Of a DNA stretch of 64,000 nt, positions 1-64,000 are shown piece by piece. The DNA comes from Dehalococcoidia bacterium. Its GTDB lineage: Bacteria > Chloroflexota > Dehalococcoidia > UBA2979. The notes beneath the pieces were generated by a model that was not told where the DNA came from, ran no database searches, and was given only the letters and a program-made list of their open reading frames with translations. The stretch is taken from the NCBI GenBank assembly GCA_965219085.1, contig OZ244720.1:3200001-3264000 (forward strand), in the 5' to 3' direction. Each line of letters begins with the position of its first letter. Within the stretch, counting starts at the first letter, position 1. A program made the translations under genes and the position numbers.

Positions 1-1
1 A

Positions 2-370
2 GAGCCGCCCCTCCCCCTCGGAAAGCTGCGTGTCGTCCCAGTCCATCGCGTGGCCTGCCGTCCCGTTCCACAGCGCCGCGAGGTGGGCGGGGAGGCGCAC
101 CGATGCGTCGCCAATGACGCGCGCCTGCGGTGCGCCCCCGACCTGCTGCACGTAGCGGGACAGCACCTCGATTGCGGGCTGCTCCGAGCCGGCGAGGGCG
201 ACGCCGAGCCCGTCGAGGATGCAGCGGCGCGCGATCCGCAGCGCCTCGGGCGTGATCTGATCGAAGGTGAGGCCGGTGGCGAACTCGACGGCCTCCCGCG
301 TCAGCCCCTCGCTCGGCTCTCCGCGCGCCCTCCAGCCCGCGTCATCCCGCGCCGTGGTCTGCTGCGTCAT
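2..370 (-). CDS. MmgE/PrpD family protein (5' part; runs off window start)
   Basis: Not in ORF track. Manual translation from ATG 370: MTQQ...ARRCILDGLGVALAGS...AALWNGTAGHAMDWDDT, the typical MmgE/PrpD N-terminal motif. Confidence 0.85.
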   Translation of the reverse strand, partial: MTQQTTARDDAGWRARGEPSEGLTREAVEFATGLTFDQITPEALRIARRCILDGLGVALAGSEQPAIEVLSRYVQQVGGAPQARVIGDASVRLPAHLAALWNGTAGHAMDWDDTQLSEGEGRL

Positions 371-555
371 CTGGCGCGCCCCTCCCCCGCGGCCCGGACC
401 CGAGCGCCGATCATACGTGAGCCCTTCGGGCTGGCCCCCCGGCGAGGTCAAGCAGCCCCCGGCCTCCTCCGACCCCATATGAGACACGAATCAGCGCGGA
501 TGACTCGACCGCAAGGAACGTGCCGGACTGCCGATCGATCCCGTACCCTCGACGC

Positions 556-900
556 ATGACCGACTCATCGGGAGCCGCCCGGACAGCGACCGTCGTGACC
601 GTGTACCCCATGACCGGCCGGCAGCTCTTCTTCAACGTCCCGCACGCCATCTGCGAGGAGTGCGACCTGACCGTCCGCCTCGTCCAGCGTGTCGCCTCCG
701 ACCTCCCCTATGTCGAGGTTCGTATCAAGCCGTGGTTCAACCACCTCTTCGACGCCCTGCGCCGTGGCGGCTGGCACCCGCCGGTCGTGACGATCAACGG
801 CAGGATCACCACCCAGGGGGTCGTCCCTGACGAGGACCGGCTCCGCCACGCCCTCGAGCGCGCCGCGCCTACCACGGTCGCCGGCGCCGATGACGCCTGA
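556..900 (+). CDS. Small thioredoxin/glutaredoxin-fold protein
   Basis: CEEC (CxxC) motif and HPPVVTING cis-Pro-like segment; overlaps the next gene. Confidence 0.65.
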   Translation: MTDSSGAARTATVVTVYPMTGRQLFFNVPHAICEECDLTVRLVQRVASDLPYVEVRIKPWFNHLFDALRRGGWHPPVVTINGRITTQGVVPDEDRLRHALERAAPTTVAGADDA

Positions 901-1798
901 CGACGCCCCCGCTGCCACCGAGGCTCGACGCACCCTCCTCGGCGGGCAGCTCGCGGTCGGCTCCACCCGCGAGTGGCTTCGGGCCTGGGCAGCCATCCTC
1001 ATCCTGCTCGGTCCCGCGAGGCTCGTCCTTCGCCTCGCCGCGGCACTGCCGGACCGGGGCCCCGCGGGCATCCGTGGCCGGGCGGCCGTACGGGGCGCCG
1101 AGCGCTGGTGGGCTCGGCTCGCCGCCCGCTTCATCGGGCTGCGCCTGCACATCAGCGGCCTCGAACACATCGACCCGGACGAGCGATACGTCGTCGTCTC
1201 CCTCCACGAGGGCTTCGCCGACGGCCTCGCCCTCCTCCATCTTCCCCTCTCGCTCACCGCCGTCGCCCGCGACGAGCTCGCCACGTTCCCGTTCCTCGGC
1301 GGCCAGCTCGCGCGCGGGCGACACCTCTTCATCCGCCCCGAGCGCCCGCTCAGTGCCGCCCGCACGCTCCATCGCGGCGCCCGCGCTGCCATCGAGGCCG
1401 GCGACAGCGTCCTCTTGTTCCCGCAGGGCTCGATCCTCGGCATCGAGATCGCGTTCCAGCCTGGAGCGTTTCGCCTGGCGGGCCGCCTCGGCCGCCCGCT
1501 CCTCCCGATCGTCGTCACGGGCGGGCACCGTGTCTGGGAGCACCCCTTCACCCCCACCCTGCGCGCCAACCAGTCCATGAGCGTCGCCGTGCTCCCGCCC
1601 GTCCCGCCCGGCGAAGCCGTCTCCCGGCGAGCCCACATCGAGCGGTGCATGAGACAACTTGCGCTCGCCAGCGCCACGCCGCCTCGGCACTTCGACCCCA
1701 GCCGCGACGGCTACTGGGACGGCTACCGCTACGAGATCGACGACGCCTTCGCCGACCTCGCCCAACGGATCGCCAGCCATCGCCGCGGCGTCACCTGA
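890..1798 (+). CDS. Lysophospholipid acyltransferase (PlsC-like)
   Basis: HxxxxD motif (LHEGFAD), LLFPQG and LLPIVV blocks. Confidence 0.8.
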   Translation: MTPDDAPAATEARRTLLGGQLAVGSTREWLRAWAAILILLGPARLVLRLAAALPDRGPAGIRGRAAVRGAERWWARLAARFIGLRLHISGLEHIDPDERYVVVSLHEGFADGLALLHLPLSLTAVARDELATFPFLGGQLARGRHLFIRPERPLSAARTLHRGARAAIEAGDSVLLFPQGSILGIEIAFQPGAFRLAGRLGRPLLPIVVTGGHRVWEHPFTPTLRANQSMSVAVLPPVPPGEAVSRRAHIERCMRQLALASATPPRHFDPSRDGYWDGYRYEIDDAFADLAQRIASHRRGVT

Positions 1799-1819
1799 CG
1801 GCCTGTGTTCAGCGCCCCG

Positions 1820-2729
1820 CTAGCTGTCGCCGGCGAATCGCGGCATCACCTCGGTGGCAAAGGTCTCCAGGTTCCTCAGCGATTTGCTCAGCGGAATCCC
1901 CATGTGTGAGAACTCGACAAGCAGGTAGTCCAGGTGGCATATCTCCCGTAGCTCCTGGATCTTCTCCGCCACGTCATCAGGGGAACCGACAAGCAGGCTA
2001 CGCGGCTCCAGGAAGTCCCAGTCGAGCTTCACGTCGTCGCCCAGAACCTCGCCGGGGTTGGTGAACACCTGCCTGCCGCGAAACGGATCGTTGAAGATGA
2101 ATGCGGACATGATGCGTGCTTCCGCATCCCGCCGTGCCTCTTCCATCGAGGAGGCGACATACATGGATCGCATGACCGCCTGGTCTTCTCCCAGGGCGAA
2201 GGGTCGCCCCTCCCGCTTTGTCCTGACCTGGGCGTAGAGTTCCATCCGCTCCCTGATCCTGAGCGCAGGGGGCTGCCAGTAGCACGCCTTCAGTCCGAGC
2301 TCGGCCGCAGTCGTCACGGATCGGTCCGTGGAGACGGTCATCCACAGCGGCGGGTGGGGTTTCTGGTAGGGCCTCGGTGTCACCCGAAGCTTCGTGACCC
2401 GCTCCCCGTCCTGCCATTCAGGGTTCGGCGGATACAGCGGATGGGAGAAGACGGTGCCGTCGGCACGGAAGCTGTAGTTGGTTCCCTGGTATGAGAAGTA
2501 CTCGTTGGCCCAGATCCCCCTCGCTATCTCCACCGTCTCCTGGAAGAGCTCCCTGTTCTCCTTATCCAGGCGAGGGTCCGCGTTGGGATGGAACTGTGGA
2601 CCCTCGTACGGCCAGACTCCCCTGCCGAAGCCGACCTCCACGCGTCCGCGGGTCAGGTTGTCCAGGATCGCAACGTCTTCGGCGAGCCGTATCGGATGCC
2701 GCCACGGTCGTAAACGCCGCGAACTTCAT
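1820..2729 (-). pseudogene. LLM-class flavin monooxygenase with internal deletion and frameshift
   Basis: AGGAGG RBS and ATG 2729 (MKFAAFTTV) join out of frame to HPIRLAEDVAILDNLTRGRVEVGFGRG; the usual intervening N-terminal region, including the EHH motif, is missing. Confidence 0.8.
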
Positions 2730-3072
2730 GCCTGGAACCTCCTGTGTGACGGGGCCTTGAGCGCCTCTGAACAGGTCGTGCCCGGCCTCCGGACCGCGAC
2801 CTGCCGGTGGGCCCGCGCGTACTGTACTGCGAACGTTCGAGTGGGCGGTGGCGTTGTAGCTGGCGGCACGCTCACGTCGCCCCGGCAGTGGGCTCACGCC
2901 ACGTCGGCGTTGAGCGCATGACCGCCCCTTCGCGAAGGGCGCGGCGGGCGCCCCCGCCGGGCGGTCGCTGCAACCGGCTTCCGGCACGAAGTGCGGTCCG
3001 ACGAGTGTGCGCAGGCGAACCCGCGTGAGACTGACCGCGGTCCACGACGTGGGCGTAGTACTCCAGGGACGG

Positions 3073-4125
3073 TCATGCGAGAGCGAGGATGTTGGCCGGG
3101 TTGTCCTCCGTAATCGCCCGAATCTCATCTCCCGAAAAGCCCTTGCGCCGCATCGTGGGAACGATGTTCTCGAGGATGTGGCCGTAGCCGTGCCCGCCGT
3201 ACGTCACCAGCCGGTGCTTCGTGAAGATGTCCTGCCCCATGACGACCCTGTCGGAGTAGCCCGCGTCGGCGATGCGCTTGATGACGTCCAGCCGCTGGGC
3301 GTCGCTGGGCATGTCGAGTGCGGCCTGGGGATAGTAAGATCCCTCATTGCCGAACAGATCCCATTCGAGGTAGCAGCCCGACTCGGCGATGCTCCGAAGC
3401 GCGTCGAACTCGAACACCGTGCGGTCCAGATGTCCCATGATTACCCGGGAAATGTCCGCGCCGCTGTTCGCCAGCAGTTCCAGTATCTGGGCGGGCGCAT
3501 CCTGATTTCGTCCCGGATGAATCAATATCGCCGCGCCTGTCTCCCGCTGCGCAATGGCCGCCGCCGCAAGCGACTTGCGCTCGTTCGTCGTGAGCGGCCA
3601 GCTGCAGCCGACCTCCCCGATGATGCCCGCCTTGATGCCGGTGCCGTCGACGCCTTCCGTCAGGTCGGCGGCAATCTCGAGCGCAAGATCCTCCGCACTC
3701 CGCTGATCCATACCCACGGGATGGACCGCGTCCACGTAGAAGCCGGCGCCCATGATGATGTGCACTCCCGATTCGCGGGAGACGCGGGCCAGCACGGCGG
3801 GGTCGCGCCCGATGCCCGCTGTCGTCGCATCTACGATCGCGCCGCCTCCGACGTCTCTGTACATCCTGACTTCCCGGATGGCGGTGTCCGGGTCCATCAA
3901 GTGCAGATTGGATTGGTTGCTGTAGTAGTTGCGCCGTATCCATCCCAGGTTATTCAGCGCTATGGGGGCGTCCTCCAGTTCCCGGGACGCCGAGAACTGG
4001 GCAGGGCGAAACAAGAACGAGAGGTCGGCATGGAGGTGCTCATGAGTCGTGGCGGGACCAAGCTTCGATGGTGGCACGGGACCCAAGACGGTCTGGATGA
4101 GACCTTGATTCTCTCTTCGTGGCAT
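3073..4125 (-). CDS. Phosphotriesterase-family metallohydrolase
   Basis: IQTVLGPV...THEHL, GIIGEVG, IHPG, GHLDR and GQD motifs; start chosen at MPRRENQ. Confidence 0.9.
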   Translation of the reverse strand: MPRRENQGLIQTVLGPVPPSKLGPATTHEHLHADLSFLFRPAQFSASRELEDAPIALNNLGWIRRNYYSNQSNLHLMDPDTAIREVRMYRDVGGGAIVDATTAGIGRDPAVLARVSRESGVHIIMGAGFYVDAVHPVGMDQRSAEDLALEIAADLTEGVDGTGIKAGIIGEVGCSWPLTTNERKSLAAAAIAQRETGAAILIHPGRNQDAPAQILELLANSGADISRVIMGHLDRTVFEFDALRSIAESGCYLEWDLFGNEGSYYPQAALDMPSDAQRLDVIKRIADAGYSDRVVMGQDIFTKHRLVTYGGHGYGHILENIVPTMRRKGFSGDEIRAITEDNPANILALA

Positions 4126-4531
4126 GGGGTTGATCCTCGTGTAGCGTGCTCCACAAGTCCAACATGACCCGTTCAGCCGCGCAAGACTTCGCCTCTCGAG
4201 TCCGAGGTCGCGTCGGTCACTGGCGATCCCGCCCGAGGGCCGCAGGACGTAGTTGAGCACCAGCAGCATCGCGCCCTTCCGCCACCCTCGGGAGGTCGAG
4301 CGCCGCTCCGATCACGTCAACTCGGCGCGGACGGAATAATGGCGACGCACAGCCTCGAGACGAAGTACGCCAGGCGGGATCTCGCAGTGGCTTACCTGAC
4401 GCCGGCAGGTCTCCACTGCTCTCCGCGCGTGGCCGCGATATCTGACGCCGTGCTCTGGAGCAGCGACACCCGTGCACAGACGAGGCCCCCACCACGCGAC
4501 GCGACATGACCCCCTCGGCGTTCCCCGCTAG

Positions 4532-4682
4532 CAAGGTGCTGAAAAACCCCTGAAGGCGCGGAAACGGAGCGCTTGGAGCGCTGCGGAGCTACAAGAACCC
4601 CTTTAAAACAAAGGGTTTCGCGTGAGCCGCAATCAGCCGATTCAGGGCCGAGACCGCCCGGGAAGACTTTTTCAGCAGCCTG
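4532..4682. mobile_element. MITE / internally deleted IS5-like element
   Basis: Terminal IRs CAAGGTGCTGAAAAA and TTTTTCAGCAGCCTG match at 13/15; both ends are flanked by CTAG (4528-4531, 4683-4686); no transposase. Confidence 0.8.
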
Positions 4683-4686
4683 CTAG

Positions 4687-5286
4687 TTAGTCCTGTCCTG
4701 ACGCCGTGGTCCTTGCGGCCGCGCGGATCGCCTCCATGAGCGAGCTTCGCAAGTCCTCGCCCGTGCGGAACCGCGCGGGGTGCGCCTCGGACTGCTCCGC
4801 CCGCGCTTCTGTCGACTCGTCGGTGTCGCGGTCGTCCTCGGCGGCCCGTTCCGGCGTCTCGCCGTCGTTGAGCTGGTGGAACCACGCGTGCGGGGCCGGC
4901 AGTGCTGTTGCGGTCCACGGCTCCGCCGGGCCGTAGACGAGGAAGATGTCCCAGGCGGTCTGGTGCTTCCAGCCCAACCGGCGCGCCATCGCGCGGCCGA
5001 GCCGCTGCTCGGGATCGTGGAACGCCGCCATCCGGGAATCCGCGACTCGCGCGGCCTCTTCGCGCGCGGCTTCGAGGTTGTCGGCCGGCAGCATGTCGAT
5101 GAAGACCCGCGCCATGCGGAAGTCCAGCCCGGGTTCGTTGAGGAGCGGTTCGAGTGCCTCCCGGGCACCACTGACGCAGCGCTCTCAGGTCGCCGAGTTG
5201 ATCGCCACGAGGCGAGCAGAATCGCTGTGCGCGTTGAACCACTGTCGCAGCGGTTTCAGGCTGCCCGAGAGGTCGTGGACCATCAT
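4687..5286 (-). CDS. Thioredoxin-fold selenoprotein (UxxC), about 199 aa
   Basis: AGGAGG RBS; MMVHDLSGSLKPLRQWFNAHSDSARLVAINSAT-TGA(5185-5187)-ERC continues in frame into ORF 4687..5115; hairpin downstream of the UGA. Confidence 0.8.
5153..5169 (-). promoter_or_regulatory. Putative bacterial SECIS hairpin
   Basis: GGUGCC-CGGGA-GGCACU stem-loop about 15 nt 3' of the in-frame UGA, with G in the loop. Confidence 0.55.
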
Positions 5287-5526
5287 GTCTGCGCCTCCTG
5301 CACGAACTGTAGCAACGCTCGCACCCTGCGTGCTCATCCTTCGCCGTCACTCCTGCTTCGCCCGGCGACCCCTCGTGAGCCGCGACCGGTCGTACGCTCC
5401 CGTTATGTCGGTTCGGGCAGCAGTTCCGAGCAGCCTGCACACCCGAAGGCGCTGTATGGGCACGCGCCCTCCCCAGCCGGCATGGCATCATGCGCAGGAT
5501 CGCGGCAGGCGAGAAAGGAGCCCGAC

Positions 5527-6354
5527 ATGTCCGATTGGGAATTCATCGAGGTAGAGCGGGAAGGGCGCGTCGGGATCGTGCGCTTCAACCGGCCGGATCG
5601 GATGAACGCGATGGGCGCCGAGCTGGGCTCCGAGGTCTACCACGCGCTCGAGGAGTTCAACGCCGACCCCGGCATCGGCGCGATCGTGACGACCGGCAAC
5701 GGTCGCGCGTACAGCTCCGGCGCCGACCTGAGCGCGCGCATGGGCGGCGACTTCGACACCACGCGGCCGCCGACGACGAACGTGAGCCCATGGGAGCCCG
5801 AGTTCCTCGCGCTCAGGTGCAAGCCGCTGATCGCCGCGGTCAACGGGGTCGCGCTGGGCGTCGGCATCACCTCACTCCTCTGGTACGACTCGATCGTCGC
5901 TTCAACCCAGGCGCGCTTCTCGATGCGCTTCGCGGCGATTGGCCTGACGCCCGAGCTCGGTTCGGCGTGGGCGCTGCCTCGGCTGATCGGCCTCCACAAC
6001 GCTAAGCAGATGATGCTCACGGGGCGGATCTACAGCGCGCAGGAGGCCTTCGAGTTCGGTCTGGTGCACCGGCTGGTCGAGCCCGACCAGCTCATGCCCG
6101 AGGCGGTCGCGCTCGCGCAGGAAATCGCCGCGAACCCCACGTCGACGTTGCGCACGATCAAGGAGCTGGCGTTCCGGGAGCTGTTCGCGCCCAGCCTGGA
6201 AGCGACGGAGCAGCGGTCCACCTCGACATTCAATGCAGCGCTCGAGACGCCCGAGCACCGCGAGGCGATCCGCGCGTTCGCGGAGAAGCGCGCGCCCCGA
6301 TTCCACGACGCTGAGCGCATGCGCGAGGTGGTCGAGGAGATGCGCGAGGGCTAG
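5527..6354 (+). CDS. Enoyl-CoA hydratase/isomerase family protein
   Basis: FNRPDRMNA, GRAYSSGAD, KPLIAAVNGVALGVG; AGGAG RBS. Confidence 0.92.
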   Translation: MSDWEFIEVEREGRVGIVRFNRPDRMNAMGAELGSEVYHALEEFNADPGIGAIVTTGNGRAYSSGADLSARMGGDFDTTRPPTTNVSPWEPEFLALRCKPLIAAVNGVALGVGITSLLWYDSIVASTQARFSMRFAAIGLTPELGSAWALPRLIGLHNAKQMMLTGRIYSAQEAFEFGLVHRLVEPDQLMPEAVALAQEIAANPTSTLRTIKELAFRELFAPSLEATEQRSTSTFNAALETPEHREAIRAFAEKRAPRFHDAERMREVVEEMREG

Positions 6355-6357
6355 CCG

Positions 6358-7545
6358 TTGGCGCAGCTGCCCGCATCCGCGCTGACGCACTTGGAGTGCT
6401 CGATCTGCGGCGCGCGCCACGAGTGCGACGAGTTGCAGACGATCTGCCGTGAGTGCGGCCGCGTGCTGTTCGCGCGTTACGATCTCGACGCCGCGAGGGA
6501 GACCCTGACACGCGAGGCACTGCGCGGACGCGAGGCCTCGATGTGGCGCTACGCCGAGGTGATGCCCGCGAGCGAGCTTGCAGGCTCGGTGTCCCTCGGC
6601 GAGGGCATGACCCCGCTGCTTGCCGCACCGCGGCTCGGGGCGGAGCTCGGTTGCAGCGATCTGCTGGTGAAGGACGAGGGCGGTAACCCGACCGGATCGT
6701 TCAAGGCGCGCGGCACTGCCGCCGCGATGGCCATGGCGGGGCGCCTCGGCGTGACCGACATCGGCATGCCGACCGCCGGAAACGCCGGCTCAGCCGCAGC
6801 CGCCTACGCCGCGCACAGCGGCATCACCGCCCACGTCGCGATGCCTGCCGACACCCCGGCGGCGATCATCCAGGAGGTGCTGAACCTCGGCGCCGATCTT
6901 CAGCTCGTCGACGGGCTGATCACCGACGCCGGACGGCTCATCGCCGAGCGCTGCCGCGAGCACGGCTGGTTCGAGATGTCGACGCTCAAGGAGCCGTACC
7001 GCGCCGAGGGCAAGAAGACGATGGGGTACGAGCTCTGGGAGCAACTCGATGGCGAGTTACCGGACGTGGTGCTCTATCCGACCGGCGGGGGGACCGGGCT
7101 GATCGGGATGTGGAAGGCGTTCGAGGAGCTGGAAGCGATGGGGTTGATCGGCAGCGAGCGGCCTCGCATGTGCGTCGTGCAGTCCGACGGCTGCGCACCG
7201 ATCGTGCGCGCCTGGAGCAACGGCGACGATCGCGCCGAGCCGTGGCAGGACGCGGCGACGGTCGCGCCCGGCATCCGCGTGCCCGCCCCGTTCGCCGACG
7301 ACCTGATCCTGCGCACCCTGCGCGAGAGCGGTGGCGCGGCCATCGCCGTCCCCGACGAGTCGATCGTGCCCGCGATGCGCCGCTTCGGCCGCACCGAGGG
7401 CATCGACGCCTGCCCCGAGGGCGCATCGACGCTCGTGGGGCTCGAGATGCTGCTCGTGGCAGGGACGATCCAGCCCGACGAGCGGATCGTGCTGTTCAAC
7501 ACTGGCACGGGTCTCAAGCACCCGGAACTGCGCCCGGAAGTCTGA
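6358..7545 (+). CDS. thrC: Threonine synthase (PLP fold II)
   Basis: N-terminal CxxC..CxxC, SLGEGMTPL, NPTGSFKARG (PLP Lys), EGKKTMGYE, PTGGG. Confidence 0.8.
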   Translation: MAQLPASALTHLECSICGARHECDELQTICRECGRVLFARYDLDAARETLTREALRGREASMWRYAEVMPASELAGSVSLGEGMTPLLAAPRLGAELGCSDLLVKDEGGNPTGSFKARGTAAAMAMAGRLGVTDIGMPTAGNAGSAAAAYAAHSGITAHVAMPADTPAAIIQEVLNLGADLQLVDGLITDAGRLIAERCREHGWFEMSTLKEPYRAEGKKTMGYELWEQLDGELPDVVLYPTGGGTGLIGMWKAFEELEAMGLIGSERPRMCVVQSDGCAPIVRAWSNGDDRAEPWQDAATVAPGIRVPAPFADDLILRTLRESGGAAIAVPDESIVPAMRRFGRTEGIDACPEGASTLVGLEMLLVAGTIQPDERIVLFNTGTGLKHPELRPEV

Positions 7546-7578
7546 TGGGCCGCGTGCACTCTCCAGGCACGCAAGAGA

Positions 7579-7608
7579 CCGGGCCCACCGCATATGCGGC
7601 AGGCCCGG
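7579..7608. terminator. GC-rich hairpin between convergent genes
   Basis: CCGGGCC...CCGCAT/ATGCGG...GGCCCGG nested inverted repeat. Confidence 0.5.
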
Positions 7609-7633
7609 CCTTGTGGTCGCTACCGATTGGCCG

Positions 7634-8863
7634 CTAGCCGCGCGGCAGCTGCAGTCCGCGCGTCGCGATGATGTTGCGCTGGATCTCGGACGAGCCGCCC
7701 GCGATCGTCATCACCACCGAGTGCACGTTCGTCTGCGTGAACTCCCCGTACTGCGCTGCGTGCGGGCTGTCCGGGTCCCAGACGTTCGAGTAGAGCCCGT
7801 ACGTCTTGATGCCGGTCCGCGAGACGCGCTGCATCAGCTCGGTGTTGAACATCTTCGTCGTCGACGCCTCGTAGTTCGGGATGAGGCCCCGTGACTGCAG
7901 CGAGATGACGCGGAACGAGAAGTTGAACATCACTTCCGTGTCGATGTAGTGCTGCGCGATGTCCAGACGCTGCCGCTGCAGGCCGCCGTGCTCGATCTGC
8001 GACATGCCGTGCTCGCTCTGCACGTTCTCGCGCAGGCGGTCGAGCTGCTTGCGGATCGCGATCGCGCCGTCCACGAACGAGCGCTCGTAGTCGAGCAGCG
8101 TGACGCCGACGTACCAGCCGCGGTTCTCCTCGCCGATGAGGTTCTCGGCGGGGACGTGCACGTCCTCGTAGAACGTCTCGTTGGTGGCGTGCTCCCAGCC
8201 CATCGAGATGATCGGGCGCACGTTGATGCCCGGCGTCGCCATGTCCATCACGAGGAACGAGATGCCGCGGTGCTTCGGCGCCGAGGGGTCGGTGCGGAAC
8301 ATGCCGAAGATCCAGTTCGACTTGTGCGCCGTCGACGTCCACATCTTCTGGCCGTTGATGACGTAGTCGTCACCGTCGCGCACCGCGCGCGTCTGTAGCG
8401 ATGCGAGGTCGGAACCGGCGCCCGGCTCGGAGAAGCCCTGCGCCCACAGGATGTCGCCGGCGAGTGTCGGCGCCAGCAGCTGCTCCTTCTGCGCATCGGT
8501 GCCGTGTACAAGCACGGTCGGTCCGAGCAGGCTGAGACCGGAGCCACCGATCTTCGGCGCCTCAAGCTCGGCCATCTCCTGATTGAAGATGAACTGCTCC
8601 ATCGTGCTCAGGCCGCCGCCGCCGTACTCCCTGGGCCAGTGCGGGGCGGACCAGCCACGCTCGAGCAGCGCGTCGGCCCATTCCTTGGCGGCCTGCTTGG
8701 CGTCGTCGTCGCCGTGGACGATGTCTTCCTGCCAGTCACCTTCGAGGCCGGCCGGGCGAGGATCGTCGCCCCTGGCCCGGTAGAACTGCGGCAGGTTCTG
8801 CTGGATGAATGTCCGCACGCCACTGCGGAAGTCTGCCTGCTCCTGAGAGTCGGCCCACTCCAT
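7634..8863 (-). CDS. Acyl-CoA dehydrogenase
   Basis: FSEPGAGSDLASL, INGQKMWTS, IAGGSSEIQRNIIA; start MEWADS. Confidence 0.93.
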   Translation of the reverse strand: MEWADSQEQADFRSGVRTFIQQNLPQFYRARGDDPRPAGLEGDWQEDIVHGDDDAKQAAKEWADALLERGWSAPHWPREYGGGGLSTMEQFIFNQEMAELEAPKIGGSGLSLLGPTVLVHGTDAQKEQLLAPTLAGDILWAQGFSEPGAGSDLASLQTRAVRDGDDYVINGQKMWTSTAHKSNWIFGMFRTDPSAPKHRGISFLVMDMATPGINVRPIISMGWEHATNETFYEDVHVPAENLIGEENRGWYVGVTLLDYERSFVDGAIAIRKQLDRLRENVQSEHGMSQIEHGGLQRQRLDIAQHYIDTEVMFNFSFRVISLQSRGLIPNYEASTTKMFNTELMQRVSRTGIKTYGLYSNVWDPDSPHAAQYGEFTQTNVHSVVMTIAGGSSEIQRNIIATRGLQLPRG

Positions 8864-9073
8864 GGTTGGTCTCCTTCGATGCTGCCGACGCCGAACCCGT
8901 CTCGCTGGCGTCGTGCGCACTATGCCAGACGCAGCCCCGGCCGTGCGAATGACGGCGACGCCACGCGCGCGGTTCGCCCGGGCGCGCATCGGCTACGATG
9001 CAGCCTCGCACCCGTCCCCGCGCGTGCACCTGCGCGCGGGAAGCCGGCCGGCGGGCCGTTGGAAGGCCGTCCA

Positions 9074-10492
9074 GTGGTAGCGGGTGTCCGCGACCCCATC
9101 GAGATAGCCGTCCTCTCGCACGACGGCATGCAGGACGTCGCGCCGGGCGTGGCGGCCCTCGCGGGCATCACGCCCGCGGCGGCCGCGGCCTCGCCTGCGC
9201 GAGGGCGTCCGCGCTTCTTCTACGGCTACGCCATGCTCGGCTCGCTGATGGGCATCCACTGGTACATGAGCGCCGCGTTCGTGTACGGCTTCGGCGCGCT
9301 CTTCGTGCCCATTCTCGATACGTTCGGATGGAGCCGCGGGATCGGCTCGCTCGCGGCTTCGTTCCGGCAGCCCGTGGGCGGCGCGATGGGGCCACTCGTC
9401 GGGATGTTCGTCGACCGCTACGGGGCGCGGCCGGTCGTGATCTCGGGCGTGCTTATCACGTCGTTCGGGCTGGCGTCGCTGAGCTGGATACAGTCGCTGT
9501 GGATGCTCTTCGCGTCGTTCGGGATCATCTCGCTCGGCATGAGCGCGACGCTCGGCGTCGGCTTCAACTCGGCGATCGTGAACTGGTTCGTGCGCAATCG
9601 AGGGCGGGCACTCGGCATCGGCTACTCCGGCGCCATCCTGAGCGGGCCGTTCGTCGGCGTCGTCGTGTGGATGGAGTCGACCTACGGCTGGCGCGACACG
9701 GCGTTCATGACCGGGGTCGGGATGCTGCTGCTCGGCCTCCCGCTCTCGCTGATCGTGCGCACCCGCCCGTCCGACATCGGCCAGCTCCCCGACGGCGACG
9801 ACCCGTCCGACCCCGCGGCCGTCGAGGCGCAGCGGGTAGCCCAGTCCGGACCGCAGTCGAGCGCGGGCGAGGCATTGCGGGACCGCAACCTGTGGCTGCT
9901 CGGGCTCGTCTTCGGGCTGCTCTCGATGGGCGTCTCGGGGTTCATGCTGCACCAGATCCCGTACTTCGAAAGCCTGGGCTTCAGTCGCGCCGCGGCGGCG
10001 AGCACGCTGGCGTACTTCACCATCCTGAGCGTGGTCGGCCGCATCGGCACCGGCTTCGTCATGGACTGGATGGGGCGACGCGGCCTCGATCTGCGGCTCG
10101 TGCCTGCGGGACTGCTCGCGATCCAGGCAGTCGCGCTGTTTTATGTAGCGCACGTCCAGACCTACTGGCAGATGATCCCGTTCACGCTGCTGTTGGGCAT
10201 CTCATTCGGTGGCGGCATTCCGGCGAGGCCGATCCTGATCACACGCGTCTTCGGCCTGCGCCAGTACGGCACGATCCAGGGGACGCTCAATTTCCTCGTG
10301 ATCCCGTTCTCGGTCGTCTCGCCCATGCTGCTCGGGCTGTTCTACGACTGGCGCGGCAACTACTACGCCGCGGTGATGCTGCTGGCCGTGCTCACGACGG
10401 CCGGCATCGCCTCGGCGTTCCTGCTGCGGCTCCCGCCCGCGCCGGGTGAAGCGAGCGAGGCAACGGAGGACGGCGCGCCGAGCGCTGCCTGA
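9074..10492 (+). CDS. MFS transporter (MFS-1)
   Basis: About 12 hydrophobic segments; DRYGARP and WFVRNRGRALG motifs; start GTG 9074 after GGAAGG (alternative ATG 9128). Confidence 0.9.
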   Translation: MVAGVRDPIEIAVLSHDGMQDVAPGVAALAGITPAAAAASPARGRPRFFYGYAMLGSLMGIHWYMSAAFVYGFGALFVPILDTFGWSRGIGSLAASFRQPVGGAMGPLVGMFVDRYGARPVVISGVLITSFGLASLSWIQSLWMLFASFGIISLGMSATLGVGFNSAIVNWFVRNRGRALGIGYSGAILSGPFVGVVVWMESTYGWRDTAFMTGVGMLLLGLPLSLIVRTRPSDIGQLPDGDDPSDPAAVEAQRVAQSGPQSSAGEALRDRNLWLLGLVFGLLSMGVSGFMLHQIPYFESLGFSRAAAASTLAYFTILSVVGRIGTGFVMDWMGRRGLDLRLVPAGLLAIQAVALFYVAHVQTYWQMIPFTLLLGISFGGGIPARPILITRVFGLRQYGTIQGTLNFLVIPFSVVSPMLLGLFYDWRGNYYAAVMLLAVLTTAGIASAFLLRLPPAPGEASEATEDGAPSAA

Positions 10493-10516
10493 GCGCGGCA
10501 CGCCATCCCGTGGCGG

Positions 10517-12228
10517 CTACCGGCGCCACTCCGCGATGTTCCACAGCTCGCTGTCCCACGCGTTGATGCGCACGCCTTGCAGCGTGTCGAGGTGGGCCGA
10601 CACGAATCCTCGAAGGACCAGCGGGATCTCGGCGTAACCCTGCACGAGCAGGTCGTTGAGCTGGCGGATGAGTGTCGCTCGCTGGCCTTCGTCCGTGGTC
10701 TGCGTGAGCGCCTCGAAGACCCGGTCGTACGCCGGGTCGCACCAGCGCGGGATGTTGCCGTCGGCCCAGTTGTTGTCGCGCGTTGCGATGTGGCCGCAGC
10801 GCAGGCCGGACAGGTACTCCTGCGGGTCGATACCCGGCCCGGTGGTGTACATCTGCACGTCCGCGAAGAACCGCCGGTAGGTCGACTCCGCGTCGGTGAC
10901 GAGGTCGCCGCCGAAGAACAGGCTCGCGTCGTGGTGCATGAGTTCCGCCTCGATGCCGATCTCCGCCCACCAGTCGCGCACGAGCGCCTGTGTGTCCTGG
11001 CGGATCGCGTTCGTCGAGGTCTGATAGGTGATACGCAGCGGGACGCCATCGTACTCGCGCACACCGTCACCGTCGGCGTCGACGACGCCGCGCTCGTCGA
11101 GGAGCCGGTTGGCGCCCTCGATGTCCTGGGCGAGGCACGCGTCGTTCGCCGTCGAGGCGTAGCGCTGTGGGCCTGGTACCAGGTTGCACGCCGGCGAGGC
11201 CGCGAACCCGTAGAGCTCGCTGGCGATGCGCCCGCGGTCGATGGCCATCGACATCGCCTGCGTGATCGGCGCGAACGTCAGGAACGGGTGCGGGTTCGCG
11301 CCGCCGAGGTACTCCGAGCGGTCGTCACCGAGCACTGGGTCGGGATTCGTGTGGTTGATGACGATGCGCTCGGTGTCACCCGCGAACGCCGCCACGACGG
11401 TGCCGAGGCCCGCTGCCTCCATCGCCGCGAGGGTCTCCGGTGGGACCTGCAGGTTCCAGGCGTAATCCGCCGCGCCTACCTCCAACACGGCGGCCGCAGC
11501 CGCTTCGGCCGTACCGCCCCCGACGATCTCGACGCGGTCGAAGTACGGCGTCTCGCCCCGGTACGGGTTGCGCTCGTACGACGCGCCCTCGTTGTGGGTG
11601 AAGCCGACGATGCGGTACGGGCCGGTACCGAGCGGCGCCATGTTCTGCGCATCGCACGTCGTGGCTGCCGCGCCGCCGCAGTCCGCGAACTGCGCGCCGC
11701 TGATGATCGGCGTTCCCGCACCCACGAACGCGTTGTACGGATACGGCGTCGGCGCGTCGAAGGTGATGCGGACCGTGTGCGCGTCGACGGCCTCGACGGA
11801 GGCGATGCCGGAGAACGCGTCGCCGACGGTGCAGCCGGTCGCCTCGTCGACGCAGTAGCGCCACGTGAAGACGACGTCGTCGGCCGTCACGTCACTGCCA
11901 TCGGACCACTGGAGGCCCTCGCGCAGCGTCCACGTGATCGAGGTCAGATCCGCGGCCACACCACCATTTGCGACGGTCGGGACCTCGACGGCGAGTCTCG
12001 CGACGAGCTCGCCCTCCGGGCTGTAGCCCGCGAGCGGTTCGAGGGTGACGGCAGCGGCGTCGAGGTCCTTGTATCCGCCGGAGAGGTACGCGCTAGGATG
12101 GATGGCGCCTGCCAGTAGAGGATGGTCAGCACCCGCTCCGGCTCGGCGGGCGGTGCCTCGGCGTCTTCGCAGGCGGCCAGCAGCACGAGGAAGGCGCGGG
12201 CGAACGGGAGTCCGAGGGTCGTACGCAA
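10517..12228 (-). pseudogene. Peptide/nickel ABC substrate-binding lipoprotein (SBP family 5), frameshifted
   Basis: Lipobox LAAC and YWQAPSI lie in one frame; YLSGGYKD...WSDG..VTADDVVFTW and PLGTGPY lie in another; 1-nt shift near 12093. Confidence 0.8.
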
Positions 12229-12409
12229 GGAGGCTCCTGCGGAGGCGTCGGGCAACGTCGGCGCGTCGTATGTGACGGGCGTGATGATAGCGCCACTTGC
12301 GGTCGCGTCGAACGTAGTAGGCGGCGCGACTCGCGCAGGCGGGCGACCCCTTCTACGATTGCCCGGCCGGCGCCGCAGGGGCGCTGCTGGAGTACAAGGA
12401 GATCGCCTC

Positions 12410-12844
12410 ATGCCCACACCCGACGAAGTCCGCGCCGAACTCGCCACCGCCCGCAACGAGCTGGCCGCGGCCCTGAGCGCGGCCTCGGCCGACACCTGGG
12501 AGCGCAAGCCGGAAAGCGGCGACGGCGAGGACGCCTGGTCCGCGCGCGAGGCCGCGCAGCACGTCGTCGGCGCGGAGCTCTACTACACCAACGCCGTCTG
12601 CGAGGCGTGCGGCTACGACGGCCCCGAGAGCCCGTTCGCGGGCGGCCTCGAGCTTGCGAGCCCCGCGGAGGCGGGCGCAGCGCTGGCGCAAGCCATCGCC
12701 GCCGCCGACTCGAAGATCCAGCACGTCAGCGCGGGTGACCTCGAGCGATCGCACGAGGGGATGGGTCCGCTGCCGGACGTGTTCGAGTCGTGGAGCGGGC
12801 ACCTGCGCGACCACGCCGCACAGATCACCGCCGCGGGCGGGTAG
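12410..12844 (+). CDS. DinB/DUF664-like protein
   Basis: WSAREAAQHV and HLRDHAAQI His motifs; AAGGAG RBS. Confidence 0.75.
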   Translation: MPTPDEVRAELATARNELAAALSAASADTWERKPESGDGEDAWSAREAAQHVVGAELYYTNAVCEACGYDGPESPFAGGLELASPAEAGAALAQAIAAADSKIQHVSAGDLERSHEGMGPLPDVFESWSGHLRDHAAQITAAGG

Positions 12845-12888
12845 CGAGCCGCCGGGCTACGGGCTGGCGAGGGGCGCGGATGAGCCGC

Positions 12889-12915
12889 ACCATCCACCTC
12901 GCCAACCCGTACGGG
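12889..12915 (+). repeat. 27-bp direct repeat, copy of the 5' end of the gene at 13614
   Basis: ACCATCCACCTCGCCAACCCGTACGGG versus ACCATCTACCTCGCCAACCCGTACGGG at 13641-13667 (26/27 identical). Confidence 0.9.
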
Positions 12916-12925
12916 GTGCGGTCGC

Positions 12926-13546
12926 TCAGGCCTGGCGTGCGCGTCGGCGGAAGGCACCCAAGGCGAGTCCTGCGAGGACGATGGTTACTGCTGCCACAAG
13001 GCCGATAGCCTGGCTATCCGTCGCTGATTGCCCCGACGCCATCCCGCTCCCTGTCTCGGGCGGGCTGGGAAGTGGTGACGCTACCGCCGGTTCCGGGTCT
13101 TCCGTCTCCGGTGCAGCCGCTGCTTGCCCGGGGATCTGCCCCTCCCCAAGGATCGCCAGGTCTTCCTGCGCGTACTCCAGGGGCAGGGTTCCGTTACAGA
13201 GCCAAACGCCGAGGAGGTCGCCGCCACCATTGGCGTAGACGAGGTACGCCCGTCCTGCTTCGAACGGGTACCCACAGTCCCCAGCACCCAGCGACGATGT
13301 CGTGAGGACGAGCGTCTCGGCGACAGGACCTTTCCATACACGAGCGACATCGAACGTCAGGACCACCGGGAATTCACCGTCTATCGAGACCAACTCACCG
13401 GAGAAGACTGCGGCGGACTGCTCCAGCGACACAAGGGGTGAATCGGGAGGCGCGCAGCTACACGCCATGGCCCGCTCGGTGCGCATGGCGGGTAAGAGCC
13501 CGAGGACCAGGGCGATGGCGGCGAGCCGTAAGACGCGGGAACGCAT
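12926..13546 (-). CDS. TIMP/NTR-like exported protein with C-terminal PxTG-TM-basic anchor
   Basis: Signal peptide then ACSC, VFSGELV, CGYPF..G..YLVYA; tail PPETGSG + TM + RRRAR. Confidence 0.75.
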   Translation of the reverse strand: MRSRVLRLAAIALVLGLLPAMRTERAMACSCAPPDSPLVSLEQSAAVFSGELVSIDGEFPVVLTFDVARVWKGPVAETLVLTTSSLGAGDCGYPFEAGRAYLVYANGGGDLLGVWLCNGTLPLEYAQEDLAILGEGQIPGQAAAAPETEDPEPAVASPLPSPPETGSGMASGQSATDSQAIGLVAAVTIVLAGLALGAFRRRARQA

Positions 13547-13613
13547 GCGACTCAGTGTAGCTGTGTGAGACGGGGTTGGCTGAAGAGCGCGCGCGGCTAT
13601 ACTGACGCCCGCC

Positions 13614-14096
13614 ATGCCGAGCGCTCAGCAGCACCCGAAAACCATCTACCTCGCCAACCCGTACGGGTTCTCCGCCCAGCAGAAGGCCACGCTCCTCCCA
13701 CCTATCGTCGAGGCCCTCGAGTCGCTCGGGCTAGAGGTGTGGGAGCCATTCGCGCGCAATAACCAGGTCGACTTCCTCGAGCCGGGCTGGGCGTACCGCA
13801 TCGGCCAGGCGGACCTCCGCGACGTGGAGGAGTGCGACGCCATCTTCGCCGTCGTCAACGGCGTCCCGCCCGACGAGGGCGTGATGGTCGAGCTCGGCGT
13901 GGCGATCGCGCTGCGCAAGCCGACGTTCCTGTTCCGCGACGACCACCGACGCGCCACCGAGAGCGAGGAGTACCCGCTCAACCTGATGCTCTTCACCGGC
14001 CTGCCCGCCGACGCGTGGCGCGACTCGTTCTACACCTCGGTCGAGGAGATCACGGCGCCGGACAAGGCGCTGGCGCGCTGGGCGCGGGAGACGTAG
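13614..14096 (+). CDS. Nucleoside 2-deoxyribosyltransferase family protein
   Basis: IYLANPYGF, PDEGVMVELGVA, PLNLML motifs. Confidence 0.88.
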   Translation: MPSAQQHPKTIYLANPYGFSAQQKATLLPPIVEALESLGLEVWEPFARNNQVDFLEPGWAYRIGQADLRDVEECDAIFAVVNGVPPDEGVMVELGVAIALRKPTFLFRDDHRRATESEEYPLNLMLFTGLPADAWRDSFYTSVEEITAPDKALARWARET

Positions 14097-14103
14097 CCGC
14101 GGT

Positions 14104-15324
14104 CTAGCCGATCACGCCGTCGGCGCAGAGCCGCTCGTACTCCTCCTCGGGGACGCCGAGGAGGTCACAGAACACGTCGCGGTTGTGCTGGCCGAGCATC
14201 GGCGCGGGGCCGTAGGCGAGCTCGGGCATGGCGCTGAAGCTGCCGGGCATGCCCGCAACCTCACGAGGTCCGACCTCGGGGTGGTCGATCGGCGTGAGGT
14301 AGCCGCGCTCGCGCAGCGTGCCGTCGTTCGCGAGGTCGCGAGGGCCCCACGCCGGCGCGGCGGGGATGCCGCGCGCCTGGAGCAGGCGGGCGAGGTCGTG
14401 TGCGTCGTGGCCGCGCGTCCACGCGGTGATGCCTTCGTCGATGTCGTCGTGGCGCTCGCGCCGGCCGCGCGCCGTGGCGAGACCTGCGTCGAGCGCCCAT
14501 TCCGGGCGTCCCATCGCGTCGACGAGAGCACTCCACTGCTCATCCGTCTCGGTGGAGATGGCGATCCACGCGTCGTCGCCGGCGGTGCGGTAGACGCCCT
14601 GGGGGGCGAAGACGGGGTGGCGGTTGCCGTCACGCGTCCCGACGCGCCCGTTGAACTCGTGGTCGAACAGCGGCTCGGGCGTCATCGCCACGACCGTCTC
14701 GGCCATCGAGAGGTCGATGTGCTGGCCCTGCCCCGTGCGTTCGCGCTCGTGCAGGGCGACGAGGATGGAGAACACCATCTGCAAGCTGATCATGAAGTCG
14801 GGGTACGCGCCGCCGTAGGCGGCGGGCGGGCCGCCCGGGTATCCCGTGATCCACGGCAGGCCCGTGTAGGCCAGGGTCGTCGGGCCCCAGCCGGTGGCGG
14901 CGGCCTCCGGACCCGTGAGGCCGACGGGCGACCCGGAGAGCATGATCAGGTTCGGCCGCACCTTGCACAGCTCCTCGTAGCCAAGGCCGAGGCGGTCGAT
15001 GACGCCGGTCGAGAAGTTCTCGGTGACGATGTCGCTCTGCTCGACGAGCTGCAGCGCGAGGTCCTTCCCCTCGGGTTTCGCGAGGTTCAGTGTGACGCCG
15101 CGCTTGCTGTAGTTGAGGCCGTTGAAGGCGCCCGAGCGGTTGAGGCCCGCGACGCCGCCGACGCCGCGGTTCATGCCCTGCACGCGGAGCAGGTCGAGCC
15201 GCACCTCGGTCTCGACGCGGATCACGTCGGCCCCGAGCGTGCCGAGGTACGCGGTGGCGTGGGGCACCGAGAGGATCCAGCCGAAGTCGGTGACGCGGAT
15301 GCCGTCGAGTGGCTTGTTCTGCAT
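14104..15324 (-). CDS. Family III CoA-transferase (CaiB/BaiF)
   Basis: PLDGIRVTDF, LGADVIRVE, NYSKRGVTLNL, APMLGQHN. Confidence 0.92.
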   Translation of the reverse strand: MQNKPLDGIRVTDFGWILSVPHATAYLGTLGADVIRVETEVRLDLLRVQGMNRGVGGVAGLNRSGAFNGLNYSKRGVTLNLAKPEGKDLALQLVEQSDIVTENFSTGVIDRLGLGYEELCKVRPNLIMLSGSPVGLTGPEAAATGWGPTTLAYTGLPWITGYPGGPPAAYGGAYPDFMISLQMVFSILVALHERERTGQGQHIDLSMAETVVAMTPEPLFDHEFNGRVGTRDGNRHPVFAPQGVYRTAGDDAWIAISTETDEQWSALVDAMGRPEWALDAGLATARGRRERHDDIDEGITAWTRGHDAHDLARLLQARGIPAAPAWGPRDLANDGTLRERGYLTPIDHPEVGPREVAGMPGSFSAMPELAYGPAPMLGQHNRDVFCDLLGVPEEEYERLCADGVIG

Positions 15325-15338
15325 GGTCCGCCTCCGGC

Positions 15339-16556
15339 CTACCCCTGGATCGCGCCGTCGCGGAAGAGCGCGAGGATCGCGTCGCGGTCGTAACCGATTT
15401 CCGACAGGACTTCCTCGGTGTGCTCGCCGAGCCGAGGCGCTGGGCGGTCGATCGCCCACCGCGACCCGGTTTGCTGCACGGGCGCGCCGGGCTGCACGTA
15501 TCGGCCCGCCTCGGGGTGCTCGACCTCGACGAAGAAGCCACGCGCCTGTAGCTGCGGCGAGGCGCGCATCTCGCTCGCCGAGTAGACGGGGAAGCACGGC
15601 ACCTTGTTCTCGATCGACATCCAGTAGAGCTCGTCGCGGGTGTGGTTCCGCGCCCACGCGCTGACGTGCGGCTCGATGTCGTTGACGTGCTCGGTGCGAC
15701 CCAGGCCGGTCAGGTACACCTCGTCGCGCGCCCACTCGGGGTCGCCCATCATGCGGCGCAGCGACAGCCACCAGTGATCGAGGCCGTACGGCGCGAAGAA
15801 GATGTGGCCGTCCTTGCACTCCAGCACCTGCCCGAACGCCGCCTTTTCGCGTCCGACCATGAGGTCGGGGTTGTACGCGAGCGTGTTCCACGTCATCCGC
15901 ACGTGGTTCGTGTTCGCCTCGACGCCGGACACGTCGACGAGTTGGCCGCTGCCGTACACGCGGCGATAGGTGATGGCGACCATCGTGTCGGCCGCGGCGG
16001 TGATACCGCTGAGGTAGTCCGCCTGCGGGTTGCCGGGGCTGAGCGGTGGCTCGTGCTCTGGGTCGGTCACGAACCCCGAGGGCGTCTCGCGGCCCATGCC
16101 GCTCATCTGGTAGACGGTGTGCGCGTTCCCCACCCAGTCCCGGTACGGCCCGGTGAAGCCGTACGGCGTCACGACCGTGACGACGAGCCGCTCGTTCGCC
16201 GCGAGGAGCGCGTCGACGTCGATGCCGAGCGCTTCGAGTTGCGTGCGCGGCCGGTCGAGGATGAGCACGTCGGCGTCGGCTGCGAGCCGCGTGAGCGCCT
16301 CGACGCCGCCGGTGTGCGTGAGGTCGAGCGTGATGCCGCGCTTGTTGCTGTTGAGGTAGAGGAACTGACCGCTGCGCTCGAGGTGCGGACGGTCGTCGGC
16401 GAAGGGGCCGAAGCGCCGCGAGGAATCACCGCCGGGGGGCTCGACCTTGATCACGTCGGCGCCGAGGTCAGCGAGCAGCTTGCCGCAGTAGGGTCCGGCG
16501 ACGCCGTCGGCGCACTCGATCACGCGGAGGTCGGAGAGCGTCGGAGAGCTGGCCAC
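15339..16556 (-). CDS. Family III CoA-transferase (tandem partner)
   Basis: LADLGADVIKVEPPGGD, NSNKRGITLDL, APRLGEHT. Confidence 0.92.
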   Translation of the reverse strand: MASSPTLSDLRVIECADGVAGPYCGKLLADLGADVIKVEPPGGDSSRRFGPFADDRPHLERSGQFLYLNSNKRGITLDLTHTGGVEALTRLAADADVLILDRPRTQLEALGIDVDALLAANERLVVTVVTPYGFTGPYRDWVGNAHTVYQMSGMGRETPSGFVTDPEHEPPLSPGNPQADYLSGITAAADTMVAITYRRVYGSGQLVDVSGVEANTNHVRMTWNTLAYNPDLMVGREKAAFGQVLECKDGHIFFAPYGLDHWWLSLRRMMGDPEWARDEVYLTGLGRTEHVNDIEPHVSAWARNHTRDELYWMSIENKVPCFPVYSASEMRASPQLQARGFFVEVEHPEAGRYVQPGAPVQQTGSRWAIDRPAPRLGEHTEEVLSEIGYDRDAILALFRDGAIQG

Positions 16557-16639
16557 GGCGCCTGCCTTGCTGCCGCTGAGCGGCGCCGTCAGCCTACGCG
16601 TGCAGCGGCGAGGCTTACAAGCCGGGGCCTGGCCCGTAC

Positions 16640-16915
16640 CGGGAGATGCCTCTGGAGCGGCGCTGGAACGCCGTGGTCGAGCAGGATCCTCACGAGCCCA
16701 TCGCGTGCGACAGGGCGTTCACTTCGTGATTGAGGACGGCGTCCACATCCGCGCGCTCGACGCCCGGGAACCACTCGACGAACTCGTCAACCGTAGCGCC
16801 GGGCCGGAGGTTCTCGAACAATGCGTAGACGGGCACGCGCGTGCCTCGAAACACCCTTGCCGCTGACCTTGCCCGGATGACGGTCGACTGCCGGGCACGT
16901 CTCCCGGTTCGTCAT
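16640..16915 (-). pseudogene. Decayed DUF433 antitoxin plus truncated DUF5615/PIN-like toxin
   Basis: MTNRETCPAVDRHPGKVSG shifts frame to VFRGTRVPVYALFENL...EWFPGV (stop 16690); overlapping GTG gives RILLDHGVPAPLQRHL and then degenerates. Confidence 0.75.
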
Positions 16916-16965
16916 GCCGTCACCTCGACTCTGGGCACGCTCGCCTCGATCGATCCAGGCGTACC

Positions 16966-18246
16966 TCAGACCGCGAGCGCGCCCGTTGCGCGCAGCTCCG
17001 CGAGCTCCTCGGCGGTGACGCCGATGTCGGTCAGCACCTCGTCGGCGTGGACGCCGAACGCCGGGGCGGCGCGCTCCGCGCCCGTCGGGCTGTACCGCAT
17101 CTTCACGATCGGGCCGACCATCCGCTCCGGCCCGGACACCTCGTGCTCGACGTCGACCAGGAAGTCCATCGCCTCGACCTGCGGGTCGTGCGTGAGGTCC
17201 TCGGGGATCTGGACCTTCGAGACCGGTGCGCCCTCCTTGTCGAACAGCTCGATCCACTCGTCCATGGTCCTGGTGAGCATGATCGAGCGGATGCGATCGC
17301 CGAGCTCCTCGATGATCGGGTCGTATGCCGGATCGAGCGCGTTGAAGTCAGGGCTCGCGCTGGGGTCGTCCTCGATGCCGATGGCCCGGCGCATTTGTTC
17401 GCGGTTAGCAGGCGTGAGGGAACCGAGGATCAGCGCGCCGTCCTTGACGCGGTACCCGGTGTAGTACAGCCGGAACGCCTTCCCGGTCGCGTTCGTGCTC
17501 TTGCGCACGTTGATGACCTCTTCGTAGGTCCCGCCGCGCTCGCGGACAGAAGCGATCTCGTCCATAACTGGGCGCTTCAGCAGCTCGTCGGAAACCGGCA
17601 GTTCGCTGATGTGCCCGCCCTGCAGCACGAGCGCCGACTGCAGCAGCGAAGTCTGGATGAACTCGCCCTTGCCCGTGATCGAGCGTCGGTACAGCGCGGC
17701 GCAGACACCCATCGCCGCCCCGAGCGCGGTCGCGAAGTCGGCGACGGCGCTGCAGGAGATGGACTGCGGCGCGCCATACTCGTCGATCTTGCCCTCGCCG
17801 GCCATGAGGCCCGAGTACGCCTGCGCGACGATGTCGGAGCCGGAGCGCCGCGCGCTCGGCCCGGAGGAGCCGTAGCCGGTGCTCTCGACGTAGATGAGGT
17901 CCTCACGGAACTGCTTCAACGTCTCGTAGTCGAGCCGCAGCCGGTCGGTCACGCCCGCGCGGGCGTTCACGAGGAACACGTCGAATTGCGGGATCATGCG
18001 GTGCACGAGTTCCTGGGCCTCGGGCTGCTTGAGGTCCAGCGCGATGCTGCGCTTGCCGCGGTTGAGGACGTGGAAGCCTTTGCTCTCCATTGGCGCGAAC
18101 GCGCCGATGACGCGCGTGCCGTCGCCCTGGGGCGGTTCGATCTTGACGACGTCGGCGCCGAGGTCGGCGAGGTTCACCCCCGCGAACGGCCCGGCCACGA
18201 TCTGCGTCAGTTCCAGCACCCGTACCCCGTCGAGCGGTCCCGGCAT
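16966..18246 (-). CDS. Family III CoA-transferase
   Basis: GPLDGVRVLELTQIVAGP, NRGKRSIALDLK. Confidence 0.93.
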   Translation of the reverse strand: MPGPLDGVRVLELTQIVAGPFAGVNLADLGADVVKIEPPQGDGTRVIGAFAPMESKGFHVLNRGKRSIALDLKQPEAQELVHRMIPQFDVFLVNARAGVTDRLRLDYETLKQFREDLIYVESTGYGSSGPSARRSGSDIVAQAYSGLMAGEGKIDEYGAPQSISCSAVADFATALGAAMGVCAALYRRSITGKGEFIQTSLLQSALVLQGGHISELPVSDELLKRPVMDEIASVRERGGTYEEVINVRKSTNATGKAFRLYYTGYRVKDGALILGSLTPANREQMRRAIGIEDDPSASPDFNALDPAYDPIIEELGDRIRSIMLTRTMDEWIELFDKEGAPVSKVQIPEDLTHDPQVEAMDFLVDVEHEVSGPERMVGPIVKMRYSPTGAERAAPAFGVHADEVLTDIGVTAEELAELRATGALAV

Positions 18247-18344
18247 TGTTTGTCCCCTCCCCCTGACGCGCCGTGCGCGGCGCGCGTGACGGGGATGCTA
18301 CCGGAACACGGCGGGATGGTGCAGGCAGGGGCGGGGGTCGCGCG

Positions 18345-18738
18345 CTACACGGACTCGATCGCGAGATCGGCGAGGCGCTCGAAGTGTCGCCGGTTGTTGG
18401 TGAGCAGGGTCAAACCGTGCCGGAGTGCGGTCGCGCCGATCAGGATGTCGAGGTCCCCGATGAGGGTACCTTCAGCCCGCAGTCGGTTGCGCTCCCGCCC
18501 GAAGATCCGGACACGTAGGCTCGTCGAGATCGACGATGGTCACACCCAGTACGAAGTCGCGCAGTCGCTGTTCGTCATCCTGCGGATTTCTCGTAGTGAC
18601 GAGTCCTTCGTGGAGTTCGGCGAGCGATATGATACTCAATCCTATGTCATCTGAGGCAAGTTCATTGATCCGGCGGACCGTCGGCCCGTACCCGTGCAGA
18701 TAGTCGATGACCCAGTCTGAGTCCAGCAGATACTGCAC
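18345..18738 (-). pseudogene. vapC: VapC PIN toxin, frameshifted
   Basis: YLLDSDWVID...SLAELHEG, then an extra base near 18510 before RIFGRERNRLR...DLDILIGATAL...LTNNRRHF. Confidence 0.82.
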
Positions 18739-18742
18739 GCAG

Positions 18743-19042
18743 TTACAGGTTTGGCGGTTCACGCGAGCCGGTGATGCGGGCTTCATAGATCATTCGCTTG
18801 AGCTCCTCGGGATCGGAGTTACCCTTCCATCTCCCCGCCGCGGCTCGGAACGCCTCGGTTACTCGCCCGCGCGAGGCGCCTTCCTCGACTGCGCTCGCGG
18901 GGGCTGACTCTCCTTCCCCCTCGGTCGCATGCACCTGCTCTTCCACGAACACGTCCACCTGGGCGCCTTCTTCGAAGCCCAGCGGCTCCTCCGGCTCGAG
19001 GACGCCGTGCTTGTAGCGGGCCTTGATGCGCCTGAGCACCAT
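18743..19042 (-). CDS. AF2212/DUF104-like antitoxin
   Basis: IKARYKHGVLEPEEPLGFEEGAQV motif directly upstream of the PIN gene. Confidence 0.8.
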   Translation of the reverse strand: MVLRRIKARYKHGVLEPEEPLGFEEGAQVDVFVEEQVHATEGEGESAPASAVEEGASRGRVTEAFRAAAGRWKGNSDPEELKRMIYEARITGSREPPNL

Positions 19043-19135
19043 GATTCGCCTCCGTGGCTGGGGCCCATCATCGCACACGAAGGACGCGCAACCGCGGGGC
19101 AAACGTCGAATCCGGAAGTTGATGGGCGCTCGACG

Positions 19136-20551
19136 CTAGCGCGTCGCGACAGGGACGCGGGCGGCCGCGTCGGCAGCGGGCGGCTTGGGTCGCGGGCGCG
19201 CGTCGGGGTGTATCGGCTTCTTGGTGAACATGAAGATGAACGCGCCGAAGGAGGCGATCAGCGCCAGGCTCGCAAAGCCCAGCGTGTAACTCCCGAGGTA
19301 GTCGTAGCTGAACCCCGCCGCGAGCGGCCCGATGATGATGCCGATGGTGACTACCATCGAGGAGAAGCCGGTGATCGTCCCGTAGTACTTCCCGCCGAAG
19401 TAGTCGGCCCTGAGCGCCGTCGTCAGTGGGATGCGCGCGCCGAAGCCGATGCCGTTGAGGACCGCGAAGGCCACCACCATCCATACGCTCCCCGCGAACG
19501 CCAGCAGCGCGAGTGCTCCCGAGTTGAACAGCATCGCCACCACGATCAGGAGACGCTTGTCGTAGCGGTCGCCGAGGTACCCGCCGGCCATCTGCCCGAC
19601 CACCTGGGTGACCGTCATGATCGTCAACATCGAAGCCGCGATGGTCACCGAGAAGCCGAGGCTCTCGTGGACGTGTGCGATGAAGTGCACGTTGACCGCG
19701 CCGATGACGACGAGCGATAGCCCGTGACCGATGCCGATCAGCCAGAAGGCTTGCGTCCTGAGCGCTTGCCGGGCGTTGAAGCTGTACTCGCGCTCGGGCG
19801 CTGCCGGGGGCGCGCTCCCGGCCTCGAAGACGTTCATGCCCGAGTGCGAATTCGCGGCCTTGGGCGTCGTCTCACCGTCGGGCTTCCAGCCATAGTCCTC
19901 GGGATGGTGCCGGAGCAGTGAGGCGAGCGGCAGGCCCACAACCATGATGATGACGCCGGAGGCGAAAGCGAATGCGCGCCAGCCGAACGTCTCCATCGCC
20001 GCCGCGACCAAGGGCGCAGCGAGACCGCCCGCGGCGAGGCCGAGCATCATCCATGCGAGCGCCGTCGCTCGCCTCTTGATGAACCAGTTCACGACGGCAA
20101 CCGAGGCGGGCATGAACGAGCCGAGCGCCGCGCCGACTGCCAGCACGAGGAATGCCAGGTAGAACATCGGCAGACCGTTGGTCTGGCTGAGCAATATGAA
20201 CCCGATGCCGAAGAGGATGATCCCGACGAACATCATCTTGCGCGGGCCGAAGTGGTCGACGAGCCAGCCGTCGATCGGTCCCAGCAGACCGCTCTCGACG
20301 CGCTGAAGTGCAAAGGCCACGGCGAGGGTCGTACGGCTCCAGCCGAATTCGTCTTGCAGGAACACGACGTAGACGCCGAAGGCGTGGAACATGAGCGCGC
20401 CGCTCAGGGCCATGGAGCCGAAGCCGGCAGTCACGATCCACCAGCCGTAGAAGAATGGCGACTTGTGGCTGACGCCGCCTCCGCCGGCCCCGTTGAGGCT
20501 GACCGGGCCGGCGCCGTTGCGCCCCATCAATGAGCCAGGGCCGCCGTTCAC
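19136..20551 (-). CDS. MFS transporter (MFS-2)
   Basis: FFYGWWIV, DHFGPRK, WFIKRRATA, ADYFG motifs; about 12 TM segments. Confidence 0.92.
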   Translation of the reverse strand: MNGGPGSLMGRNGAGPVSLNGAGGGGVSHKSPFFYGWWIVTAGFGSMALSGALMFHAFGVYVVFLQDEFGWSRTTLAVAFALQRVESGLLGPIDGWLVDHFGPRKMMFVGIILFGIGFILLSQTNGLPMFYLAFLVLAVGAALGSFMPASVAVVNWFIKRRATALAWMMLGLAAGGLAAPLVAAAMETFGWRAFAFASGVIIMVVGLPLASLLRHHPEDYGWKPDGETTPKAANSHSGMNVFEAGSAPPAAPEREYSFNARQALRTQAFWLIGIGHGLSLVVIGAVNVHFIAHVHESLGFSVTIAASMLTIMTVTQVVGQMAGGYLGDRYDKRLLIVVAMLFNSGALALLAFAGSVWMVVAFAVLNGIGFGARIPLTTALRADYFGGKYYGTITGFSSMVVTIGIIIGPLAAGFSYDYLGSYTLGFASLALIASFGAFIFMFTKKPIHPDARPRPKPPAADAAARVPVATR

Positions 20552-20727
20552 ACGCGTGCTCCCACCGTCGCCCGGTTCACCTCACGCTCGCAGTGCGGCG
20601 CACGCGTGCGCCCGCCACCTTGCCGCTGACGTGAGTGTGAGGCGCAGTGTACCCCGATGCCGGGGTAAGCGGCGGCCTGCCCTCGATGCTGCCGAGGACA
20701 GGCGCATGGCGCCGCACCCGCAGGCAG

Positions 20728-20934
20728 CTAGTTCGGGACGAACTCGTCCGGGTTCGAGACGAACTGCATCCGGCACGCCAGGCTGTCGAAGTAGTACCAG
20801 ACGCCCTCATGGAAGCGCTTCGTGCCCTTCGAGGGGTCGGATTCCGGCGCACCGGACGTGGTCTGGTCGACGTGCGTATTGATGGCGTCCGAGTCGACAT
20901 CTCGACCGCAGACGGGATCCTTCACGATGGGCAC
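20728..20934 (-). CDS. Small YHS-domain protein
   Basis: KDPVCG...YYFDSLACRMQFVSNP; AAGGAGG RBS before GTG. Confidence 0.8.
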   Translation of the reverse strand: MPIVKDPVCGRDVDSDAINTHVDQTTSGAPESDPSKGTKRFHEGVWYYFDSLACRMQFVSNPDEFVPN

Positions 20935-20968
20935 TGGCTCCTCCTTCGTTGCGTGATATGCCCGGCGG

Positions 20969-22045
20969 CTACGCGAGGACGGCGTCGGCGATGGCCGTGA
21001 CGGCCTCGCGCATGCCGCCCCAGCGCAGCGCGGCTTCCTTGCCGCGCCGGGTGTGGAACTGCAGGTCGTACTCCTTCATGAAGCCGATGCCACCGTGCAG
21101 CACGTGCGACCACATGGTCACGTCGGTGGCGGCGCGCGCCGTGATGCCGCGCACCAGCGACACCTGCGCCGGGTCGGCCACGCCCTCGCCGATCTGCCAG
21201 ATCAGCTCGTGCGTGAGGAAGCGCGAGGCCTCCACCTGGATCGCCATGTCCGCCACGCGCTGCTGCACCGGCTCGAACGCGCCGATCGGCCGTCCGAACT
21301 GCACGCGCATCTGCGTGTAGTCCACCGCCATATCGAGCGACTTCTGCGCGTGCGCGTAGCACTCGAACGAGGCGATCGCCGACCCCAGCCGGTGGAGGTA
21401 GTCGACCGCGTCCTGGCCGGCGATGAACGCGCTGGCCTCGGCGTCGGCATACGCGACAACGCTTTGCGGCGTGTCGCCGATGCTCTTCAGCCCACGCTCG
21501 ATCTGCACGCCCGGCTGGGAGGCCTCGACGACCGCGATGCCGGGCTCCCCGCCCTGCACGGCCGTCACAAGGTGCACCTCGGCGGCGGCGGCGTACTCGA
21601 CGAGGAACTTCGTGCCGTTGACGCGGCCGCCCTCGCACGACGTCTGCGGCGCGTCCGTCGAGTTGCCGCCGCGCTCAATCGCGGCGGCGGTGACGATCGC
21701 TCCGCTCGCGATGCGAGGGAGCAGGCTCTGCTTGAGCTCCTCGTCGCCATGCGCCTGCACGGTCGAGGCGGCGAGCACGCCGTTCTGGTACGGCGAGATC
21801 ATCGCCGCGCGGCAGAGCTGCTCGATCAGGATCGCGCAGTCGATGAGGGTGCCGCCCTGGCCGCCGTATTCCTCGGAGACCGGCAGACCTGTCCAGCCGA
21901 GGCCGGCCATCGCCCCCCACAACTCCGCGTCATGCTCCCCCGCGGCCTCAATCTCGCGGATGCGCGTCAGCGGCGCCTCACGCGCGAGGAACTCCTCGGC
22001 GTTGCTCTGGAGCAGCTCTTGAAACTCGGTCAGTCGCAGGTCCAT
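20969..22045 (-). CDS. Acyl-CoA dehydrogenase (short partner-type subunit)
   Basis: RVQFGRPIGAFEPVQ, LHGGIGFMKEYDL. Confidence 0.9.
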   Translation of the reverse strand: MDLRLTEFQELLQSNAEEFLAREAPLTRIREIEAAGEHDAELWGAMAGLGWTGLPVSEEYGGQGGTLIDCAILIEQLCRAAMISPYQNGVLAASTVQAHGDEELKQSLLPRIASGAIVTAAAIERGGNSTDAPQTSCEGGRVNGTKFLVEYAAAAEVHLVTAVQGGEPGIAVVEASQPGVQIERGLKSIGDTPQSVVAYADAEASAFIAGQDAVDYLHRLGSAIASFECYAHAQKSLDMAVDYTQMRVQFGRPIGAFEPVQQRVADMAIQVEASRFLTHELIWQIGEGVADPAQVSLVRGITARAATDVTMWSHVLHGGIGFMKEYDLQFHTRRGKEAALRWGGMREAVTAIADAVLA

Positions 22046-22096
22046 CGTTCGCTCCCGCCTACCCGTTCTGCGGTGACTCGGCGCGGTTGAAGGGCG

Positions 22097-22399
22097 TCAT
22101 CGCCGCTCGCTGGCCTCACGCACCAGCAGCACCGCCGCGACCACGCCGAGCAGGCCCACGCCTACGAAGAGGCCGTCGGCAACCGAGACCAGCACGGTGC
22201 CCATTACCTCGTCGAACGGACGCTGATAGTCGAGCGCGACCCAGTAGCCGATCCACGCGCAGACGAAGCCGACCACGAGCACGATGCCGATCGTCCACAG
22301 CAGATAGCTGGGCTTGCCCAGTATCATCGAGAGAGCGGGGGATCCTGCTGACTCGCCGTCCCCCGCGGAGTCGTTGTCGCCGTTCATTTCTTCAGCCAT
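22097..22399 (-). CDS. Small two-TM membrane protein
   Basis: Two hydrophobic helices; GGAGAG RBS; lies between the two ACAD genes. Confidence 0.6.
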   Translation of the reverse strand: MAEEMNGDNDSAGDGESAGSPALSMILGKPSYLLWTIGIVLVVGFVCAWIGYWVALDYQRPFDEVMGTVLVSVADGLFVGVGLLGVVAAVLLVREASERR

Positions 22400-22409
22400 G
22401 TTCGCTCTC

Positions 22410-23582
22410 CTACCCGCGCGGCAGCCCGAGGCCGCGCGTGGCGATGATGCGGCGCTGGATGTCGTTGGTACCGCCGCCGAAGCGGGTGACCGGCGTGCCG
22501 CGGAACTCGGCCTCGAACCGGCCCTCGGCGACCGCGTCATCCTCGCTCTCGCCCTGGATGCCGCCGAAGCCGCCGAACAGGTCCATGCCGAGGCTGGTCA
22601 TGCGGTGTGCGGCCTCGGAGACCCACACCTTGCCGGCCGACGCCTGCATGGTCGGCACGCCGCCGTTGGCGATGATCGCCGCGTTCGTGACCGCCAGCGC
22701 GCGCGTGATCTCCACGTCCATGCGCGTCTCCGCCACCTGCGTGCGCACGTACGGATCCTCGAGCAGGTCGTCGCGCTCCGTCTTCAGGTAGTCGATGAGC
22801 CGGTCCCAGCGGCGCCGGGAGGGCGCGACCGGGCCGATCACGACGCGTTCGAGGTCGAGCGCGTTGGCTGCCATGTACCAGCCGCGGTTCTCCTCACCGA
22901 CGAGCGAGTCGGCGGGGATGCGCACATCCTCCCAGAACGTCTCGTTGGTGCGGCCGTCGCCCATCGTCCAGAGCGGGCGGACCATGATGCCCGGCGTCGT
23001 CATTGGCACGACGAACATCGAGATGCCGCGGTGCTTCGGCGCGTCCGGGTCGGTGCGGGCCGCCAGCCACACGTGCGTCGAGACGTGGGCGCTGGAGGTG
23101 TAGATCTTCTGCCCGTTGATGACGAAGTCGTCGCCGTCGCGGACGGCTCGCGTCTGTAGCGAGGCGAGGTCGGTGCCGGCGTTTGGCTCCGTGTAGCCCA
23201 GGGCGAAGGTCATCTCGCCGCTCTGGATCTTGGGGAGCCAATCCTGCTTCTGCTGTTCCGTCCCGAACGACATGATGGTGGCGCCGACGGACATGATGGA
23301 CATCGTGTCGAAGGGCAGGCCCCAGTAGCCGAGCTCCTCGACCAGGAGGTACGTGTAGAAGGCGCCCTTGCCCTGCCCGCCGTACTCCTCGGGCCAGGCC
23401 ATGGTCGTGTAGCCGGCTTCGTTCAGCGCCTTGCGGAACTTCTGCGCCTCGGGGCCGCGGCCGCCGCTCTCGGCGCCCGGCGCCTCGATCTCGGCTACCA
23501 GCTCCGGGGTGCGATGTTCAGCGACAAAAGCGCGCACCTCGCCCCGGAAGTCGTTGTGTTCCTGCTCCCAGCCGAACTCCAT
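22410..23582 (-). CDS. Acyl-CoA dehydrogenase
   Basis: YTEPNAGTDLASL, INGQKIYTS, FGGGTNDIQRRIIA. Confidence 0.93.
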   Translation of the reverse strand: MEFGWEQEHNDFRGEVRAFVAEHRTPELVAEIEAPGAESGGRGPEAQKFRKALNEAGYTTMAWPEEYGGQGKGAFYTYLLVEELGYWGLPFDTMSIMSVGATIMSFGTEQQKQDWLPKIQSGEMTFALGYTEPNAGTDLASLQTRAVRDGDDFVINGQKIYTSSAHVSTHVWLAARTDPDAPKHRGISMFVVPMTTPGIMVRPLWTMGDGRTNETFWEDVRIPADSLVGEENRGWYMAANALDLERVVIGPVAPSRRRWDRLIDYLKTERDDLLEDPYVRTQVAETRMDVEITRALAVTNAAIIANGGVPTMQASAGKVWVSEAAHRMTSLGMDLFGGFGGIQGESEDDAVAEGRFEAEFRGTPVTRFGGGTNDIQRRIIATRGLGLPRG

Positions 23583-23710
23583 GCCCGGCCTCCTCCCTGC
23601 ACCAGCTCCTACGCTGGGCGCGGATCGAGCCGCAAGAGCGCGCACGTCCGCGCCAGCGCCGGTATGCTAGCACGCGACCGGGCGCATCCACGGCACGAGG
23701 AGGACACAGC

Positions 23711-25015
23711 ATGTTCATCGGCCACTTCACCGAGCGGCCCTACCAGGATCCCAAGGCCGGCGTCTTCGGCACCACCTCGGCGCCGGCGGACCTCGAACTC
23801 AGCAACGAGCTCTACGACCCCAAGGTCGGGGCCGACCTCTACCACCGCTACCTGGACGAGAAGCTCTACATCGAGGAGATGGGCTTCGACGGCATCATGC
23901 TCAACGAGCACCACTCGACGCCGTTCTGCATGGGCGGCGTGATGAACGTCGAGGCGGCGATCCTCGCGCGCATCACGCAGCGCGCGAAGATCGTGCTGCT
24001 CGGCAACGTGCTGCCGATCTGGGATGACCCCCTGTTCCTGGCCGAGGAGCTGGCGGAGATCGACATGATCTCGCGCGGCCGCCTCGTGACCGGGTGGGTG
24101 CGCGGCACCGGCCGCGAGAGCGTCTCCCACAACTCGCAACCGCCCTACAACTGGGAGCGCTTCCAGGAGGCCCACGACTTCGTCCTGAAGGCGTGGACGA
24201 CGCCCGGCCCCTATCGCTGGGAGGGCAAGCACTACAACTTCCGTTACGTCAACCCGTGGGCCCGCCCCTACCAGGACCCGCACCCCCAGATCTGGATCCC
24301 CGGCGTGATGAGCCGCAACACGGTGAAGTGGACCGCCGAGCACCGCTACCCGTACGTGATGCTCGCCACCGACCTCGAACCGACGCGCGGTTCGTTCGAG
24401 TACTACGCCGAGGTCGCCAAGGAGAACGGCTACGAGGCGCAGTCGCAGCACCGCGGCTACCTGTTCAAGGTGCACGTCGACGACACCGAGGAGCTGGCGT
24501 ACGAGACCGCGCGCAAGTACGTCTCCGGTCCGCCGAACCCGTTCCTCGAGGGCAACCAGGGCGAGATCCGGCCGTTCATCCAGAACCTGCCGGGCATGAC
24601 CTCGCGCACGAACGTGCTGCCGACGGCCGGCAACCTCGCCGCGCTGCGCGCGCGCGGCCGCGCCACCGCGCAGCCCACGCTCGACAAGCCCCCGTCGCCC
24701 GCGGGCGACGACGGCGAACCGGCCGAGGACGCGTTCGGCAGCTATGACGACCAGCTGAAGCGGCTCACAATCATCACCGGCACGCCGGACACGGTGATCG
24801 AGAAGGTCAAGCACGTCCTCGACTACCTGCGCCCGGGCAGCATCTTCTTCTGGGACGGCGACGGGTCGATGACCCACGACGACACGATGCGCAGCCTCAA
24901 GCTCATGGGCGAAGAGGTCCTGCCGGCGATCCGCGAGTACAGCGACGAGCTCGGCCTCAAGAGCCCGTTCGAGGTCTCCACGTACACGAACGAGCCGATC
25001 CCGCAGGAGGCGTAG
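23711..25015 (+). CDS. LLM-class flavin-dependent monooxygenase
   Basis: GFDGIMLNEHH, LAEELAEIDMISRGRL, RPYQDPHPQIW. Confidence 0.92.
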   Translation: MFIGHFTERPYQDPKAGVFGTTSAPADLELSNELYDPKVGADLYHRYLDEKLYIEEMGFDGIMLNEHHSTPFCMGGVMNVEAAILARITQRAKIVLLGNVLPIWDDPLFLAEELAEIDMISRGRLVTGWVRGTGRESVSHNSQPPYNWERFQEAHDFVLKAWTTPGPYRWEGKHYNFRYVNPWARPYQDPHPQIWIPGVMSRNTVKWTAEHRYPYVMLATDLEPTRGSFEYYAEVAKENGYEAQSQHRGYLFKVHVDDTEELAYETARKYVSGPPNPFLEGNQGEIRPFIQNLPGMTSRTNVLPTAGNLAALRARGRATAQPTLDKPPSPAGDDGEPAEDAFGSYDDQLKRLTIITGTPDTVIEKVKHVLDYLRPGSIFFWDGDGSMTHDDTMRSLKLMGEEVLPAIREYSDELGLKSPFEVSTYTNEPIPQEA

Positions 25016-25050
25016 CGCACCGCGTTCTGCCTCGACCCTCGGACGAAGCG

Positions 25051-25077
25051 CTCGGCGCCACCATCGGTGGCGCCGAG
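25051..25077. terminator. Hairpin between convergent genes
   Basis: CTCGGCGCCACC-ATC-GGTGGCGCCGAG, perfect 12-bp stem. Confidence 0.6.
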
Positions 25078-25095
25078 TTGTGTGCGGCGGGCGGC

Positions 25096-26283
25096 CTATC
25101 GCTCGCCGGCCTCGAGGCCCGCGATGAGATCGAGTAGTCCGGCGGCCTCCCATGCGCGGTTGCGCTTCGACGTGCCGAGCGGGATGAGCACGCCCGCCCC
25201 CTCGAGTTCGGCGATCCCGTTGTTGACGGCGGGTCGTGTCCGCCCGGTGGCGGCGACCCCGACGGCAACGCTGACGACCGGGTGCGCGGGCAGCGCGTCG
25301 ATGATCGCCCATGCGGCCGCGTCCGCACGTGGGTCCGAGTGCGCGCGGAGCTGCTCTCGCCATGCCTCCTGGGCGTCGGCGACGCGGCCTCGGTAATCGT
25401 CGGCGAGGCGGGCCGCTTCGGTTGTGGCGGTGGCGAAGATCGACACCCAATCGGCGACGCGATCTTCTCGAAACAGCGTGAGGCCCTCGATGTAGCGGTC
25501 ACGTCGGCGCGCTAACACGACGCTGATGGGCGGAACGAACGCCGGCGCGAGTCCGCGCCGGCGCAGCACCACCTGGACGAGCGCGCGTCCGGTCCTGCCG
25601 TTGCCGTCGCCGAAGGGGTGGATCGTCTCGAACTGAGCGTGCGCGATCGCCGCCTGCAGCAGCGGGGGCAACGCGTCGTCGTTGCAGAAGCTGCAGAGGT
25701 CTTCGGTGAGTGGCGTGACCTCCTCGGGCGGCGGAGGCACGAAGTCGGCGCCGCAGGGGTTGTAATCGTTGCCACCGATCCAGTTCTGCTCGTCCCGAAG
25801 CTCGCCCGGCTGCTGCCGGCCGGCATCGCCGGCGAGGAGGATGCGGTGGATGTCCCGCAGCGCGCCGGGCGTCACACGCTCCGCAGTCGCGGCCTGCTCG
25901 ACGGCCCACCCCATCGCGTCGATGTTGGCGATGATCTCGGCGGCTTGCGGGCCAATGTTGCGGCCCGTGTCCCGGTTAGCCTCGGCGCGAGCGAGGGCGC
26001 GCGCGTCGGATTGCATGCCCTCGACCTTCGAGGACGCAATCGACTCGGTGCGGAGCAGCAGGCTGCCGAGCGGGGCAAGTTCGGGTCCCGCCCTGCCGTT
26101 GAGGTCGGCAATCGCGTTCTCGGCGTCGGAGAGCAGCCCGGCGATGTCGCCGGGGAGATCGATAGCAAGTTCCGCGATGCGCCCGGGGACGAACGCGTCA
26201 TAGCTGCACGCCCGGCGATAGCGGGCGGGAGCGTAGAGGGCCGGGGCGTGCCGCCAGGTGCGGCGAATGTGGGCGCCTCGCAT
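25096..26283 (-). CDS. Fic family protein
   Basis: Canonical HPFGDGNGRTGR motif; ESIASSKVEG inhibitory-type motif; C-terminal HTH-like region. Confidence 0.92.
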   Translation of the reverse strand: MRGAHIRRTWRHAPALYAPARYRRACSYDAFVPGRIAELAIDLPGDIAGLLSDAENAIADLNGRAGPELAPLGSLLLRTESIASSKVEGMQSDARALARAEANRDTGRNIGPQAAEIIANIDAMGWAVEQAATAERVTPGALRDIHRILLAGDAGRQQPGELRDEQNWIGGNDYNPCGADFVPPPPEEVTPLTEDLCSFCNDDALPPLLQAAIAHAQFETIHPFGDGNGRTGRALVQVVLRRRGLAPAFVPPISVVLARRRDRYIEGLTLFREDRVADWVSIFATATTEAARLADDYRGRVADAQEAWREQLRAHSDPRADAAAWAIIDALPAHPVVSVAVGVAATGRTRPAVNNGIAELEGAGVLIPLGTSKRNRAWEAAGLLDLIAGLEAGER

Positions 26284-26374
26284 GCGAACCTTTCGTACGC
26301 AGCTTCGTTGGGAAAGGTTGCTACCTATCCTTTACTAACGGGGCTGCGACCGCAAGGGTACGGGCTGGTGCCCC

Positions 26375-27145
26375 TTACGCCGAGGGGCGCAGGTGCGAGA
26401 TGTGGTCGGGGACGGGTGGGGCCTCCTCGAGCGCCGTCATCAGCGGCTCGACCAGCGGCACGGCGCCGTCGACGGCGGTGCGCAGCGCGCTCCCCCAGTA
26501 CTCGCGGATGGCGGCCAGGTCTTCCGCCTCAAAACGGCGCTCGCTGACCTGGAACGTGTCGCGCCGATACAGCACACAGTCCACCGGCGGATCGACGTCG
26601 GAGGCGCAGGTGAAGGTCGCGTCGAACGCCAGCAGGCCGTCGCGGAGCGCGTTCAAGAGCGGCTGCTCATGGCTCCACGCGCGATCGAGGATCGGCTTCC
26701 CGTAGCGCGACTCGCCGATGATCACGAAGGGCGTCCCGGAACGCACCTCCACCCAGTTGCCCTCGGGGTACAGCAGGAACAGGTGCGGCTCCGTGTCGTC
26801 CTCCAGCTGCCCGCCGACCACGCAGTGCAGGTCGAACGCCAGTCCGCTTTCGACGAGCCAGCGCTCATCCTCGTCGCGCACGCGCCGCACCTCGGCCGCG
26901 AGCGCATTCGCGGCGCGGTAGAGCCGCGTGAGGTCCGACTCGTCGGTCTCCAGCCGCTCCTCGAAGTACGTCAGCGCCTTGTCGCGGATCGAGCGCAGTC
27001 CGCTCGTGAGGATGAAGAGGCAGTGCTGCTCGCCCTGGTGCACGAGGATCTTCTTGGCGATCGAGGTCTCCGTGCCGCTGGTGATGCGGGTGTCGGCGAT
27101 CGCCAGCAGGCCTTCCTCGCACTTCATGCCGAGGCAGAGCGTCAC
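26375..27145 (-). CDS. Proteasome-type (Anbu-like) Ntn protease
   Basis: N-terminal (M)TLCLG..ADTRITSG, LYPEGNW, IGESRYGKPILDR. Confidence 0.88.
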   Translation of the reverse strand: MTLCLGMKCEEGLLAIADTRITSGTETSIAKKILVHQGEQHCLFILTSGLRSIRDKALTYFEERLETDESDLTRLYRAANALAAEVRRVRDEDERWLVESGLAFDLHCVVGGQLEDDTEPHLFLLYPEGNWVEVRSGTPFVIIGESRYGKPILDRAWSHEQPLLNALRDGLLAFDATFTCASDVDPPVDCVLYRRDTFQVSERRFEAEDLAAIREYWGSALRTAVDGAVPLVEPLMTALEEAPPVPDHISHLRPSA

Positions 27146-27164
27146 GTGCGAGCCTCTCCGGCGG

Positions 27165-27986
27165 TCACTGCTGTCCCTGGCTCGACGAGGGCGTCGAGCG
27201 CACCCTGACGACGGCGCTCCAGTGTTCGTTGGCAACGCCGCTGAACGCCCCACGCAGCGGCGAGATGTCATCGTAGTCGCGTCCCACGGCGGTGACCACG
27301 TAGCGCCCGTCCTGCGCGGCGTTGTTCGAGGGGTCGAAGCCATGCCAGCCGTCGGGCGCGAGCAGCTGCACCCACGCGTGTCCGGCCTCGCCGACATCCT
27401 CGCCTTCGTGCGGCGCGAGGTAGCCGCTGACGTAGCGCGAGGGGATGCCTTGCATGCGCAAGATCGCGAGCATGAGGTGCGTGAAGTCCTGGCAGACCCC
27501 GCTCCCCAGACGGATCAGGTCCAGTGCAGTCGAGCCGACATCGGTGTGGCCGATCTCGAATTCGAACTCCTCGCTCAGGAACGTGCAGGCCGCCTGGCCT
27601 GCCGCGACCGGGTCGAGGCCGTGCGGGATCGCCTCGGCGAGTTGGACGATGCCGGGATCGAACGGGGATCGCCCGGTCTCGCTGAGCAGCAGGTGGCGCA
27701 TGAGCGGTGAGATGCCGGGCTCCGGCACCGCCGACTCGGCGGTCTCCACCTCGGCTTCCACCGTCACGTGGATCTCGTCGACTTCTTCGACGAAGTCGAC
27801 GTGGTGGTACTCGTTGCCGAACGCGTCGAGCAGGCGTTGCGGGTTTGCGTGCGGTTCGAGTTGCAGCGAGGCGTTCAGGCGGCGCTGGCCAAAGGCGTCG
27901 GCCGGGAGCACACGCAACTCCGTGTGCAGCAACCTCACCGCCTGCGAGTAGCGGTAGAGCGAATCCCAGCGCACCCCGACCAGCAC
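27165..27986 (-). CDS. Transglutaminase-like protein
   Basis: GVCQDFTH (Cys), RYVSGYL, HAWV, GFDPSN, GRDYDD. Confidence 0.92.
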   Translation of the reverse strand: MLVGVRWDSLYRYSQAVRLLHTELRVLPADAFGQRRLNASLQLEPHANPQRLLDAFGNEYHHVDFVEEVDEIHVTVEAEVETAESAVPEPGISPLMRHLLLSETGRSPFDPGIVQLAEAIPHGLDPVAAGQAACTFLSEEFEFEIGHTDVGSTALDLIRLGSGVCQDFTHLMLAILRMQGIPSRYVSGYLAPHEGEDVGEAGHAWVQLLAPDGWHGFDPSNNAAQDGRYVVTAVGRDYDDISPLRGAFSGVANEHWSAVVRVRSTPSSSQGQQ

Positions 27987-27995
27987 GCTATGAGC

Positions 27996-28964
27996 TTACG
28001 CGACGGAAGGCAGAACGTGAAATATGTGTTCGTGCACCAGTCGGTCGACATCGATCAGCCGCGCCTGGAAGTTCTTCATGAACTCGTGCAACCCCTGCCG
28101 CACCAGCGCCGCCTCGTCGACGGATTGGAGGTCGAGGTCAAGCAGCGCGAGCTCGCGCGCGACGTGGATCGTCTGGCCGGCTGGCGTGCGGTGCGAGGCG
28201 GCATCGAAGTGCCGGCGGAAGGCGCGGACGCAGAAATAGAGGCTGCGCGGGAACTGCTCGCTGCGCACCAGCATGGTCGCGACGCGCGGCCCGGTGATGG
28301 CGCCTCGATGCGTGATGCGGAACGCCTGCCAGGCGCTCGCCGATCGCAGTACGGACACCCACTGCGCGCGGTCGATTGCGCCGCCTATATCGTCCGCCGC
28401 GGGAAGCAGCACGAAGTACTTCGTGTCGACGATGCGGCTCGTCATGTCGGCGCGTTCGAGGTAGACGCCGCACCGGAACCAGTCGCGTCCCTCGTCCATG
28501 AGCACGGTGTTGTCGAAGAGCCCGAGGACGGAGGCGACGCCGCTCCGCACGGAGTCGCAGAACGCGTGCATGCCGTCCTGGAAGTCGCGGAAGTCGGTGC
28601 GCGTGGCGTGCACGTCGAGGTAGATGCGGTTGATCTCCTCCCACACCTCGCGCGAGAGCTGTTCGCGCAACTCGCGGGCGAGCGAACGCGCCATGACGAG
28701 CGTTCTGCGCAGCGAGTTGGGACTCGCCGAGGAGAGCAGCAGGAACTCGGCCGGCGACAGCAACGGATCCTCTCGGTGCGCCTCGGCGTACAGCTCGCGC
28801 GAGCCTGTGGCGGCGAGCACGGCGTCCCATGCCTGCTGTTCGCCGTCGACGCCGCCGGTCTCGACTGCCACGGCGTGCGAGACCTCCGCCATGCGCGCGA
28901 TGTTCTCGACGCGTTCGAGGTCGCGCCCCAGCCAGTAGAGGTTCTCGGCGACTCGGCTCAGCAT
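27996..28964 (-). CDS. Alpha-E domain protein
   Basis: MLSRVAENLYWLGRDLERVEN, ERADMTSRI, FPRSL. Confidence 0.92.
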   Translation of the reverse strand: MLSRVAENLYWLGRDLERVENIARMAEVSHAVAVETGGVDGEQQAWDAVLAATGSRELYAEAHREDPLLSPAEFLLLSSASPNSLRRTLVMARSLARELREQLSREVWEEINRIYLDVHATRTDFRDFQDGMHAFCDSVRSGVASVLGLFDNTVLMDEGRDWFRCGVYLERADMTSRIVDTKYFVLLPAADDIGGAIDRAQWVSVLRSASAWQAFRITHRGAITGPRVATMLVRSEQFPRSLYFCVRAFRRHFDAASHRTPAGQTIHVARELALLDLDLQSVDEAALVRQGLHEFMKNFQARLIDVDRLVHEHIFHVLPSVA

Positions 28965-28966
28965 CG

Positions 28967-30430
28967 CTAGACCTCGGACGCGCGAGGGGGCCGCAGCACC
29001 CACGTGTCCTTGCTGCCGCCGCCCTGCGATGAGTTCACCACATACGATCCCTCGACGAGCGCGACACGCGTCAGCCCGCCCGGCAGCACCCACGTGTCCC
29101 GGCCCGTGAGCGCGAATGGGCGCAGGTCGGCGCGGCGCGCCCGCAGCCGGCCGTCGAGGAGCGTCGGGATGGAACTGAACTCCTGCAGCGGCTGCGCGAT
29201 CCAGTTGCGCGGGTCGTCGCGGATCCGTTCCTCGAGCGCCCGCAGCTCGGCGTCGGAGGCCTGCGGGCCGACCACGAGGCCGTAACCACCGGACTCGCCG
29301 GCGGGCTTCACGACCAGCTCGTCGAGGTGCGCGCACATCTGCTCGAGGTCCTCGGGGAGTACCGCCGCCAGCGTGTCGACGTTGCGGAGGATCGGCTCTT
29401 CGCCCAGGTAGTAGCGGATGAAGTCCGGCACGAAGCGGTACACGACCTTGTCGTCCGCGACGCCCACGCCCATCGCGTTGGCGAGCGTGACGTTGCCCGC
29501 GCGGTACGCGTCGGCGAGCCCGGCGACGCCGAGCACCGAGTCCGGGCGAAACGCGAGCGGGTCGAGGAAGTCGTCGTCGACGCGCTTGTAGATCACGTCG
29601 ACGCGTTCCAGGCCCGTCGTCGAGCGGAGGTACACCGTCTGGTCGTGGACGATGAGGTCGCGCCCCTCGACGAGGTCGACCCCCATCTGCTGCGCGAGGA
29701 AGGTGTGCTCGAAGTACGCCGAGTTGAAGCTGCCCGGCGTGAGGATGACGATGCGCGCCTCCTCGGGCGCGACGCCCTCCGGCCGCACCTCGATCAGCAT
29801 CTCCAGCAGGTGTTCGGGGTAGTCCGTGATGGGCGAGACGGCGCCCTCGGGGAACAGCTCCGGCACGGCTTCCAGCATCACTCGCCGGTTCTCGAGCACG
29901 TACGAGACGCCCGAGGGCGTGCGCACGTTGTCTTCGAGGATCCGGAACTCGCCGTGCTGGTCGCGGATCAGGTCGCTGCCGGCAATGTGGGTGTAGACGC
30001 CCTGTGGCGGCTCGAAGCCGACCATGCGCATGTTGAAGGCCGCGGCGCCGAACAGCACCTCGCCGGGGATCACCCCGTCGGTGACACAGCGCTGGTCGTG
30101 GTACACGTCGTGGAGGAACGCGTTGAGCGCCTGCACCCGCTGCTGGAGCCCGGTATCAATCGTCGTCCACTCATCGTGCGCGACGATGCGCGGAATGATC
30201 GAGAACGGGAAAATCCGGTCGACTTCCGCCTCGTCCTGGTAGACCGTGAACGTGATCCCGCTCGCGAGCAGGTCCATCTCCGAGCGCCGCTGACGGCCGT
30301 CGATGTGCTCGATCGACCACGCCCCGAGCCGGGACGCGAACTCGCTGTATGCGGGGCGAGGGCTGCCATCGGGAGCGAACATCTCGTCGGGCCCGGCGAG
30401 CTGTTCGTAGCCGCTGAAGGGGTCGGACAC
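28967..30430 (-). CDS. Circularly permuted type 2 ATP-grasp protein
   Basis: EDNVRTPSGVSY, SAYFEH, DDDFLDPL, VVNSSQGGGSKDTWV. Confidence 0.93.
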   Translation of the reverse strand: MSDPFSGYEQLAGPDEMFAPDGSPRPAYSEFASRLGAWSIEHIDGRQRRSEMDLLASGITFTVYQDEAEVDRIFPFSIIPRIVAHDEWTTIDTGLQQRVQALNAFLHDVYHDQRCVTDGVIPGEVLFGAAAFNMRMVGFEPPQGVYTHIAGSDLIRDQHGEFRILEDNVRTPSGVSYVLENRRVMLEAVPELFPEGAVSPITDYPEHLLEMLIEVRPEGVAPEEARIVILTPGSFNSAYFEHTFLAQQMGVDLVEGRDLIVHDQTVYLRSTTGLERVDVIYKRVDDDFLDPLAFRPDSVLGVAGLADAYRAGNVTLANAMGVGVADDKVVYRFVPDFIRYYLGEEPILRNVDTLAAVLPEDLEQMCAHLDELVVKPAGESGGYGLVVGPQASDAELRALEERIRDDPRNWIAQPLQEFSSIPTLLDGRLRARRADLRPFALTGRDTWVLPGGLTRVALVEGSYVVNSSQGGGSKDTWVLRPPRASEV

Positions 30431-30480
30431 GAGGGGCTACTCCGTGGCGTGCGCGGCTCGCCCTCGAGCCGGGTGCACCG

Positions 30481-30630
30481 CTACCGAGCCTGCGGGCGAT
30501 AGAACCCTCCGGCCCGTGCCTGCTCGGTCGGCCGCGATCCGGCGCGCATCTGCTGGCTCACGACCCGCAGCCGCGGCTTCGTGACGGTGAGGCTGCCGCG
30601 GCTTTGTGTCGTCGTGCGCTGCCGCTGCAT
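30481..30630 (-). CDS. Possible 49-aa Gln/Arg-rich peptide upstream of the ATP-grasp operon
   Basis: GGAGGG RBS then MQRQRTTTQSRGSLTVTKPRLRVVSQQMRAG...; an in-frame ATG also occurs at about 30690; no recognisable family. Confidence 0.3.
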   Translation of the reverse strand: MQRQRTTTQSRGSLTVTKPRLRVVSQQMRAGSRPTEQARAGGFYRPQAR

Positions 30631-30709
30631 GGCCGTTCCCTCCGGGCGCGGCCACAGCATTGCCGTCACGCATGACGGCCATGTTCCCATGATGTTGCCT
30701 TCGTGTGAA

Positions 30710-32011
30710 TCACGAATCGAGGCCTCCGTGCGACACGGGTTCGTGCAACCTCGCCGGCTCGAAGCGCAGCCGCGGCAGCCGCAGCAGGACGACGAAGAGC
30801 AGCGCCGCGACGGCAAAGGAACCGACGAACAGCACCAGCGCGAGGTCGTAGCTCCCCGTCACGTCGAAGATCCAGCCGACGATCGTCGGGCTGGTGACGA
30901 GTCCGACCTCCTCGACCACCACGATCGCGCCGAGGAGCGTGCCAAAGTGCGCGATGCCGAACATCCGCGTGAGCAGCATCGCCTCCATGATCGGCCCGCC
31001 GCCCGTGCCGACGACCCAGAACGCGATGAAGCAGGCAATGCCGATGTAGCCGGGGATGAGCAGGAGCGCGAGCATCGCGAAGATCAGCGAGATACACATC
31101 GCGATCACGACATACTCGAACCGTGAGACCCGATCGCCAATGAACCCGAACCCGACCCGTGAGAACGCGCCGCAGAGCGCGGCCGTCGAGACGATGAACG
31201 CGGCGGTACCCCTCGGCACACCGATCGATTCGTAGAGCGGGATCTGGTGGACGAGCATCCCGAAGAGCCCGAAGAAGAAGCTCGTGAGCGCGATCCCAAT
31301 CAGCCAGAAGTGCGGCGTCCTGAGCGCGGCCCGCAGCGAGAGTCCGCTCAGCTGCCGGGGCGAAGCGCCACCCTCCGGCACCGCGTCGCCGTCGGGCTGC
31401 GCGCCCACGTCGGCCGGGTCGTTGCGCACGAGCAGCCCCCCGATCGGGATGAACACGACCAGGATCGCGATGCCCGAGAAGACGAACGACGCCTCCCACC
31501 CGATGTTGTCGACCACCAGGCGCATCGGCGGCACGACCACGACGCCGCCGAGCGAGAACCCCGTCCCGAGGATGCTGAGCGCGACCCCTCGCCGGCGGTC
31601 GAACCACCTCGAGATCAACGCCTGGAACGGGATGAAGAACATCATCTGGCGGAACACGCCGTTGATGGCCGAGTAGACGTACCACTGCCACAGCTCGGTG
31701 GTCGTCGCGAGCAGGACGTAGGTTGCCGCCGTGGTGACCGCGCCGAAGAGGATGACCTGGCGCGCCCCGCGCGTGTCGACCCAGCGGCCGACGAACGGTC
31801 CCATGATCCCGCCGGTCAGCAGCACGATCGAGATGGCGCCGGACACCTCGCCGCGCGACCACCCGAATTGGGTCTCGAGGGGCTCGATGTAGAGGCCGAC
31901 CGACCAGAACGACACCCCGCTGCCGAGCGTCATCGCGGCGATCGAGCCCGCGAGGAGCCACCACCCGTAGTAGACGCCCCTCAGCCCGCGGGCGCGTGTC
32001 GAAACCGCCAT
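30710..32011 (-). CDS. MFS transporter (MFS-3)
   Basis: YYGWWLL, DTRGARQ, WFDRRRGVAL; about 12 TM segments. Confidence 0.92.
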   Translation of the reverse strand: MAVSTRARGLRGVYYGWWLLAGSIAAMTLGSGVSFWSVGLYIEPLETQFGWSRGEVSGAISIVLLTGGIMGPFVGRWVDTRGARQVILFGAVTTAATYVLLATTTELWQWYVYSAINGVFRQMMFFIPFQALISRWFDRRRGVALSILGTGFSLGGVVVVPPMRLVVDNIGWEASFVFSGIAILVVFIPIGGLLVRNDPADVGAQPDGDAVPEGGASPRQLSGLSLRAALRTPHFWLIGIALTSFFFGLFGMLVHQIPLYESIGVPRGTAAFIVSTAALCGAFSRVGFGFIGDRVSRFEYVVIAMCISLIFAMLALLLIPGYIGIACFIAFWVVGTGGGPIMEAMLLTRMFGIAHFGTLLGAIVVVEEVGLVTSPTIVGWIFDVTGSYDLALVLFVGSFAVAALLFVVLLRLPRLRFEPARLHEPVSHGGLDS

Positions 32012-32047
32012 CGGGGCGCGCCCGCGGCTCGCCGGCGCCGCTCGGAC

Positions 32048-33142
32048 CTAGTCCATCACGAGGATCGAACGCCCCGAGATCTGGCCCGCCTCGAGCGCGT
32101 CGGTCGCGTCGTTGATGGCGTCGAGCGGGTACCGCGCGGTCACGAGCGCATCAAGGTCGAGCTCGCCCTCGTTGAACCAGCGCATGAACATCGGGAAGTC
32201 GCTGTCGGGACTGCACGAGCCGCCGATGCTGCCGATGTACTTCTTCTCCGTGACCAGCAAGTCGCGCGCGTCGAGTTCGACGGGTGTCTGGGGGACGCCG
32301 ACCAGCACCGCGGTGCCGCCGGTGCTGTGGCCGAGCACGCCGCCGCGCACCGCCGGCAGGATCTGCTCCATCGTCACGCGCAGGCCGATGCAGTCGAAGG
32401 CGTAGTCGGCGCCGGAGACCGGCGTGCCGTCGCGCTTCAGCTCACCCTCGCGCTGGGTCAGCTCGTGGATGCGGGCGACGGGGTCGACCTCGGAGGCGTT
32501 GACGCCGATGGTCGCGCCGAAGCGCTTCGCGAAGTCCAGCTTCTCCTCGCTCAGATCGACGGCGATGATCGGGTCTGCTCCGATGACGGCCGCCGCCGTG
32601 ATCGCCGAGAGCCCGACACCGCCGACGCCGAACACCGCGACGCTCTCGCCGCGCTGCACGCCCGCCGTGTGGTACACGGCCCCGGCGCCGGTCATGACGG
32701 CGCATCCGATGATCGATGTGACATCGACGGGCGCGTCGTCCGGCATGGGGACGACGTACTGCTCGTCCGCGATGGTGTGGTCGGCCCACGTGAAGCAGCC
32801 GGGCGTCGTGGCGACGCTCCCGTCGGCGAGCGTCAGGCTCACGCCCTCGACGATGCGGGTCGCCTCGCGGTCGCGGGGCACCCACGTCACCATCACGCGG
32901 TCGCCCTCCTTGACGTGGTCCACCTCGGACCCGGCGGCGAGCACCACCCCGGTCGACTCGTGGCCGAGGAGCGCCTGCGACGGACGCGGGCCGCGCATCT
33001 GGTGGAGCTGGGAGTGGCAGACGCCGCTCGCGAACTGCTTGACGACGACCTGGTACGGCCCGGGATCGGGCAGCTCGACATCCTCGATGCGCAGGCGGCC
33101 GGGACCCTCGGGGACCACGACGACGCGGGCAGGTGTGGGCAT
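32048..33142 (-). CDS. Zinc-binding alcohol dehydrogenase
   Basis: GVCHSQ, LGHESTG, GCAVMTGAG, GVGGVG; lacks the structural-Zn Cys cluster. Confidence 0.9.
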   Translation of the reverse strand: MPTPARVVVVPEGPGRLRIEDVELPDPGPYQVVVKQFASGVCHSQLHQMRGPRPSQALLGHESTGVVLAAGSEVDHVKEGDRVMVTWVPRDREATRIVEGVSLTLADGSVATTPGCFTWADHTIADEQYVVPMPDDAPVDVTSIIGCAVMTGAGAVYHTAGVQRGESVAVFGVGGVGLSAITAAAVIGADPIIAVDLSEEKLDFAKRFGATIGVNASEVDPVARIHELTQREGELKRDGTPVSGADYAFDCIGLRVTMEQILPAVRGGVLGHSTGGTAVLVGVPQTPVELDARDLLVTEKKYIGSIGGSCSPDSDFPMFMRWFNEGELDLDALVTARYPLDAINDATDALEAGQISGRSILVMD

Positions 33143-33172
33143 GGGTACCTCCGTGTGCTCGCTGGTCGAACG

Positions 33173-34072
33173 CTAGTCGAAGTTGAAGACGGACAGCGCG
33201 TTCTCGCGCATATAGCGCCGCATGATGCCTTCGCGCAGCGGCAGCGCGAGGCCGTCGGCGACGGCGCGCTCGAACGTCAGGATCGCGTAGTCCGAGGCCC
33301 ACATCACGCGCTCGCGGCCGCGTGTGTTCATGTAGTGGACCACCTCGTCGGGGATGTAGCGCGGCGAGAAGCCCGAGGTCATCAGGTAGAAGTTCGCGTG
33401 CTTCTGTAGCAGCGCCACGGTCTCGACGTGCCACGGGTGCCCGATGTGCGTCGCGACGATGTTCAGCTCTGGGTAGGTGACGAGCACCTCGTCGAGGTCC
33501 ATCGGGCGCTGGAACTTCGCGAAGCGCAGCGGCCCGGGCACGCCGACGTTGATCACGATCGGCACGCCGAGCTCGATGCACTTCGTGTAGATCGGGTACA
33601 TCAGCGGGTGGTTGGGCGGGAGGTTCACGAGCGCGCCCATGAGGCGGATTGTGCGGAAGTCGAACTCGTTGACGGCCATCTCGACCATGCGCACGGCGTT
33701 CATGCCCTGCGTCGGGTCGATGTTGCAGCTGCCGCGGAAGCGGTCCGGGAACGCCGCGACGGCGTCCACGACACGCTGGCACGAGGCGCGGAAGTCGTCG
33801 ATCACCATCGCGTCGCCGTAGCCGCCGACGTGGGGGTTCGTGTAGTCGCCTCCGAGCGAGACGTTGAGCAGGCCCTTTTGCACGCCGGCGTCGTCCATAC
33901 GCTCGACGACGTGCGCGGGGCCGACGCCGCCCAGCAGGTCGGGCGACTTGCCGCCGAACCAGCGCTCGATGTTCGGGTCCATGTCCGTGCGGCGCTCGGT
34001 CGCGGGCAGGTTGATGTAGGTGTCGACGATCTCGCCGAGTGCGACCTCGCTGCTGGGGTTGTCGATGACCAT
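33173..34072 (-). CDS. Amidohydrolase (amidohydro_2 family)
   Basis: YPIYTKCIELGVP, GVPGP, HIGHPW, VMWASDY. Confidence 0.88.
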   Translation of the reverse strand: MVIDNPSSEVALGEIVDTYINLPATERRTDMDPNIERWFGGKSPDLLGGVGPAHVVERMDDAGVQKGLLNVSLGGDYTNPHVGGYGDAMVIDDFRASCQRVVDAVAAFPDRFRGSCNIDPTQGMNAVRMVEMAVNEFDFRTIRLMGALVNLPPNHPLMYPIYTKCIELGVPIVINVGVPGPLRFAKFQRPMDLDEVLVTYPELNIVATHIGHPWHVETVALLQKHANFYLMTSGFSPRYIPDEVVHYMNTRGRERVMWASDYAILTFERAVADGLALPLREGIMRRYMRENALSVFNFD

Positions 34073-34094
34073 CTCGGTGCTCCTTACGCTGTAG

Positions 34095-35336
34095 CTACGC
34101 GGTTGCCGCTGCCGGGATGCGGGGCGGCTCGAGGAAGCGCGAGCTGATCGGCGCGTCGGCCTCGAACGGGCCTGCGAGACCCAGCTCGTCGCTGATCTCG
34201 CGCAGCGCGGGCAGCACTTCGTTGCCGAGCAACTCGATGCAGCGCTTGGCGTCCGGGTGGCTCACGTGCCCGTCGTTGCCCCACAGCGCCATGATGCCGG
34301 GTCGCGTCTCCTCGATGAGCACGCGCATCTGCTCGACCACCTGGTCGGGCGTGCCCGCAACGATCTGCAGGTTCTCGAGCTGGTGCTCGAACGGCATCGC
34401 GCGGCGCGTGGATGCGATCGGCGAGTTGGCGCGCTTCACGGCCCCCTCGCGGTTCGTCGGCGAGCTGTACCCGGTGGGGGCCGACCACACGGCGTGGCCG
34501 AGGCCGGTGAACTCACCCTGCATCCACATGTACTGCCGCGCGTTCTCCAGCGCATGCTCCTCGGTGTCCTGCACGTGGACGCGGATCAGGTAGCCGCGGT
34601 GCTCGGGGCCGGACGTGTAGCCGGTCTCCTGCGCGGTGTCCTCGTAGAGCTGCCAGATCTGCTTCGTCTGCTCGATGGTGGTGTTGAGGCAGATGTACGG
34701 GTAACGGTTCTCCGCGCACCACACGATCGTCTCCGGGCTGGCGACGCCCGGCACCCAGATGCGCGGGTGCGGCTTCTGTAGCGGCAGCGCCCACGGGTTC
34801 ACGACGCGCAACTGGTAGTGGTCGCCCTCCCAGCGCCACGGACCGGGCTCCGTCCACGTCTTCACCAGCAACTCGTGCGCCTCGTAGAAGCGGTCACGGT
34901 TGAACGCCGGGTTGACGTTGTTCGCGAACTGCTCGGTGCCCGCACCGCGCACGATGCCGGCGACGAGCCGGCCCTGGGAAATCATGTCGATCATCGAGAG
35001 CGACTCGGAGATGGCGACCGGGTTCTCGATGGTCGGCAGCGGCGTGCCGAGCAGCACGATCTTGATGCGCTCGGTGGCGGCGGCGAGGATGCTGGCCCAC
35101 ACGGTGATCTGCGCCTGCATGCAGAACGGCGCGTTGTGGTGCTCGTTAAGCATGATGCCGTCGAAGCCCACCTCCTCGGCGAGCTGGTACTCGACGAGGC
35201 GATCGTTGTAGAGCTGGCTCCCGGCGACGGGGTCGAAGTTGCTGTTCGAGAACATGAGCGCCGTAACGCCCTCGTCGTCCACGGCGTCCTCGGGGTAGGC
35301 GGACATCGGCTGCTCGGTGAAGTACATCAGATGCAC
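34095..35336 (-). CDS. LLM-class flavin-dependent monooxygenase
   Basis: GFDGIMLNEHH, DMISQGRL, PLQKPHPRIW; GTG start after GAGGAG; paralog of 23711. Confidence 0.92.
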   Translation of the reverse strand: MHLMYFTEQPMSAYPEDAVDDEGVTALMFSNSNFDPVAGSQLYNDRLVEYQLAEEVGFDGIMLNEHHNAPFCMQAQITVWASILAAATERIKIVLLGTPLPTIENPVAISESLSMIDMISQGRLVAGIVRGAGTEQFANNVNPAFNRDRFYEAHELLVKTWTEPGPWRWEGDHYQLRVVNPWALPLQKPHPRIWVPGVASPETIVWCAENRYPYICLNTTIEQTKQIWQLYEDTAQETGYTSGPEHRGYLIRVHVQDTEEHALENARQYMWMQGEFTGLGHAVWSAPTGYSSPTNREGAVKRANSPIASTRRAMPFEHQLENLQIVAGTPDQVVEQMRVLIEETRPGIMALWGNDGHVSHPDAKRCIELLGNEVLPALREISDELGLAGPFEADAPISSRFLEPPRIPAAATA

Positions 35337-35420
35337 GGTTGGTCTCCTCGATACTCCTGGGGGCCGAAGCGCAGCATAGCGGGAATGCGACCGGTGCCGC
35401 ATGGCCCCGGGCGTGCGCAG

Positions 35421-37772
35421 TCAGTCGAGCTCGATGAAGCCGATGATGCGCGGCCAGCGCCCCTCCCCGACGACCTCACCGTCGAGGAGGATGCGGCAGG
35501 GGTGCGCGGGGTGCGCGGGACATTCGGTAGTCGCGCGCGAGGGCGGGTAGAAGCGGGCAAGGTAGTCCTCGCTGTCCATGACGTCGATCTCGCCGGTTGT
35601 GACGTCGAGGACGGAGACCGCGGCGCGACCACGGGCTTGGGGACTGAGCCTTTGGTCCGGGAAGATGAAATCGCTCGACCATGCGAACTGATCCGCGGTA
35701 GCCCACTCCCAGTGATAGTAGTTCAAGAGATGGGTAGTCTCCGCGGTCCAGAGGACGCGATCGGTCTCGAAGTCGATGATGTCGAAGCTGGACCAGGAGG
35801 CCCCGAAGTAGTTCCCGCTGCCGCGCACCATGTAGCGCGCGTCCGGGGAAAGACAGGCGGGGCGGTCACAGGGAAGCGAACGCGCGGCGCCACCGAGCGT
35901 AACCAGGACGTGCGACGCAGCCGGTTCGTGGTACTCGTCGCTCCAGTCGAGCATTCGCACCACGACACGGCGCGAGTCAGATGTCCACGCCTCGCCAACG
36001 GGCAGGCTCACGCTCCAATTCGGGTCCACATCCAGCCCCGCCGCGGCAGCAATCTCGTCGGTGGTGAGGAGCAGGATTCGGCCGCCGGCGGGGATGTCGA
36101 GGACGACGATATGGCTGGGGACATACGCCGTGCCGTCGTGGCCTCCGTAGAAGGTCGCCGCCAGTTTGCGGCCGTCGGGCGAGACCTGGAACGCTTCCGG
36201 CGCGCGCTCGTACAGCGTGCGGGTTTGCCCGTCGGGCGCGATGTACGTGAGCTCCTGGCCGATCTCCACGACGAAGCCACCGCGCGCGGGCTGCGCGGCG
36301 CCCGGCGCGTACCCATACACGAGCCGGTTCCGGTACGTGAAGGCGAGCCAGCTCCGGCCGGTACCTTCGTCGTGAACGATCATGCGCCGCGTGGCGCGAG
36401 GGTCGGGCCGCACCTCGCCCCGTTGGTACTCGTACTCGCCGTGGACCTCGTACGCGAGCAGCGGCCCGACCATTTCGTCGCGCGCGGGCGGAGGTGGCGA
36501 CGCGATCTCACGCACTGCCGGAACCGGCGAGATGCCACGGAGTTCGAGGCTGCCGGGAACCTCGATCATGCCGAGGTAGTGCGTCCATCCGCGCGCACCT
36601 TCCCAGACGACGCGCTCCTCGTGCTGGATGTGGCACGCGGACGAGCGATAGGAGTAGCTCAAGCCGCAGGTGCTTCTCACCGGGCCTTCGATTTGACGCT
36701 CGAGGTCAGGCGTCACGGGCACGATCTCCCCCGTCGCGGTGTCGAGGAGCCGTGTGGAGTTGTAGTCGAGCGTCACGTACGGCCCGAACCAGGGCCCGTA
36801 GTTCGCGGAGGATTGGAGGCCGCCTTCTTCGGCGATCGTCCAGACAACGTAGCCTGTCTCCACATCGAGCACCGTCAGGCTGTCCCAATAAGGTTGGTGA
36901 TTCTTGGGCCGCCCGGCGATCGACTCTCCGACCTGGATCGCGTAACGGAGGTCCGGAGAGACCCGGACGTCCTCGGGCAGTACTCGCACCCGGCCATCGA
37001 GCGTCAACACGGCAGTGTGAGCCCGGGGGCCCGAGTAGTCACCGGCGGTGACGCTGACCGCCTTGCTGTCGTCACGCCAGTCACCCAGGTCGAGCACCCC
37101 GTGGCGACCGCCGCCCTGTAGCGTTCCGAGGTCCGGATCGTCACTCGCCACGCGCAGCACTTCCGCGCCGTCGCGGGCGTCGAGGACGAGCAGCGTGCCG
37201 GGCTCGCCATGCATGACCGCAGCCTTCGCGCCGTCGGGTGAGACGCTGATCGCGCGGATCGCGTCGTCCTCGAACAGCACTGCCTGCGTCGCGCCGTCCA
37301 GGCCCATCCGGCGCACCTGGTCCCCGCTCCAGACGATGATGCCCGTCCCCGCGGGCTGCACCGCCGACCGACTCGCCTGGCCCGCGCGGCCGATGAGCGT
37401 GCGCGGGTTCTCGTAGTCGAACGCAGCCCAGTACCGATCCTCGGCGAGGTCATGGATGAACACTCGCCGGATCTCGATCTCGTTGCCATCCCCCGTCGGC
37501 GTGTCGCCGACGCGCTCGGAGAGGACGAGCAGGGGCCCCTGCACGGTCACGGCGGGGGGTTCCGGCGTCTGGGCGGCGGTCGGCGTCTGGGCGGCGGTCG
37601 GCGTCGGGGCGGGCGAAGCCGTGACGGCGGCGGGCGCAGCGGTTGAGGTCGGCGAGGCCGTCCCCTGCGAGCGCGTCGCGTCCCCGGCCTCCGGTGCTGG
37701 CTCGCCGCCCCCAAGGCACGAAGAGGCCAGCAGCGCGAGTAGCACGAGGACCGCCGAGGCCCCACGCGTCAT
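35421..37772 (-). CDS. Lipoprotein with two tandem beta-propeller-like modules
   Basis: Signal peptide and LASSC lipobox, Pro/Thr/Ala linker, repeated SPDG/SPDL motifs, duplicated halves. Confidence 0.7.
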   Translation of the reverse strand: MTRGASAVLVLLALLASSCLGGGEPAPEAGDATRSQGTASPTSTAAPAAVTASPAPTPTAAQTPTAAQTPEPPAVTVQGPLLVLSERVGDTPTGDGNEIEIRRVFIHDLAEDRYWAAFDYENPRTLIGRAGQASRSAVQPAGTGIIVWSGDQVRRMGLDGATQAVLFEDDAIRAISVSPDGAKAAVMHGEPGTLLVLDARDGAEVLRVASDDPDLGTLQGGGRHGVLDLGDWRDDSKAVSVTAGDYSGPRAHTAVLTLDGRVRVLPEDVRVSPDLRYAIQVGESIAGRPKNHQPYWDSLTVLDVETGYVVWTIAEEGGLQSSANYGPWFGPYVTLDYNSTRLLDTATGEIVPVTPDLERQIEGPVRSTCGLSYSYRSSACHIQHEERVVWEGARGWTHYLGMIEVPGSLELRGISPVPAVREIASPPPPARDEMVGPLLAYEVHGEYEYQRGEVRPDPRATRRMIVHDEGTGRSWLAFTYRNRLVYGYAPGAAQPARGGFVVEIGQELTYIAPDGQTRTLYERAPEAFQVSPDGRKLAATFYGGHDGTAYVPSHIVVLDIPAGGRILLLTTDEIAAAAGLDVDPNWSVSLPVGEAWTSDSRRVVVRMLDWSDEYHEPAASHVLVTLGGAARSLPCDRPACLSPDARYMVRGSGNYFGASWSSFDIIDFETDRVLWTAETTHLLNYYHWEWATADQFAWSSDFIFPDQRLSPQARGRAAVSVLDVTTGEIDVMDSEDYLARFYPPSRATTECPAHPAHPCRILLDGEVVGEGRWPRIIGFIELD
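37563..37605 (-). repeat. 18-bp coding tandem repeat (TPTAAQ)
   Basis: CGGCGTCTGGGCGGCGGT repeated twice plus a partial third copy. Confidence 0.8.
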
Positions 37773-37810
37773 GCGACCTCGGTGCTGCTCGGCGCCGCCA
37801 GCCAGGTGCA

Positions 37811-38632
37811 CTAGTGCTGGACCATCATCCCGCCGTCGACGTTGATCGCCTGGCCGCTCACCCACGAGCCCTGGTCGCTGCAGAGGTACAGCGTCATGTT
37901 CGGGATGTCCTCGCCCATGCTCGGGCGGCGCAGTGGGACGCGCTCGATCATCTGCGCCCACTCCTCGCTGTCGCGCGGGATGTCGTCGAGGCGGTTGTTG
38001 TCGATCATCCCCGGGCAGATCGTGTTGACGCGGATGCCGTACATCCCGACCTCCTGCGCCATCCCCGCCGACAGCGCCTGGATCGCCGCCTTGCTCGAGG
38101 CGTACGCCGTCGCGTTCGGCGGGAGCAGCTTCCCGGCGACCGAGGAGATGTTGACGATCGAGCCGCCCTCGCCCTGGTCGATCAGGTGCTGGCCGAAACG
38201 CTTGCTCATCAGGAACGTGCCGCGCACGTTCACGCGGAGCACAAGGTCCCACCAGTCGATCGGCATGTCGACGACCGGCACGCGGTCGGCGCCGCGGGCC
38301 GCCGCGGCGTTGTTGATGACGAAGTCGACGCGTCCGAATGTATCGAGGGTCTGGGCGAGCAGCGCCTGCACCGCCTCGTCGTCGGCGACGTCGCTGACCA
38401 CGGGCAGCGCGCGGCTGCCTGCCGCCTCGATCTCCTCGGCGACCGAGTCGATGTCGCGCCAGCCGGCGGCCCGCTCGTCCTCGGGATAGCGGTCGGGGGA
38501 CCGCCCCGTGCCGGTGATCACGACGTTCGCGCCGGCCGCGCCGAACGCCTTGGCGATCTCGCGCCCGATGGCGCGCATGCGGCCCGCGCCCGTGACCACC
38601 GCGACCTTGCCCTCGATGCCCGTGAGTTCCAT
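37811..38632 (-). CDS. Short-chain dehydrogenase/reductase
   Basis: VVTGAG..IG, NNAA, NISS, YASSK. Confidence 0.93.
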   Translation of the reverse strand: MELTGIEGKVAVVTGAGRMRAIGREIAKAFGAAGANVVITGTGRSPDRYPEDERAAGWRDIDSVAEEIEAAGSRALPVVSDVADDEAVQALLAQTLDTFGRVDFVINNAAAARGADRVPVVDMPIDWWDLVLRVNVRGTFLMSKRFGQHLIDQGEGGSIVNISSVAGKLLPPNATAYASSKAAIQALSAGMAQEVGMYGIRVNTICPGMIDNNRLDDIPRDSEEWAQMIERVPLRRPSMGEDIPNMTLYLCSDQGSWVSGQAINVDGGMMVQH

Positions 38633-38689
38633 GGCTCGCTCACCTCCCGCGCGCAGGGTACGCGAACGCGGCGCGGGGGAGCGTTCCGG

Positions 38690-39109
38690 CTAGCCGGACG
38701 CGGCCGCCCCCTCGAACGGGTCCAGCACCGGGACGCCGAGTTGCTCGAAGTCGCGAACGTCCCGGGTCACGACGGTCAGCCGATTCACGATGGCGACCGC
38801 GGCGATCATGGCGTCGTAGATGAGGGTGTCGGATTGGCGTTGCATCAGTCGTGCCCACTCGCGGAACGCGGCAGCGTCCACGTCGAGGACGTCGAAGGCG
38901 AGAAGCACGCGTTCAAGCCATGCATCGAGTTCTTCAGCCTTGCCCAGATCTTGCCTGCGTGTCATCTCGATGCCGACCTGTATCTCACCGATGGTGACGG
39001 CTGACAGGTGCAGCCGGCCCTGGGACACACTCCGCACCCAGCCAAGAACAGATGGATGTGGGCGGGGCCGCCGCAATTCGGAGAGCACGTTGGTGTCGAG
39101 CAGATACAT
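38690..39109 (-). CDS. vapC: VapC PIN toxin
   Basis: YLLDTNVLSE, DAMIAAVA, VTRDVRDF. Confidence 0.92.
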   Translation of the reverse strand: MYLLDTNVLSELRRPRPHPSVLGWVRSVSQGRLHLSAVTIGEIQVGIEMTRRQDLGKAEELDAWLERVLLAFDVLDVDAAAFREWARLMQRQSDTLIYDAMIAAVAIVNRLTVVTRDVRDFEQLGVPVLDPFEGAAASG

Positions 39110-39115
39110 GCCCGG

Positions 39116-39376
39116 CTAGTCGAATGTGGGCGGAGGGCGCATCCGAGGCGTACGGCGCGGCGGGACCAGCGTCTCGGTCCGCGCCCGCGGGTCGAGGAGC
39201 ACGTCCTTGATACTTGGCCTCGCGAAGCGCTCCATGCGGCGCCACTGCTCGATGGGGACCACCACGGCGGTCTCGACGCCCCGCCTCGTGACGATCTGCG
39301 GCCCCTCGGCGAGGGTTGCCTCGATGAGTTCGCTGAATCGAGCCTTGGCTTCCTGCACTTGCCACGTACCGCTCAT
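39116..39376 (-). CDS. Phd/YefM antitoxin
   Basis: WQVQEAKARFSELI..GPQIVTRRG..AVVVP. Confidence 0.9.
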   Translation of the reverse strand: MSGTWQVQEAKARFSELIEATLAEGPQIVTRRGVETAVVVPIEQWRRMERFARPSIKDVLLDPRARTETLVPPRRTPRMRPPPTFD

Positions 39377-39408
39377 GCACAACCTCCACCCCGTCACGGC
39401 TGACGCGC

Positions 39409-39428
39409 ACTAGTCGCCAGACTAGTCT
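39409..39428. promoter_or_regulatory. Putative TA autorepression operator
   Basis: Two ACTAGT palindromes, including AGACTAGTCT, just upstream of the antitoxin. Confidence 0.5.
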
Positions 39429-39488
39429 GTTCCAGCCGGCATGTCCATGCGGGCGAAGTCCCGATCGGCGCAGGCGGCGGGATCGGAG

Positions 39489-41126
39489 CTACGCCACCGG
39501 CTGCGCACGCTCGTCGACGTGGGATCCGTCGGGACCGAGGGTGACGACGCCGACCATGCCGCCGTGGGTGAGCGTGGGCAGCCCGCCGTGCGTGAGCGAG
39601 GCGCCGTTCGATGCGGGCGCCGGTACTGCAACAGCCTCGGGCTCTTCGTCGCCCTCGCCGCGCATCTGTCGATCGGCCTCTTCGCGCGTCATGCGGCCCT
39701 CGGCGACGGCCGTGGCGGCCTGCGCCGGGGACAGCTTCGCGGCGCGGCCTGGCGTGACGCGGAGATCGCGGATCTGCTTGCTGAAGATGAAGAACGCCAG
39801 CAGCGTCAGGATCATGAGAGCCGATGCGCCCGCCACCGACGCCGGCGCGCCGATGATGTCGGCGAGGATCGTCATCGGCAGGACGCCGAGCGGCATCATC
39901 CCGAACGACATCATCAGCATCGACAGCACCCGGCCGCGGTAGCGCTCGGGTACGCGCGCCTGGATGACCGAGTTGTTCGTCGTCATGAACAGCATGCCGC
40001 CGACGTTGCCGAGTGCGAAGAAGGCGGCGGCGATGGCGAAGGTCGGCGTGAGCGCGAACGCGATGAAGAACAGGCCCTGGATCACCGCGCCCGCGAGCAT
40101 GATGCGGCCCTTGAGGGGCATCGTGTCCATGGTCGTCGAAAGCAGTGCGCCGATCAGCCCGCCCACTCCGGCCGAGGCCATGAGAATGCCGAGCGCCGAC
40201 GGTCCCATCTCGAACACTTCCTCGGCGAAGACCGGCAGCATCAGTTGGACCGGGAAGGCGAAGAGCGGCATGACCAGCCCGGTGAGGATCAACAGCCGGA
40301 TCAGCGGGTTGGTCATCGAGTAGCGGAAGCCCTCGGCCATCTCGGACATGAACTTGCCGTGGTCGGTCTTCGAGACCATGCCGTGACGCGGCAGCAGCAG
40401 CGTGGTGCCGATGGCGACGACGTACAGCAGGACGGAGAAGGTCCACACCGGGCCGATGCCGAGCGGGATGAGCAGCACGCCGGCGATCGCGGGACCGATG
40501 ATGCGCGTGACGTTCATCCCACCCATCTGCAGCGAGACGGCGTTCATCATCTTGTGCTGCGGGATGAGCTGCGGCACGAGCGCGTTCCTCGCGGGCATCG
40601 CGAGCGCGATCGTGAGTCCGAGGAACACCGAGCCGGCGAGCAGGTGCCAGAACTCGATCATGTCGGCGAAGATCAGCACCGCCAGCACCATGTTCGCCAC
40701 CGCGACGATCGACTGCGTTAAGATCAGCAGCGTGCGCTTGTTGTAGCGGTCCGCGATCACCCCGCCGAACGGCGAGACGAAGAGCATCGGCAGCGCGATG
40801 CCGAGCGCGACGAGCCCGAGCGCGGAGGCAGCATTGGTCAGCTCGAACGCGAGGTACCCGCGCAGGAGCTGGTTCATCTGCATAGCCATGAAGAAGGCGA
40901 GGTTGCCGCCGAAGTAGATGGCGTAGTCGCGCTCGCTGAGCGCGGTGAAGGTGCGGCCCCACTCGCTGAAGCTGCGCGGCGCCTTCGCGCTCGCGCGCGC
41001 CTCCATCATGCTCATCGGGCGGGCTTCCGGCCCGCCGTTCGAGGTGTGCGCGCCGTTCGAGCCGTTCTGGCCGCTTGAGCCGTTCAGGCTATTCGAGCCG
41101 TGTGAGCCGTTGGCTCCGTTGGTCAT
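39489..41126 (-). CDS. MFS transporter (MFS-4) with long low-complexity tails
   Basis: GGVIADRYNKR, PARNALVP, YRGRVLS; Asn/Gly-rich N-tail. Confidence 0.92.
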   Translation of the reverse strand: MTNGANGSHGSNSLNGSSGQNGSNGAHTSNGGPEARPMSMMEARASAKAPRSFSEWGRTFTALSERDYAIYFGGNLAFFMAMQMNQLLRGYLAFELTNAASALGLVALGIALPMLFVSPFGGVIADRYNKRTLLILTQSIVAVANMVLAVLIFADMIEFWHLLAGSVFLGLTIALAMPARNALVPQLIPQHKMMNAVSLQMGGMNVTRIIGPAIAGVLLIPLGIGPVWTFSVLLYVVAIGTTLLLPRHGMVSKTDHGKFMSEMAEGFRYSMTNPLIRLLILTGLVMPLFAFPVQLMLPVFAEEVFEMGPSALGILMASAGVGGLIGALLSTTMDTMPLKGRIMLAGAVIQGLFFIAFALTPTFAIAAAFFALGNVGGMLFMTTNNSVIQARVPERYRGRVLSMLMMSFGMMPLGVLPMTILADIIGAPASVAGASALMILTLLAFFIFSKQIRDLRVTPGRAAKLSPAQAATAVAEGRMTREEADRQMRGEGDEEPEAVAVPAPASNGASLTHGGLPTLTHGGMVGVVTLGPDGSHVDERAQPVA

Positions 41127-41358
41127 GCAACTCCAGTCGGTACGCGCCAGTCCGCGGTGGTGGGCGGGGCGGGCTCGGGCGAGACGAGCCGCATGCCGGG
41201 GCGCGTTACGTTCGGTGAGTGTTCCACCTTACGTGAGGTTTCACGTTGTTGCCAGCCCTTCGGACGCACCGACTACCCACGCGCGTCGAGTGCGGCCGCG
41301 AGGTCGCGCTCGACGTGTCCAGTGTTCGATGCCGCAGGCCCTGCCTGCGTTCGTTTGC

Positions 41359-42303
41359 CTACTCCGAGGCGATCTCCCCCAGCAGCTCCAGCGTGCGCTG
41401 ACGCGCTTCCGAGCCGCCCTCGGGCAGCTGCACGAGCGCTGCGAGCATCTCGTCGACGCCGTACTCGCCGATCGACCGCACGCGGTCGCCGACCTCGTTG
41501 GCGGAGCCCGAGATGATCAGGCCGTCCGCCATGCGGTCCGTGAACTCCCCGCCGGCCGCCTCCTCGTAGCCGGCCGCCTGTAGCATCCGCGAGTAAAACG
41601 GCATCCGCTGGTAGAAGCCGAACTGCTGCCTCGCGGCCGCGCGGACCGCGTCGCGGTCCTCGCTGACCACGATGGGCGTATGCACGATCATCGCCGGCTT
41701 CGGGCGGCCCGCGGCGTCGGCGCCCTCCTGCTGGGCGGGCGTGGCGATGTCGCGGATGTACGGCAGCGGGCACATCCAGGAGATGCCGCCCTCGGTCAGC
41801 TCGCCGCTGAGGCGGAACGAGCCGGTCCGCAGCGCCGAGATCATGACGCGCACCTGCGTTGGCTGGGCGATACGGGCGTGGGCGCTCAACTGCTCGCCGT
41901 CGAAGTCCACCGAGCCCTCGTTGAGCAGCGCATTGAGGACCGTCACGTACTCGCGGAGGTGGCTCAGCGGCTTGTTGAACGGCAGGCCCCACGTGCCCTC
42001 GATCGCCGGGCGGTGGCTCGGCCCGACGCCGAGCTTGAGCCGCCCGGGCGCGAGCTGGTCCACCGTCATCGCGCCCGCCGCCATCGTGATCGGGTGGCGC
42101 GGGAACGTCGGGACGATCGAGGTGCCGAACGTGATGCGCTCCGCGGTGTGCGCGGCCGAGGCGAACACGGCGAACGGATCGGGCGCGGCGCCGCCCACGG
42201 TCAGCCACGCCGTGTCGAGGCCGAGCCGGTCGGCCTCGACGATGCGCGCGATCAGCCCGGGCGCGTCGGCCGCGACGATGTGGACGCTGAGCGGGACGGT
42301 CAC
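41359..42303 (-). CDS. LLM-class oxidoreductase (possibly F420-dependent)
   Basis: FGTSIVPTFPRHP, APGRLKLGVGPSH, LREYV. Confidence 0.88.
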   Translation of the reverse strand: MTVPLSVHIVAADAPGLIARIVEADRLGLDTAWLTVGGAAPDPFAVFASAAHTAERITFGTSIVPTFPRHPITMAAGAMTVDQLAPGRLKLGVGPSHRPAIEGTWGLPFNKPLSHLREYVTVLNALLNEGSVDFDGEQLSAHARIAQPTQVRVMISALRTGSFRLSGELTEGGISWMCPLPYIRDIATPAQQEGADAAGRPKPAMIVHTPIVVSEDRDAVRAAARQQFGFYQRMPFYSRMLQAAGYEEAAGGEFTDRMADGLIISGSANEVGDRVRSIGEYGVDEMLAALVQLPEGGSEARQRTLELLGEIASE

Positions 42304-42305
42304 CG

Positions 42306-43070
42306 CTAACGCCCGACGAAGTTCGGCTGGCGCTTCTCGGCGAAGGCGACCTTCGCCTCCTGCGCGTCCTCGGTGCGCTGCAGGATGGCCGTGCGCGTCT
42401 GCTCGAAGCGGTAGCCGTTGCGGAGGTCCATGTCCTCGATGACGTTGAGGTTCTCCTTCGCGAGGCGGATCCCGATCGGCATCTTCGACACGATCTCCTC
42501 GGCCTCCGCCATCGCGACGTCCATGAGGTCCTCGACCGGGACGACGCGGTCGACGGCGCCGAGGCGGTGGGCCTCCTGCGCGTCCAGGCGGCGGGCGGTG
42601 TAGTGCATCATCCGCACGACGTGCTGCGGGAACAGCCGCATCGCGTGGCGGGCGCCGCCGAGCAGTCCGACGTCGATCTCCGGCAGGCCGAAGACCGCGC
42701 GCTCCGAGGCGATCAGGTAGTCGCACGAGGCGGCGATAGCGAGACCCGCGCCGAGCGCCGGGCCGTTGATCGCGCCGATCACGGGCACCGCGCACTCCAT
42801 GATCGAGTAGAAGTTCTCCCGGCCCTCGCGCGAACCGGTGCGCTCCGGCCGCAGGGCGCGGTCGCCGCGCGCCGCCGCCTTGATGTCGGCGCCGGCGCAG
42901 AAGACGCGGTCACCCTGCCCGGTGAGGACGATGACACGAGCGTCCTCGTCGGCGCTGATGGTGTCGAAGGTGCCCTGGATGTCCCACTCGGGGGACATCG
43001 CGTTCACGGGCGGGTTGTCGAAGACGACCAGCCGCACGTGACCGTGCTTCTCGACTCGAAGTTCGGACAT
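42306..43070 (-). CDS. Enoyl-CoA hydratase/isomerase
   Basis: DNPPVNA, FCAGADI, GAINGPALGAG, FGLPEIDVG. Confidence 0.92.
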   Translation of the reverse strand: MSELRVEKHGHVRLVVFDNPPVNAMSPEWDIQGTFDTISADEDARVIVLTGQGDRVFCAGADIKAAARGDRALRPERTGSREGRENFYSIMECAVPVIGAINGPALGAGLAIAASCDYLIASERAVFGLPEIDVGLLGGARHAMRLFPQHVVRMMHYTARRLDAQEAHRLGAVDRVVPVEDLMDVAMAEAEEIVSKMPIGIRLAKENLNVIEDMDLRNGYRFEQTRTAILQRTEDAQEAKVAFAEKRQPNFVGR

Positions 43071-43116
43071 GACGTGCTCCTCTCGTGCGGCTCGGCGCCG
43101 CCGTCGGTGATGGTTG

Positions 43117-43923
43117 CTAGCGGCCGACGAAGACCGGGTCGCGGCGCTCCAGGAACGAGTTGACGCCCTCGAGGCCGTCCTCGCTCCGGAACATGATGTG
43201 CACGAACGGGCTCGTCAGGTCCTGCACGCGTGCGAGGTCGTTCTCCTCGAGCATGTACACCATGCGCTTGATGGCGGCCATGCTCAGCGGCGGCCCGCTC
43301 GCGATCTCCGTCGCCAGCTCGATGGAGCGGTCCATGAGCTGCTCGCGCGGCACGACGTCCATCACGAGGCCGAGCTCGAGCGCCTCCTGGGCGTTGACGC
43401 GGCGGCCGGTGAACATCAGCTCGAGGCCTCGCTGTGCGCCGACGATCTTCGGCAGCATGTAGCCGAGACCGAAGTCCGCGATGATGCCGCGCTTGGTCTG
43501 GGCGACCTGGAAGATGGTGTCCTCGGCCGCGATGCGCAGGTCGGTAGCGAGTGCGAGCCCGAAGCCCATGCCGACGGCGTAGCCGTTGATGGCGCCGATG
43601 ATCGGTACGTCGCAGTCGCGCAGGTGGCGGATGGCGTAGCTCTCGGGGTGCGCGCGCCGCCACGGGTCGGGCTTCCTGTCCGGGTTGGCGCCCGGGAAGC
43701 CGGTGACGTCGCCACCGGCGCAGAACGCGCGTCCCTCGCCGCTCAGCACGATCGCCCGCACGTTGTACTCGCCGTCGTTGAGGCGGTCGATGAAGTCGAG
43801 CATCTCGGTCTGCATGGCCGGCGCCCAGGCGTTGAGCTTCTCCGGCCGGTTGAGCTTGATGATGGCGATCTGGTCGCGTTCCTCGACAGTGATCGCCTCG
43901 TACTTCGTTGCTGTGGTTGTCAT
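43117..43923 (-). CDS. Enoyl-CoA hydratase/isomerase
   Basis: LNRPEKLNA, FCAGGD, AINGYAVGMG; close paralog of 57858. Confidence 0.92.
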   Translation of the reverse strand: MTTTATKYEAITVEERDQIAIIKLNRPEKLNAWAPAMQTEMLDFIDRLNDGEYNVRAIVLSGEGRAFCAGGDVTGFPGANPDRKPDPWRRAHPESYAIRHLRDCDVPIIGAINGYAVGMGFGLALATDLRIAAEDTIFQVAQTKRGIIADFGLGYMLPKIVGAQRGLELMFTGRRVNAQEALELGLVMDVVPREQLMDRSIELATEIASGPPLSMAAIKRMVYMLEENDLARVQDLTSPFVHIMFRSEDGLEGVNSFLERRDPVFVGR

Positions 43924-44026
43924 GGCTCCTCCTCGGGCCGATCCGGGTCGGCCGTGTTCGCACGCGTGCATGCTACCGCGTACGAGGGTGGTAGGGGCGG
44001 CGGGTGGTGCGGTGGCGCTGCGCTGT

Positions 44027-44293
44027 TCAGTGCGCTCGATCGGCCTTCGCGCGCGCCGCCCTCGGCAACGGGTCGGAGCGCCACGGATCGTGACCCGCCC
44101 GGCGGGCCATCGCGCGACGGTACGCGGGCACGACGATGAGGAGCAGCGCGCCGAGCAGGCCGGCGACGCCAAACACGCCGAACGCGGCGCCGGCCAGCGC
44201 CGCGACCGCACGGTGCCGCGCGCCATCGCTGAGCATCGCTCCGCCGATCGCCATCAGCATGGAAAGACCGAGCGCGAACAGCAGCACTTCCAC
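44027..44293 (-). CDS. Small two-TM membrane protein
   Basis: GAGGAGG RBS plus GTG; two hydrophobic stretches. Confidence 0.5.
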   Translation of the reverse strand: MEVLLFALGLSMLMAIGGAMLSDGARHRAVAALAGAAFGVFGVAGLLGALLLIVVPAYRRAMARRAGHDPWRSDPLPRAARAKADRAH

Positions 44294-44371
44294 TGGCGCG
44301 ACTCCTCCTCGACCGTTGGGCTCTGTTCCGCCCACGCGTGGCAGTGTACGGCGGGCGCCGGGCCGGCGGAG

Positions 44372-46336
44372 ATGGATGCGCTGGACGGCGACCTGCCGCA
44401 CCATGTCGAGGTGTCCACGATCTGGCTTCGACGAGGCGCCGCCGTTCTGGTGGCTTTCGCCTTCGCGGTGGTGCTTTTGGCCGCGCTGACGCTGCAGGCG
44501 CTGAGCGCTACGTTCGCCCGCGCCGAGTTCTACCCCGAGCAACTGGAGCGCGCGGACGTCTACCGCTTCATCAGCGCCGACCTAGCCGACGCGTTCATCG
44601 AGGACCTGCGACAGCTCGACGCCGACCAGTTCGGCGAGGACTTCACCGGCAACCCCGTTGCGGTCTCTGGGCTCACCACGCGCCAGGTCGCGGACGCGAT
44701 GCGCCGCGGGCTCCCGCCCGAGGACCTGGAAGCACTGCTCGCTCCCGCCTTCGAGCAGGCCGCCGAATACGCAGCGGGCGAACGGGACGAGGTCACGATC
44801 ACCATCGGCGCGGGCCGGCACGTCGAAGCCCTGGTGCGCGAGCTGACAGCCTTGATGCGCGAGTCCGGCGCGTACGGTCGCCTCCTCGACGACGAGTTCG
44901 AGCCGATGTTCCGTGAGTGGGCCGACGAGGCGCTACCGGCGGGTGAGGCGGACTCGGCCTGGCTCACGTTCCTCCGCGGCGCCGAGACCGGCGACAGCCT
45001 CGTCCGCGTGTTCAGGCGCGTCGTGACGCCCGAGTGGCTGGCCGGCGAGGTCGAGCAGTCCGCCGACGAGCTCACCGCCTACCTCGTCGGCAACGCCGAG
45101 GGATTCGAACTCCGCATCGAACTCGACGACGCCCAGGCGACGGCAGCCGCCGAGGAGCTGGAGGCGATCCTGGGTGACGCCGACGCGTACGACCTCGCGC
45201 GGGCCGCGGTGATCGAACCGGCGGTGGAGGAGCACGTGGTCGCGGCTGCCGAGCTGCCTTACGGCATCACCCTGACCCGCGAGGAGGCCCGAGCGGCGCT
45301 GCTCGAGGCCGTGTCGCCGGCGTGGGTCGAGCAACAGGCCCGGGTGCTGGCGCGCGGGGTCAGCGCGTACGTGACCGGGCAAGCCGATGGATTCGCCGCC
45401 GAGATCGACCTCGCGTCCGTCAAGGCGGACGCAGCCGCCGCCCTCACCGACGCCGCGACGGCCAACCTCGAAGCGTCGCTGCGCGACCTGCCGCCATGCA
45501 CGACCGCCGCGGAGATAGCAGCGGCGCGAGACGCGGCGCGGCGGTCGTTGCCCCCGTGTATCCCGCCGGGCGTGACCGCGAGCGAGCTGGCGAGCCAGGT
45601 ACGACCCGACATCGCCGCCTCGATCGCCGCGTTCATCGTCGAGCCCGTGCCCGACACGGTGCTGCTCACCGAGTCGGACCTCCGCGCCGCCATCCGGCAA
45701 GACGGCGGCGCGGAGGCGCTGACCGCCCTCGATGACCTCCGGGGGCTGTCCGCCGAGGGCTGGACGTACACGGACTCTGACCTCCGCAACGACCTCTCCG
45801 ACGACGATGCCGCCACGCTGGACGACGTGCGTTCGTTCCTCGGTGAGGGTTACGTCATCGAGGTCTCAGTCGGGGATGACGAGGGCCTCGAGGCTGCGCT
45901 GGACGACGTACGCGAATGGACGGAGGCGGTGAGCCGGGCTCGCTGGGTGGCATTCGTGTTCGCGATAGCGCTGCTGGCGGCGGTGGGAGCGCTGGGCGGC
46001 ACGAGTTGGCGCGGGCGGGTCGTGTGGGGCGCCGCCGCACTGCTCGCGGCGGCCGTGCCGATCGCACTCGTGTCGGGGCCGGTGTACCAGGCGGCATCGG
46101 GTGCACTGCTCGATGCGATCCGCGACGAGATCGCAAGCGACCCCCGCGCGACGTTCGCGCTCACCTCCGAGCTCCTCACCAACAAGCTCATCGACATCGT
46201 CGAGGTGAGCGCCGACGCGTTCGCAGGGAGCATCGCGCGGAACAGCCTGGTGCTCGCCGTCCTGGGCGCCATCGCGCTCGGGGTGTCGCTGTCCTGGGAC
46301 CGCATCACCGAGGCCGTGGACCGCGCCCGGGGCTGA
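44372..46336 (+). CDS. Large membrane-anchored protein with three helical repeats
   Basis: N-terminal TM, acidic helical domain, three C-terminal TMs; start uncertain (44372 or 44411). Confidence 0.7.
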   Translation: MDALDGDLPHHVEVSTIWLRRGAAVLVAFAFAVVLLAALTLQALSATFARAEFYPEQLERADVYRFISADLADAFIEDLRQLDADQFGEDFTGNPVAVSGLTTRQVADAMRRGLPPEDLEALLAPAFEQAAEYAAGERDEVTITIGAGRHVEALVRELTALMRESGAYGRLLDDEFEPMFREWADEALPAGEADSAWLTFLRGAETGDSLVRVFRRVVTPEWLAGEVEQSADELTAYLVGNAEGFELRIELDDAQATAAAEELEAILGDADAYDLARAAVIEPAVEEHVVAAAELPYGITLTREEARAALLEAVSPAWVEQQARVLARGVSAYVTGQADGFAAEIDLASVKADAAAALTDAATANLEASLRDLPPCTTAAEIAAARDAARRSLPPCIPPGVTASELASQVRPDIAASIAAFIVEPVPDTVLLTESDLRAAIRQDGGAEALTALDDLRGLSAEGWTYTDSDLRNDLSDDDAATLDDVRSFLGEGYVIEVSVGDDEGLEAALDDVREWTEAVSRARWVAFVFAIALLAAVGALGGTSWRGRVVWGAAALLAAAVPIALVSGPVYQAASGALLDAIRDEIASDPRATFALTSELLTNKLIDIVEVSADAFAGSIARNSLVLAVLGAIALGVSLSWDRITEAVDRARG

Positions 46337-46412
46337 CGCCACGCCTCGACTCGGTTGTGACGAGGGCCGGTGGCGATGGCCCTGAGCAGAGGGCGACGTA
46401 TCATGTCGCGCC

Positions 46413-47915
46413 ATGCTGAATCGTCCCGTCCCGGCCTCCGACGGCAGCGCAGCAGGCACCGCCCCGGCCGCCGCACCGCCGCCGCGACGGCGCGCGCCGT
46501 CGTGGTGGCCGAACATCTACTACGGCTGGTACATGGCCACCGCGGGGGCGGCCAGCAACTTCCTCGTGCTGGGCATCACGGTCTTCGGATTCGGCGTGTT
46601 CATCCCGTCGCTGCGCGACGAGATGGGCTGGACGATCGCGCAGATCTCGATCGCATTCTCGTTGCGCAGCTTCGAGAACGGGCTGCTCGCGCCGTTCACG
46701 GGGTTCATGGTCGACAAGCTCGGCGCGCGCCGGATGGCGTTCACCGGGCTGTTCGCGCTCGTCGTCGGGCTGCTGCTGTTCTCGCAGTCGCGGACCATCT
46801 GGGCGTTCTACGCCGCGAGCCTCGTGATGGCTCTCGGGCAGAGCCTCGGCTCGTTCACGCCGTTCAGCGCGGCGCTGATGAACTGGTTCACGCGCCAACG
46901 CGGCCGCGCGATGGGCCTGGTGTCGACGGGCAACGGCGCGGGAGGCCTCGCCGCGCCGGTCCTCGCGGCGATGATCGTGTACATCGGCTGGCGCGAGACG
47001 GCGATTGTCGCCGCGCTCACCATCGGCATCGTCGGTTTCCCGCTCGCGATGACGCTCCGCGACCGCCCCGAGCCGTACGGTTACGGCCCCGACGGTGTGC
47101 CGCTCGACGAGGCCGCGCGCCAGCGAGTTGCACGCGACGGTGCGGCCACCAGCGCGACGGGCATGAGTGTCGGCGAGGTACTGCGCACACCTGCGTTCTA
47201 CCTGCTCGCGATGTCGTCCGGGTTGGGCGGCGCGATCCTCGGCACGTGGATCGTGCACCAGATCCCGCACCTCGAGTCGACGGGGTTCTCGCTCACGGCG
47301 GCCGCGTCGATCGCCGGCTTCTACGCCGTGTTCCAGATCGCCATGCGCTACGTGCTCGGCTGGGTCGGCGACATGGTCGGACGGCGTCCGATGTTCGTCG
47401 CGTCCTTCGTGCTGATCGGGATCGGGCTGCTGGTGTTCAGCAGGCTCAACCCCAGTCAGTTGTGGCTCATCCCGGTGTACTACCTCACGTTCGCGACCGG
47501 GCACGCGACGTTCGTCGTGATGAGCCAGACCGTCGTCGCCGACTACTTCGGCACGAGGCGGTTCGCTACGATCCGCGGGTTGTCCCACAGCACGGCGATG
47601 CCGCTCGGCATCATCGGCCCGGTGTTCGCGGGCTGGATGTTCGACACCACCGGCAGCTACCAGATCGCGTTCACGGTGCTGTCGAGCTGCGCGGTCTTCG
47701 CGGCGATCTGCATCCTGCTCATCCGCCGGCCGCAGTGGAGCGAACTCGTCCCGGCCTCGACGCCCTCGGCGCCAACGACGCCAACGATGTCCGTGCCATC
47801 GGCGGCGGCGGCGATGGTGCCTGCACAGGCCGCGGCAGCGATTCCGGCCGTGCCTGGCGCGGCCGCCCCTGCACCCCCGTCGACGCACCGCGGCATGGGC
47901 GCCGACGGCTGGTAG
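46413..47915 (+). CDS. MFS transporter (MFS-5)
   Basis: YYGWYM, DKLGARR, WFTRQRGRAMG, ADYFG. Confidence 0.92.
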   Translation: MLNRPVPASDGSAAGTAPAAAPPPRRRAPSWWPNIYYGWYMATAGAASNFLVLGITVFGFGVFIPSLRDEMGWTIAQISIAFSLRSFENGLLAPFTGFMVDKLGARRMAFTGLFALVVGLLLFSQSRTIWAFYAASLVMALGQSLGSFTPFSAALMNWFTRQRGRAMGLVSTGNGAGGLAAPVLAAMIVYIGWRETAIVAALTIGIVGFPLAMTLRDRPEPYGYGPDGVPLDEAARQRVARDGAATSATGMSVGEVLRTPAFYLLAMSSGLGGAILGTWIVHQIPHLESTGFSLTAAASIAGFYAVFQIAMRYVLGWVGDMVGRRPMFVASFVLIGIGLLVFSRLNPSQLWLIPVYYLTFATGHATFVVMSQTVVADYFGTRRFATIRGLSHSTAMPLGIIGPVFAGWMFDTTGSYQIAFTVLSSCAVFAAICILLIRRPQWSELVPASTPSAPTTPTMSVPSAAAAMVPAQAAAAIPAVPGAAAPAPPSTHRGMGADGW

Positions 47916-47943
47916 CCGCGGCGACGCCGATTCCAGATCAACG

Positions 47944-47999
47944 TTGACTCGCGTGCCGGTCGCGACTCACAATGACTCACAGTGAGTCATATGCGAGTC
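47944..47999 (+). promoter_or_regulatory. TA promoter/operator
   Basis: TTGACT -35-like element; perfect palindrome ATGACTCAC-A-GTGAGTCAT (47972-47990) plus additional GACTC half-sites. Confidence 0.65.
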
Positions 48000-48013
48000 G
48001 CTCGGAGGTGACC

Positions 48014-48268
48014 ATGCAGCAACTGACAGTACGAGGATTCGACGACGAACTCAGTGACCGGCTCAAGGGACTTGCGCAACGCGAGGGCATCTCCCTCAAC
48101 CAGGCGGCGCTACGTCTGCTCCGCAAGGGAGCGGGCCTGCCCGAAACCGGCGGACCGATCGGCAACAGTCTCGACCACCTGTTCGGCGTGTGGACCGCCG
48201 AAGAGGCCGATGAATTCGATGCGGCGGTTGCCGAGTTTGACACGATCGATGAGTCCGCTTGGCAGTGA
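48014..48268 (+). CDS. Ribbon-helix-helix antitoxin
   Basis: QLTVRGFDDEL..LAQREGISLNQ; GGAGG RBS; overlaps vapC. Confidence 0.82.
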   Translation: MQQLTVRGFDDELSDRLKGLAQREGISLNQAALRLLRKGAGLPETGGPIGNSLDHLFGVWTAEEADEFDAAVAEFDTIDESAWQ

Positions 48269-48663
48269 GACTCACCCTTGATACGAGCGCGTACTCGCAA
48301 CTGATGAGCGGCGAGCAGAGGGTCGCGGAACTCGTCAGGCGAGCCGACACAGTGATGTTGTCCGCGATCGTCCTCGGCGAGCTGCTGGCGGGGTTTCGCA
48401 AGGGGTCCCGGCTCGAGCGGAATCTTCAGGAGCTTCGGGCGTTCCTCGACATCCCGCTCGTCGCCGTTGTACCCGTAGGCGAGACAACGGCTGATCGCTA
48501 CTCACGGATCAAGGAGGCCCTTCGCGCGAAGGGTCGGCCCGTTCCGTCAAACGATGCCTGGATCGCAGCGCACGCCATGGAGACGGGCGCTGACCTCGTC
48601 TCGGCCGATCGACACTTCGAGGACATCGACGGCGTCGTCCTGGTCCGGTTGTCGCCACGCTAG
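48265..48663 (+). CDS. vapC: VapC PIN toxin
   Basis: LDTSAY, VLGELL, NDAWIAAHA, SADRHF. Confidence 0.92.
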   Translation: MRLTLDTSAYSQLMSGEQRVAELVRRADTVMLSAIVLGELLAGFRKGSRLERNLQELRAFLDIPLVAVVPVGETTADRYSRIKEALRAKGRPVPSNDAWIAAHAMETGADLVSADRHFEDIDGVVLVRLSPR

Positions 48664-48670
48664 CCACCGC

Positions 48671-49096
48671 CTACGACCCCTCGGCCTCGCTCCACAGGTA
48701 GCGCCCCGTCGCCAGGGCGATCACCACGAACAGCGCGTCGACGATCGGGAAGTAGATGAGGTGCGACGTGACTGCGTCGCCGGTTTCGCTGTCCGGGTTG
48801 AGCGTCCAGATCCACCCCCAGAAGAACAGCATCGCCAGCACGACCGCGCCGTAGAACGCGAAGCTCACCCGCACATACTCCACCACCGAGGGCTCCATGC
48901 CGGCCTGCCCACGCTTGCGCATGAAGCCGACGATCAGCGCCACGAGCGTCGAAGCGGCCATGAACCAGTTGATGATCTCCCACACCGGGTAGTCCGCGGC
49001 GCCGTCGTGGTAGACCGGCGTGAGGATGAGGTTCACGAACACTGCGATCGCCGTCGCGACGAGCAGAACCGACAAGGCCCGTTGCACCAGCTCCAT
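48671..49096 (-). CDS. Hypothetical four-TM membrane protein
   Basis: Four hydrophobic helices; GGAGG RBS. Confidence 0.7.
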   Translation of the reverse strand: MELVQRALSVLLVATAIAVFVNLILTPVYHDGAADYPVWEIINWFMAASTLVALIVGFMRKRGQAGMEPSVVEYVRVSFAFYGAVVLAMLFFWGWIWTLNPDSETGDAVTSHLIYFPIVDALFVVIALATGRYLWSEAEGS

Positions 49097-49227
49097 GATT
49101 GCTCGCACCTCCCCGCCTGATACCGGGAATCACCTTCGTTGTGCCCAACATACGCCCGCGCACCAGGTGAGTGGCACTGCCGGGCGACGAACCATTCAAG
49201 GCGAGCTGGCCCTATAGTTAACGTTCA

Positions 49228-50712
49228 GTGCCAACTCAGGAGGCACGCGTGAGCGTGACGCAGGATCGCCCAGCGGGTTCGGCAGCACCCGTGGCTGCCT
49301 CCCCACTCACCCACAGCGGCCTCAACGACCTCACGAACGGTGCACCGCCGGTCACGGCCCTCGCACCGCGCGCACCCGGGAACGGGGCTGTCGCCGACCT
49401 CGCGCCACCTCCCGCCCGCACGCCCGCGGTCGCGACGAGGCAGCCGCGCGTCTTCTACGGCTGGTGGATGGTGGGCGCGGGCTTCCTCGCCGCCTTCACC
49501 ACTGCCGGAGCGCAGGGCTACATCGCCGGTTCGTTCCTCGTGCCGATGAGCGACGAGTTGGGCTGGACGCGCGCGGAGTTCCTGTACGGCCAGACCACCG
49601 GGCAGTTCGTCACGGCGTTCGCGGGCTTCTTCGTCGGCGCGTATGTCGACCGCTTCGGGTCGCGACCGCTGATGCTCATCGGCGCGACGCTGCTCGCGGG
49701 CGCGCTGTTCGCGATCTCCGAAGTGAACGAGCTGTGGCAGTGGGTGATCCTGCGCGGCGTCTTCAGCATGCTCGGCGCGGCCCTGCTCGGGTTCCTCGCC
49801 GTCAACGTCACGCTCTCCAAGTGGTTCGTCGAGCAGCGCGGACGCGCGATCGGCCTCGCGTCGATTGGCGTGTCGATGGCCGGCATCGTGCTGCCGGTGG
49901 CGATGACCTGGTACGTCGACGAGTTCGGGTGGCGCGCGGCGTGGCGCGTGCTCGCGGTCGGCGTCGTGGTGCTCGGCTACCCGGCGGCCGCGATCATGCG
50001 GCGCACGCCGGAGGACTACGGGCTCAACCCGGACGGTAAGAGCGAGCGCCAGATGGCGAGCGGCGGGGGCGCGCGCGCCATGGCCGACTTCGCCAACTCG
50101 TTCACACGCGGGCAGGCGATCCGCACGCAGGCGCTCTATGTGCTGATCGTGACGTTCGGCCTCGGGACCCTGGGTCTGATGACCATCATCGTGCTCACCA
50201 TCCCGTACCTCACCGACTCCGGTTTCAGTCGCGGCACCGCCGCGATCATGCTCTCCATCCTCGCCATCCCGGCGGGGGTGTCGAAGCCGGTGTGGGGCTG
50301 GATGGCCGACGTCTGGTCGGAGCGGCTGTCGACGTCGCTGAGCTTCGTGATGAACGCCGCGGCGATGGTCGTGATCGTGCTGGCGGCGCAGACACAGTCG
50401 ACGCTGATACTCGCGATCGGGTTCTTCGTCGTCGGCTGGGGCATCGGCGGGCAGATCCCGCTGCAGGAGACGATCTGGGCGAGCTACTTCGGCCGCCGCT
50501 ACATCGGCGCGGTGCGCTCGGTGGCGATGCCGTTCACGATGCTGATCGCGGCGTCCGGCCCGATTCTCGTGGCGACATACGCGGACAACGTCGGCAACTA
50601 CGACGCGGCCATGTTCGGCGTCGCCGCGGCGTGGGCGGTGGCATCGCTGCTCATCCTGATCGCGCGCCGGCCGCGCCTGCCCGAGTCGAGCGAGACGCCC
50701 GCCGCAGCCTGA
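49228..50712 (+). CDS. MFS transporter (MFS-6)
   Basis: FYGWWMV, DRFGSRP, WFVEQRGRAIG, SYFGRR; start may be GTG 49249. Confidence 0.92.
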   Translation: MPTQEARVSVTQDRPAGSAAPVAASPLTHSGLNDLTNGAPPVTALAPRAPGNGAVADLAPPPARTPAVATRQPRVFYGWWMVGAGFLAAFTTAGAQGYIAGSFLVPMSDELGWTRAEFLYGQTTGQFVTAFAGFFVGAYVDRFGSRPLMLIGATLLAGALFAISEVNELWQWVILRGVFSMLGAALLGFLAVNVTLSKWFVEQRGRAIGLASIGVSMAGIVLPVAMTWYVDEFGWRAAWRVLAVGVVVLGYPAAAIMRRTPEDYGLNPDGKSERQMASGGGARAMADFANSFTRGQAIRTQALYVLIVTFGLGTLGLMTIIVLTIPYLTDSGFSRGTAAIMLSILAIPAGVSKPVWGWMADVWSERLSTSLSFVMNAAAMVVIVLAAQTQSTLILAIGFFVVGWGIGGQIPLQETIWASYFGRRYIGAVRSVAMPFTMLIAASGPILVATYADNVGNYDAAMFGVAAAWAVASLLILIARRPRLPESSETPAAA

Positions 50713-50812
50713 CCTCGTCCCCTCGTTCTGTCAGCGCGCGCATCGGGCTATCATGGCGGCTGCCGCGCGCCCGCAACCGCCGCGTTCGGCGCCAATCACG
50801 AAGGGAACCGAC

Positions 50813-51598
50813 GTGTCGTACGAGAACATCACCATCGAGCGCAAGGATCACATCGCCACCATCACGCTGAACCGCCCCGAGGCGCTGAACGCGCTGGACC
50901 GCGGCCTCACACGCGACATGCACGGAGCGATCGACGAGCTGAGTGGCGAGTTCCCCGACATCCGCGTCGTGATCCTCACCGGCGCGGGCCGCGGCTTCTG
51001 CTCCGGCGCCGACGTGATGGCGCAGGCCCGGGCGCTCACGCCGGGCGAGCCCGAGCCGCACGACCCGCTGAACAGCATCCCGCCGCTCGCCCCCAAGCTG
51101 CAGGCGATGCCGCAGCCGGTGATCGCCGCCGTCAACGGCGTCGCGGCCGGCGCCGGCTTCTCGCTCGCCATGGCCTCGGACATCCGCGTCGCCGCCGAGA
51201 GTTCGCGCTACTCGGTGATCTTCGTGAAGCGCTCGCTGGTGCCGGACACCGGCTCCTCGCACTCGCTGCCGGCCGTCGTCGGGCGCGGGACGGCGATGGA
51301 GATGGCGCTCACCGGGCGCGTGTACCCCGCCGCGTGGGCGTTCGAGCGTGGGCTCGTGAACTACGTCGTGCCGGACGACCAGGTCATGGAGGAGGCGCGG
51401 ATGATTGCGAACGAGATCGCGAACAACCCGCCGCTGTGCGTGCGCTCGATCAAGCAGCTGATGCACCGCACGGACCGGCTGACCGAGGTGCTCCCGTACG
51501 AGCACGACGCGAACACGCCGTCGATGAACACGGCGGACCGTCGCGAGGCGGTGATGTCGTTTGTCGAGAAGCGCGACCCGGTCTTCCTCGGGCGGTAG
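50813..51598 (+). CDS. Enoyl-CoA hydratase/isomerase
   Basis: LNRPEALNA, FCSGAD, AAVNGVAAGAG. Confidence 0.92.
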   Translation: MSYENITIERKDHIATITLNRPEALNALDRGLTRDMHGAIDELSGEFPDIRVVILTGAGRGFCSGADVMAQARALTPGEPEPHDPLNSIPPLAPKLQAMPQPVIAAVNGVAAGAGFSLAMASDIRVAAESSRYSVIFVKRSLVPDTGSSHSLPAVVGRGTAMEMALTGRVYPAAWAFERGLVNYVVPDDQVMEEARMIANEIANNPPLCVRSIKQLMHRTDRLTEVLPYEHDANTPSMNTADRREAVMSFVEKRDPVFLGR

Positions 51599-51712
51599 CC
51601 ACTCCGCCCGATCGACGAGCGGCGCCGTGGCTTCGCGAATGTTGTTTGCAAGCCACGGCGCGGTTCCGTACGTTCTTTGTATGCCTCTCACACCCTGATC
51701 GGGGATAGTCTC

Positions 51713-51994
51713 ATGGCGACAGCCAAGGTCACGAGCAACGGCCGCATCACGATCCCGAAGGATGTGCGGGATCAGCTCGGCCTCGAGCCGGGCGACGAGG
51801 TGACCTTCGCCGAGGGGTTCGGCGGCTGGTACATCCGCAAGGAGGACCCCACTCCGGTAGGTGATTCGCCATTCACACCATGGCGCGGATACCTGAAGCA
51901 TCTCGCGGGTCGACGTTCGGACGATCTGGTTGAGGAGATGCGCGGGCCGCCGCTCGATCCCGACGAACTCACCGAGGAAACGCGCGGTTCGTGA
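51713..51994 (+). CDS. AbrB/MazE-type antitoxin
   Basis: KVTSNGRITIPKDVRDQLGLEPGDEV. Confidence 0.9.
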   Translation: MATAKVTSNGRITIPKDVRDQLGLEPGDEVTFAEGFGGWYIRKEDPTPVGDSPFTPWRGYLKHLAGRRSDDLVEEMRGPPLDPDELTEETRGS

Positions 51995-52458
51995 TCTCGG
52001 CGGTCGATACCAACATCCTCCTCGACCTGTTGATCGGTGACCCTGAGTACGTTAGCGAATCGGAGCAGCGGCTCAACGAGGCAGCGGACGCAGGCAGAGT
52101 TGTGATCTCGGAGCCCGTGTACGCGGAGTTGTCGCCTCGCTTCGCTGACTCAGCGGACGTCGACGGATTCCTCGACCTGACTGGTGTCGTCTTTGAGTCG
52201 TCAACCCGTCCGACACTGCATCGTGCCGGAACTGCTTGGCGAGCCTACACGCGCCGACGGCCGCGGATGCTCGCCTGCCCGCAATGCGGCGAGCCGCTTC
52301 CCGGGCGCTGCCGGGCATGCGGTGCCGTCGTTCAGGTTCGGCAACACGTCCTGGCCGACTTCCTGATCGGCGCGCACGCCGCCTCGCAGGCGGACCGACT
52401 GATCACGCGCGACCGCGGCTACTACGCCACGTACTTCCCGGACCTCGAACTCGCGTAG
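51991..52458 (+). CDS. vapC: VapC PIN toxin with zinc-ribbon insertion
   Basis: AVDTNILLD, VYAEL, CPQC..CRAC insert, ADFLIGAHA, ITRDRG. Confidence 0.88.
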   Translation: MISAVDTNILLDLLIGDPEYVSESEQRLNEAADAGRVVISEPVYAELSPRFADSADVDGFLDLTGVVFESSTRPTLHRAGTAWRAYTRRRPRMLACPQCGEPLPGRCRACGAVVQVRQHVLADFLIGAHAASQADRLITRDRGYYATYFPDLELA

Positions 52459-52475
52459 GTGCGTCCCGGCGCCGC

Positions 52476-53411
52476 CTACTCGCCTGCCTCGACCCACGCC
52501 CTGATCAGCTGATGCGCGATGGTGAACGGGGGCGGGACGCCGAAGCCGGCGTCGGGTGACGGGCCCCCGCCCTCCTCGGCCGTCGCGAGGGCACTCCGCA
52601 CCTGATCGCGGGTGAACCACTGCGCGTCGCCGATCTCATTGTGGTCGACCTCGATATCCGTGCTCGCGGCGTCGGCGTGGCAGCCGATCATCAGCGACGA
52701 CGGGAACGGCCACGGCTGCGAGGAGTGGTAGCGCACCGCGCCCACCTCGACGCCAGTCTCCTCGCGCACCTCGCGGCGCACGGCCTCCTCGATGGTCTCG
52801 CCCGGCTCGATGAAGCCTGCGACGCAGGTGTACATCGGCGCCCGGCGCGCGGTGGGGCTGGCGAGCAGGCAGCGCTCACCCCGCTCGACGAGCACGATCA
52901 CGACCGGGTTCACGCGCGGGAAGTGCTCGGCGCCGCACGTCCCGCAGCGGCGCATGTCACCGCTGACGCGCGGCGCGGTGCCGCCCCCGCAGGCCGGGCA
53001 GTAGCGGCTGCGCGCGTGCCAGTCGATGAGCGAGCGCGCCTGCGCGAGGATGCCGGCCTCGGCGAGGGGTAGCGCGGCCCCCGCCTCGCGCGCGCCGATG
53101 AACGCATCGTCGCCAACGAGGGTGTCGAGCGTCGCCGCGTCGACGCCGGTCACGTCGGCGGCGAGGTGCGGCGTCCCGTCGCGCACGCCGAGCAGCACGG
53201 GCGCGGGCGCGTGGAACCGCGCCAGTTGCGCACGGCTACGCCACGCGAGTTGCGGCGACGACTCGCCGCGGACCAGCGGGTTGAGGTCGCGGAACGCGAG
53301 GTAGCGCGCGTCGGGATGCTTGAGGGTCGCCTCGATCCACGCGCGGTCGCGCCGCTCGTTCGAGGAGCGATCGAGCGGGTTGCCCGCGAAGGTGTTGCGG
53401 ACCGAGGTCAT
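52476..53411 (-). CDS. nudC: NAD(H) diphosphatase NudC
   Basis: Zn ribbon CPACG..CGTCG, Nudix box GFIEPGETIEEAVRREVREETG, SQPWPFPSS signature. Confidence 0.93.
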   Translation of the reverse strand: MTSVRNTFAGNPLDRSSNERRDRAWIEATLKHPDARYLAFRDLNPLVRGESSPQLAWRSRAQLARFHAPAPVLLGVRDGTPHLAADVTGVDAATLDTLVGDDAFIGAREAGAALPLAEAGILAQARSLIDWHARSRYCPACGGGTAPRVSGDMRRCGTCGAEHFPRVNPVVIVLVERGERCLLASPTARRAPMYTCVAGFIEPGETIEEAVRREVREETGVEVGAVRYHSSQPWPFPSSLMIGCHADAASTDIEVDHNEIGDAQWFTRDQVRSALATAEEGGGPSPDAGFGVPPPFTIAHQLIRAWVEAGE

Positions 53412-54859
53412 GCGGCCCGCGGCTCCGAGGGGTCCGTGCGCTGAAGGAACGGGTTTTGGGAACCGCGCGGGAGCCGCAGCAGGAAGGCGACCGGGATGGC
53501 CGCGGCGCTGAGCGCGGCCAGGACGAGGACGCCCGTGAAGTAGGTGCCCTGGAGGTCGAAGAACAGCCCGAGCACCATCGGCGCGAGGACCGCGAACGGC
53601 ACCGACGTGAAGTTCGTCAGGCCCTGGATCGTTCCGAACGAGGGGAGCCCGAAGAGGCGTCCGACCAGCACGGGGCGCGACGGAATCATCCCGCCGAAGC
53701 TGATCCCGAAGAGCGAAGCGAAGATCACGATCTGCCAGTAGCTCGTCGCGTACGCGACCACGAGCAGCGACGCCGTCTGGATGGCCAGCAGGAGCGCCGG
53801 CACGATCCTCAGGTCGAAGTCGCGGCGCGCCAGGAAGTCCATCAGCATGCCGCCGAGCACGCGCCCGAGCAGGCTTACGAGCGTCATCACGGCCAGGCTG
53901 AACGCACCTGCCTCGCGGGAGAACCCGAGGCTCACGAGGTATGGAATCTGGTGCAGCATGAAGCCGGAGATGCCGGTCGACAGCACGCCGTAGATCAGTG
54001 CAAGCACCCAGAAGTTGCGGTCCTTCAGGGCCTGCCCGGAGGTCATGCCGCCCTCGACCGGGTTGCCCATCGCGATGACTTCCGCGTCGCTGTCGCCGTC
54101 GGGGTTGAGGCCCTTGTCGGAGGGCTTCGAGCGGATCAGCATCGCGCACGGGACGCCCAGCAGCAGCATCCCGGCGCCGAGGATCAGCGCCGTCTCGCGC
54201 CATCCGTAGGTCGCCTCGAGCCACACGACGATGACGACGAACGGCCCGCTCAGCGCGCCGCCCGAGAAGCCAATGCCGAGCGCCTTGCCGCGCTGGCGGC
54301 GGAACCAGTTCACGATCGCGGTGTTGAACCCCACGCCCATCGTCGAACTCATCCCGATCGAGACGAGCGAGAAGGAGAGGAACAGCATCCACAGCGCCTG
54401 CATGAACGCCAGGGACATGATTCCGAGGCCGATGCACACGACACCGGCGATCGCTGCCGGTCGCGCGCCATGGCGGTCCACGAAGACGCCGATGAGCGGG
54501 CCCACGGCGCCGCCGACCGGCTGCATGAACAGCGCCGTCAGCGAGCCGATGCTGCGGCTCCAGCCGAATGTCTCGAGGATGGGGACGAAGAGCACGCCGA
54601 AGCCGTAGACGAAGGACGCACTGACGTACCAGTGGATCCCCATCATCCCGGCGATCATGTACCAGCCGTAGAATAGCCCTCGGCGGCGGGGCGGGGCGCC
54701 CGCCGCTGCGGCGGTCGTGGTGGGCGTCGCGAGCGCAGCGGTCGTGGCAGGCGGCGCGAATGCGGCCGTCCCCGGCATGAGGTCTTGCATGCCGTCGTGC
54801 GTGAGTGCGGCGAGTCTCGCCGCGGTCGCCAGGTCGCGGGCTGGTATGGCCACGAGCAT
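53408..54859 (-). CDS. MFS transporter (MFS-7), close paralog of MFS-1
   Basis: GIHWY, HQIPY and DLRIVPA segments shared with the gene at 9074; start uncertain (54859 or 54790). Confidence 0.9.
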   Translation of the reverse strand: MLVAIPARDLATAARLAALTHDGMQDLMPGTAAFAPPATTAALATPTTTAAAAGAPPRRRGLFYGWYMIAGMMGIHWYVSASFVYGFGVLFVPILETFGWSRSIGSLTALFMQPVGGAVGPLIGVFVDRHGARPAAIAGVVCIGLGIMSLAFMQALWMLFLSFSLVSIGMSSTMGVGFNTAIVNWFRRQRGKALGIGFSGGALSGPFVVIVVWLEATYGWRETALILGAGMLLLGVPCAMLIRSKPSDKGLNPDGDSDAEVIAMGNPVEGGMTSGQALKDRNFWVLALIYGVLSTGISGFMLHQIPYLVSLGFSREAGAFSLAVMTLVSLLGRVLGGMLMDFLARRDFDLRIVPALLLAIQTASLLVVAYATSYWQIVIFASLFGISFGGMIPSRPVLVGRLFGLPSFGTIQGLTNFTSVPFAVLAPMVLGLFFDLQGTYFTGVLVLAALSAAAIPVAFLLRLPRGSQNPFLQRTDPSEPRAA

Positions 54860-55051
54860 CCCGTTTCGTACCGACACACGGTACCAGCCGTCGGCTCCTC
54901 GCGCCCTCCGGCGCCCTGTGCGCGTGCCGGGAGATCCATCCGGGCTGCGCGCTCGTAATACGGCCAGAGGGCCTGCGAGGATGCTCGTCCGGCAGCCGGT
55001 GCAAGACGCGCATCCCCCGCCCACACGAGACTGCGAGCGCGGAGGTGCACC

Positions 55052-56854
55052 ATGGCCGATCTGAAGTACGTGACCACGAGCGCGGTGTTCCTCGCCGCAA
55101 GCGCCTTCGCGACCGTGGCGCGAAGCAGCGTCGGTGTACCCCGGGCGATGGCGCCCATCCTGCTTCTCGCGGCGCTCACGCTCGGCCTCGCCGGCTGCGC
55201 GGCCGAGTTCGAGGACGACGGCGACGACGGGACATACCAGACCACGGAGACCGCGCTCGGCAGCTCCACGGACACGTCGACGCAGCAATCTGCCGCGCCG
55301 GTGTCCTCCTCGTCGGCTCTGTCATCGGCAGTGAGTGACTCGGACTCCGAAGACGACGCGGCGTCCACCACCGGGGTGCTGGTCCAGGATTCGAGCCCGC
55401 CCGAGCAGGGGAAGGGCGGCGTCGCGTACTTCGGGCCTGAGTCCGGCGGGACCCAGAACCCCAACGACCGCGCCTTGCCGCTCATGTACTTCGAGAGCCA
55501 CGGGGTGAACCCGTTCGTCGACGCCGACGAGGATCCGCTGTCGACGTTCGCGCTCGACGGCGACACAGCGTCGTACGAGATCCTCGGGCTGTACCTCAGC
55601 GAGGCGCGGGTCCCACCGCCAGAGTCGGTGCGCATCGAGGAGTACGTGAACAGCCTCCCGCAGGACTACCCCGCAGCGGAGACGGCGCTCGGGCTGCACC
55701 TCGATGCCGGTCCCTCGCCGTTCGGGCCGGAGGGCTACGTGCTGCTGCGCGTCGGCGTGAGCAACCCACGGCCGGACACGGATCGCGACCCGGTGTCGCT
55801 GATCTTCGTCATCGACACCTCCGGATCGATGGGCGTCGACCGGCGGCTCGAGCTGGCGAAGACCGTCGCCGAGGGCGTCGCCGACCGCATGATCGACGGC
55901 GACCGCGCCGCGCTCGTGACGTACGGCGACATCGCCGTCAAGAACAGCGACTTCGTCGATGCCGGCGACCGGTCGGAGGTCGTCACGGCCCTGCGAGGCC
56001 TGTACGCGAACGGCAGCACGTACGCCGAGGCGGGCCTGCGCATGGCGTACGGCCTGGCCGAGGACGAGCTCGACGAGGGGCGCACGGTACGCATCGTGCT
56101 GTTCTCCGACGGCGTCGCAAACGTCGGCCGCACCGGACCGGAGTCGATCCTCGAGTTCGTCGACGAGCAGGCGCACCGGCAGGCCACGCTTACCGCCATC
56201 GGCGTCGGTATCTCGGGCAACTACAACGACGTGCTGCTGGAGGCCCTGGCGAATCGCGGCAACGGCACCTACCACTACGTCATCGATTACGCCGCGGCCG
56301 AGCGCTACCTGTCCGAGGACGTGAACGGCGTGTTCACCGAGACCGCGCGAGACGCCCGCATCCAGGTCGCGTTCAACGCCGACGCCGTGCGCAAGTACCG
56401 GCTCATCGGCTACGAGAACCGCGCCGTCGCCGACGAGGACTTCGAGGACGACACCCTCGACTTCGGTGAGCCCGGCTTCGCCCGCGACGTGACCGCGCTC
56501 TACGAGCTGCGCCTCGAGGAGGGCGCGTCGTCCGATGACCAGCTCGCCCTGGTGCGGCTGCGCTGGCTCAGCCCGGGAACCGGCGGGGCGATCGAGACGT
56601 CCGCGAGCATCACGGTCGACGACGTCGCCGGCAGCATCGCTGACACGAGCGCGCACTTCCGGCAGGCCGCCGCGACCGCCGAGTTCGCGGAGCTGCTGCG
56701 CAAGTCGTTCTGGGCGCAGTGCGGCGACATCTCCGCGGTCGGCGACCTCCTCGACGGCGTCGACGGCGAACTGGGCGAGAACAGCGACTACACTCGGCTC
56801 GTCAGCCGTGTGGCGCGGGCTTCGGAGTACTTCGAGCCCTACTGCAAGGAGTAG
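55052..56854 (+). CDS. vWA-domain lipoprotein (YfbK/DUF3520-like)
   Basis: LAGC lipobox, STFALDGDTASY, DTSGSM MIDAS, SDGVANVG, YRLIGYENR; true start may be downstream. Confidence 0.88.
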   Translation: MADLKYVTTSAVFLAASAFATVARSSVGVPRAMAPILLLAALTLGLAGCAAEFEDDGDDGTYQTTETALGSSTDTSTQQSAAPVSSSSALSSAVSDSDSEDDAASTTGVLVQDSSPPEQGKGGVAYFGPESGGTQNPNDRALPLMYFESHGVNPFVDADEDPLSTFALDGDTASYEILGLYLSEARVPPPESVRIEEYVNSLPQDYPAAETALGLHLDAGPSPFGPEGYVLLRVGVSNPRPDTDRDPVSLIFVIDTSGSMGVDRRLELAKTVAEGVADRMIDGDRAALVTYGDIAVKNSDFVDAGDRSEVVTALRGLYANGSTYAEAGLRMAYGLAEDELDEGRTVRIVLFSDGVANVGRTGPESILEFVDEQAHRQATLTAIGVGISGNYNDVLLEALANRGNGTYHYVIDYAAAERYLSEDVNGVFTETARDARIQVAFNADAVRKYRLIGYENRAVADEDFEDDTLDFGEPGFARDVTALYELRLEEGASSDDQLALVRLRWLSPGTGGAIETSASITVDDVAGSIADTSAHFRQAAATAEFAELLRKSFWAQCGDISAVGDLLDGVDGELGENSDYTRLVSRVARASEYFEPYCKE

Positions 56855-56891
56855 CAGCCCGCGCCGGAAGAGCGAGCGTGAGGAGCCGTCG

Positions 56892-57794
56892 ATGACCACC
56901 GAGACCGAGAGCACCATGCCCACCGACATCGGGATCGTCGACACGCTGCTCGGCATTCCGGCGGCGGACAAGACCGGCGCCTACGACTGGCTGCGCCCGC
57001 TGCTGCGCGACGACGAGTCCCTCGGTGCGTTCGACTTCCCGGTGCAGTACCAGTACCGCTCGCTGCCCGAGGTGCCGAAGGAGGGCACCGTCGACGACAT
57101 GATCGACTTCACGGTCGAGCAGATGGACAAGCACCACATCTGGAAGGCGCTACTCAACGTCAGCCTCGAGGCCGGCGACCCCGGCCGTCGCGCAATGGAG
57201 CGCTACCCCGACCGCTTCTTCGGGAGCGTCAGCGTCGACCCCAACCGCGGCGTCCCGGCGCTGCGCGACCTGCAACACGCCGTTGAGGACCTCGGCGTGA
57301 AGGCGGCGAGCGTGACGCCGGCGTTCGTCATTCCGCAGTGCCCGATCAACGACAAGCGGATGTACCCCGTCTACGCGAAGTGCGTCGAGCTGGACATCCC
57401 GATCCTGTGCACCACGGGCGTGCCGGGGCCGCGCGTGCCGATGGCCCCGCAGGACGTCTCGCTCATCGACGAGGTGTGCTGGTTCTTCCCCGAGCTGAAG
57501 TTCGTGATGCGGCACGGTGGTGAGCCGTGGACGTGGCTGGCGGCGAAGCTGCTGCTGAAGTGGCCGAACCTCTACTACTCGACGAGCGCGTTCGCGCCGA
57601 ACCACTACCCGGACGACATCGTCCGCTTCGCGAACACGCGAGGGGCCGACAAGGTGATGTACGCCGGGTACTTCCCGGCTGGGCTGTCGCTCGACCGCAT
57701 CTTCCGCGACATGCCGTACGTGCCGTTCCGTGAGCACGTGTGGCCGAAGTTCCTGCGCGAGAACGCGGTGCGCGTGTTCGGCCTCGGCGAGTAG
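56892..57794 (+). CDS. Amidohydrolase (amidohydro_2 family)
   Basis: YPVYAKCVELDIP, GVPGPR, RHGGEPW, NTRGADKVM. Confidence 0.88.
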   Translation: MTTETESTMPTDIGIVDTLLGIPAADKTGAYDWLRPLLRDDESLGAFDFPVQYQYRSLPEVPKEGTVDDMIDFTVEQMDKHHIWKALLNVSLEAGDPGRRAMERYPDRFFGSVSVDPNRGVPALRDLQHAVEDLGVKAASVTPAFVIPQCPINDKRMYPVYAKCVELDIPILCTTGVPGPRVPMAPQDVSLIDEVCWFFPELKFVMRHGGEPWTWLAAKLLLKWPNLYYSTSAFAPNHYPDDIVRFANTRGADKVMYAGYFPAGLSLDRIFRDMPYVPFREHVWPKFLRENAVRVFGLGE

Positions 57795-57809
57795 CGTCCT
57801 CGACGCGAA

Positions 57810-57833
57810 CCGGGCGGCCTTGAGGCCGCCCGG
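57810..57833. terminator. Hairpin between convergent genes
   Basis: CCGGGCGGCC-TTGA-GGCCGCCCGG. Confidence 0.6.
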
Positions 57834-57857
57834 CGTGTTCGTGCGCGCGTCGAGTTG

Positions 57858-58652
57858 CTACCGGCCCTGGAACTGCGGCTCGCGCTTCTCGAGGAACGAG
57901 TTGACGCCCTCGGCGCCGTCCTCGGTTGCGCCGAGCTGGCGGTTGTAGCCGATGCTGAGCTCCTGCACGCGCGAGAGGTCGTCTTCCTCGACCACCGAGA
58001 CCATGCGCTTGGTCGCGGACATGCCGAGCGGAGGCCCACTGGCGATCTCCTGTGCGAACTCGACGGCGCGCGCCTCGAGCTCCTCGCGAGGCACCACCTC
58101 CAGCACGAGGCCGAGTTCGAGCGCTTCCTGCGCGTCGATGCGGCGCGCGCTGAGCATCAGTTCGAGGGCGCGCTGGCGGCCGAGCTGCTCCTGCAGGAAG
58201 TAGCTGAGCCCGTACTCGGCCACGATGCCGCGCTTCATCTGCGCGACCTGGAAGACCGCGTCGTCGGCCGCGATGCGCAGGTCGGTTGCCATGGCGAGCG
58301 AGAAGCCCCCGCCCATCGCGTACCCGTTGATGGCGCCGATGACGGGTGCGTCGCAGTCGCGCATGGCGCGGATGGGCTCGGCCTCGGGGTGGCCGCGCCG
58401 CCAGGGATCGGGCTCGGCGTCGGGGTCCTTCGGCGAGAAGTCGCCGCCGGCGCAGAAGGCGCGGCCGGCGCCAGTGAAGACGATGGCGCGGGTCTGGTAG
58501 GAGCCGGCCTTGAAGGCGGCGAAGTAGTCGTTGAGGCCCTCGATCAGTGCGGGGTTGAGCGCGTTGAGCCGTTCCGGCCGGTTCATGCGCACCACGGCCA
58601 CGCCGCCGTCGCGCGCCTCGACCTCCACCACCGTCTCGACTGCTGTCGTCAT
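57858..58652 (-). CDS. Enoyl-CoA hydratase/isomerase
   Basis: MNRPERLNA, FCAGGD, AINGYAMGGG. Confidence 0.92.
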   Translation of the reverse strand: MTTAVETVVEVEARDGGVAVVRMNRPERLNALNPALIEGLNDYFAAFKAGSYQTRAIVFTGAGRAFCAGGDFSPKDPDAEPDPWRRGHPEAEPIRAMRDCDAPVIGAINGYAMGGGFSLAMATDLRIAADDAVFQVAQMKRGIVAEYGLSYFLQEQLGRQRALELMLSARRIDAQEALELGLVLEVVPREELEARAVEFAQEIASGPPLGMSATKRMVSVVEEDDLSRVQELSIGYNRQLGATEDGAEGVNSFLEKREPQFQGR

Positions 58653-58728
58653 CGCCCACCTCCGTCGATGTGTCGTGTTCGTGGGGTGCAGGGTACAGGG
58701 AGGGGCAGCGAGTGTGGGGGCGGCGGGG

Positions 58729-59339
58729 TCAGGTGCGTGGGGCGCGCCGGCCAGCCGTCACGAATGACACTGTGGCGAGCGCGAACGCGAGTGCGACCAG
58801 TAGCACAACCGCCCGGTTATCTGCCCTCGGCGCCTGCTCACCTGCTGTCATCCCGGCTCCCGTTGCCGGACGCTCGGGTGACCGTGCTCCGCGTAGCTCT
58901 GGAGTGATCAAGCCGGTGCCAGGAGGGTGACCGGGACCGAGTAGGTTCAGGTAATGCTGCGCACCCTCCAGTCCGAAGATATTGCACACTCCGGTGACGA
59001 ACCGGTCGCCTCCGTCGTCAAGCCAGGCATACACGAGGAACGTCTCGTCAAGGGCGAGGCGGGCCTCGCAGAAGCCTGTGCCTCGGAAGGCGATGCGCAC
59101 GACTTCGGTCGTGCTCACATCGCCCTTCCATACTTCGGAGACCCGGAACGGCACGAGTTCAGTCTCAGTACGAGGGGTGAGCTCAAGCACTTCTGCCGCG
59201 AAGACGGCTTCGTAGTTCTCGAGTGATCCACTCCGCGGGGCCCCCCACAAACACACGCCGAGGCGCTCGGAGCTGGCAGTAACGCGCCAAGACTGAGCAC
59301 CAGTGCCACCGCCGCGAGCAGAACAGGCCATGAACGCAT
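58729..59339 (-). pseudogene. Second TIMP/NTR-like anchored protein, frameshifted in a G6C4 tract
   Basis: MRSWPVLL...ASACVC in one frame; VFAAEV..VSEVWKG..FLVYA..PATGAG-TM-RR in another; shift at 59237-59246. Confidence 0.72.
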
Positions 59340-59398
59340 GGGGCGCAGGGTACACGCCACGCGATGGTTGATGGTGTCCGAATCGCGCTCCGGGCGCA

Positions 59399-59426
59399 CG
59401 AAGGGCCGCCCGCGGGCGGCCCTTCG
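59399..59426. terminator. 28-bp perfect palindrome downstream of the ECH gene
   Basis: CGAAGGGCCGCCCG/CGGGCGGCCCTTCG. Confidence 0.6.
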
Positions 59427-59449
59427 ATGGTGTGCCGGGGGCGCTCGTG

Positions 59450-60217
59450 CTAGCGGCCCTCCCAGACCGGGTCGCGCTTCTCGGCGAACGCCGTCGGGCC
59501 CTCGACGGCGTCCTGCGAGCTCAGCACGTGCTTGCCGACCCAGTCGTAGAGCCGGTACGAGTCGTCCATCTTGGCGAGCCGCCAGCTCTGGATCACGGCC
59601 TTCGTGCCCTGCACCGACAGCGGCGCGTTGGCGGCGATCATCTCCGCGATCTCGACCGCGCGCGGCAGCAGCCGGTCGGGCTCGACGACCTCGGTGACCA
59701 GGCCCCACGCGAGCGCCTGCTCGGGCTCGATGCGGTCGGCGGTGAGCAGCGCGTACGCGGCCGCGGAGTGGCCAATCACGCGCGGCATGTGGTGGATGGC
59801 GTAGCCGGCGAGGATCCCGCGCTTCGGCTCGAACAGCCCGAAGAACGCCTCGGTCGAGCAGATGCGGATGTCGCAGTCGAGGGCGGTCTCGCAGCCGCCG
59901 CCGATGGCGAGGCCGTTCACGGCGGCGATGAACGGCTTCTCGTTCTGCGAGTACGGGAAGTTGTCGACCAATGCCTGTGCGCCGCCGCGGTCGCGGGACT
60001 GCCCCCCTTCGGCCATCTCCTTGAGGTCGCCGCCGGCGGAGAAGGCGCGGCCGGCGCCGGTGACGATGCCGACGCGCATGTTGACGTCGTTGCTGAAGTC
60101 ATCGATGGCCTCGGCGAGCTCGCGCGTGAGATTGCCGCCCATCGCGTTCAGCCGCTCGGGGCGGTTGTAGGTGAAGATCGCGTAGAAGTCGTGCTTGTCG
60201 TAGATCAGGTCGGGCAA
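59450..60217 (-). CDS. Enoyl-CoA hydratase/isomerase
   Basis: YNRPERLNA, FSAGGD, AVNGLAIGGGCE, FEPKRG; TTG start inferred. Confidence 0.9.
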   Translation of the reverse strand: MPDLIYDKHDFYAIFTYNRPERLNAMGGNLTRELAEAIDDFSNDVNMRVGIVTGAGRAFSAGGDLKEMAEGGQSRDRGGAQALVDNFPYSQNEKPFIAAVNGLAIGGGCETALDCDIRICSTEAFFGLFEPKRGILAGYAIHHMPRVIGHSAAAYALLTADRIEPEQALAWGLVTEVVEPDRLLPRAVEIAEMIAANAPLSVQGTKAVIQSWRLAKMDDSYRLYDWVGKHVLSSQDAVEGPTAFAEKRDPVWEGR

Positions 60218-60353
60218 GGTGTTCCCTCTTCCTTGGCTCGCACTACCACGCGCGTTCTCGATGCCGTGGCGGCGCGTCGCGAACGTATCGGCGCGCCGCA
60301 CCGCTTGGCAAGCGGAACGAGGTATCGAGGGGTCCGAGGCCGCGTCCCTGAGC

Positions 60354-61127
60354 CTACTCGGCGAACTCGAACAGCACCGGCGCGTGGTCGGACGGCTTCT
60401 TGCCCTTGCGGAAGTCGCGGTCGAACCCCGCCGCGACGAGCCTCGACGCGAGCTCCGGGCTCACCAGCGCGAGGTCGATGCGCAGCCCCAGGCCGCGGTG
60501 GAAGTTCCCGCCGCGATAGTCCCACCACGAGTGCTGCACGAGGTCCGGTTCGACGACGCGGAACGCATCCGCCAGCCCGGCGTCGAGGATCGTGCGGAGC
60601 CGCTCGCGCTCGGGCGCGCTGACGTGGGTGCTGCCCTCGAACGCCTCGGGGTCGTACACGTCGATGTCGGCGGGGGCGACGTTGAAGTCGCCCGCGATGG
60701 CGAGCGGCTGCCCGGCGAGCGAGCGCGCGCGCTCGGCCATCGCGTCGAGGAACGCCAGCTTGGCCTCGTGCATCGGGTCGTCGAGCGACCGGCCGTTGAC
60801 GACGTAGACGCTGGCGACGCGCACCCCGTTGACCGTGGCCTCGACCCAGCGGGCCTCCTCGGGCAGCGGGTTGCCCGGCAGGTCCGTCGAGACGTCGTCG
60901 AGGGGCACGTCGTTGCGGGCGAGGACGGCGACGCCCGCCCACTGCCCCGCCGAGTGGTCGGCGGCGTGGTAGCCGGCGGCGGCGAGCTCGTCGTGCGGGA
61001 AGGTGTCCGGCGCGACCTTCGTCTCCTGCAGGCAGAGGGCGTCGGGCGCGTGGACATCGAGGAACTCGAGCAGGCGCGGCAAGCGCGCCCGCACCGAGTT
61101 CACGTTCCAGGTCGCGAGCAGCACCAC
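60354..61127 (-). CDS. xth: Exodeoxyribonuclease III
   Basis: ATWNVNS, LQETK, GDFNVA, WWDYR, LRID, SDHAP. Confidence 0.95.
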   Translation of the reverse strand: MVLLATWNVNSVRARLPRLLEFLDVHAPDALCLQETKVAPDTFPHDELAAAGYHAADHSAGQWAGVAVLARNDVPLDDVSTDLPGNPLPEEARWVEATVNGVRVASVYVVNGRSLDDPMHEAKLAFLDAMAERARSLAGQPLAIAGDFNVAPADIDVYDPEAFEGSTHVSAPERERLRTILDAGLADAFRVVEPDLVQHSWWDYRGGNFHRGLGLRIDLALVSPELASRLVAAGFDRDFRKGKKPSDHAPVLFEFAE

Positions 61128-61192
61128 GACATCACCCGCTTCCGCGAACGACGTCGTGAGGTGTCGCGCTGACTGCTATGCGCTCAGGCGGC

Positions 61193-61930
61193 TCAGGCCT
61201 GGAACAGCAGCTCGAAGACCGCGTAGAACGCGACCGTCAGGATGGAGCCCGCGATGATCACGCCCCGGATGGTGTCGTACGGCGCCTTCGACCAGTGCGG
61301 CGCGTAGCCGAACGGCCAGCCCAGCGCGTTAATCTCGATCGCCCCGACCAACGCGATGAAGATCACCCAGTACGCGACGAGTGCGTCGTTGGCGACATCG
61401 AACACGAAGTGGCTCGAGGCGAACAGGTGCGAAGTGCCGCCCATGAAGAGCAGCATCGGGATCGAGAGCAGCGTGTTGGTGCGCGATGCGAGCCCGGCGC
61501 GGCGGGCTGCCGCCGGTGCATCCGGGTCGGCCTCGCCGCCCTCGGCGACGGTAACGGCCGAGCCGATGGCGACCTGCTGCGCGGGCCAGATCACGAGCCA
61601 CACGTTGCTGAACATGATGATGCCGAGGATCCCGCCGCCGGCGATGGCCGTGCCCTGCACCGTCGTGAAGTAGTCACGGGTGAGCTGCTCGTTGAAGGCG
61701 AGGATCAGGATGCCCGTGAGCAACGTGAACATCGCGCCCCAGCGGAACCACCACAGCGCGCGCCAGGTGACCCGCCGCATCGCCTCGGAGCGACCTTCGC
61801 CGCTCATCTCGGCAAACGCGGGCACCTGCACGAAGTTGAAGTAGTAGAGCAGGCCGATCCAGGTGATGCCGGCGAGGATGTGCGCGTACCGTGACAGGAA
61901 CGCGTACCCCTCTTGGCTCAGAATCTCCAT
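61193..61930 (-). CDS. PuuD/urate-oxidase N-terminal-like membrane protein
   Basis: HILAGITWIGLLYYFNFVQ, ALWWFRW, NVWLVIWP, ASRTNTLLSIPML; no CxxCH. Confidence 0.72.
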   Translation of the reverse strand: MEILSQEGYAFLSRYAHILAGITWIGLLYYFNFVQVPAFAEMSGEGRSEAMRRVTWRALWWFRWGAMFTLLTGILILAFNEQLTRDYFTTVQGTAIAGGGILGIIMFSNVWLVIWPAQQVAIGSAVTVAEGGEADPDAPAAARRAGLASRTNTLLSIPMLLFMGGTSHLFASSHFVFDVANDALVAYWVIFIALVGAIEINALGWPFGYAPHWSKAPYDTIRGVIIAGSILTVAFYAVFELLFQA

Positions 61931-62045
61931 AGCATCCACCTTCCAGGATTGGCCTTGTGGCGCGAGCTTATCACACGGCATCGAGGCCCGGCGTGGCGTG
62001 CCGGGCCCGATCGTGCAAGGTGTGACCCTGACTACGAACGTGGCC

Positions 62046-62525
62046 CTACTCGATGACGAGCACGCCCTCCATGCCGACCTGGCGGTGGCCGGCGACGCTG
62101 CACCAGAACGCGATCGTGCCCGACTCGGGAACGCGCAGCAGGAGCGTCTCCGACTCGCCCCGCTTCAGCAGCACGTGCACGTCGTAGCGTTCGTCGCCGA
62201 GCCCGATCTCCGAGGCGTCACCGGCGAACTCCTCGATCGTGAAGTCGTGCTCGATCACGCCCCTGTTCCTGAACTCGATGGCGAAGACCGAGCCGGCGGG
62301 TGCGCGCAACTCCTCGGCGCCGTACGCGATGTCGCGCATCTCCAGCTTGAGCGTGACCACGGGCGCCTCGCCGCCGAGCATCTCGACGGGCGTTGGCGTT
62401 GCGGTCGGCGTCGGCGTCCCATCCGGGTTGCCGTTGCCGCTGGGGCACCCGGCGAGGGCCGCCGCGAGCACGATTAGGGCCCCCGTCAGCGCCGAGGCCC
62501 GCACCATCCTTCGCAGCAATCGCAT
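62046..62525 (-). CDS. Cupredoxin (type-1 copper) lipoprotein
   Basis: LAGC lipobox; EHDF...FWCSVAGHRQVGM His/Cys/His/Met ligand set. Confidence 0.85.
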   Translation of the reverse strand: MRLLRRMVRASALTGALIVLAAALAGCPSGNGNPDGTPTPTATPTPVEMLGGEAPVVTLKLEMRDIAYGAEELRAPAGSVFAIEFRNRGVIEHDFTIEEFAGDASEIGLGDERYDVHVLLKRGESETLLLRVPESGTIAFWCSVAGHRQVGMEGVLVIE

Positions 62526-62736
62526 GCCCGCTCCTACCGTTGCACTGGACTCCGCGCGTCGCGCCTCAAGTGTCCGTGCGTCGTTGGTTGAGCGGAAGCC
62601 GGGCGCATGCGACCGGCACGGACATGGCGAGGCACCTGCTGGACGAATCCTGCCATAACCTGCCTCCGTTATGTGCACTAGACTGGTGGTTACGTCTGGG
62701 TGCACCCTGTTATGGTATTCGCGGGTGAAGACCTAC

Positions 62737-62774
62737 GCGGGGTCGGCCGGGTGAGTGGCGCCGGCCGACCCCGC
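62737..62774. repeat. 14-bp perfect inverted repeat
   Basis: GCGGGGTCGGCCGG-N10-CCGGCCGACCCCGC. Confidence 0.75.
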
Positions 62775-62959
62775 CTGTTCATGGCCTCGACGGCGAAGAC
62801 GCGGCGGTGGCTCAAGTCGTTCCACGACGTGCGGCCGCTACGGCACGCGAAGATCCTGACGAGCGTACGCCTGCTCGGCGAACCTACAGCGGAGCAGAAC
62901 CGTGATGTGGCTGCAGGCCAGGCCTGCCGGCGTGCCTGCACGAGTTCCTGGACGAGCTC

Positions 62960-63082
62960 GCAATCCTGATCCATCGCTTCGTACAGCGCCTCACGATCGG
63001 AGAGATCGACGAGTTCCCGCCCGCCGTTCCAGGACGGCAGTGGCCGGAGGGCGCGCGTTCGACGATTGTCGCGAGATTCCAT
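62960..63082 (-). pseudogene. Remnant of a VapB-type antitoxin C-terminus
   Basis: LPSWNGGRELVDLSDREALYEAMD resembles antitoxin tails; no N-terminal DNA-binding domain or toxin gene seen. Confidence 0.45.
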
Positions 63083-63116
63083 ACCGAACAGCGTACCCGA
63101 CGCCGCGCCGGACGCA

Positions 63117-64000
63117 TCAGACCGAATCGACGAAGGGCTGGACCGCTTCGATCAAGCCGGGCGTGTTCTGCCCATGAACGTTATGTCCGCAGTCCGGCAC
63201 CGTTACGAGCCGGCCCCGAGGTAGCGCCCCGACGAAGCGCTCCGCCCCCTCGACCGTCAGCACGTTCGAGTCGCCGCCGCGCACGACCAGCGCCGGCAGG
63301 TCGAACGCACGCACGGCGTCGAGGTCCGGTGCGCCCTCGATGCGGCCGTCCTCGCTGCGCTCGGCGCCCTCGCGGCGGAAGTCCGGGCTGTGTAGCAGCC
63401 GGTCGGACTTCGAGACGTACTTGCCGTCGGAGCGTTGCAGGAGGTTGTAGCGCACAGTGCGCGTGATGTGCTCGCGGCTGCGGTACGGGTCGTACGCCGT
63501 CACGCGCTCGATGAACGCGTCGAGGTCGTCGAACTCGACGTTCTGCTGCACGAACGCGCGGATCACGTCGGCGCCCTCGCCCGAGACCTCGGGTCCCACG
63601 TCGACGAAGACCGCCGGCGCGCGCGGCGGCCGGACGCTTGGCGAGCAGCGTCATCGTGACCATCCCGCCCATCGAGTGGCCGATCACGAGTGGGTGCTCG
63701 AGGTCCTGTTGGTCGATGAACGCGAGGGCGTCGGTCGCCATCGCCTGCACCGAGTAGTTGGCGTCGCGCGCCCACTCGCTGTCGCCGTGGCCGCGCTGGT
63801 CGAGCGCGAGCACGCGGTAGCGGTCGGCGAGGTGGAGGCTGACGAGGTCCCACGAGTGGGCGGTCTGGTTGCCGCCGTGCAGCAGCACGATCGGCGGCGC
63901 GTCGGGCTCGCCCCACTCGAGGAAGTGGAAGCGCTGTCGCCTGAGCACCGTGTTGCGGGAGAAATGACGAACCTCGGGATCATGGGAGATCCCGAGGTCC
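63117..64000 (-). pseudogene. Alpha/beta hydrolase, frameshifted, 5' end beyond window
   Basis: LHGG, DQRGHGDS and GHSMGG in one frame; VFVDVGPE...CGHNVH in another; extra base near 63616. Confidence 0.82.

Follow-up and report, generated by a model that had tools for sequence, protein, structure and literature searches.

A short histidine-containing tag on MFS carriers of a narrow Dehalococcoidia lineage: a possible docking motif for one shared factor

Introduction

Why should every MFS gene in one stretch of bacterial DNA carry the same five residues, in one protein near the N-terminus, in another at the extreme C-terminus and in a third in a central loop? The question is raised by a window of 64,000 nucleotides from a Dehalococcoidia bacterium (contig OZ244720.1, positions 3,200,001 to 3,264,000), in which a first-pass annotation described the motif [ST]-H-x-G-[ML] on divergent MFS transporters and read it as a site for docking of a common partner, for modification of histidine or for metal binding. 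MFS carrier sets are large in these uncultured Dehalococcoidia and adjoin catabolic paralogs. Short linear motifs are regarded as mainly eukaryotic regulatory wiring, and few are known in bacteria.

Results and Discussion

The tag in the window

All eight motif instances of the first-pass annotation are present in the window letters, at the coordinates and in the frames given in Table 1, where ranges cover the five core residues and the leading Leu, Asn or Val lies one codon outside. The strict form [ST]-H-x-G-[ML] stands in frame in seven of seven MFS genes, which are the only MFS genes of the window by Pfam MFS_1 (PF07690); all seven motif-bearing ORFs match this model with E values from 2.7e-27 to 5.6e-50 and scores of 96-171 bits (gathering cut-off 33.4). 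The annotation had cautioned that in MFS-1 and MFS-7 the motif depends on an upstream start. This doubt is settled by a conserved GTG upstream of the motif and by variation mostly at third codon positions: the start and N-tail of MFS-1 are conserved in seven orthologs, with five of the six variable sites between start and motif at third positions, and in MFS-7 the variable sites of the same segment number 3, 5 and 14 at codon positions 1, 2 and 3, respectively. Both candidate starts of MFS-6 (49291 and 49228) lie upstream of its tag, and the final codon of this tag, being CTC, cannot serve as a start codon. As far as codon patterns tell, the N-tail tags are translated. The one non-MFS instance noticed earlier, SHEGM in a DinB protein, did not hold up and is a chance match, because an ortholog of 90% identity reads SHERM.

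Table 1. MFS genes of the window and the tags they carry.
Feature	Position	Strand	Remarks
MFS-1, OFA/monocarboxylate-like carrier	9074..10492	+	PF07690 E 8.5e-33; conserved GTG start at 9074
SHDGM in MFS-1 N-tail, residues 15-19	9116..9130	+	
MFS-2, OFA-like carrier	19136..20527	-	PF07690 E 5.6e-50
SHSGM in central cytoplasmic loop of MFS-2	19835..19849	-	
MFS-3, OFA-like carrier	30710..32011	-	PF07690 E 1.3e-38
SHGGL, ending 2 residues short of MFS-3 C-terminus	30719..30733	-	
MFS-4, EntS/MFS_3-like, different MFS type	39489..41126	-	PF05977 E 1.1e-48; PF07690 E 4.9e-31
THGGL, first of tandem pair, MFS-4 C-tail	39579..39593	-	
THGGM, second of tandem pair, MFS-4 C-tail	39555..39569	-	
MFS-5, OFA-like carrier	46533..47915	+	PF07690 E 8.2e-44; start possibly as early as 46413
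THRGM in MFS-5 C-tail	47883..47897	+	
MFS-6, OFA-like carrier	49291..50712	+	PF07690 E 1.4e-36; start 49291 or 49228
THSGL in MFS-6 N-tail	49309..49323	+	
MFS-7, MFS-1 paralog (57% identity)	53408..54853	-	PF07690 E 2.7e-27; conserved GTG start at 54853
THDGM in MFS-7 N-tail	54788..54802	-	

Enrichment in the genome

PF07690 gave 59 matches in the genome, in 48 called genes. With a crude gene call of our own (2513 genes, 80% of the genome), the strict motif was present in 16 of 48 MFS proteins and in 13 of 2465 non-MFS proteins (Fisher p = 1.1e-21), at densities of 0.80 and 0.015 hits per 1000 aa, respectively. An independent test outside the window gave 9 of 41 MFS proteins against 13 of 2465 others (p = 1.4e-11). 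When the non-TM residues of the 48 MFS proteins were shuffled 300 times, carriers averaged 0.22 and never exceeded 2, against the 16 observed. The three lines agree that the motif is real and enriched in MFS beyond chance, as had been suspected from the window. The relaxed form [ST]-H-x-[GA]-[MLIF], broadened after the data had been seen and matching 56 of the 2465 non-MFS proteins as background, is found in 23 of the 48 MFS proteins, with 24 tags. When a fixed position is left out of the pattern, enrichment is only 2.7- to 5.2-fold, which indicates that each of the four counts. A position-weight scan of the genome in all six frames had MFS tags as its top 23 hits, five of them assigned to MFS by tag coordinates where a rule of +/-300 nt had labelled the neighbouring gene. 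The tag is specific to MFS: it is carried by none of 52 other polytopic proteins with a tail of at least 25 residues, against 20 of 39 MFS proteins.

It could be argued that the tag has no function at the protein level and is due to chance, to low-complexity high-GC tails of which it is a by-product, or to an element acting in DNA or RNA. The genome has 69.8% G+C, the tails are rich in Ala, Pro and Gly, and the first definition of the motif was post hoc. The opposing evidence is the shuffles, the recurrence of the motif outside the window and in a second genome, and the position of the tag, which is always in the MFS reading frame. Codons differ too (TCG and TCC for Ser, ACG and ACC for Thr), synonymous changes occur inside the motif, and M, L, I and F alternate at its end. 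The fixed positions hold where the flanks drift: between our genome and G018, which are about 90% identical, 22 of 24 tags are kept, and identity is 90/96 at the fixed positions, 15/24 at the x position and 338/540 (63%) in the flanks. Conservation of a short linear motif at the protein level, claimed by the first-pass annotation, is thereby borne out, the fixed positions being under purifying selection, and absence of a function at that level is very hard to credit.

Gain and loss among related genomes

The presence of the tag is all-or-none between close genomes. In G018, 23 of 46 MFS proteins are tagged, while in the next relative, G006, only one of 30 is, and none in the strict form; in 17 of 17 ortholog sets the tag is present in our genome and in G018 and missing in G006. 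A DNA proxy pattern gave 12-15 hits in seven close genomes and 0-7 in the other 34, where none of 17 sampled hits lay in an MFS. Such a distribution argues for one shared cause, although, as a contrast between one closely related group of seven genomes and its kin, it is essentially one evolutionary event. By these comparisons the tag is confined to one narrow Dehalococcoidia lineage.

The carriers of the window follow the same pattern. The tag of MFS-1 is identical in seven of seven orthologs and absent from that of G006; the tag of MFS-7 is kept in six of six orthologs of 88-90% identity and in G018, and is likewise absent from G006. The tag of MFS-2 is kept in G018, while G006 has the loop without the tag residues, and MFS-6 has THDGL in G018, the segment being absent from G006. 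All 11 MFS-5 homologs of at least 83% identity retain TH[RQ]GM, in tails that vary in sequence and length. The THGGM copy of MFS-4 is kept in the six close relatives examined (G018, G007, G008, G016, G003 and G014), with L-T-A-G-G-E at the matching site of G006; its THGGL copy is young, since relatives have T-N-G-G-T or S-N-G-G there. The MFS-3 tag is kept in G018, and among ten homologs of at least 85% identity it is kept in five, changed by one residue in three (SHGDL or SDGGL) and missing from two that end before it. Similarly, THVAM of the carrier at genome position 561783 is missing in G018. Individual tags are, judging from the MFS-3 homologs and this loss, dispensable over short times.

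Carriers, tails and the question of action in cis

The 24 tags are distributed over N-tails (8), C-tails (14) and central loops (2); for the 22 in terminal tails the distance to the free end is between 2 and about 40 residues. Position 0 is Thr in 17 and Ser in 7, His is invariant in all 24, and the last position is Met in 15, Leu in 6, Ile in 2 and Phe in 1; a hydrophobic residue often precedes the tag and Asp or Glu often stands two residues after it. Tagged carriers make up 13 of 20 OFA-like, 6 of 13 EntS-like and 2 of 3 DHA2-like proteins and 2 of 12 singletons, and thus span at least four unrelated MFS types, importers as well as exporters. Cut-offs of named subfamilies (SfMCT/OFA, EntS/2A0121, DHA2 EmrB; NCBIfam) are passed by only one of the 23, the carrier at 561783 (TIGR00711, 278 bits, cut-off 230); the top matches of the other 22, among them TIGR00900 for MFS-4, are below cut-off, so that these subfamily names express likeness only. 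In two AF2 models the core has a pLDDT of 87-93 and the tag segments 56-68 and below 50. In MFS-3 (mean pLDDT 87) the tag is coil within C-tail residues 418-433, which are below 50, and in the carrier at genome position 3144302 a helix of residues 5-24 (pLDDT 56-68) begins right after the tag Thr. The earlier description of divergent carriers with tags in cytoplasmic, otherwise unconserved segments is in accordance with these data, and by their low model confidence the segments are disordered. Helices may start with an N-cap and hydrophobic staple, in which Ser or Thr is the N-cap and the N' and N4 residues are hydrophobic. The residue preceding the tag varies between orthologs, and capping does not explain the invariant His.

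A tethered tag could act in cis, on its own carrier or the adjacent membrane, as an autoinhibitory latch at the cytoplasmic side, as a pH sensor based on the invariant His or as a proton-collecting arm for H+-coupled transport. Action in cis would explain why only MFS proteins are tagged and other polytopic proteins with tails are not. It is in accordance with the occurrence of the tag on both importers and exporters, with the invariance of His, and with tethers to the first or last helix of only about 14-22 residues in MFS-3 and the carrier at 3144302. However, MFS cores are universal, whereas only a narrow lineage has the tag, which all 17 compared G006 orthologs lack. Nor is its presence accompanied by parallel substitutions in the core: none recurred relative to G006 in 11 tagged OFA-like families, and there is no sign of a receptor site inside the carriers themselves. 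Both predicted AF2 models leave the tag undocked at low confidence, which speaks weakly against action in cis; the MFS-1 core (47-472) modelled as a complex with its N-tail (1-40), from a 14-row alignment, scored 0.01, which weighs neither way. From all this we regard action in cis as rather unlikely.

Search for a reader or modifying enzyme

If the tag acts in trans, a protein that reads or modifies it should be sought. Among 108 neighbours within three genes of the 23 tagged MFS genes no protein family was enriched. In syntenic context only five genes are shared by our genome and G018 and missing in G006, coding for an SBP_bac_5 protein, DinB_2, a luciferase-like oxidase, a PIN fragment and a NudC-like NUDIX protein, and none of them is an obvious reader. 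DinB_2 (12410-12844) has orthologs in exactly the seven tag-bearing genomes; it is not a supported candidate, since any clade-specific gene would show such a profile and its SHEGM is not conserved. The circularly permuted ATP-grasp protein adjoining MFS-3 was rejected, because 17 of 19 genus genomes have it, among them G006. The docking claim of the first-pass annotation has thus stood as far as the short linear motif is concerned, while no partner that fits was found among the candidates checked.

The tag might also be a covalent acceptor site, its invariant His or the adjacent Ser/Thr being phosphorylated, AMPylated or similarly modified by one switching enzyme. Only Ser or Thr is found at position 0, and the small-residue context may resemble that of phospho-His loops such as those of PEP-utilising enzymes and succinyl-CoA synthetase. 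The tags themselves were not assigned to such loops (HisKA H-box, PEP-utilisers, succinyl-CoA synthetase), as they lie in low-complexity tails of proteins with no domain beyond MFS. The enzymes point the other way. Hanks-type kinases (PF00069) were found in three of the seven tag-bearing genomes and also in tag-less G006, and were not found in the other four, which are 90-92% complete; as partner candidates they were rejected. Ser/Thr phosphorylation read by FHA fails on the same four genomes and on the seven tags with Ser; to our knowledge FHA is specific for phospho-Thr and does not read phospho-Ser. Orthologs of the window's Fic protein (25096-26283) occur in G001 and G009, which are tag-less, but not in tag-bearing G003, G007 and G008, and this candidate was likewise rejected. 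HPr, EIIA_1 and EIIA_2 (PF00381, PF00358, PF00359) had no match at E <= 0.01 in our genome, which is 92.7% complete. Covalent modification is accordingly a quite improbable reading. Metal binding, suggested earlier, is unlikely through Met since 9 of 24 tags have Leu, Ile or Phe in its place, and a Met/His copper(I)-binding motif, in which Met (and His) are obligatory ligands, was discarded with it.

Another mechanism would be a degron or cleavage site, recognised by a membrane AAA+ protease via a lineage-specific adaptor or by a tail-clipping peptidase, which would yield coordinated turnover or maturation of MFS carriers. Processive membrane proteases start at disordered tails near free termini, where many of the tags are found, at about 5-40 residues from the end, and the fast evolutionary turnover of tags is in accordance with this. 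Two tags, however, are in central loops, and each of the 19 genus genomes has one FtsH copy, without a lineage-specific paralog; an adaptor was not found in an unsystematic search. We consider a degron or cleavage site improbable.

A proposed shared factor and known systems

The reading that we prefer, with a probability of roughly 0.4, is that the tag is a short linear motif, peculiar to this lineage, on which a single trans-acting factor docks in all tagged carriers. The core [ST]-H-x-[GA]-[M/L/I/F] evolved repeatedly in MFS carriers, in their central loops and disordered tails on the cytoplasmic side, and would be read in trans, without covalent chemistry, by one cytoplasmic or membrane-associated factor. 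In this way about half of the MFS carriers in the cell, importers as well as exporters, would come under common post-translational control, by gating of their activity or by recruiting or clustering of the carriers. Binding of a trans partner and its effect are what we infer from the pattern of tags. The occurrence of the tag on MFS alone also fits a mechanism in cis, since a generic adaptor might have clients from other families. Phrased more generally, the tag may be a bacterial "transporter code", in which a lineage-specific reader recognises [ST]-H-x-G-[ML] on about half of the MFS carriers, anywhere on the cytoplasmic side, and would switch, cluster or remove tagged carriers together; we would put this just short of an even chance.

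In the titles and abstracts of the literature we found neither a described equivalent of the MFS tag nor a short linear motif that marks a whole transporter superfamily in bacteria. In inducer exclusion by EIIA-Glc (LacY, MelB, MalK) one cytoplasmic regulator likewise binds and inhibits several unrelated transporters, some of them MFS, but the PTS proteins searched for were not found here, and the tag is a sharply defined five-residue core on exporters and importers of one lineage. The TonB box, a short motif near the terminus of many outer-membrane TonB-dependent transporters, docks a common partner and is similar in being a short terminal motif common to one transporter family. It is, however, periplasmic, fixed at the N-terminus of beta-barrels and widespread, whereas the MFS tag is cytoplasmic, movable between N-tail, loop and C-tail, lineage-specific and without sequence likeness to it. 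Encapsulin cargo and microcompartment enzymes carry movable targeting peptides at the N- or C-terminus, which are also short, terminal, on flexible linkers and common to unrelated clients, but there soluble enzymes are the clients and are packed into shells, and such loading of polytopic MFS proteins is implausible. A further comparison is with eukaryotic tail motifs, such as the 14-3-3 site of plant H+-ATPase, PY motifs with arrestin-like adaptors and dileucine sorting signals, together with carbonic anhydrase II, which docks on the tails of eukaryotic monocarboxylate transporters. They share short length, location in disordered cytoplasmic tails, quick gain and loss, and common control of many carriers; they differ in that their readers are known, the machineries are eukaryotic and none has the tag sequence. 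We know of none of these machineries in bacteria.

Conclusions

Within a single narrow lineage, one five-residue core was gained many times, on unrelated MFS types and in N-tails, C-tails and central loops on the cytoplasmic side. For 17 carriers, orthologs with and without the tag provide a clean natural experiment for finding a new reader protein or a new principle of MFS self-regulation. If the "transporter code" is true, bacteria would have their own equivalent of the tail-motif control of eukaryotes, which arose in a single genus-level lineage, with tags still being gained and lost, as the young MFS-4 tag shows. If organic-acid uptake were switched globally, this would matter for the processing of dissolved organic matter by these Dehalococcoidia.

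Occurrence and shape of the tag

The source genome is a single contig of 3.31 Mb with 69.8% G+C (the window spans positions 3,200,001-3,264,000), in which a simple codon-usage model called 2513 genes covering 80% of the sequence; the 48 called genes overlapping the 59 PF07690 matches were taken as the MFS set. All eight instances of the short histidine motif (hereafter the tag; strict form [ST]-H-x-G-[ML], x being a free position) which the first-pass annotation had reported in the window were found in place and in the right frames, and in 7/7 window proteins they are in frame with an ORF matching Pfam MFS_1. PF07690 revealed no further MFS genes in the window. Genome-wide, 16 of 48 MFS proteins have the strict tag (17 matches, a density of 0.80 per 1000 aa), compared with 13 of 2465 other proteins (density 0.015 per 1000 aa). 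The motif had been derived from the window itself, for which reason the unbiased comparison is the one outside it; there the proposed enrichment holds as well, with 9/41 MFS against 13/2465 other proteins (Fisher p = 1.4e-11). When the non-membrane residues of each MFS were shuffled 300 times, a mean of 0.22 and a maximum of 2 carriers had the tag, compared with the observed 16. The 13 non-MFS matches lie in contexts that look folded. One (…RTHGGMNPDAVY…) is part of an enzyme and is conserved in genomes without the tag, and the SHEGM of DinB_2, rightly flagged in the annotation as a non-MFS match, is SHERM in an ortholog at 90% identity. A 4081-aa ORF outside the window is repetitive, with a unit length of about 50 aa (…EKLYAYALDGG…), and one unit holds a chance SHWGL.

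MFS tails also contain the near-miss variants SHGGF, SHEGI, THAGI, THVAM, THAAL and THGAM, and we therefore used a relaxed core, [ST]-H-x-[GA]-[MLIF]. This gives 24 tags in 23/48 MFS proteins, with a background of 56/2465 non-MFS proteins. Histidine is invariant; it is preceded by T (17) or S (7) at position 0, and followed by G (20) or A (4) at +3 and by M (15), L (6), I (2) or F (1) at +4. Just before the core, at -1, 15/24 tags have L or V; after it, A is frequent at +5, and D or E occupies +6 in 10/24. Eight tags are situated in N-tails, 14 in C-tails (including one tandem pair) and two in central loops, all of which are cytoplasmic by established MFS topology. In a six-frame weight-matrix scan of the whole genome the top 23 matches were all MFS tags, five of them carrying the label of a neighboring gene owing to the labelling rule; the matrix was built from the tags, so the scan is circular for MFS themselves and informative on everything else. 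Among the 98 non-MFS proteins of this genome with at least six predicted helices none has a tail tag, and for tails of at least 25 aa the tag is found in 0/52 non-MFS polytopic proteins versus 20/39 MFS.

The carriers are diverse. All-against-all BLAST of the MFS proteins grouped them into OFA-like (13/20 tagged), EntS-like (6/13) and DHA2-like (2/3) clusters and singletons (2/12). The best NCBIfam matches of tagged carriers include importer-like and exporter-like types, names which indicate no more than likeness, as just one protein passed a curated cut-off. Flanks of the tags are unrelated between carriers, MFS-1 and MFS-7 excepted; these two are indeed paralogs, as had been noted (57% identity), and have a longer conserved N-terminal peptide in common. 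Such a pattern points to independent gains of the tag across divergent carriers.

Tagged carriers and neighboring genes in the window

Six of the window carriers resemble OFA/SfMCT proteins (oxalate/formate and monocarboxylate carriers) and MFS-4 is EntS/MFS_3-like. The genes around them are catabolic paralogs, and the whole window is a dense catabolic island with seven MFS, three family III CoA-transferases, seven enoyl-CoA hydratases, three acyl-CoA dehydrogenases, five luciferase-like oxidases and two amidohydrolase_2 genes. One block is syntenic with G018, a close tag-bearing relative, and in compressed form with G006, the next relative.

Coordinates of the features discussed (window positions unless marked as genome)
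Feature	Position	Strand	Remarks
Catabolic island	1-64000		
Block syntenic with G018 and G006	30.7-51.6 kb		
MFS-1	9074..10492	+	GTG start at 9074
AF2212-like protein and 72-aa PIN fragment	18743-19042 and 38690-38908	-	Small toxin-antitoxin-like remnants beside MFS-2 and MFS-4
MFS-2	19136..20527	-	
ATP-grasp operon	26375-30430	-	280 nt from MFS-3
MFS-3	30710..32011	-	
709-aa protein	35421-37550	-	No Pfam match; repetitive, beta-propeller-like
MFS-4	39489..41126	-	
MFS-4 tandem tag	39555-39593	-	
MFS-4 N-tail	41030-41126	-	Low complexity
748-aa membrane protein	44090-46336	+	No Pfam match; immediately upstream of MFS-5
MFS-5	46533..47915	+	
MFS-6	49291..50712	+	
NudC-like NUDIX gene	52476-53411	-	NUDIX-like, Zn-ribbon and NUDIX domains
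MFS-7	53408..54853	-	GTG start at 54853
Carrier with THVAM	genome 561783		
4081-aa ORF	genome 2604466-2616711		

The NudC-like gene and MFS-7 share 4 nt at the MFS-7 stop, an overlap suggestive of translational coupling; the NudC-like gene is found in G018 and absent at the syntenic place in G006. The 748-aa protein, whose middle part is acidic and extracytoplasmic, is 62% identical to its G018 counterpart, its neighbors being about 90% identical, and was not found at the G006 syntenic place. No counterpart of the 709-aa protein was seen in the retrieved parts of G018 and G006. The operon near MFS-3 encodes a circularly permuted ATP-grasp, an Alpha-E domain protein, a transglutaminase-like protein and a 256-aa protein without Pfam match. 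The N-tail of MFS-4 is rich in Asn, Gly and Ser (MTNGANGSHGSNSLNGSSGQNGSNG…), and tails of other carriers are rich in Ala and Pro.

Selection, turnover and translation

Conservation in orthologs, predicted if the tag is functional, was found in G018, where 22/24 tags are kept in orthologs 79-92% identical. Identical residues occur at 90/96 sites for the four fixed positions, at 338/540 for the 24 flanking residues and at 15/24 for x, which points to selection on the tag core and not on the tail. That the tag has no function at the protein level is a reading we find hardly credible. MFS-5 homologs of at least 83% identity have TH[RQ]GM in 11/11 cases, with tails variable in length and sequence, while 6/6 homologs at 71-75% identity stop short of it; among the matches listed for MFS-5, 29 of 120 proteins have the relaxed core, two of them in the conserved core region instead of the tail. 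Individual tags do turn over: in the ten MFS-3 homologs of at least 85% identity SHGGL is kept in five, replaced by SHGDL or SDGGL in three and preceded by the protein end in two, and the THVAM of one carrier is absent in G018. In the MFS-4 tandem all six close relatives retain the second unit (L-T-H-G-G-M), but instead of the first (L-T-H-G-G-L) they have L-T-N-G-G-T or S-P-S-N-G-G; the first unit is thus new, and the tandem documents a tag's birth.

The tags of MFS-1 and MFS-7 depend on upstream starts, a caveat raised earlier, and both starts are borne out. Seven MFS-1 orthologs are conserved from the GTG onward and scrambled by substitutions and indels upstream of it; of the six sites that vary from start to motif, five are at third codon positions and one is an Ile/Val change. 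In two relatives the start is bounded by a stop codon lying 13 codons upstream of the peptide. MFS-7 has a conserved GTG, and its 22 variable sites between start and motif fall 3, 5 and 14 at codon positions 1, 2 and 3. In the N-tail tags THSGL, THAGI and THAAL the final L/I codon is not attributable to a start codon. Judging from these substitution patterns, N-tail tags are translated.

Distribution between genomes

A DNA proxy pattern, WCSCACNNSGGNATG, has 13 sites in the source genome, ten of which are MFS tags. It gave 12-15 matches in each of seven close genomes (G000, G003, G007, G008, G014, G016 and G018), 2-7 in the remaining 12 members of the genus and 0-7 in 22 genomes from beyond it, the reversed control pattern giving 0-7; none of 17 sampled matches in those other genomes lies inside an MFS gene. 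By ATP-grasp marker identity G006 (83%) is the next closest genome after the tag-bearers (92-96%), other genus members having 72-77%. Every MFS locus of G018 and G006 was retrieved: 23/46 are tagged in G018 (17 strict) and 1/30 in G006 (none strict), and in 17/17 ortholog sets the tag is present in the source genome and G018 and absent in G006. Usually the 10-30 residues around its place are missing in G006 as well; the MFS-2 loop and the MFS-4 tail do have the segment there, but without the fixed residues. The MFS-1/MFS-7 tag is also absent from L008 and L012, two loci of one named MAG. Because the tag peptides of MFS-1 and MFS-7 are homologous and both carriers have orthologs in G006, the tag may be older than their divergence, with a later loss in G006; gene conversion would be the alternative.

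Cis or trans action

In two AF2 models the cores have a mean pLDDT of 92.6 and 87.1; one tag (56-68) begins a helix of low confidence and the other (<50) is in coil. When 16 OFA-like ortholog sets were aligned, the cores of the 11 tagged families had no recurrent substitutions compared with G006. Both results are compatible with self-docking. Action in cis, as a latch, a pH sensor through the invariant His or a proton-collecting arm, would agree with the restriction of the tag to MFS proteins, and we nevertheless regard it as unlikely. A lineage-specific reader acting in trans is favored because the tag is limited to one lineage whereas MFS cores occur universally, and because all compared carriers of G006 lack it together. 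Such a reader would dock non-covalently on the tag, a tentative reading with a probability of about 0.4.

No protein family is enriched beside tagged genes. Hanks kinases, not found in 4/7 tag-bearing genomes, were rejected as the reader, and this result also counts against the tag being a modification site, a reading about as improbable as a degron. FtsH is single-copy in all genomes compared, which leaves no lineage-specific FtsH as reader and makes a degron rather improbable. The operon near MFS-3 is genus-wide (ATP-grasp in 17/19 genus genomes), the distribution of the window Fic gene does not follow the tags, and the DinB_2 gene follows the tag-bearers, but so would any clade-specific gene.

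TonB boxes, eukaryotic tail motifs and cargo-targeting peptides offer general analogies to the tag. A literature search at the level of titles and abstracts found no equivalent. The closest working analogy is inducer exclusion, in which, according to PMC10542114, EIIA-Glc docks on cytoplasmic portions of LacY, MelB and MalK, among them the C-tail helix of MelB. The tag differs from it in motif and in being present on exporters too, and PTS proteins were not found in the source genome. From these results we conclude that the tag is a genuine linear motif of MFS tails which is functional and specific to this lineage, with a putative reader.
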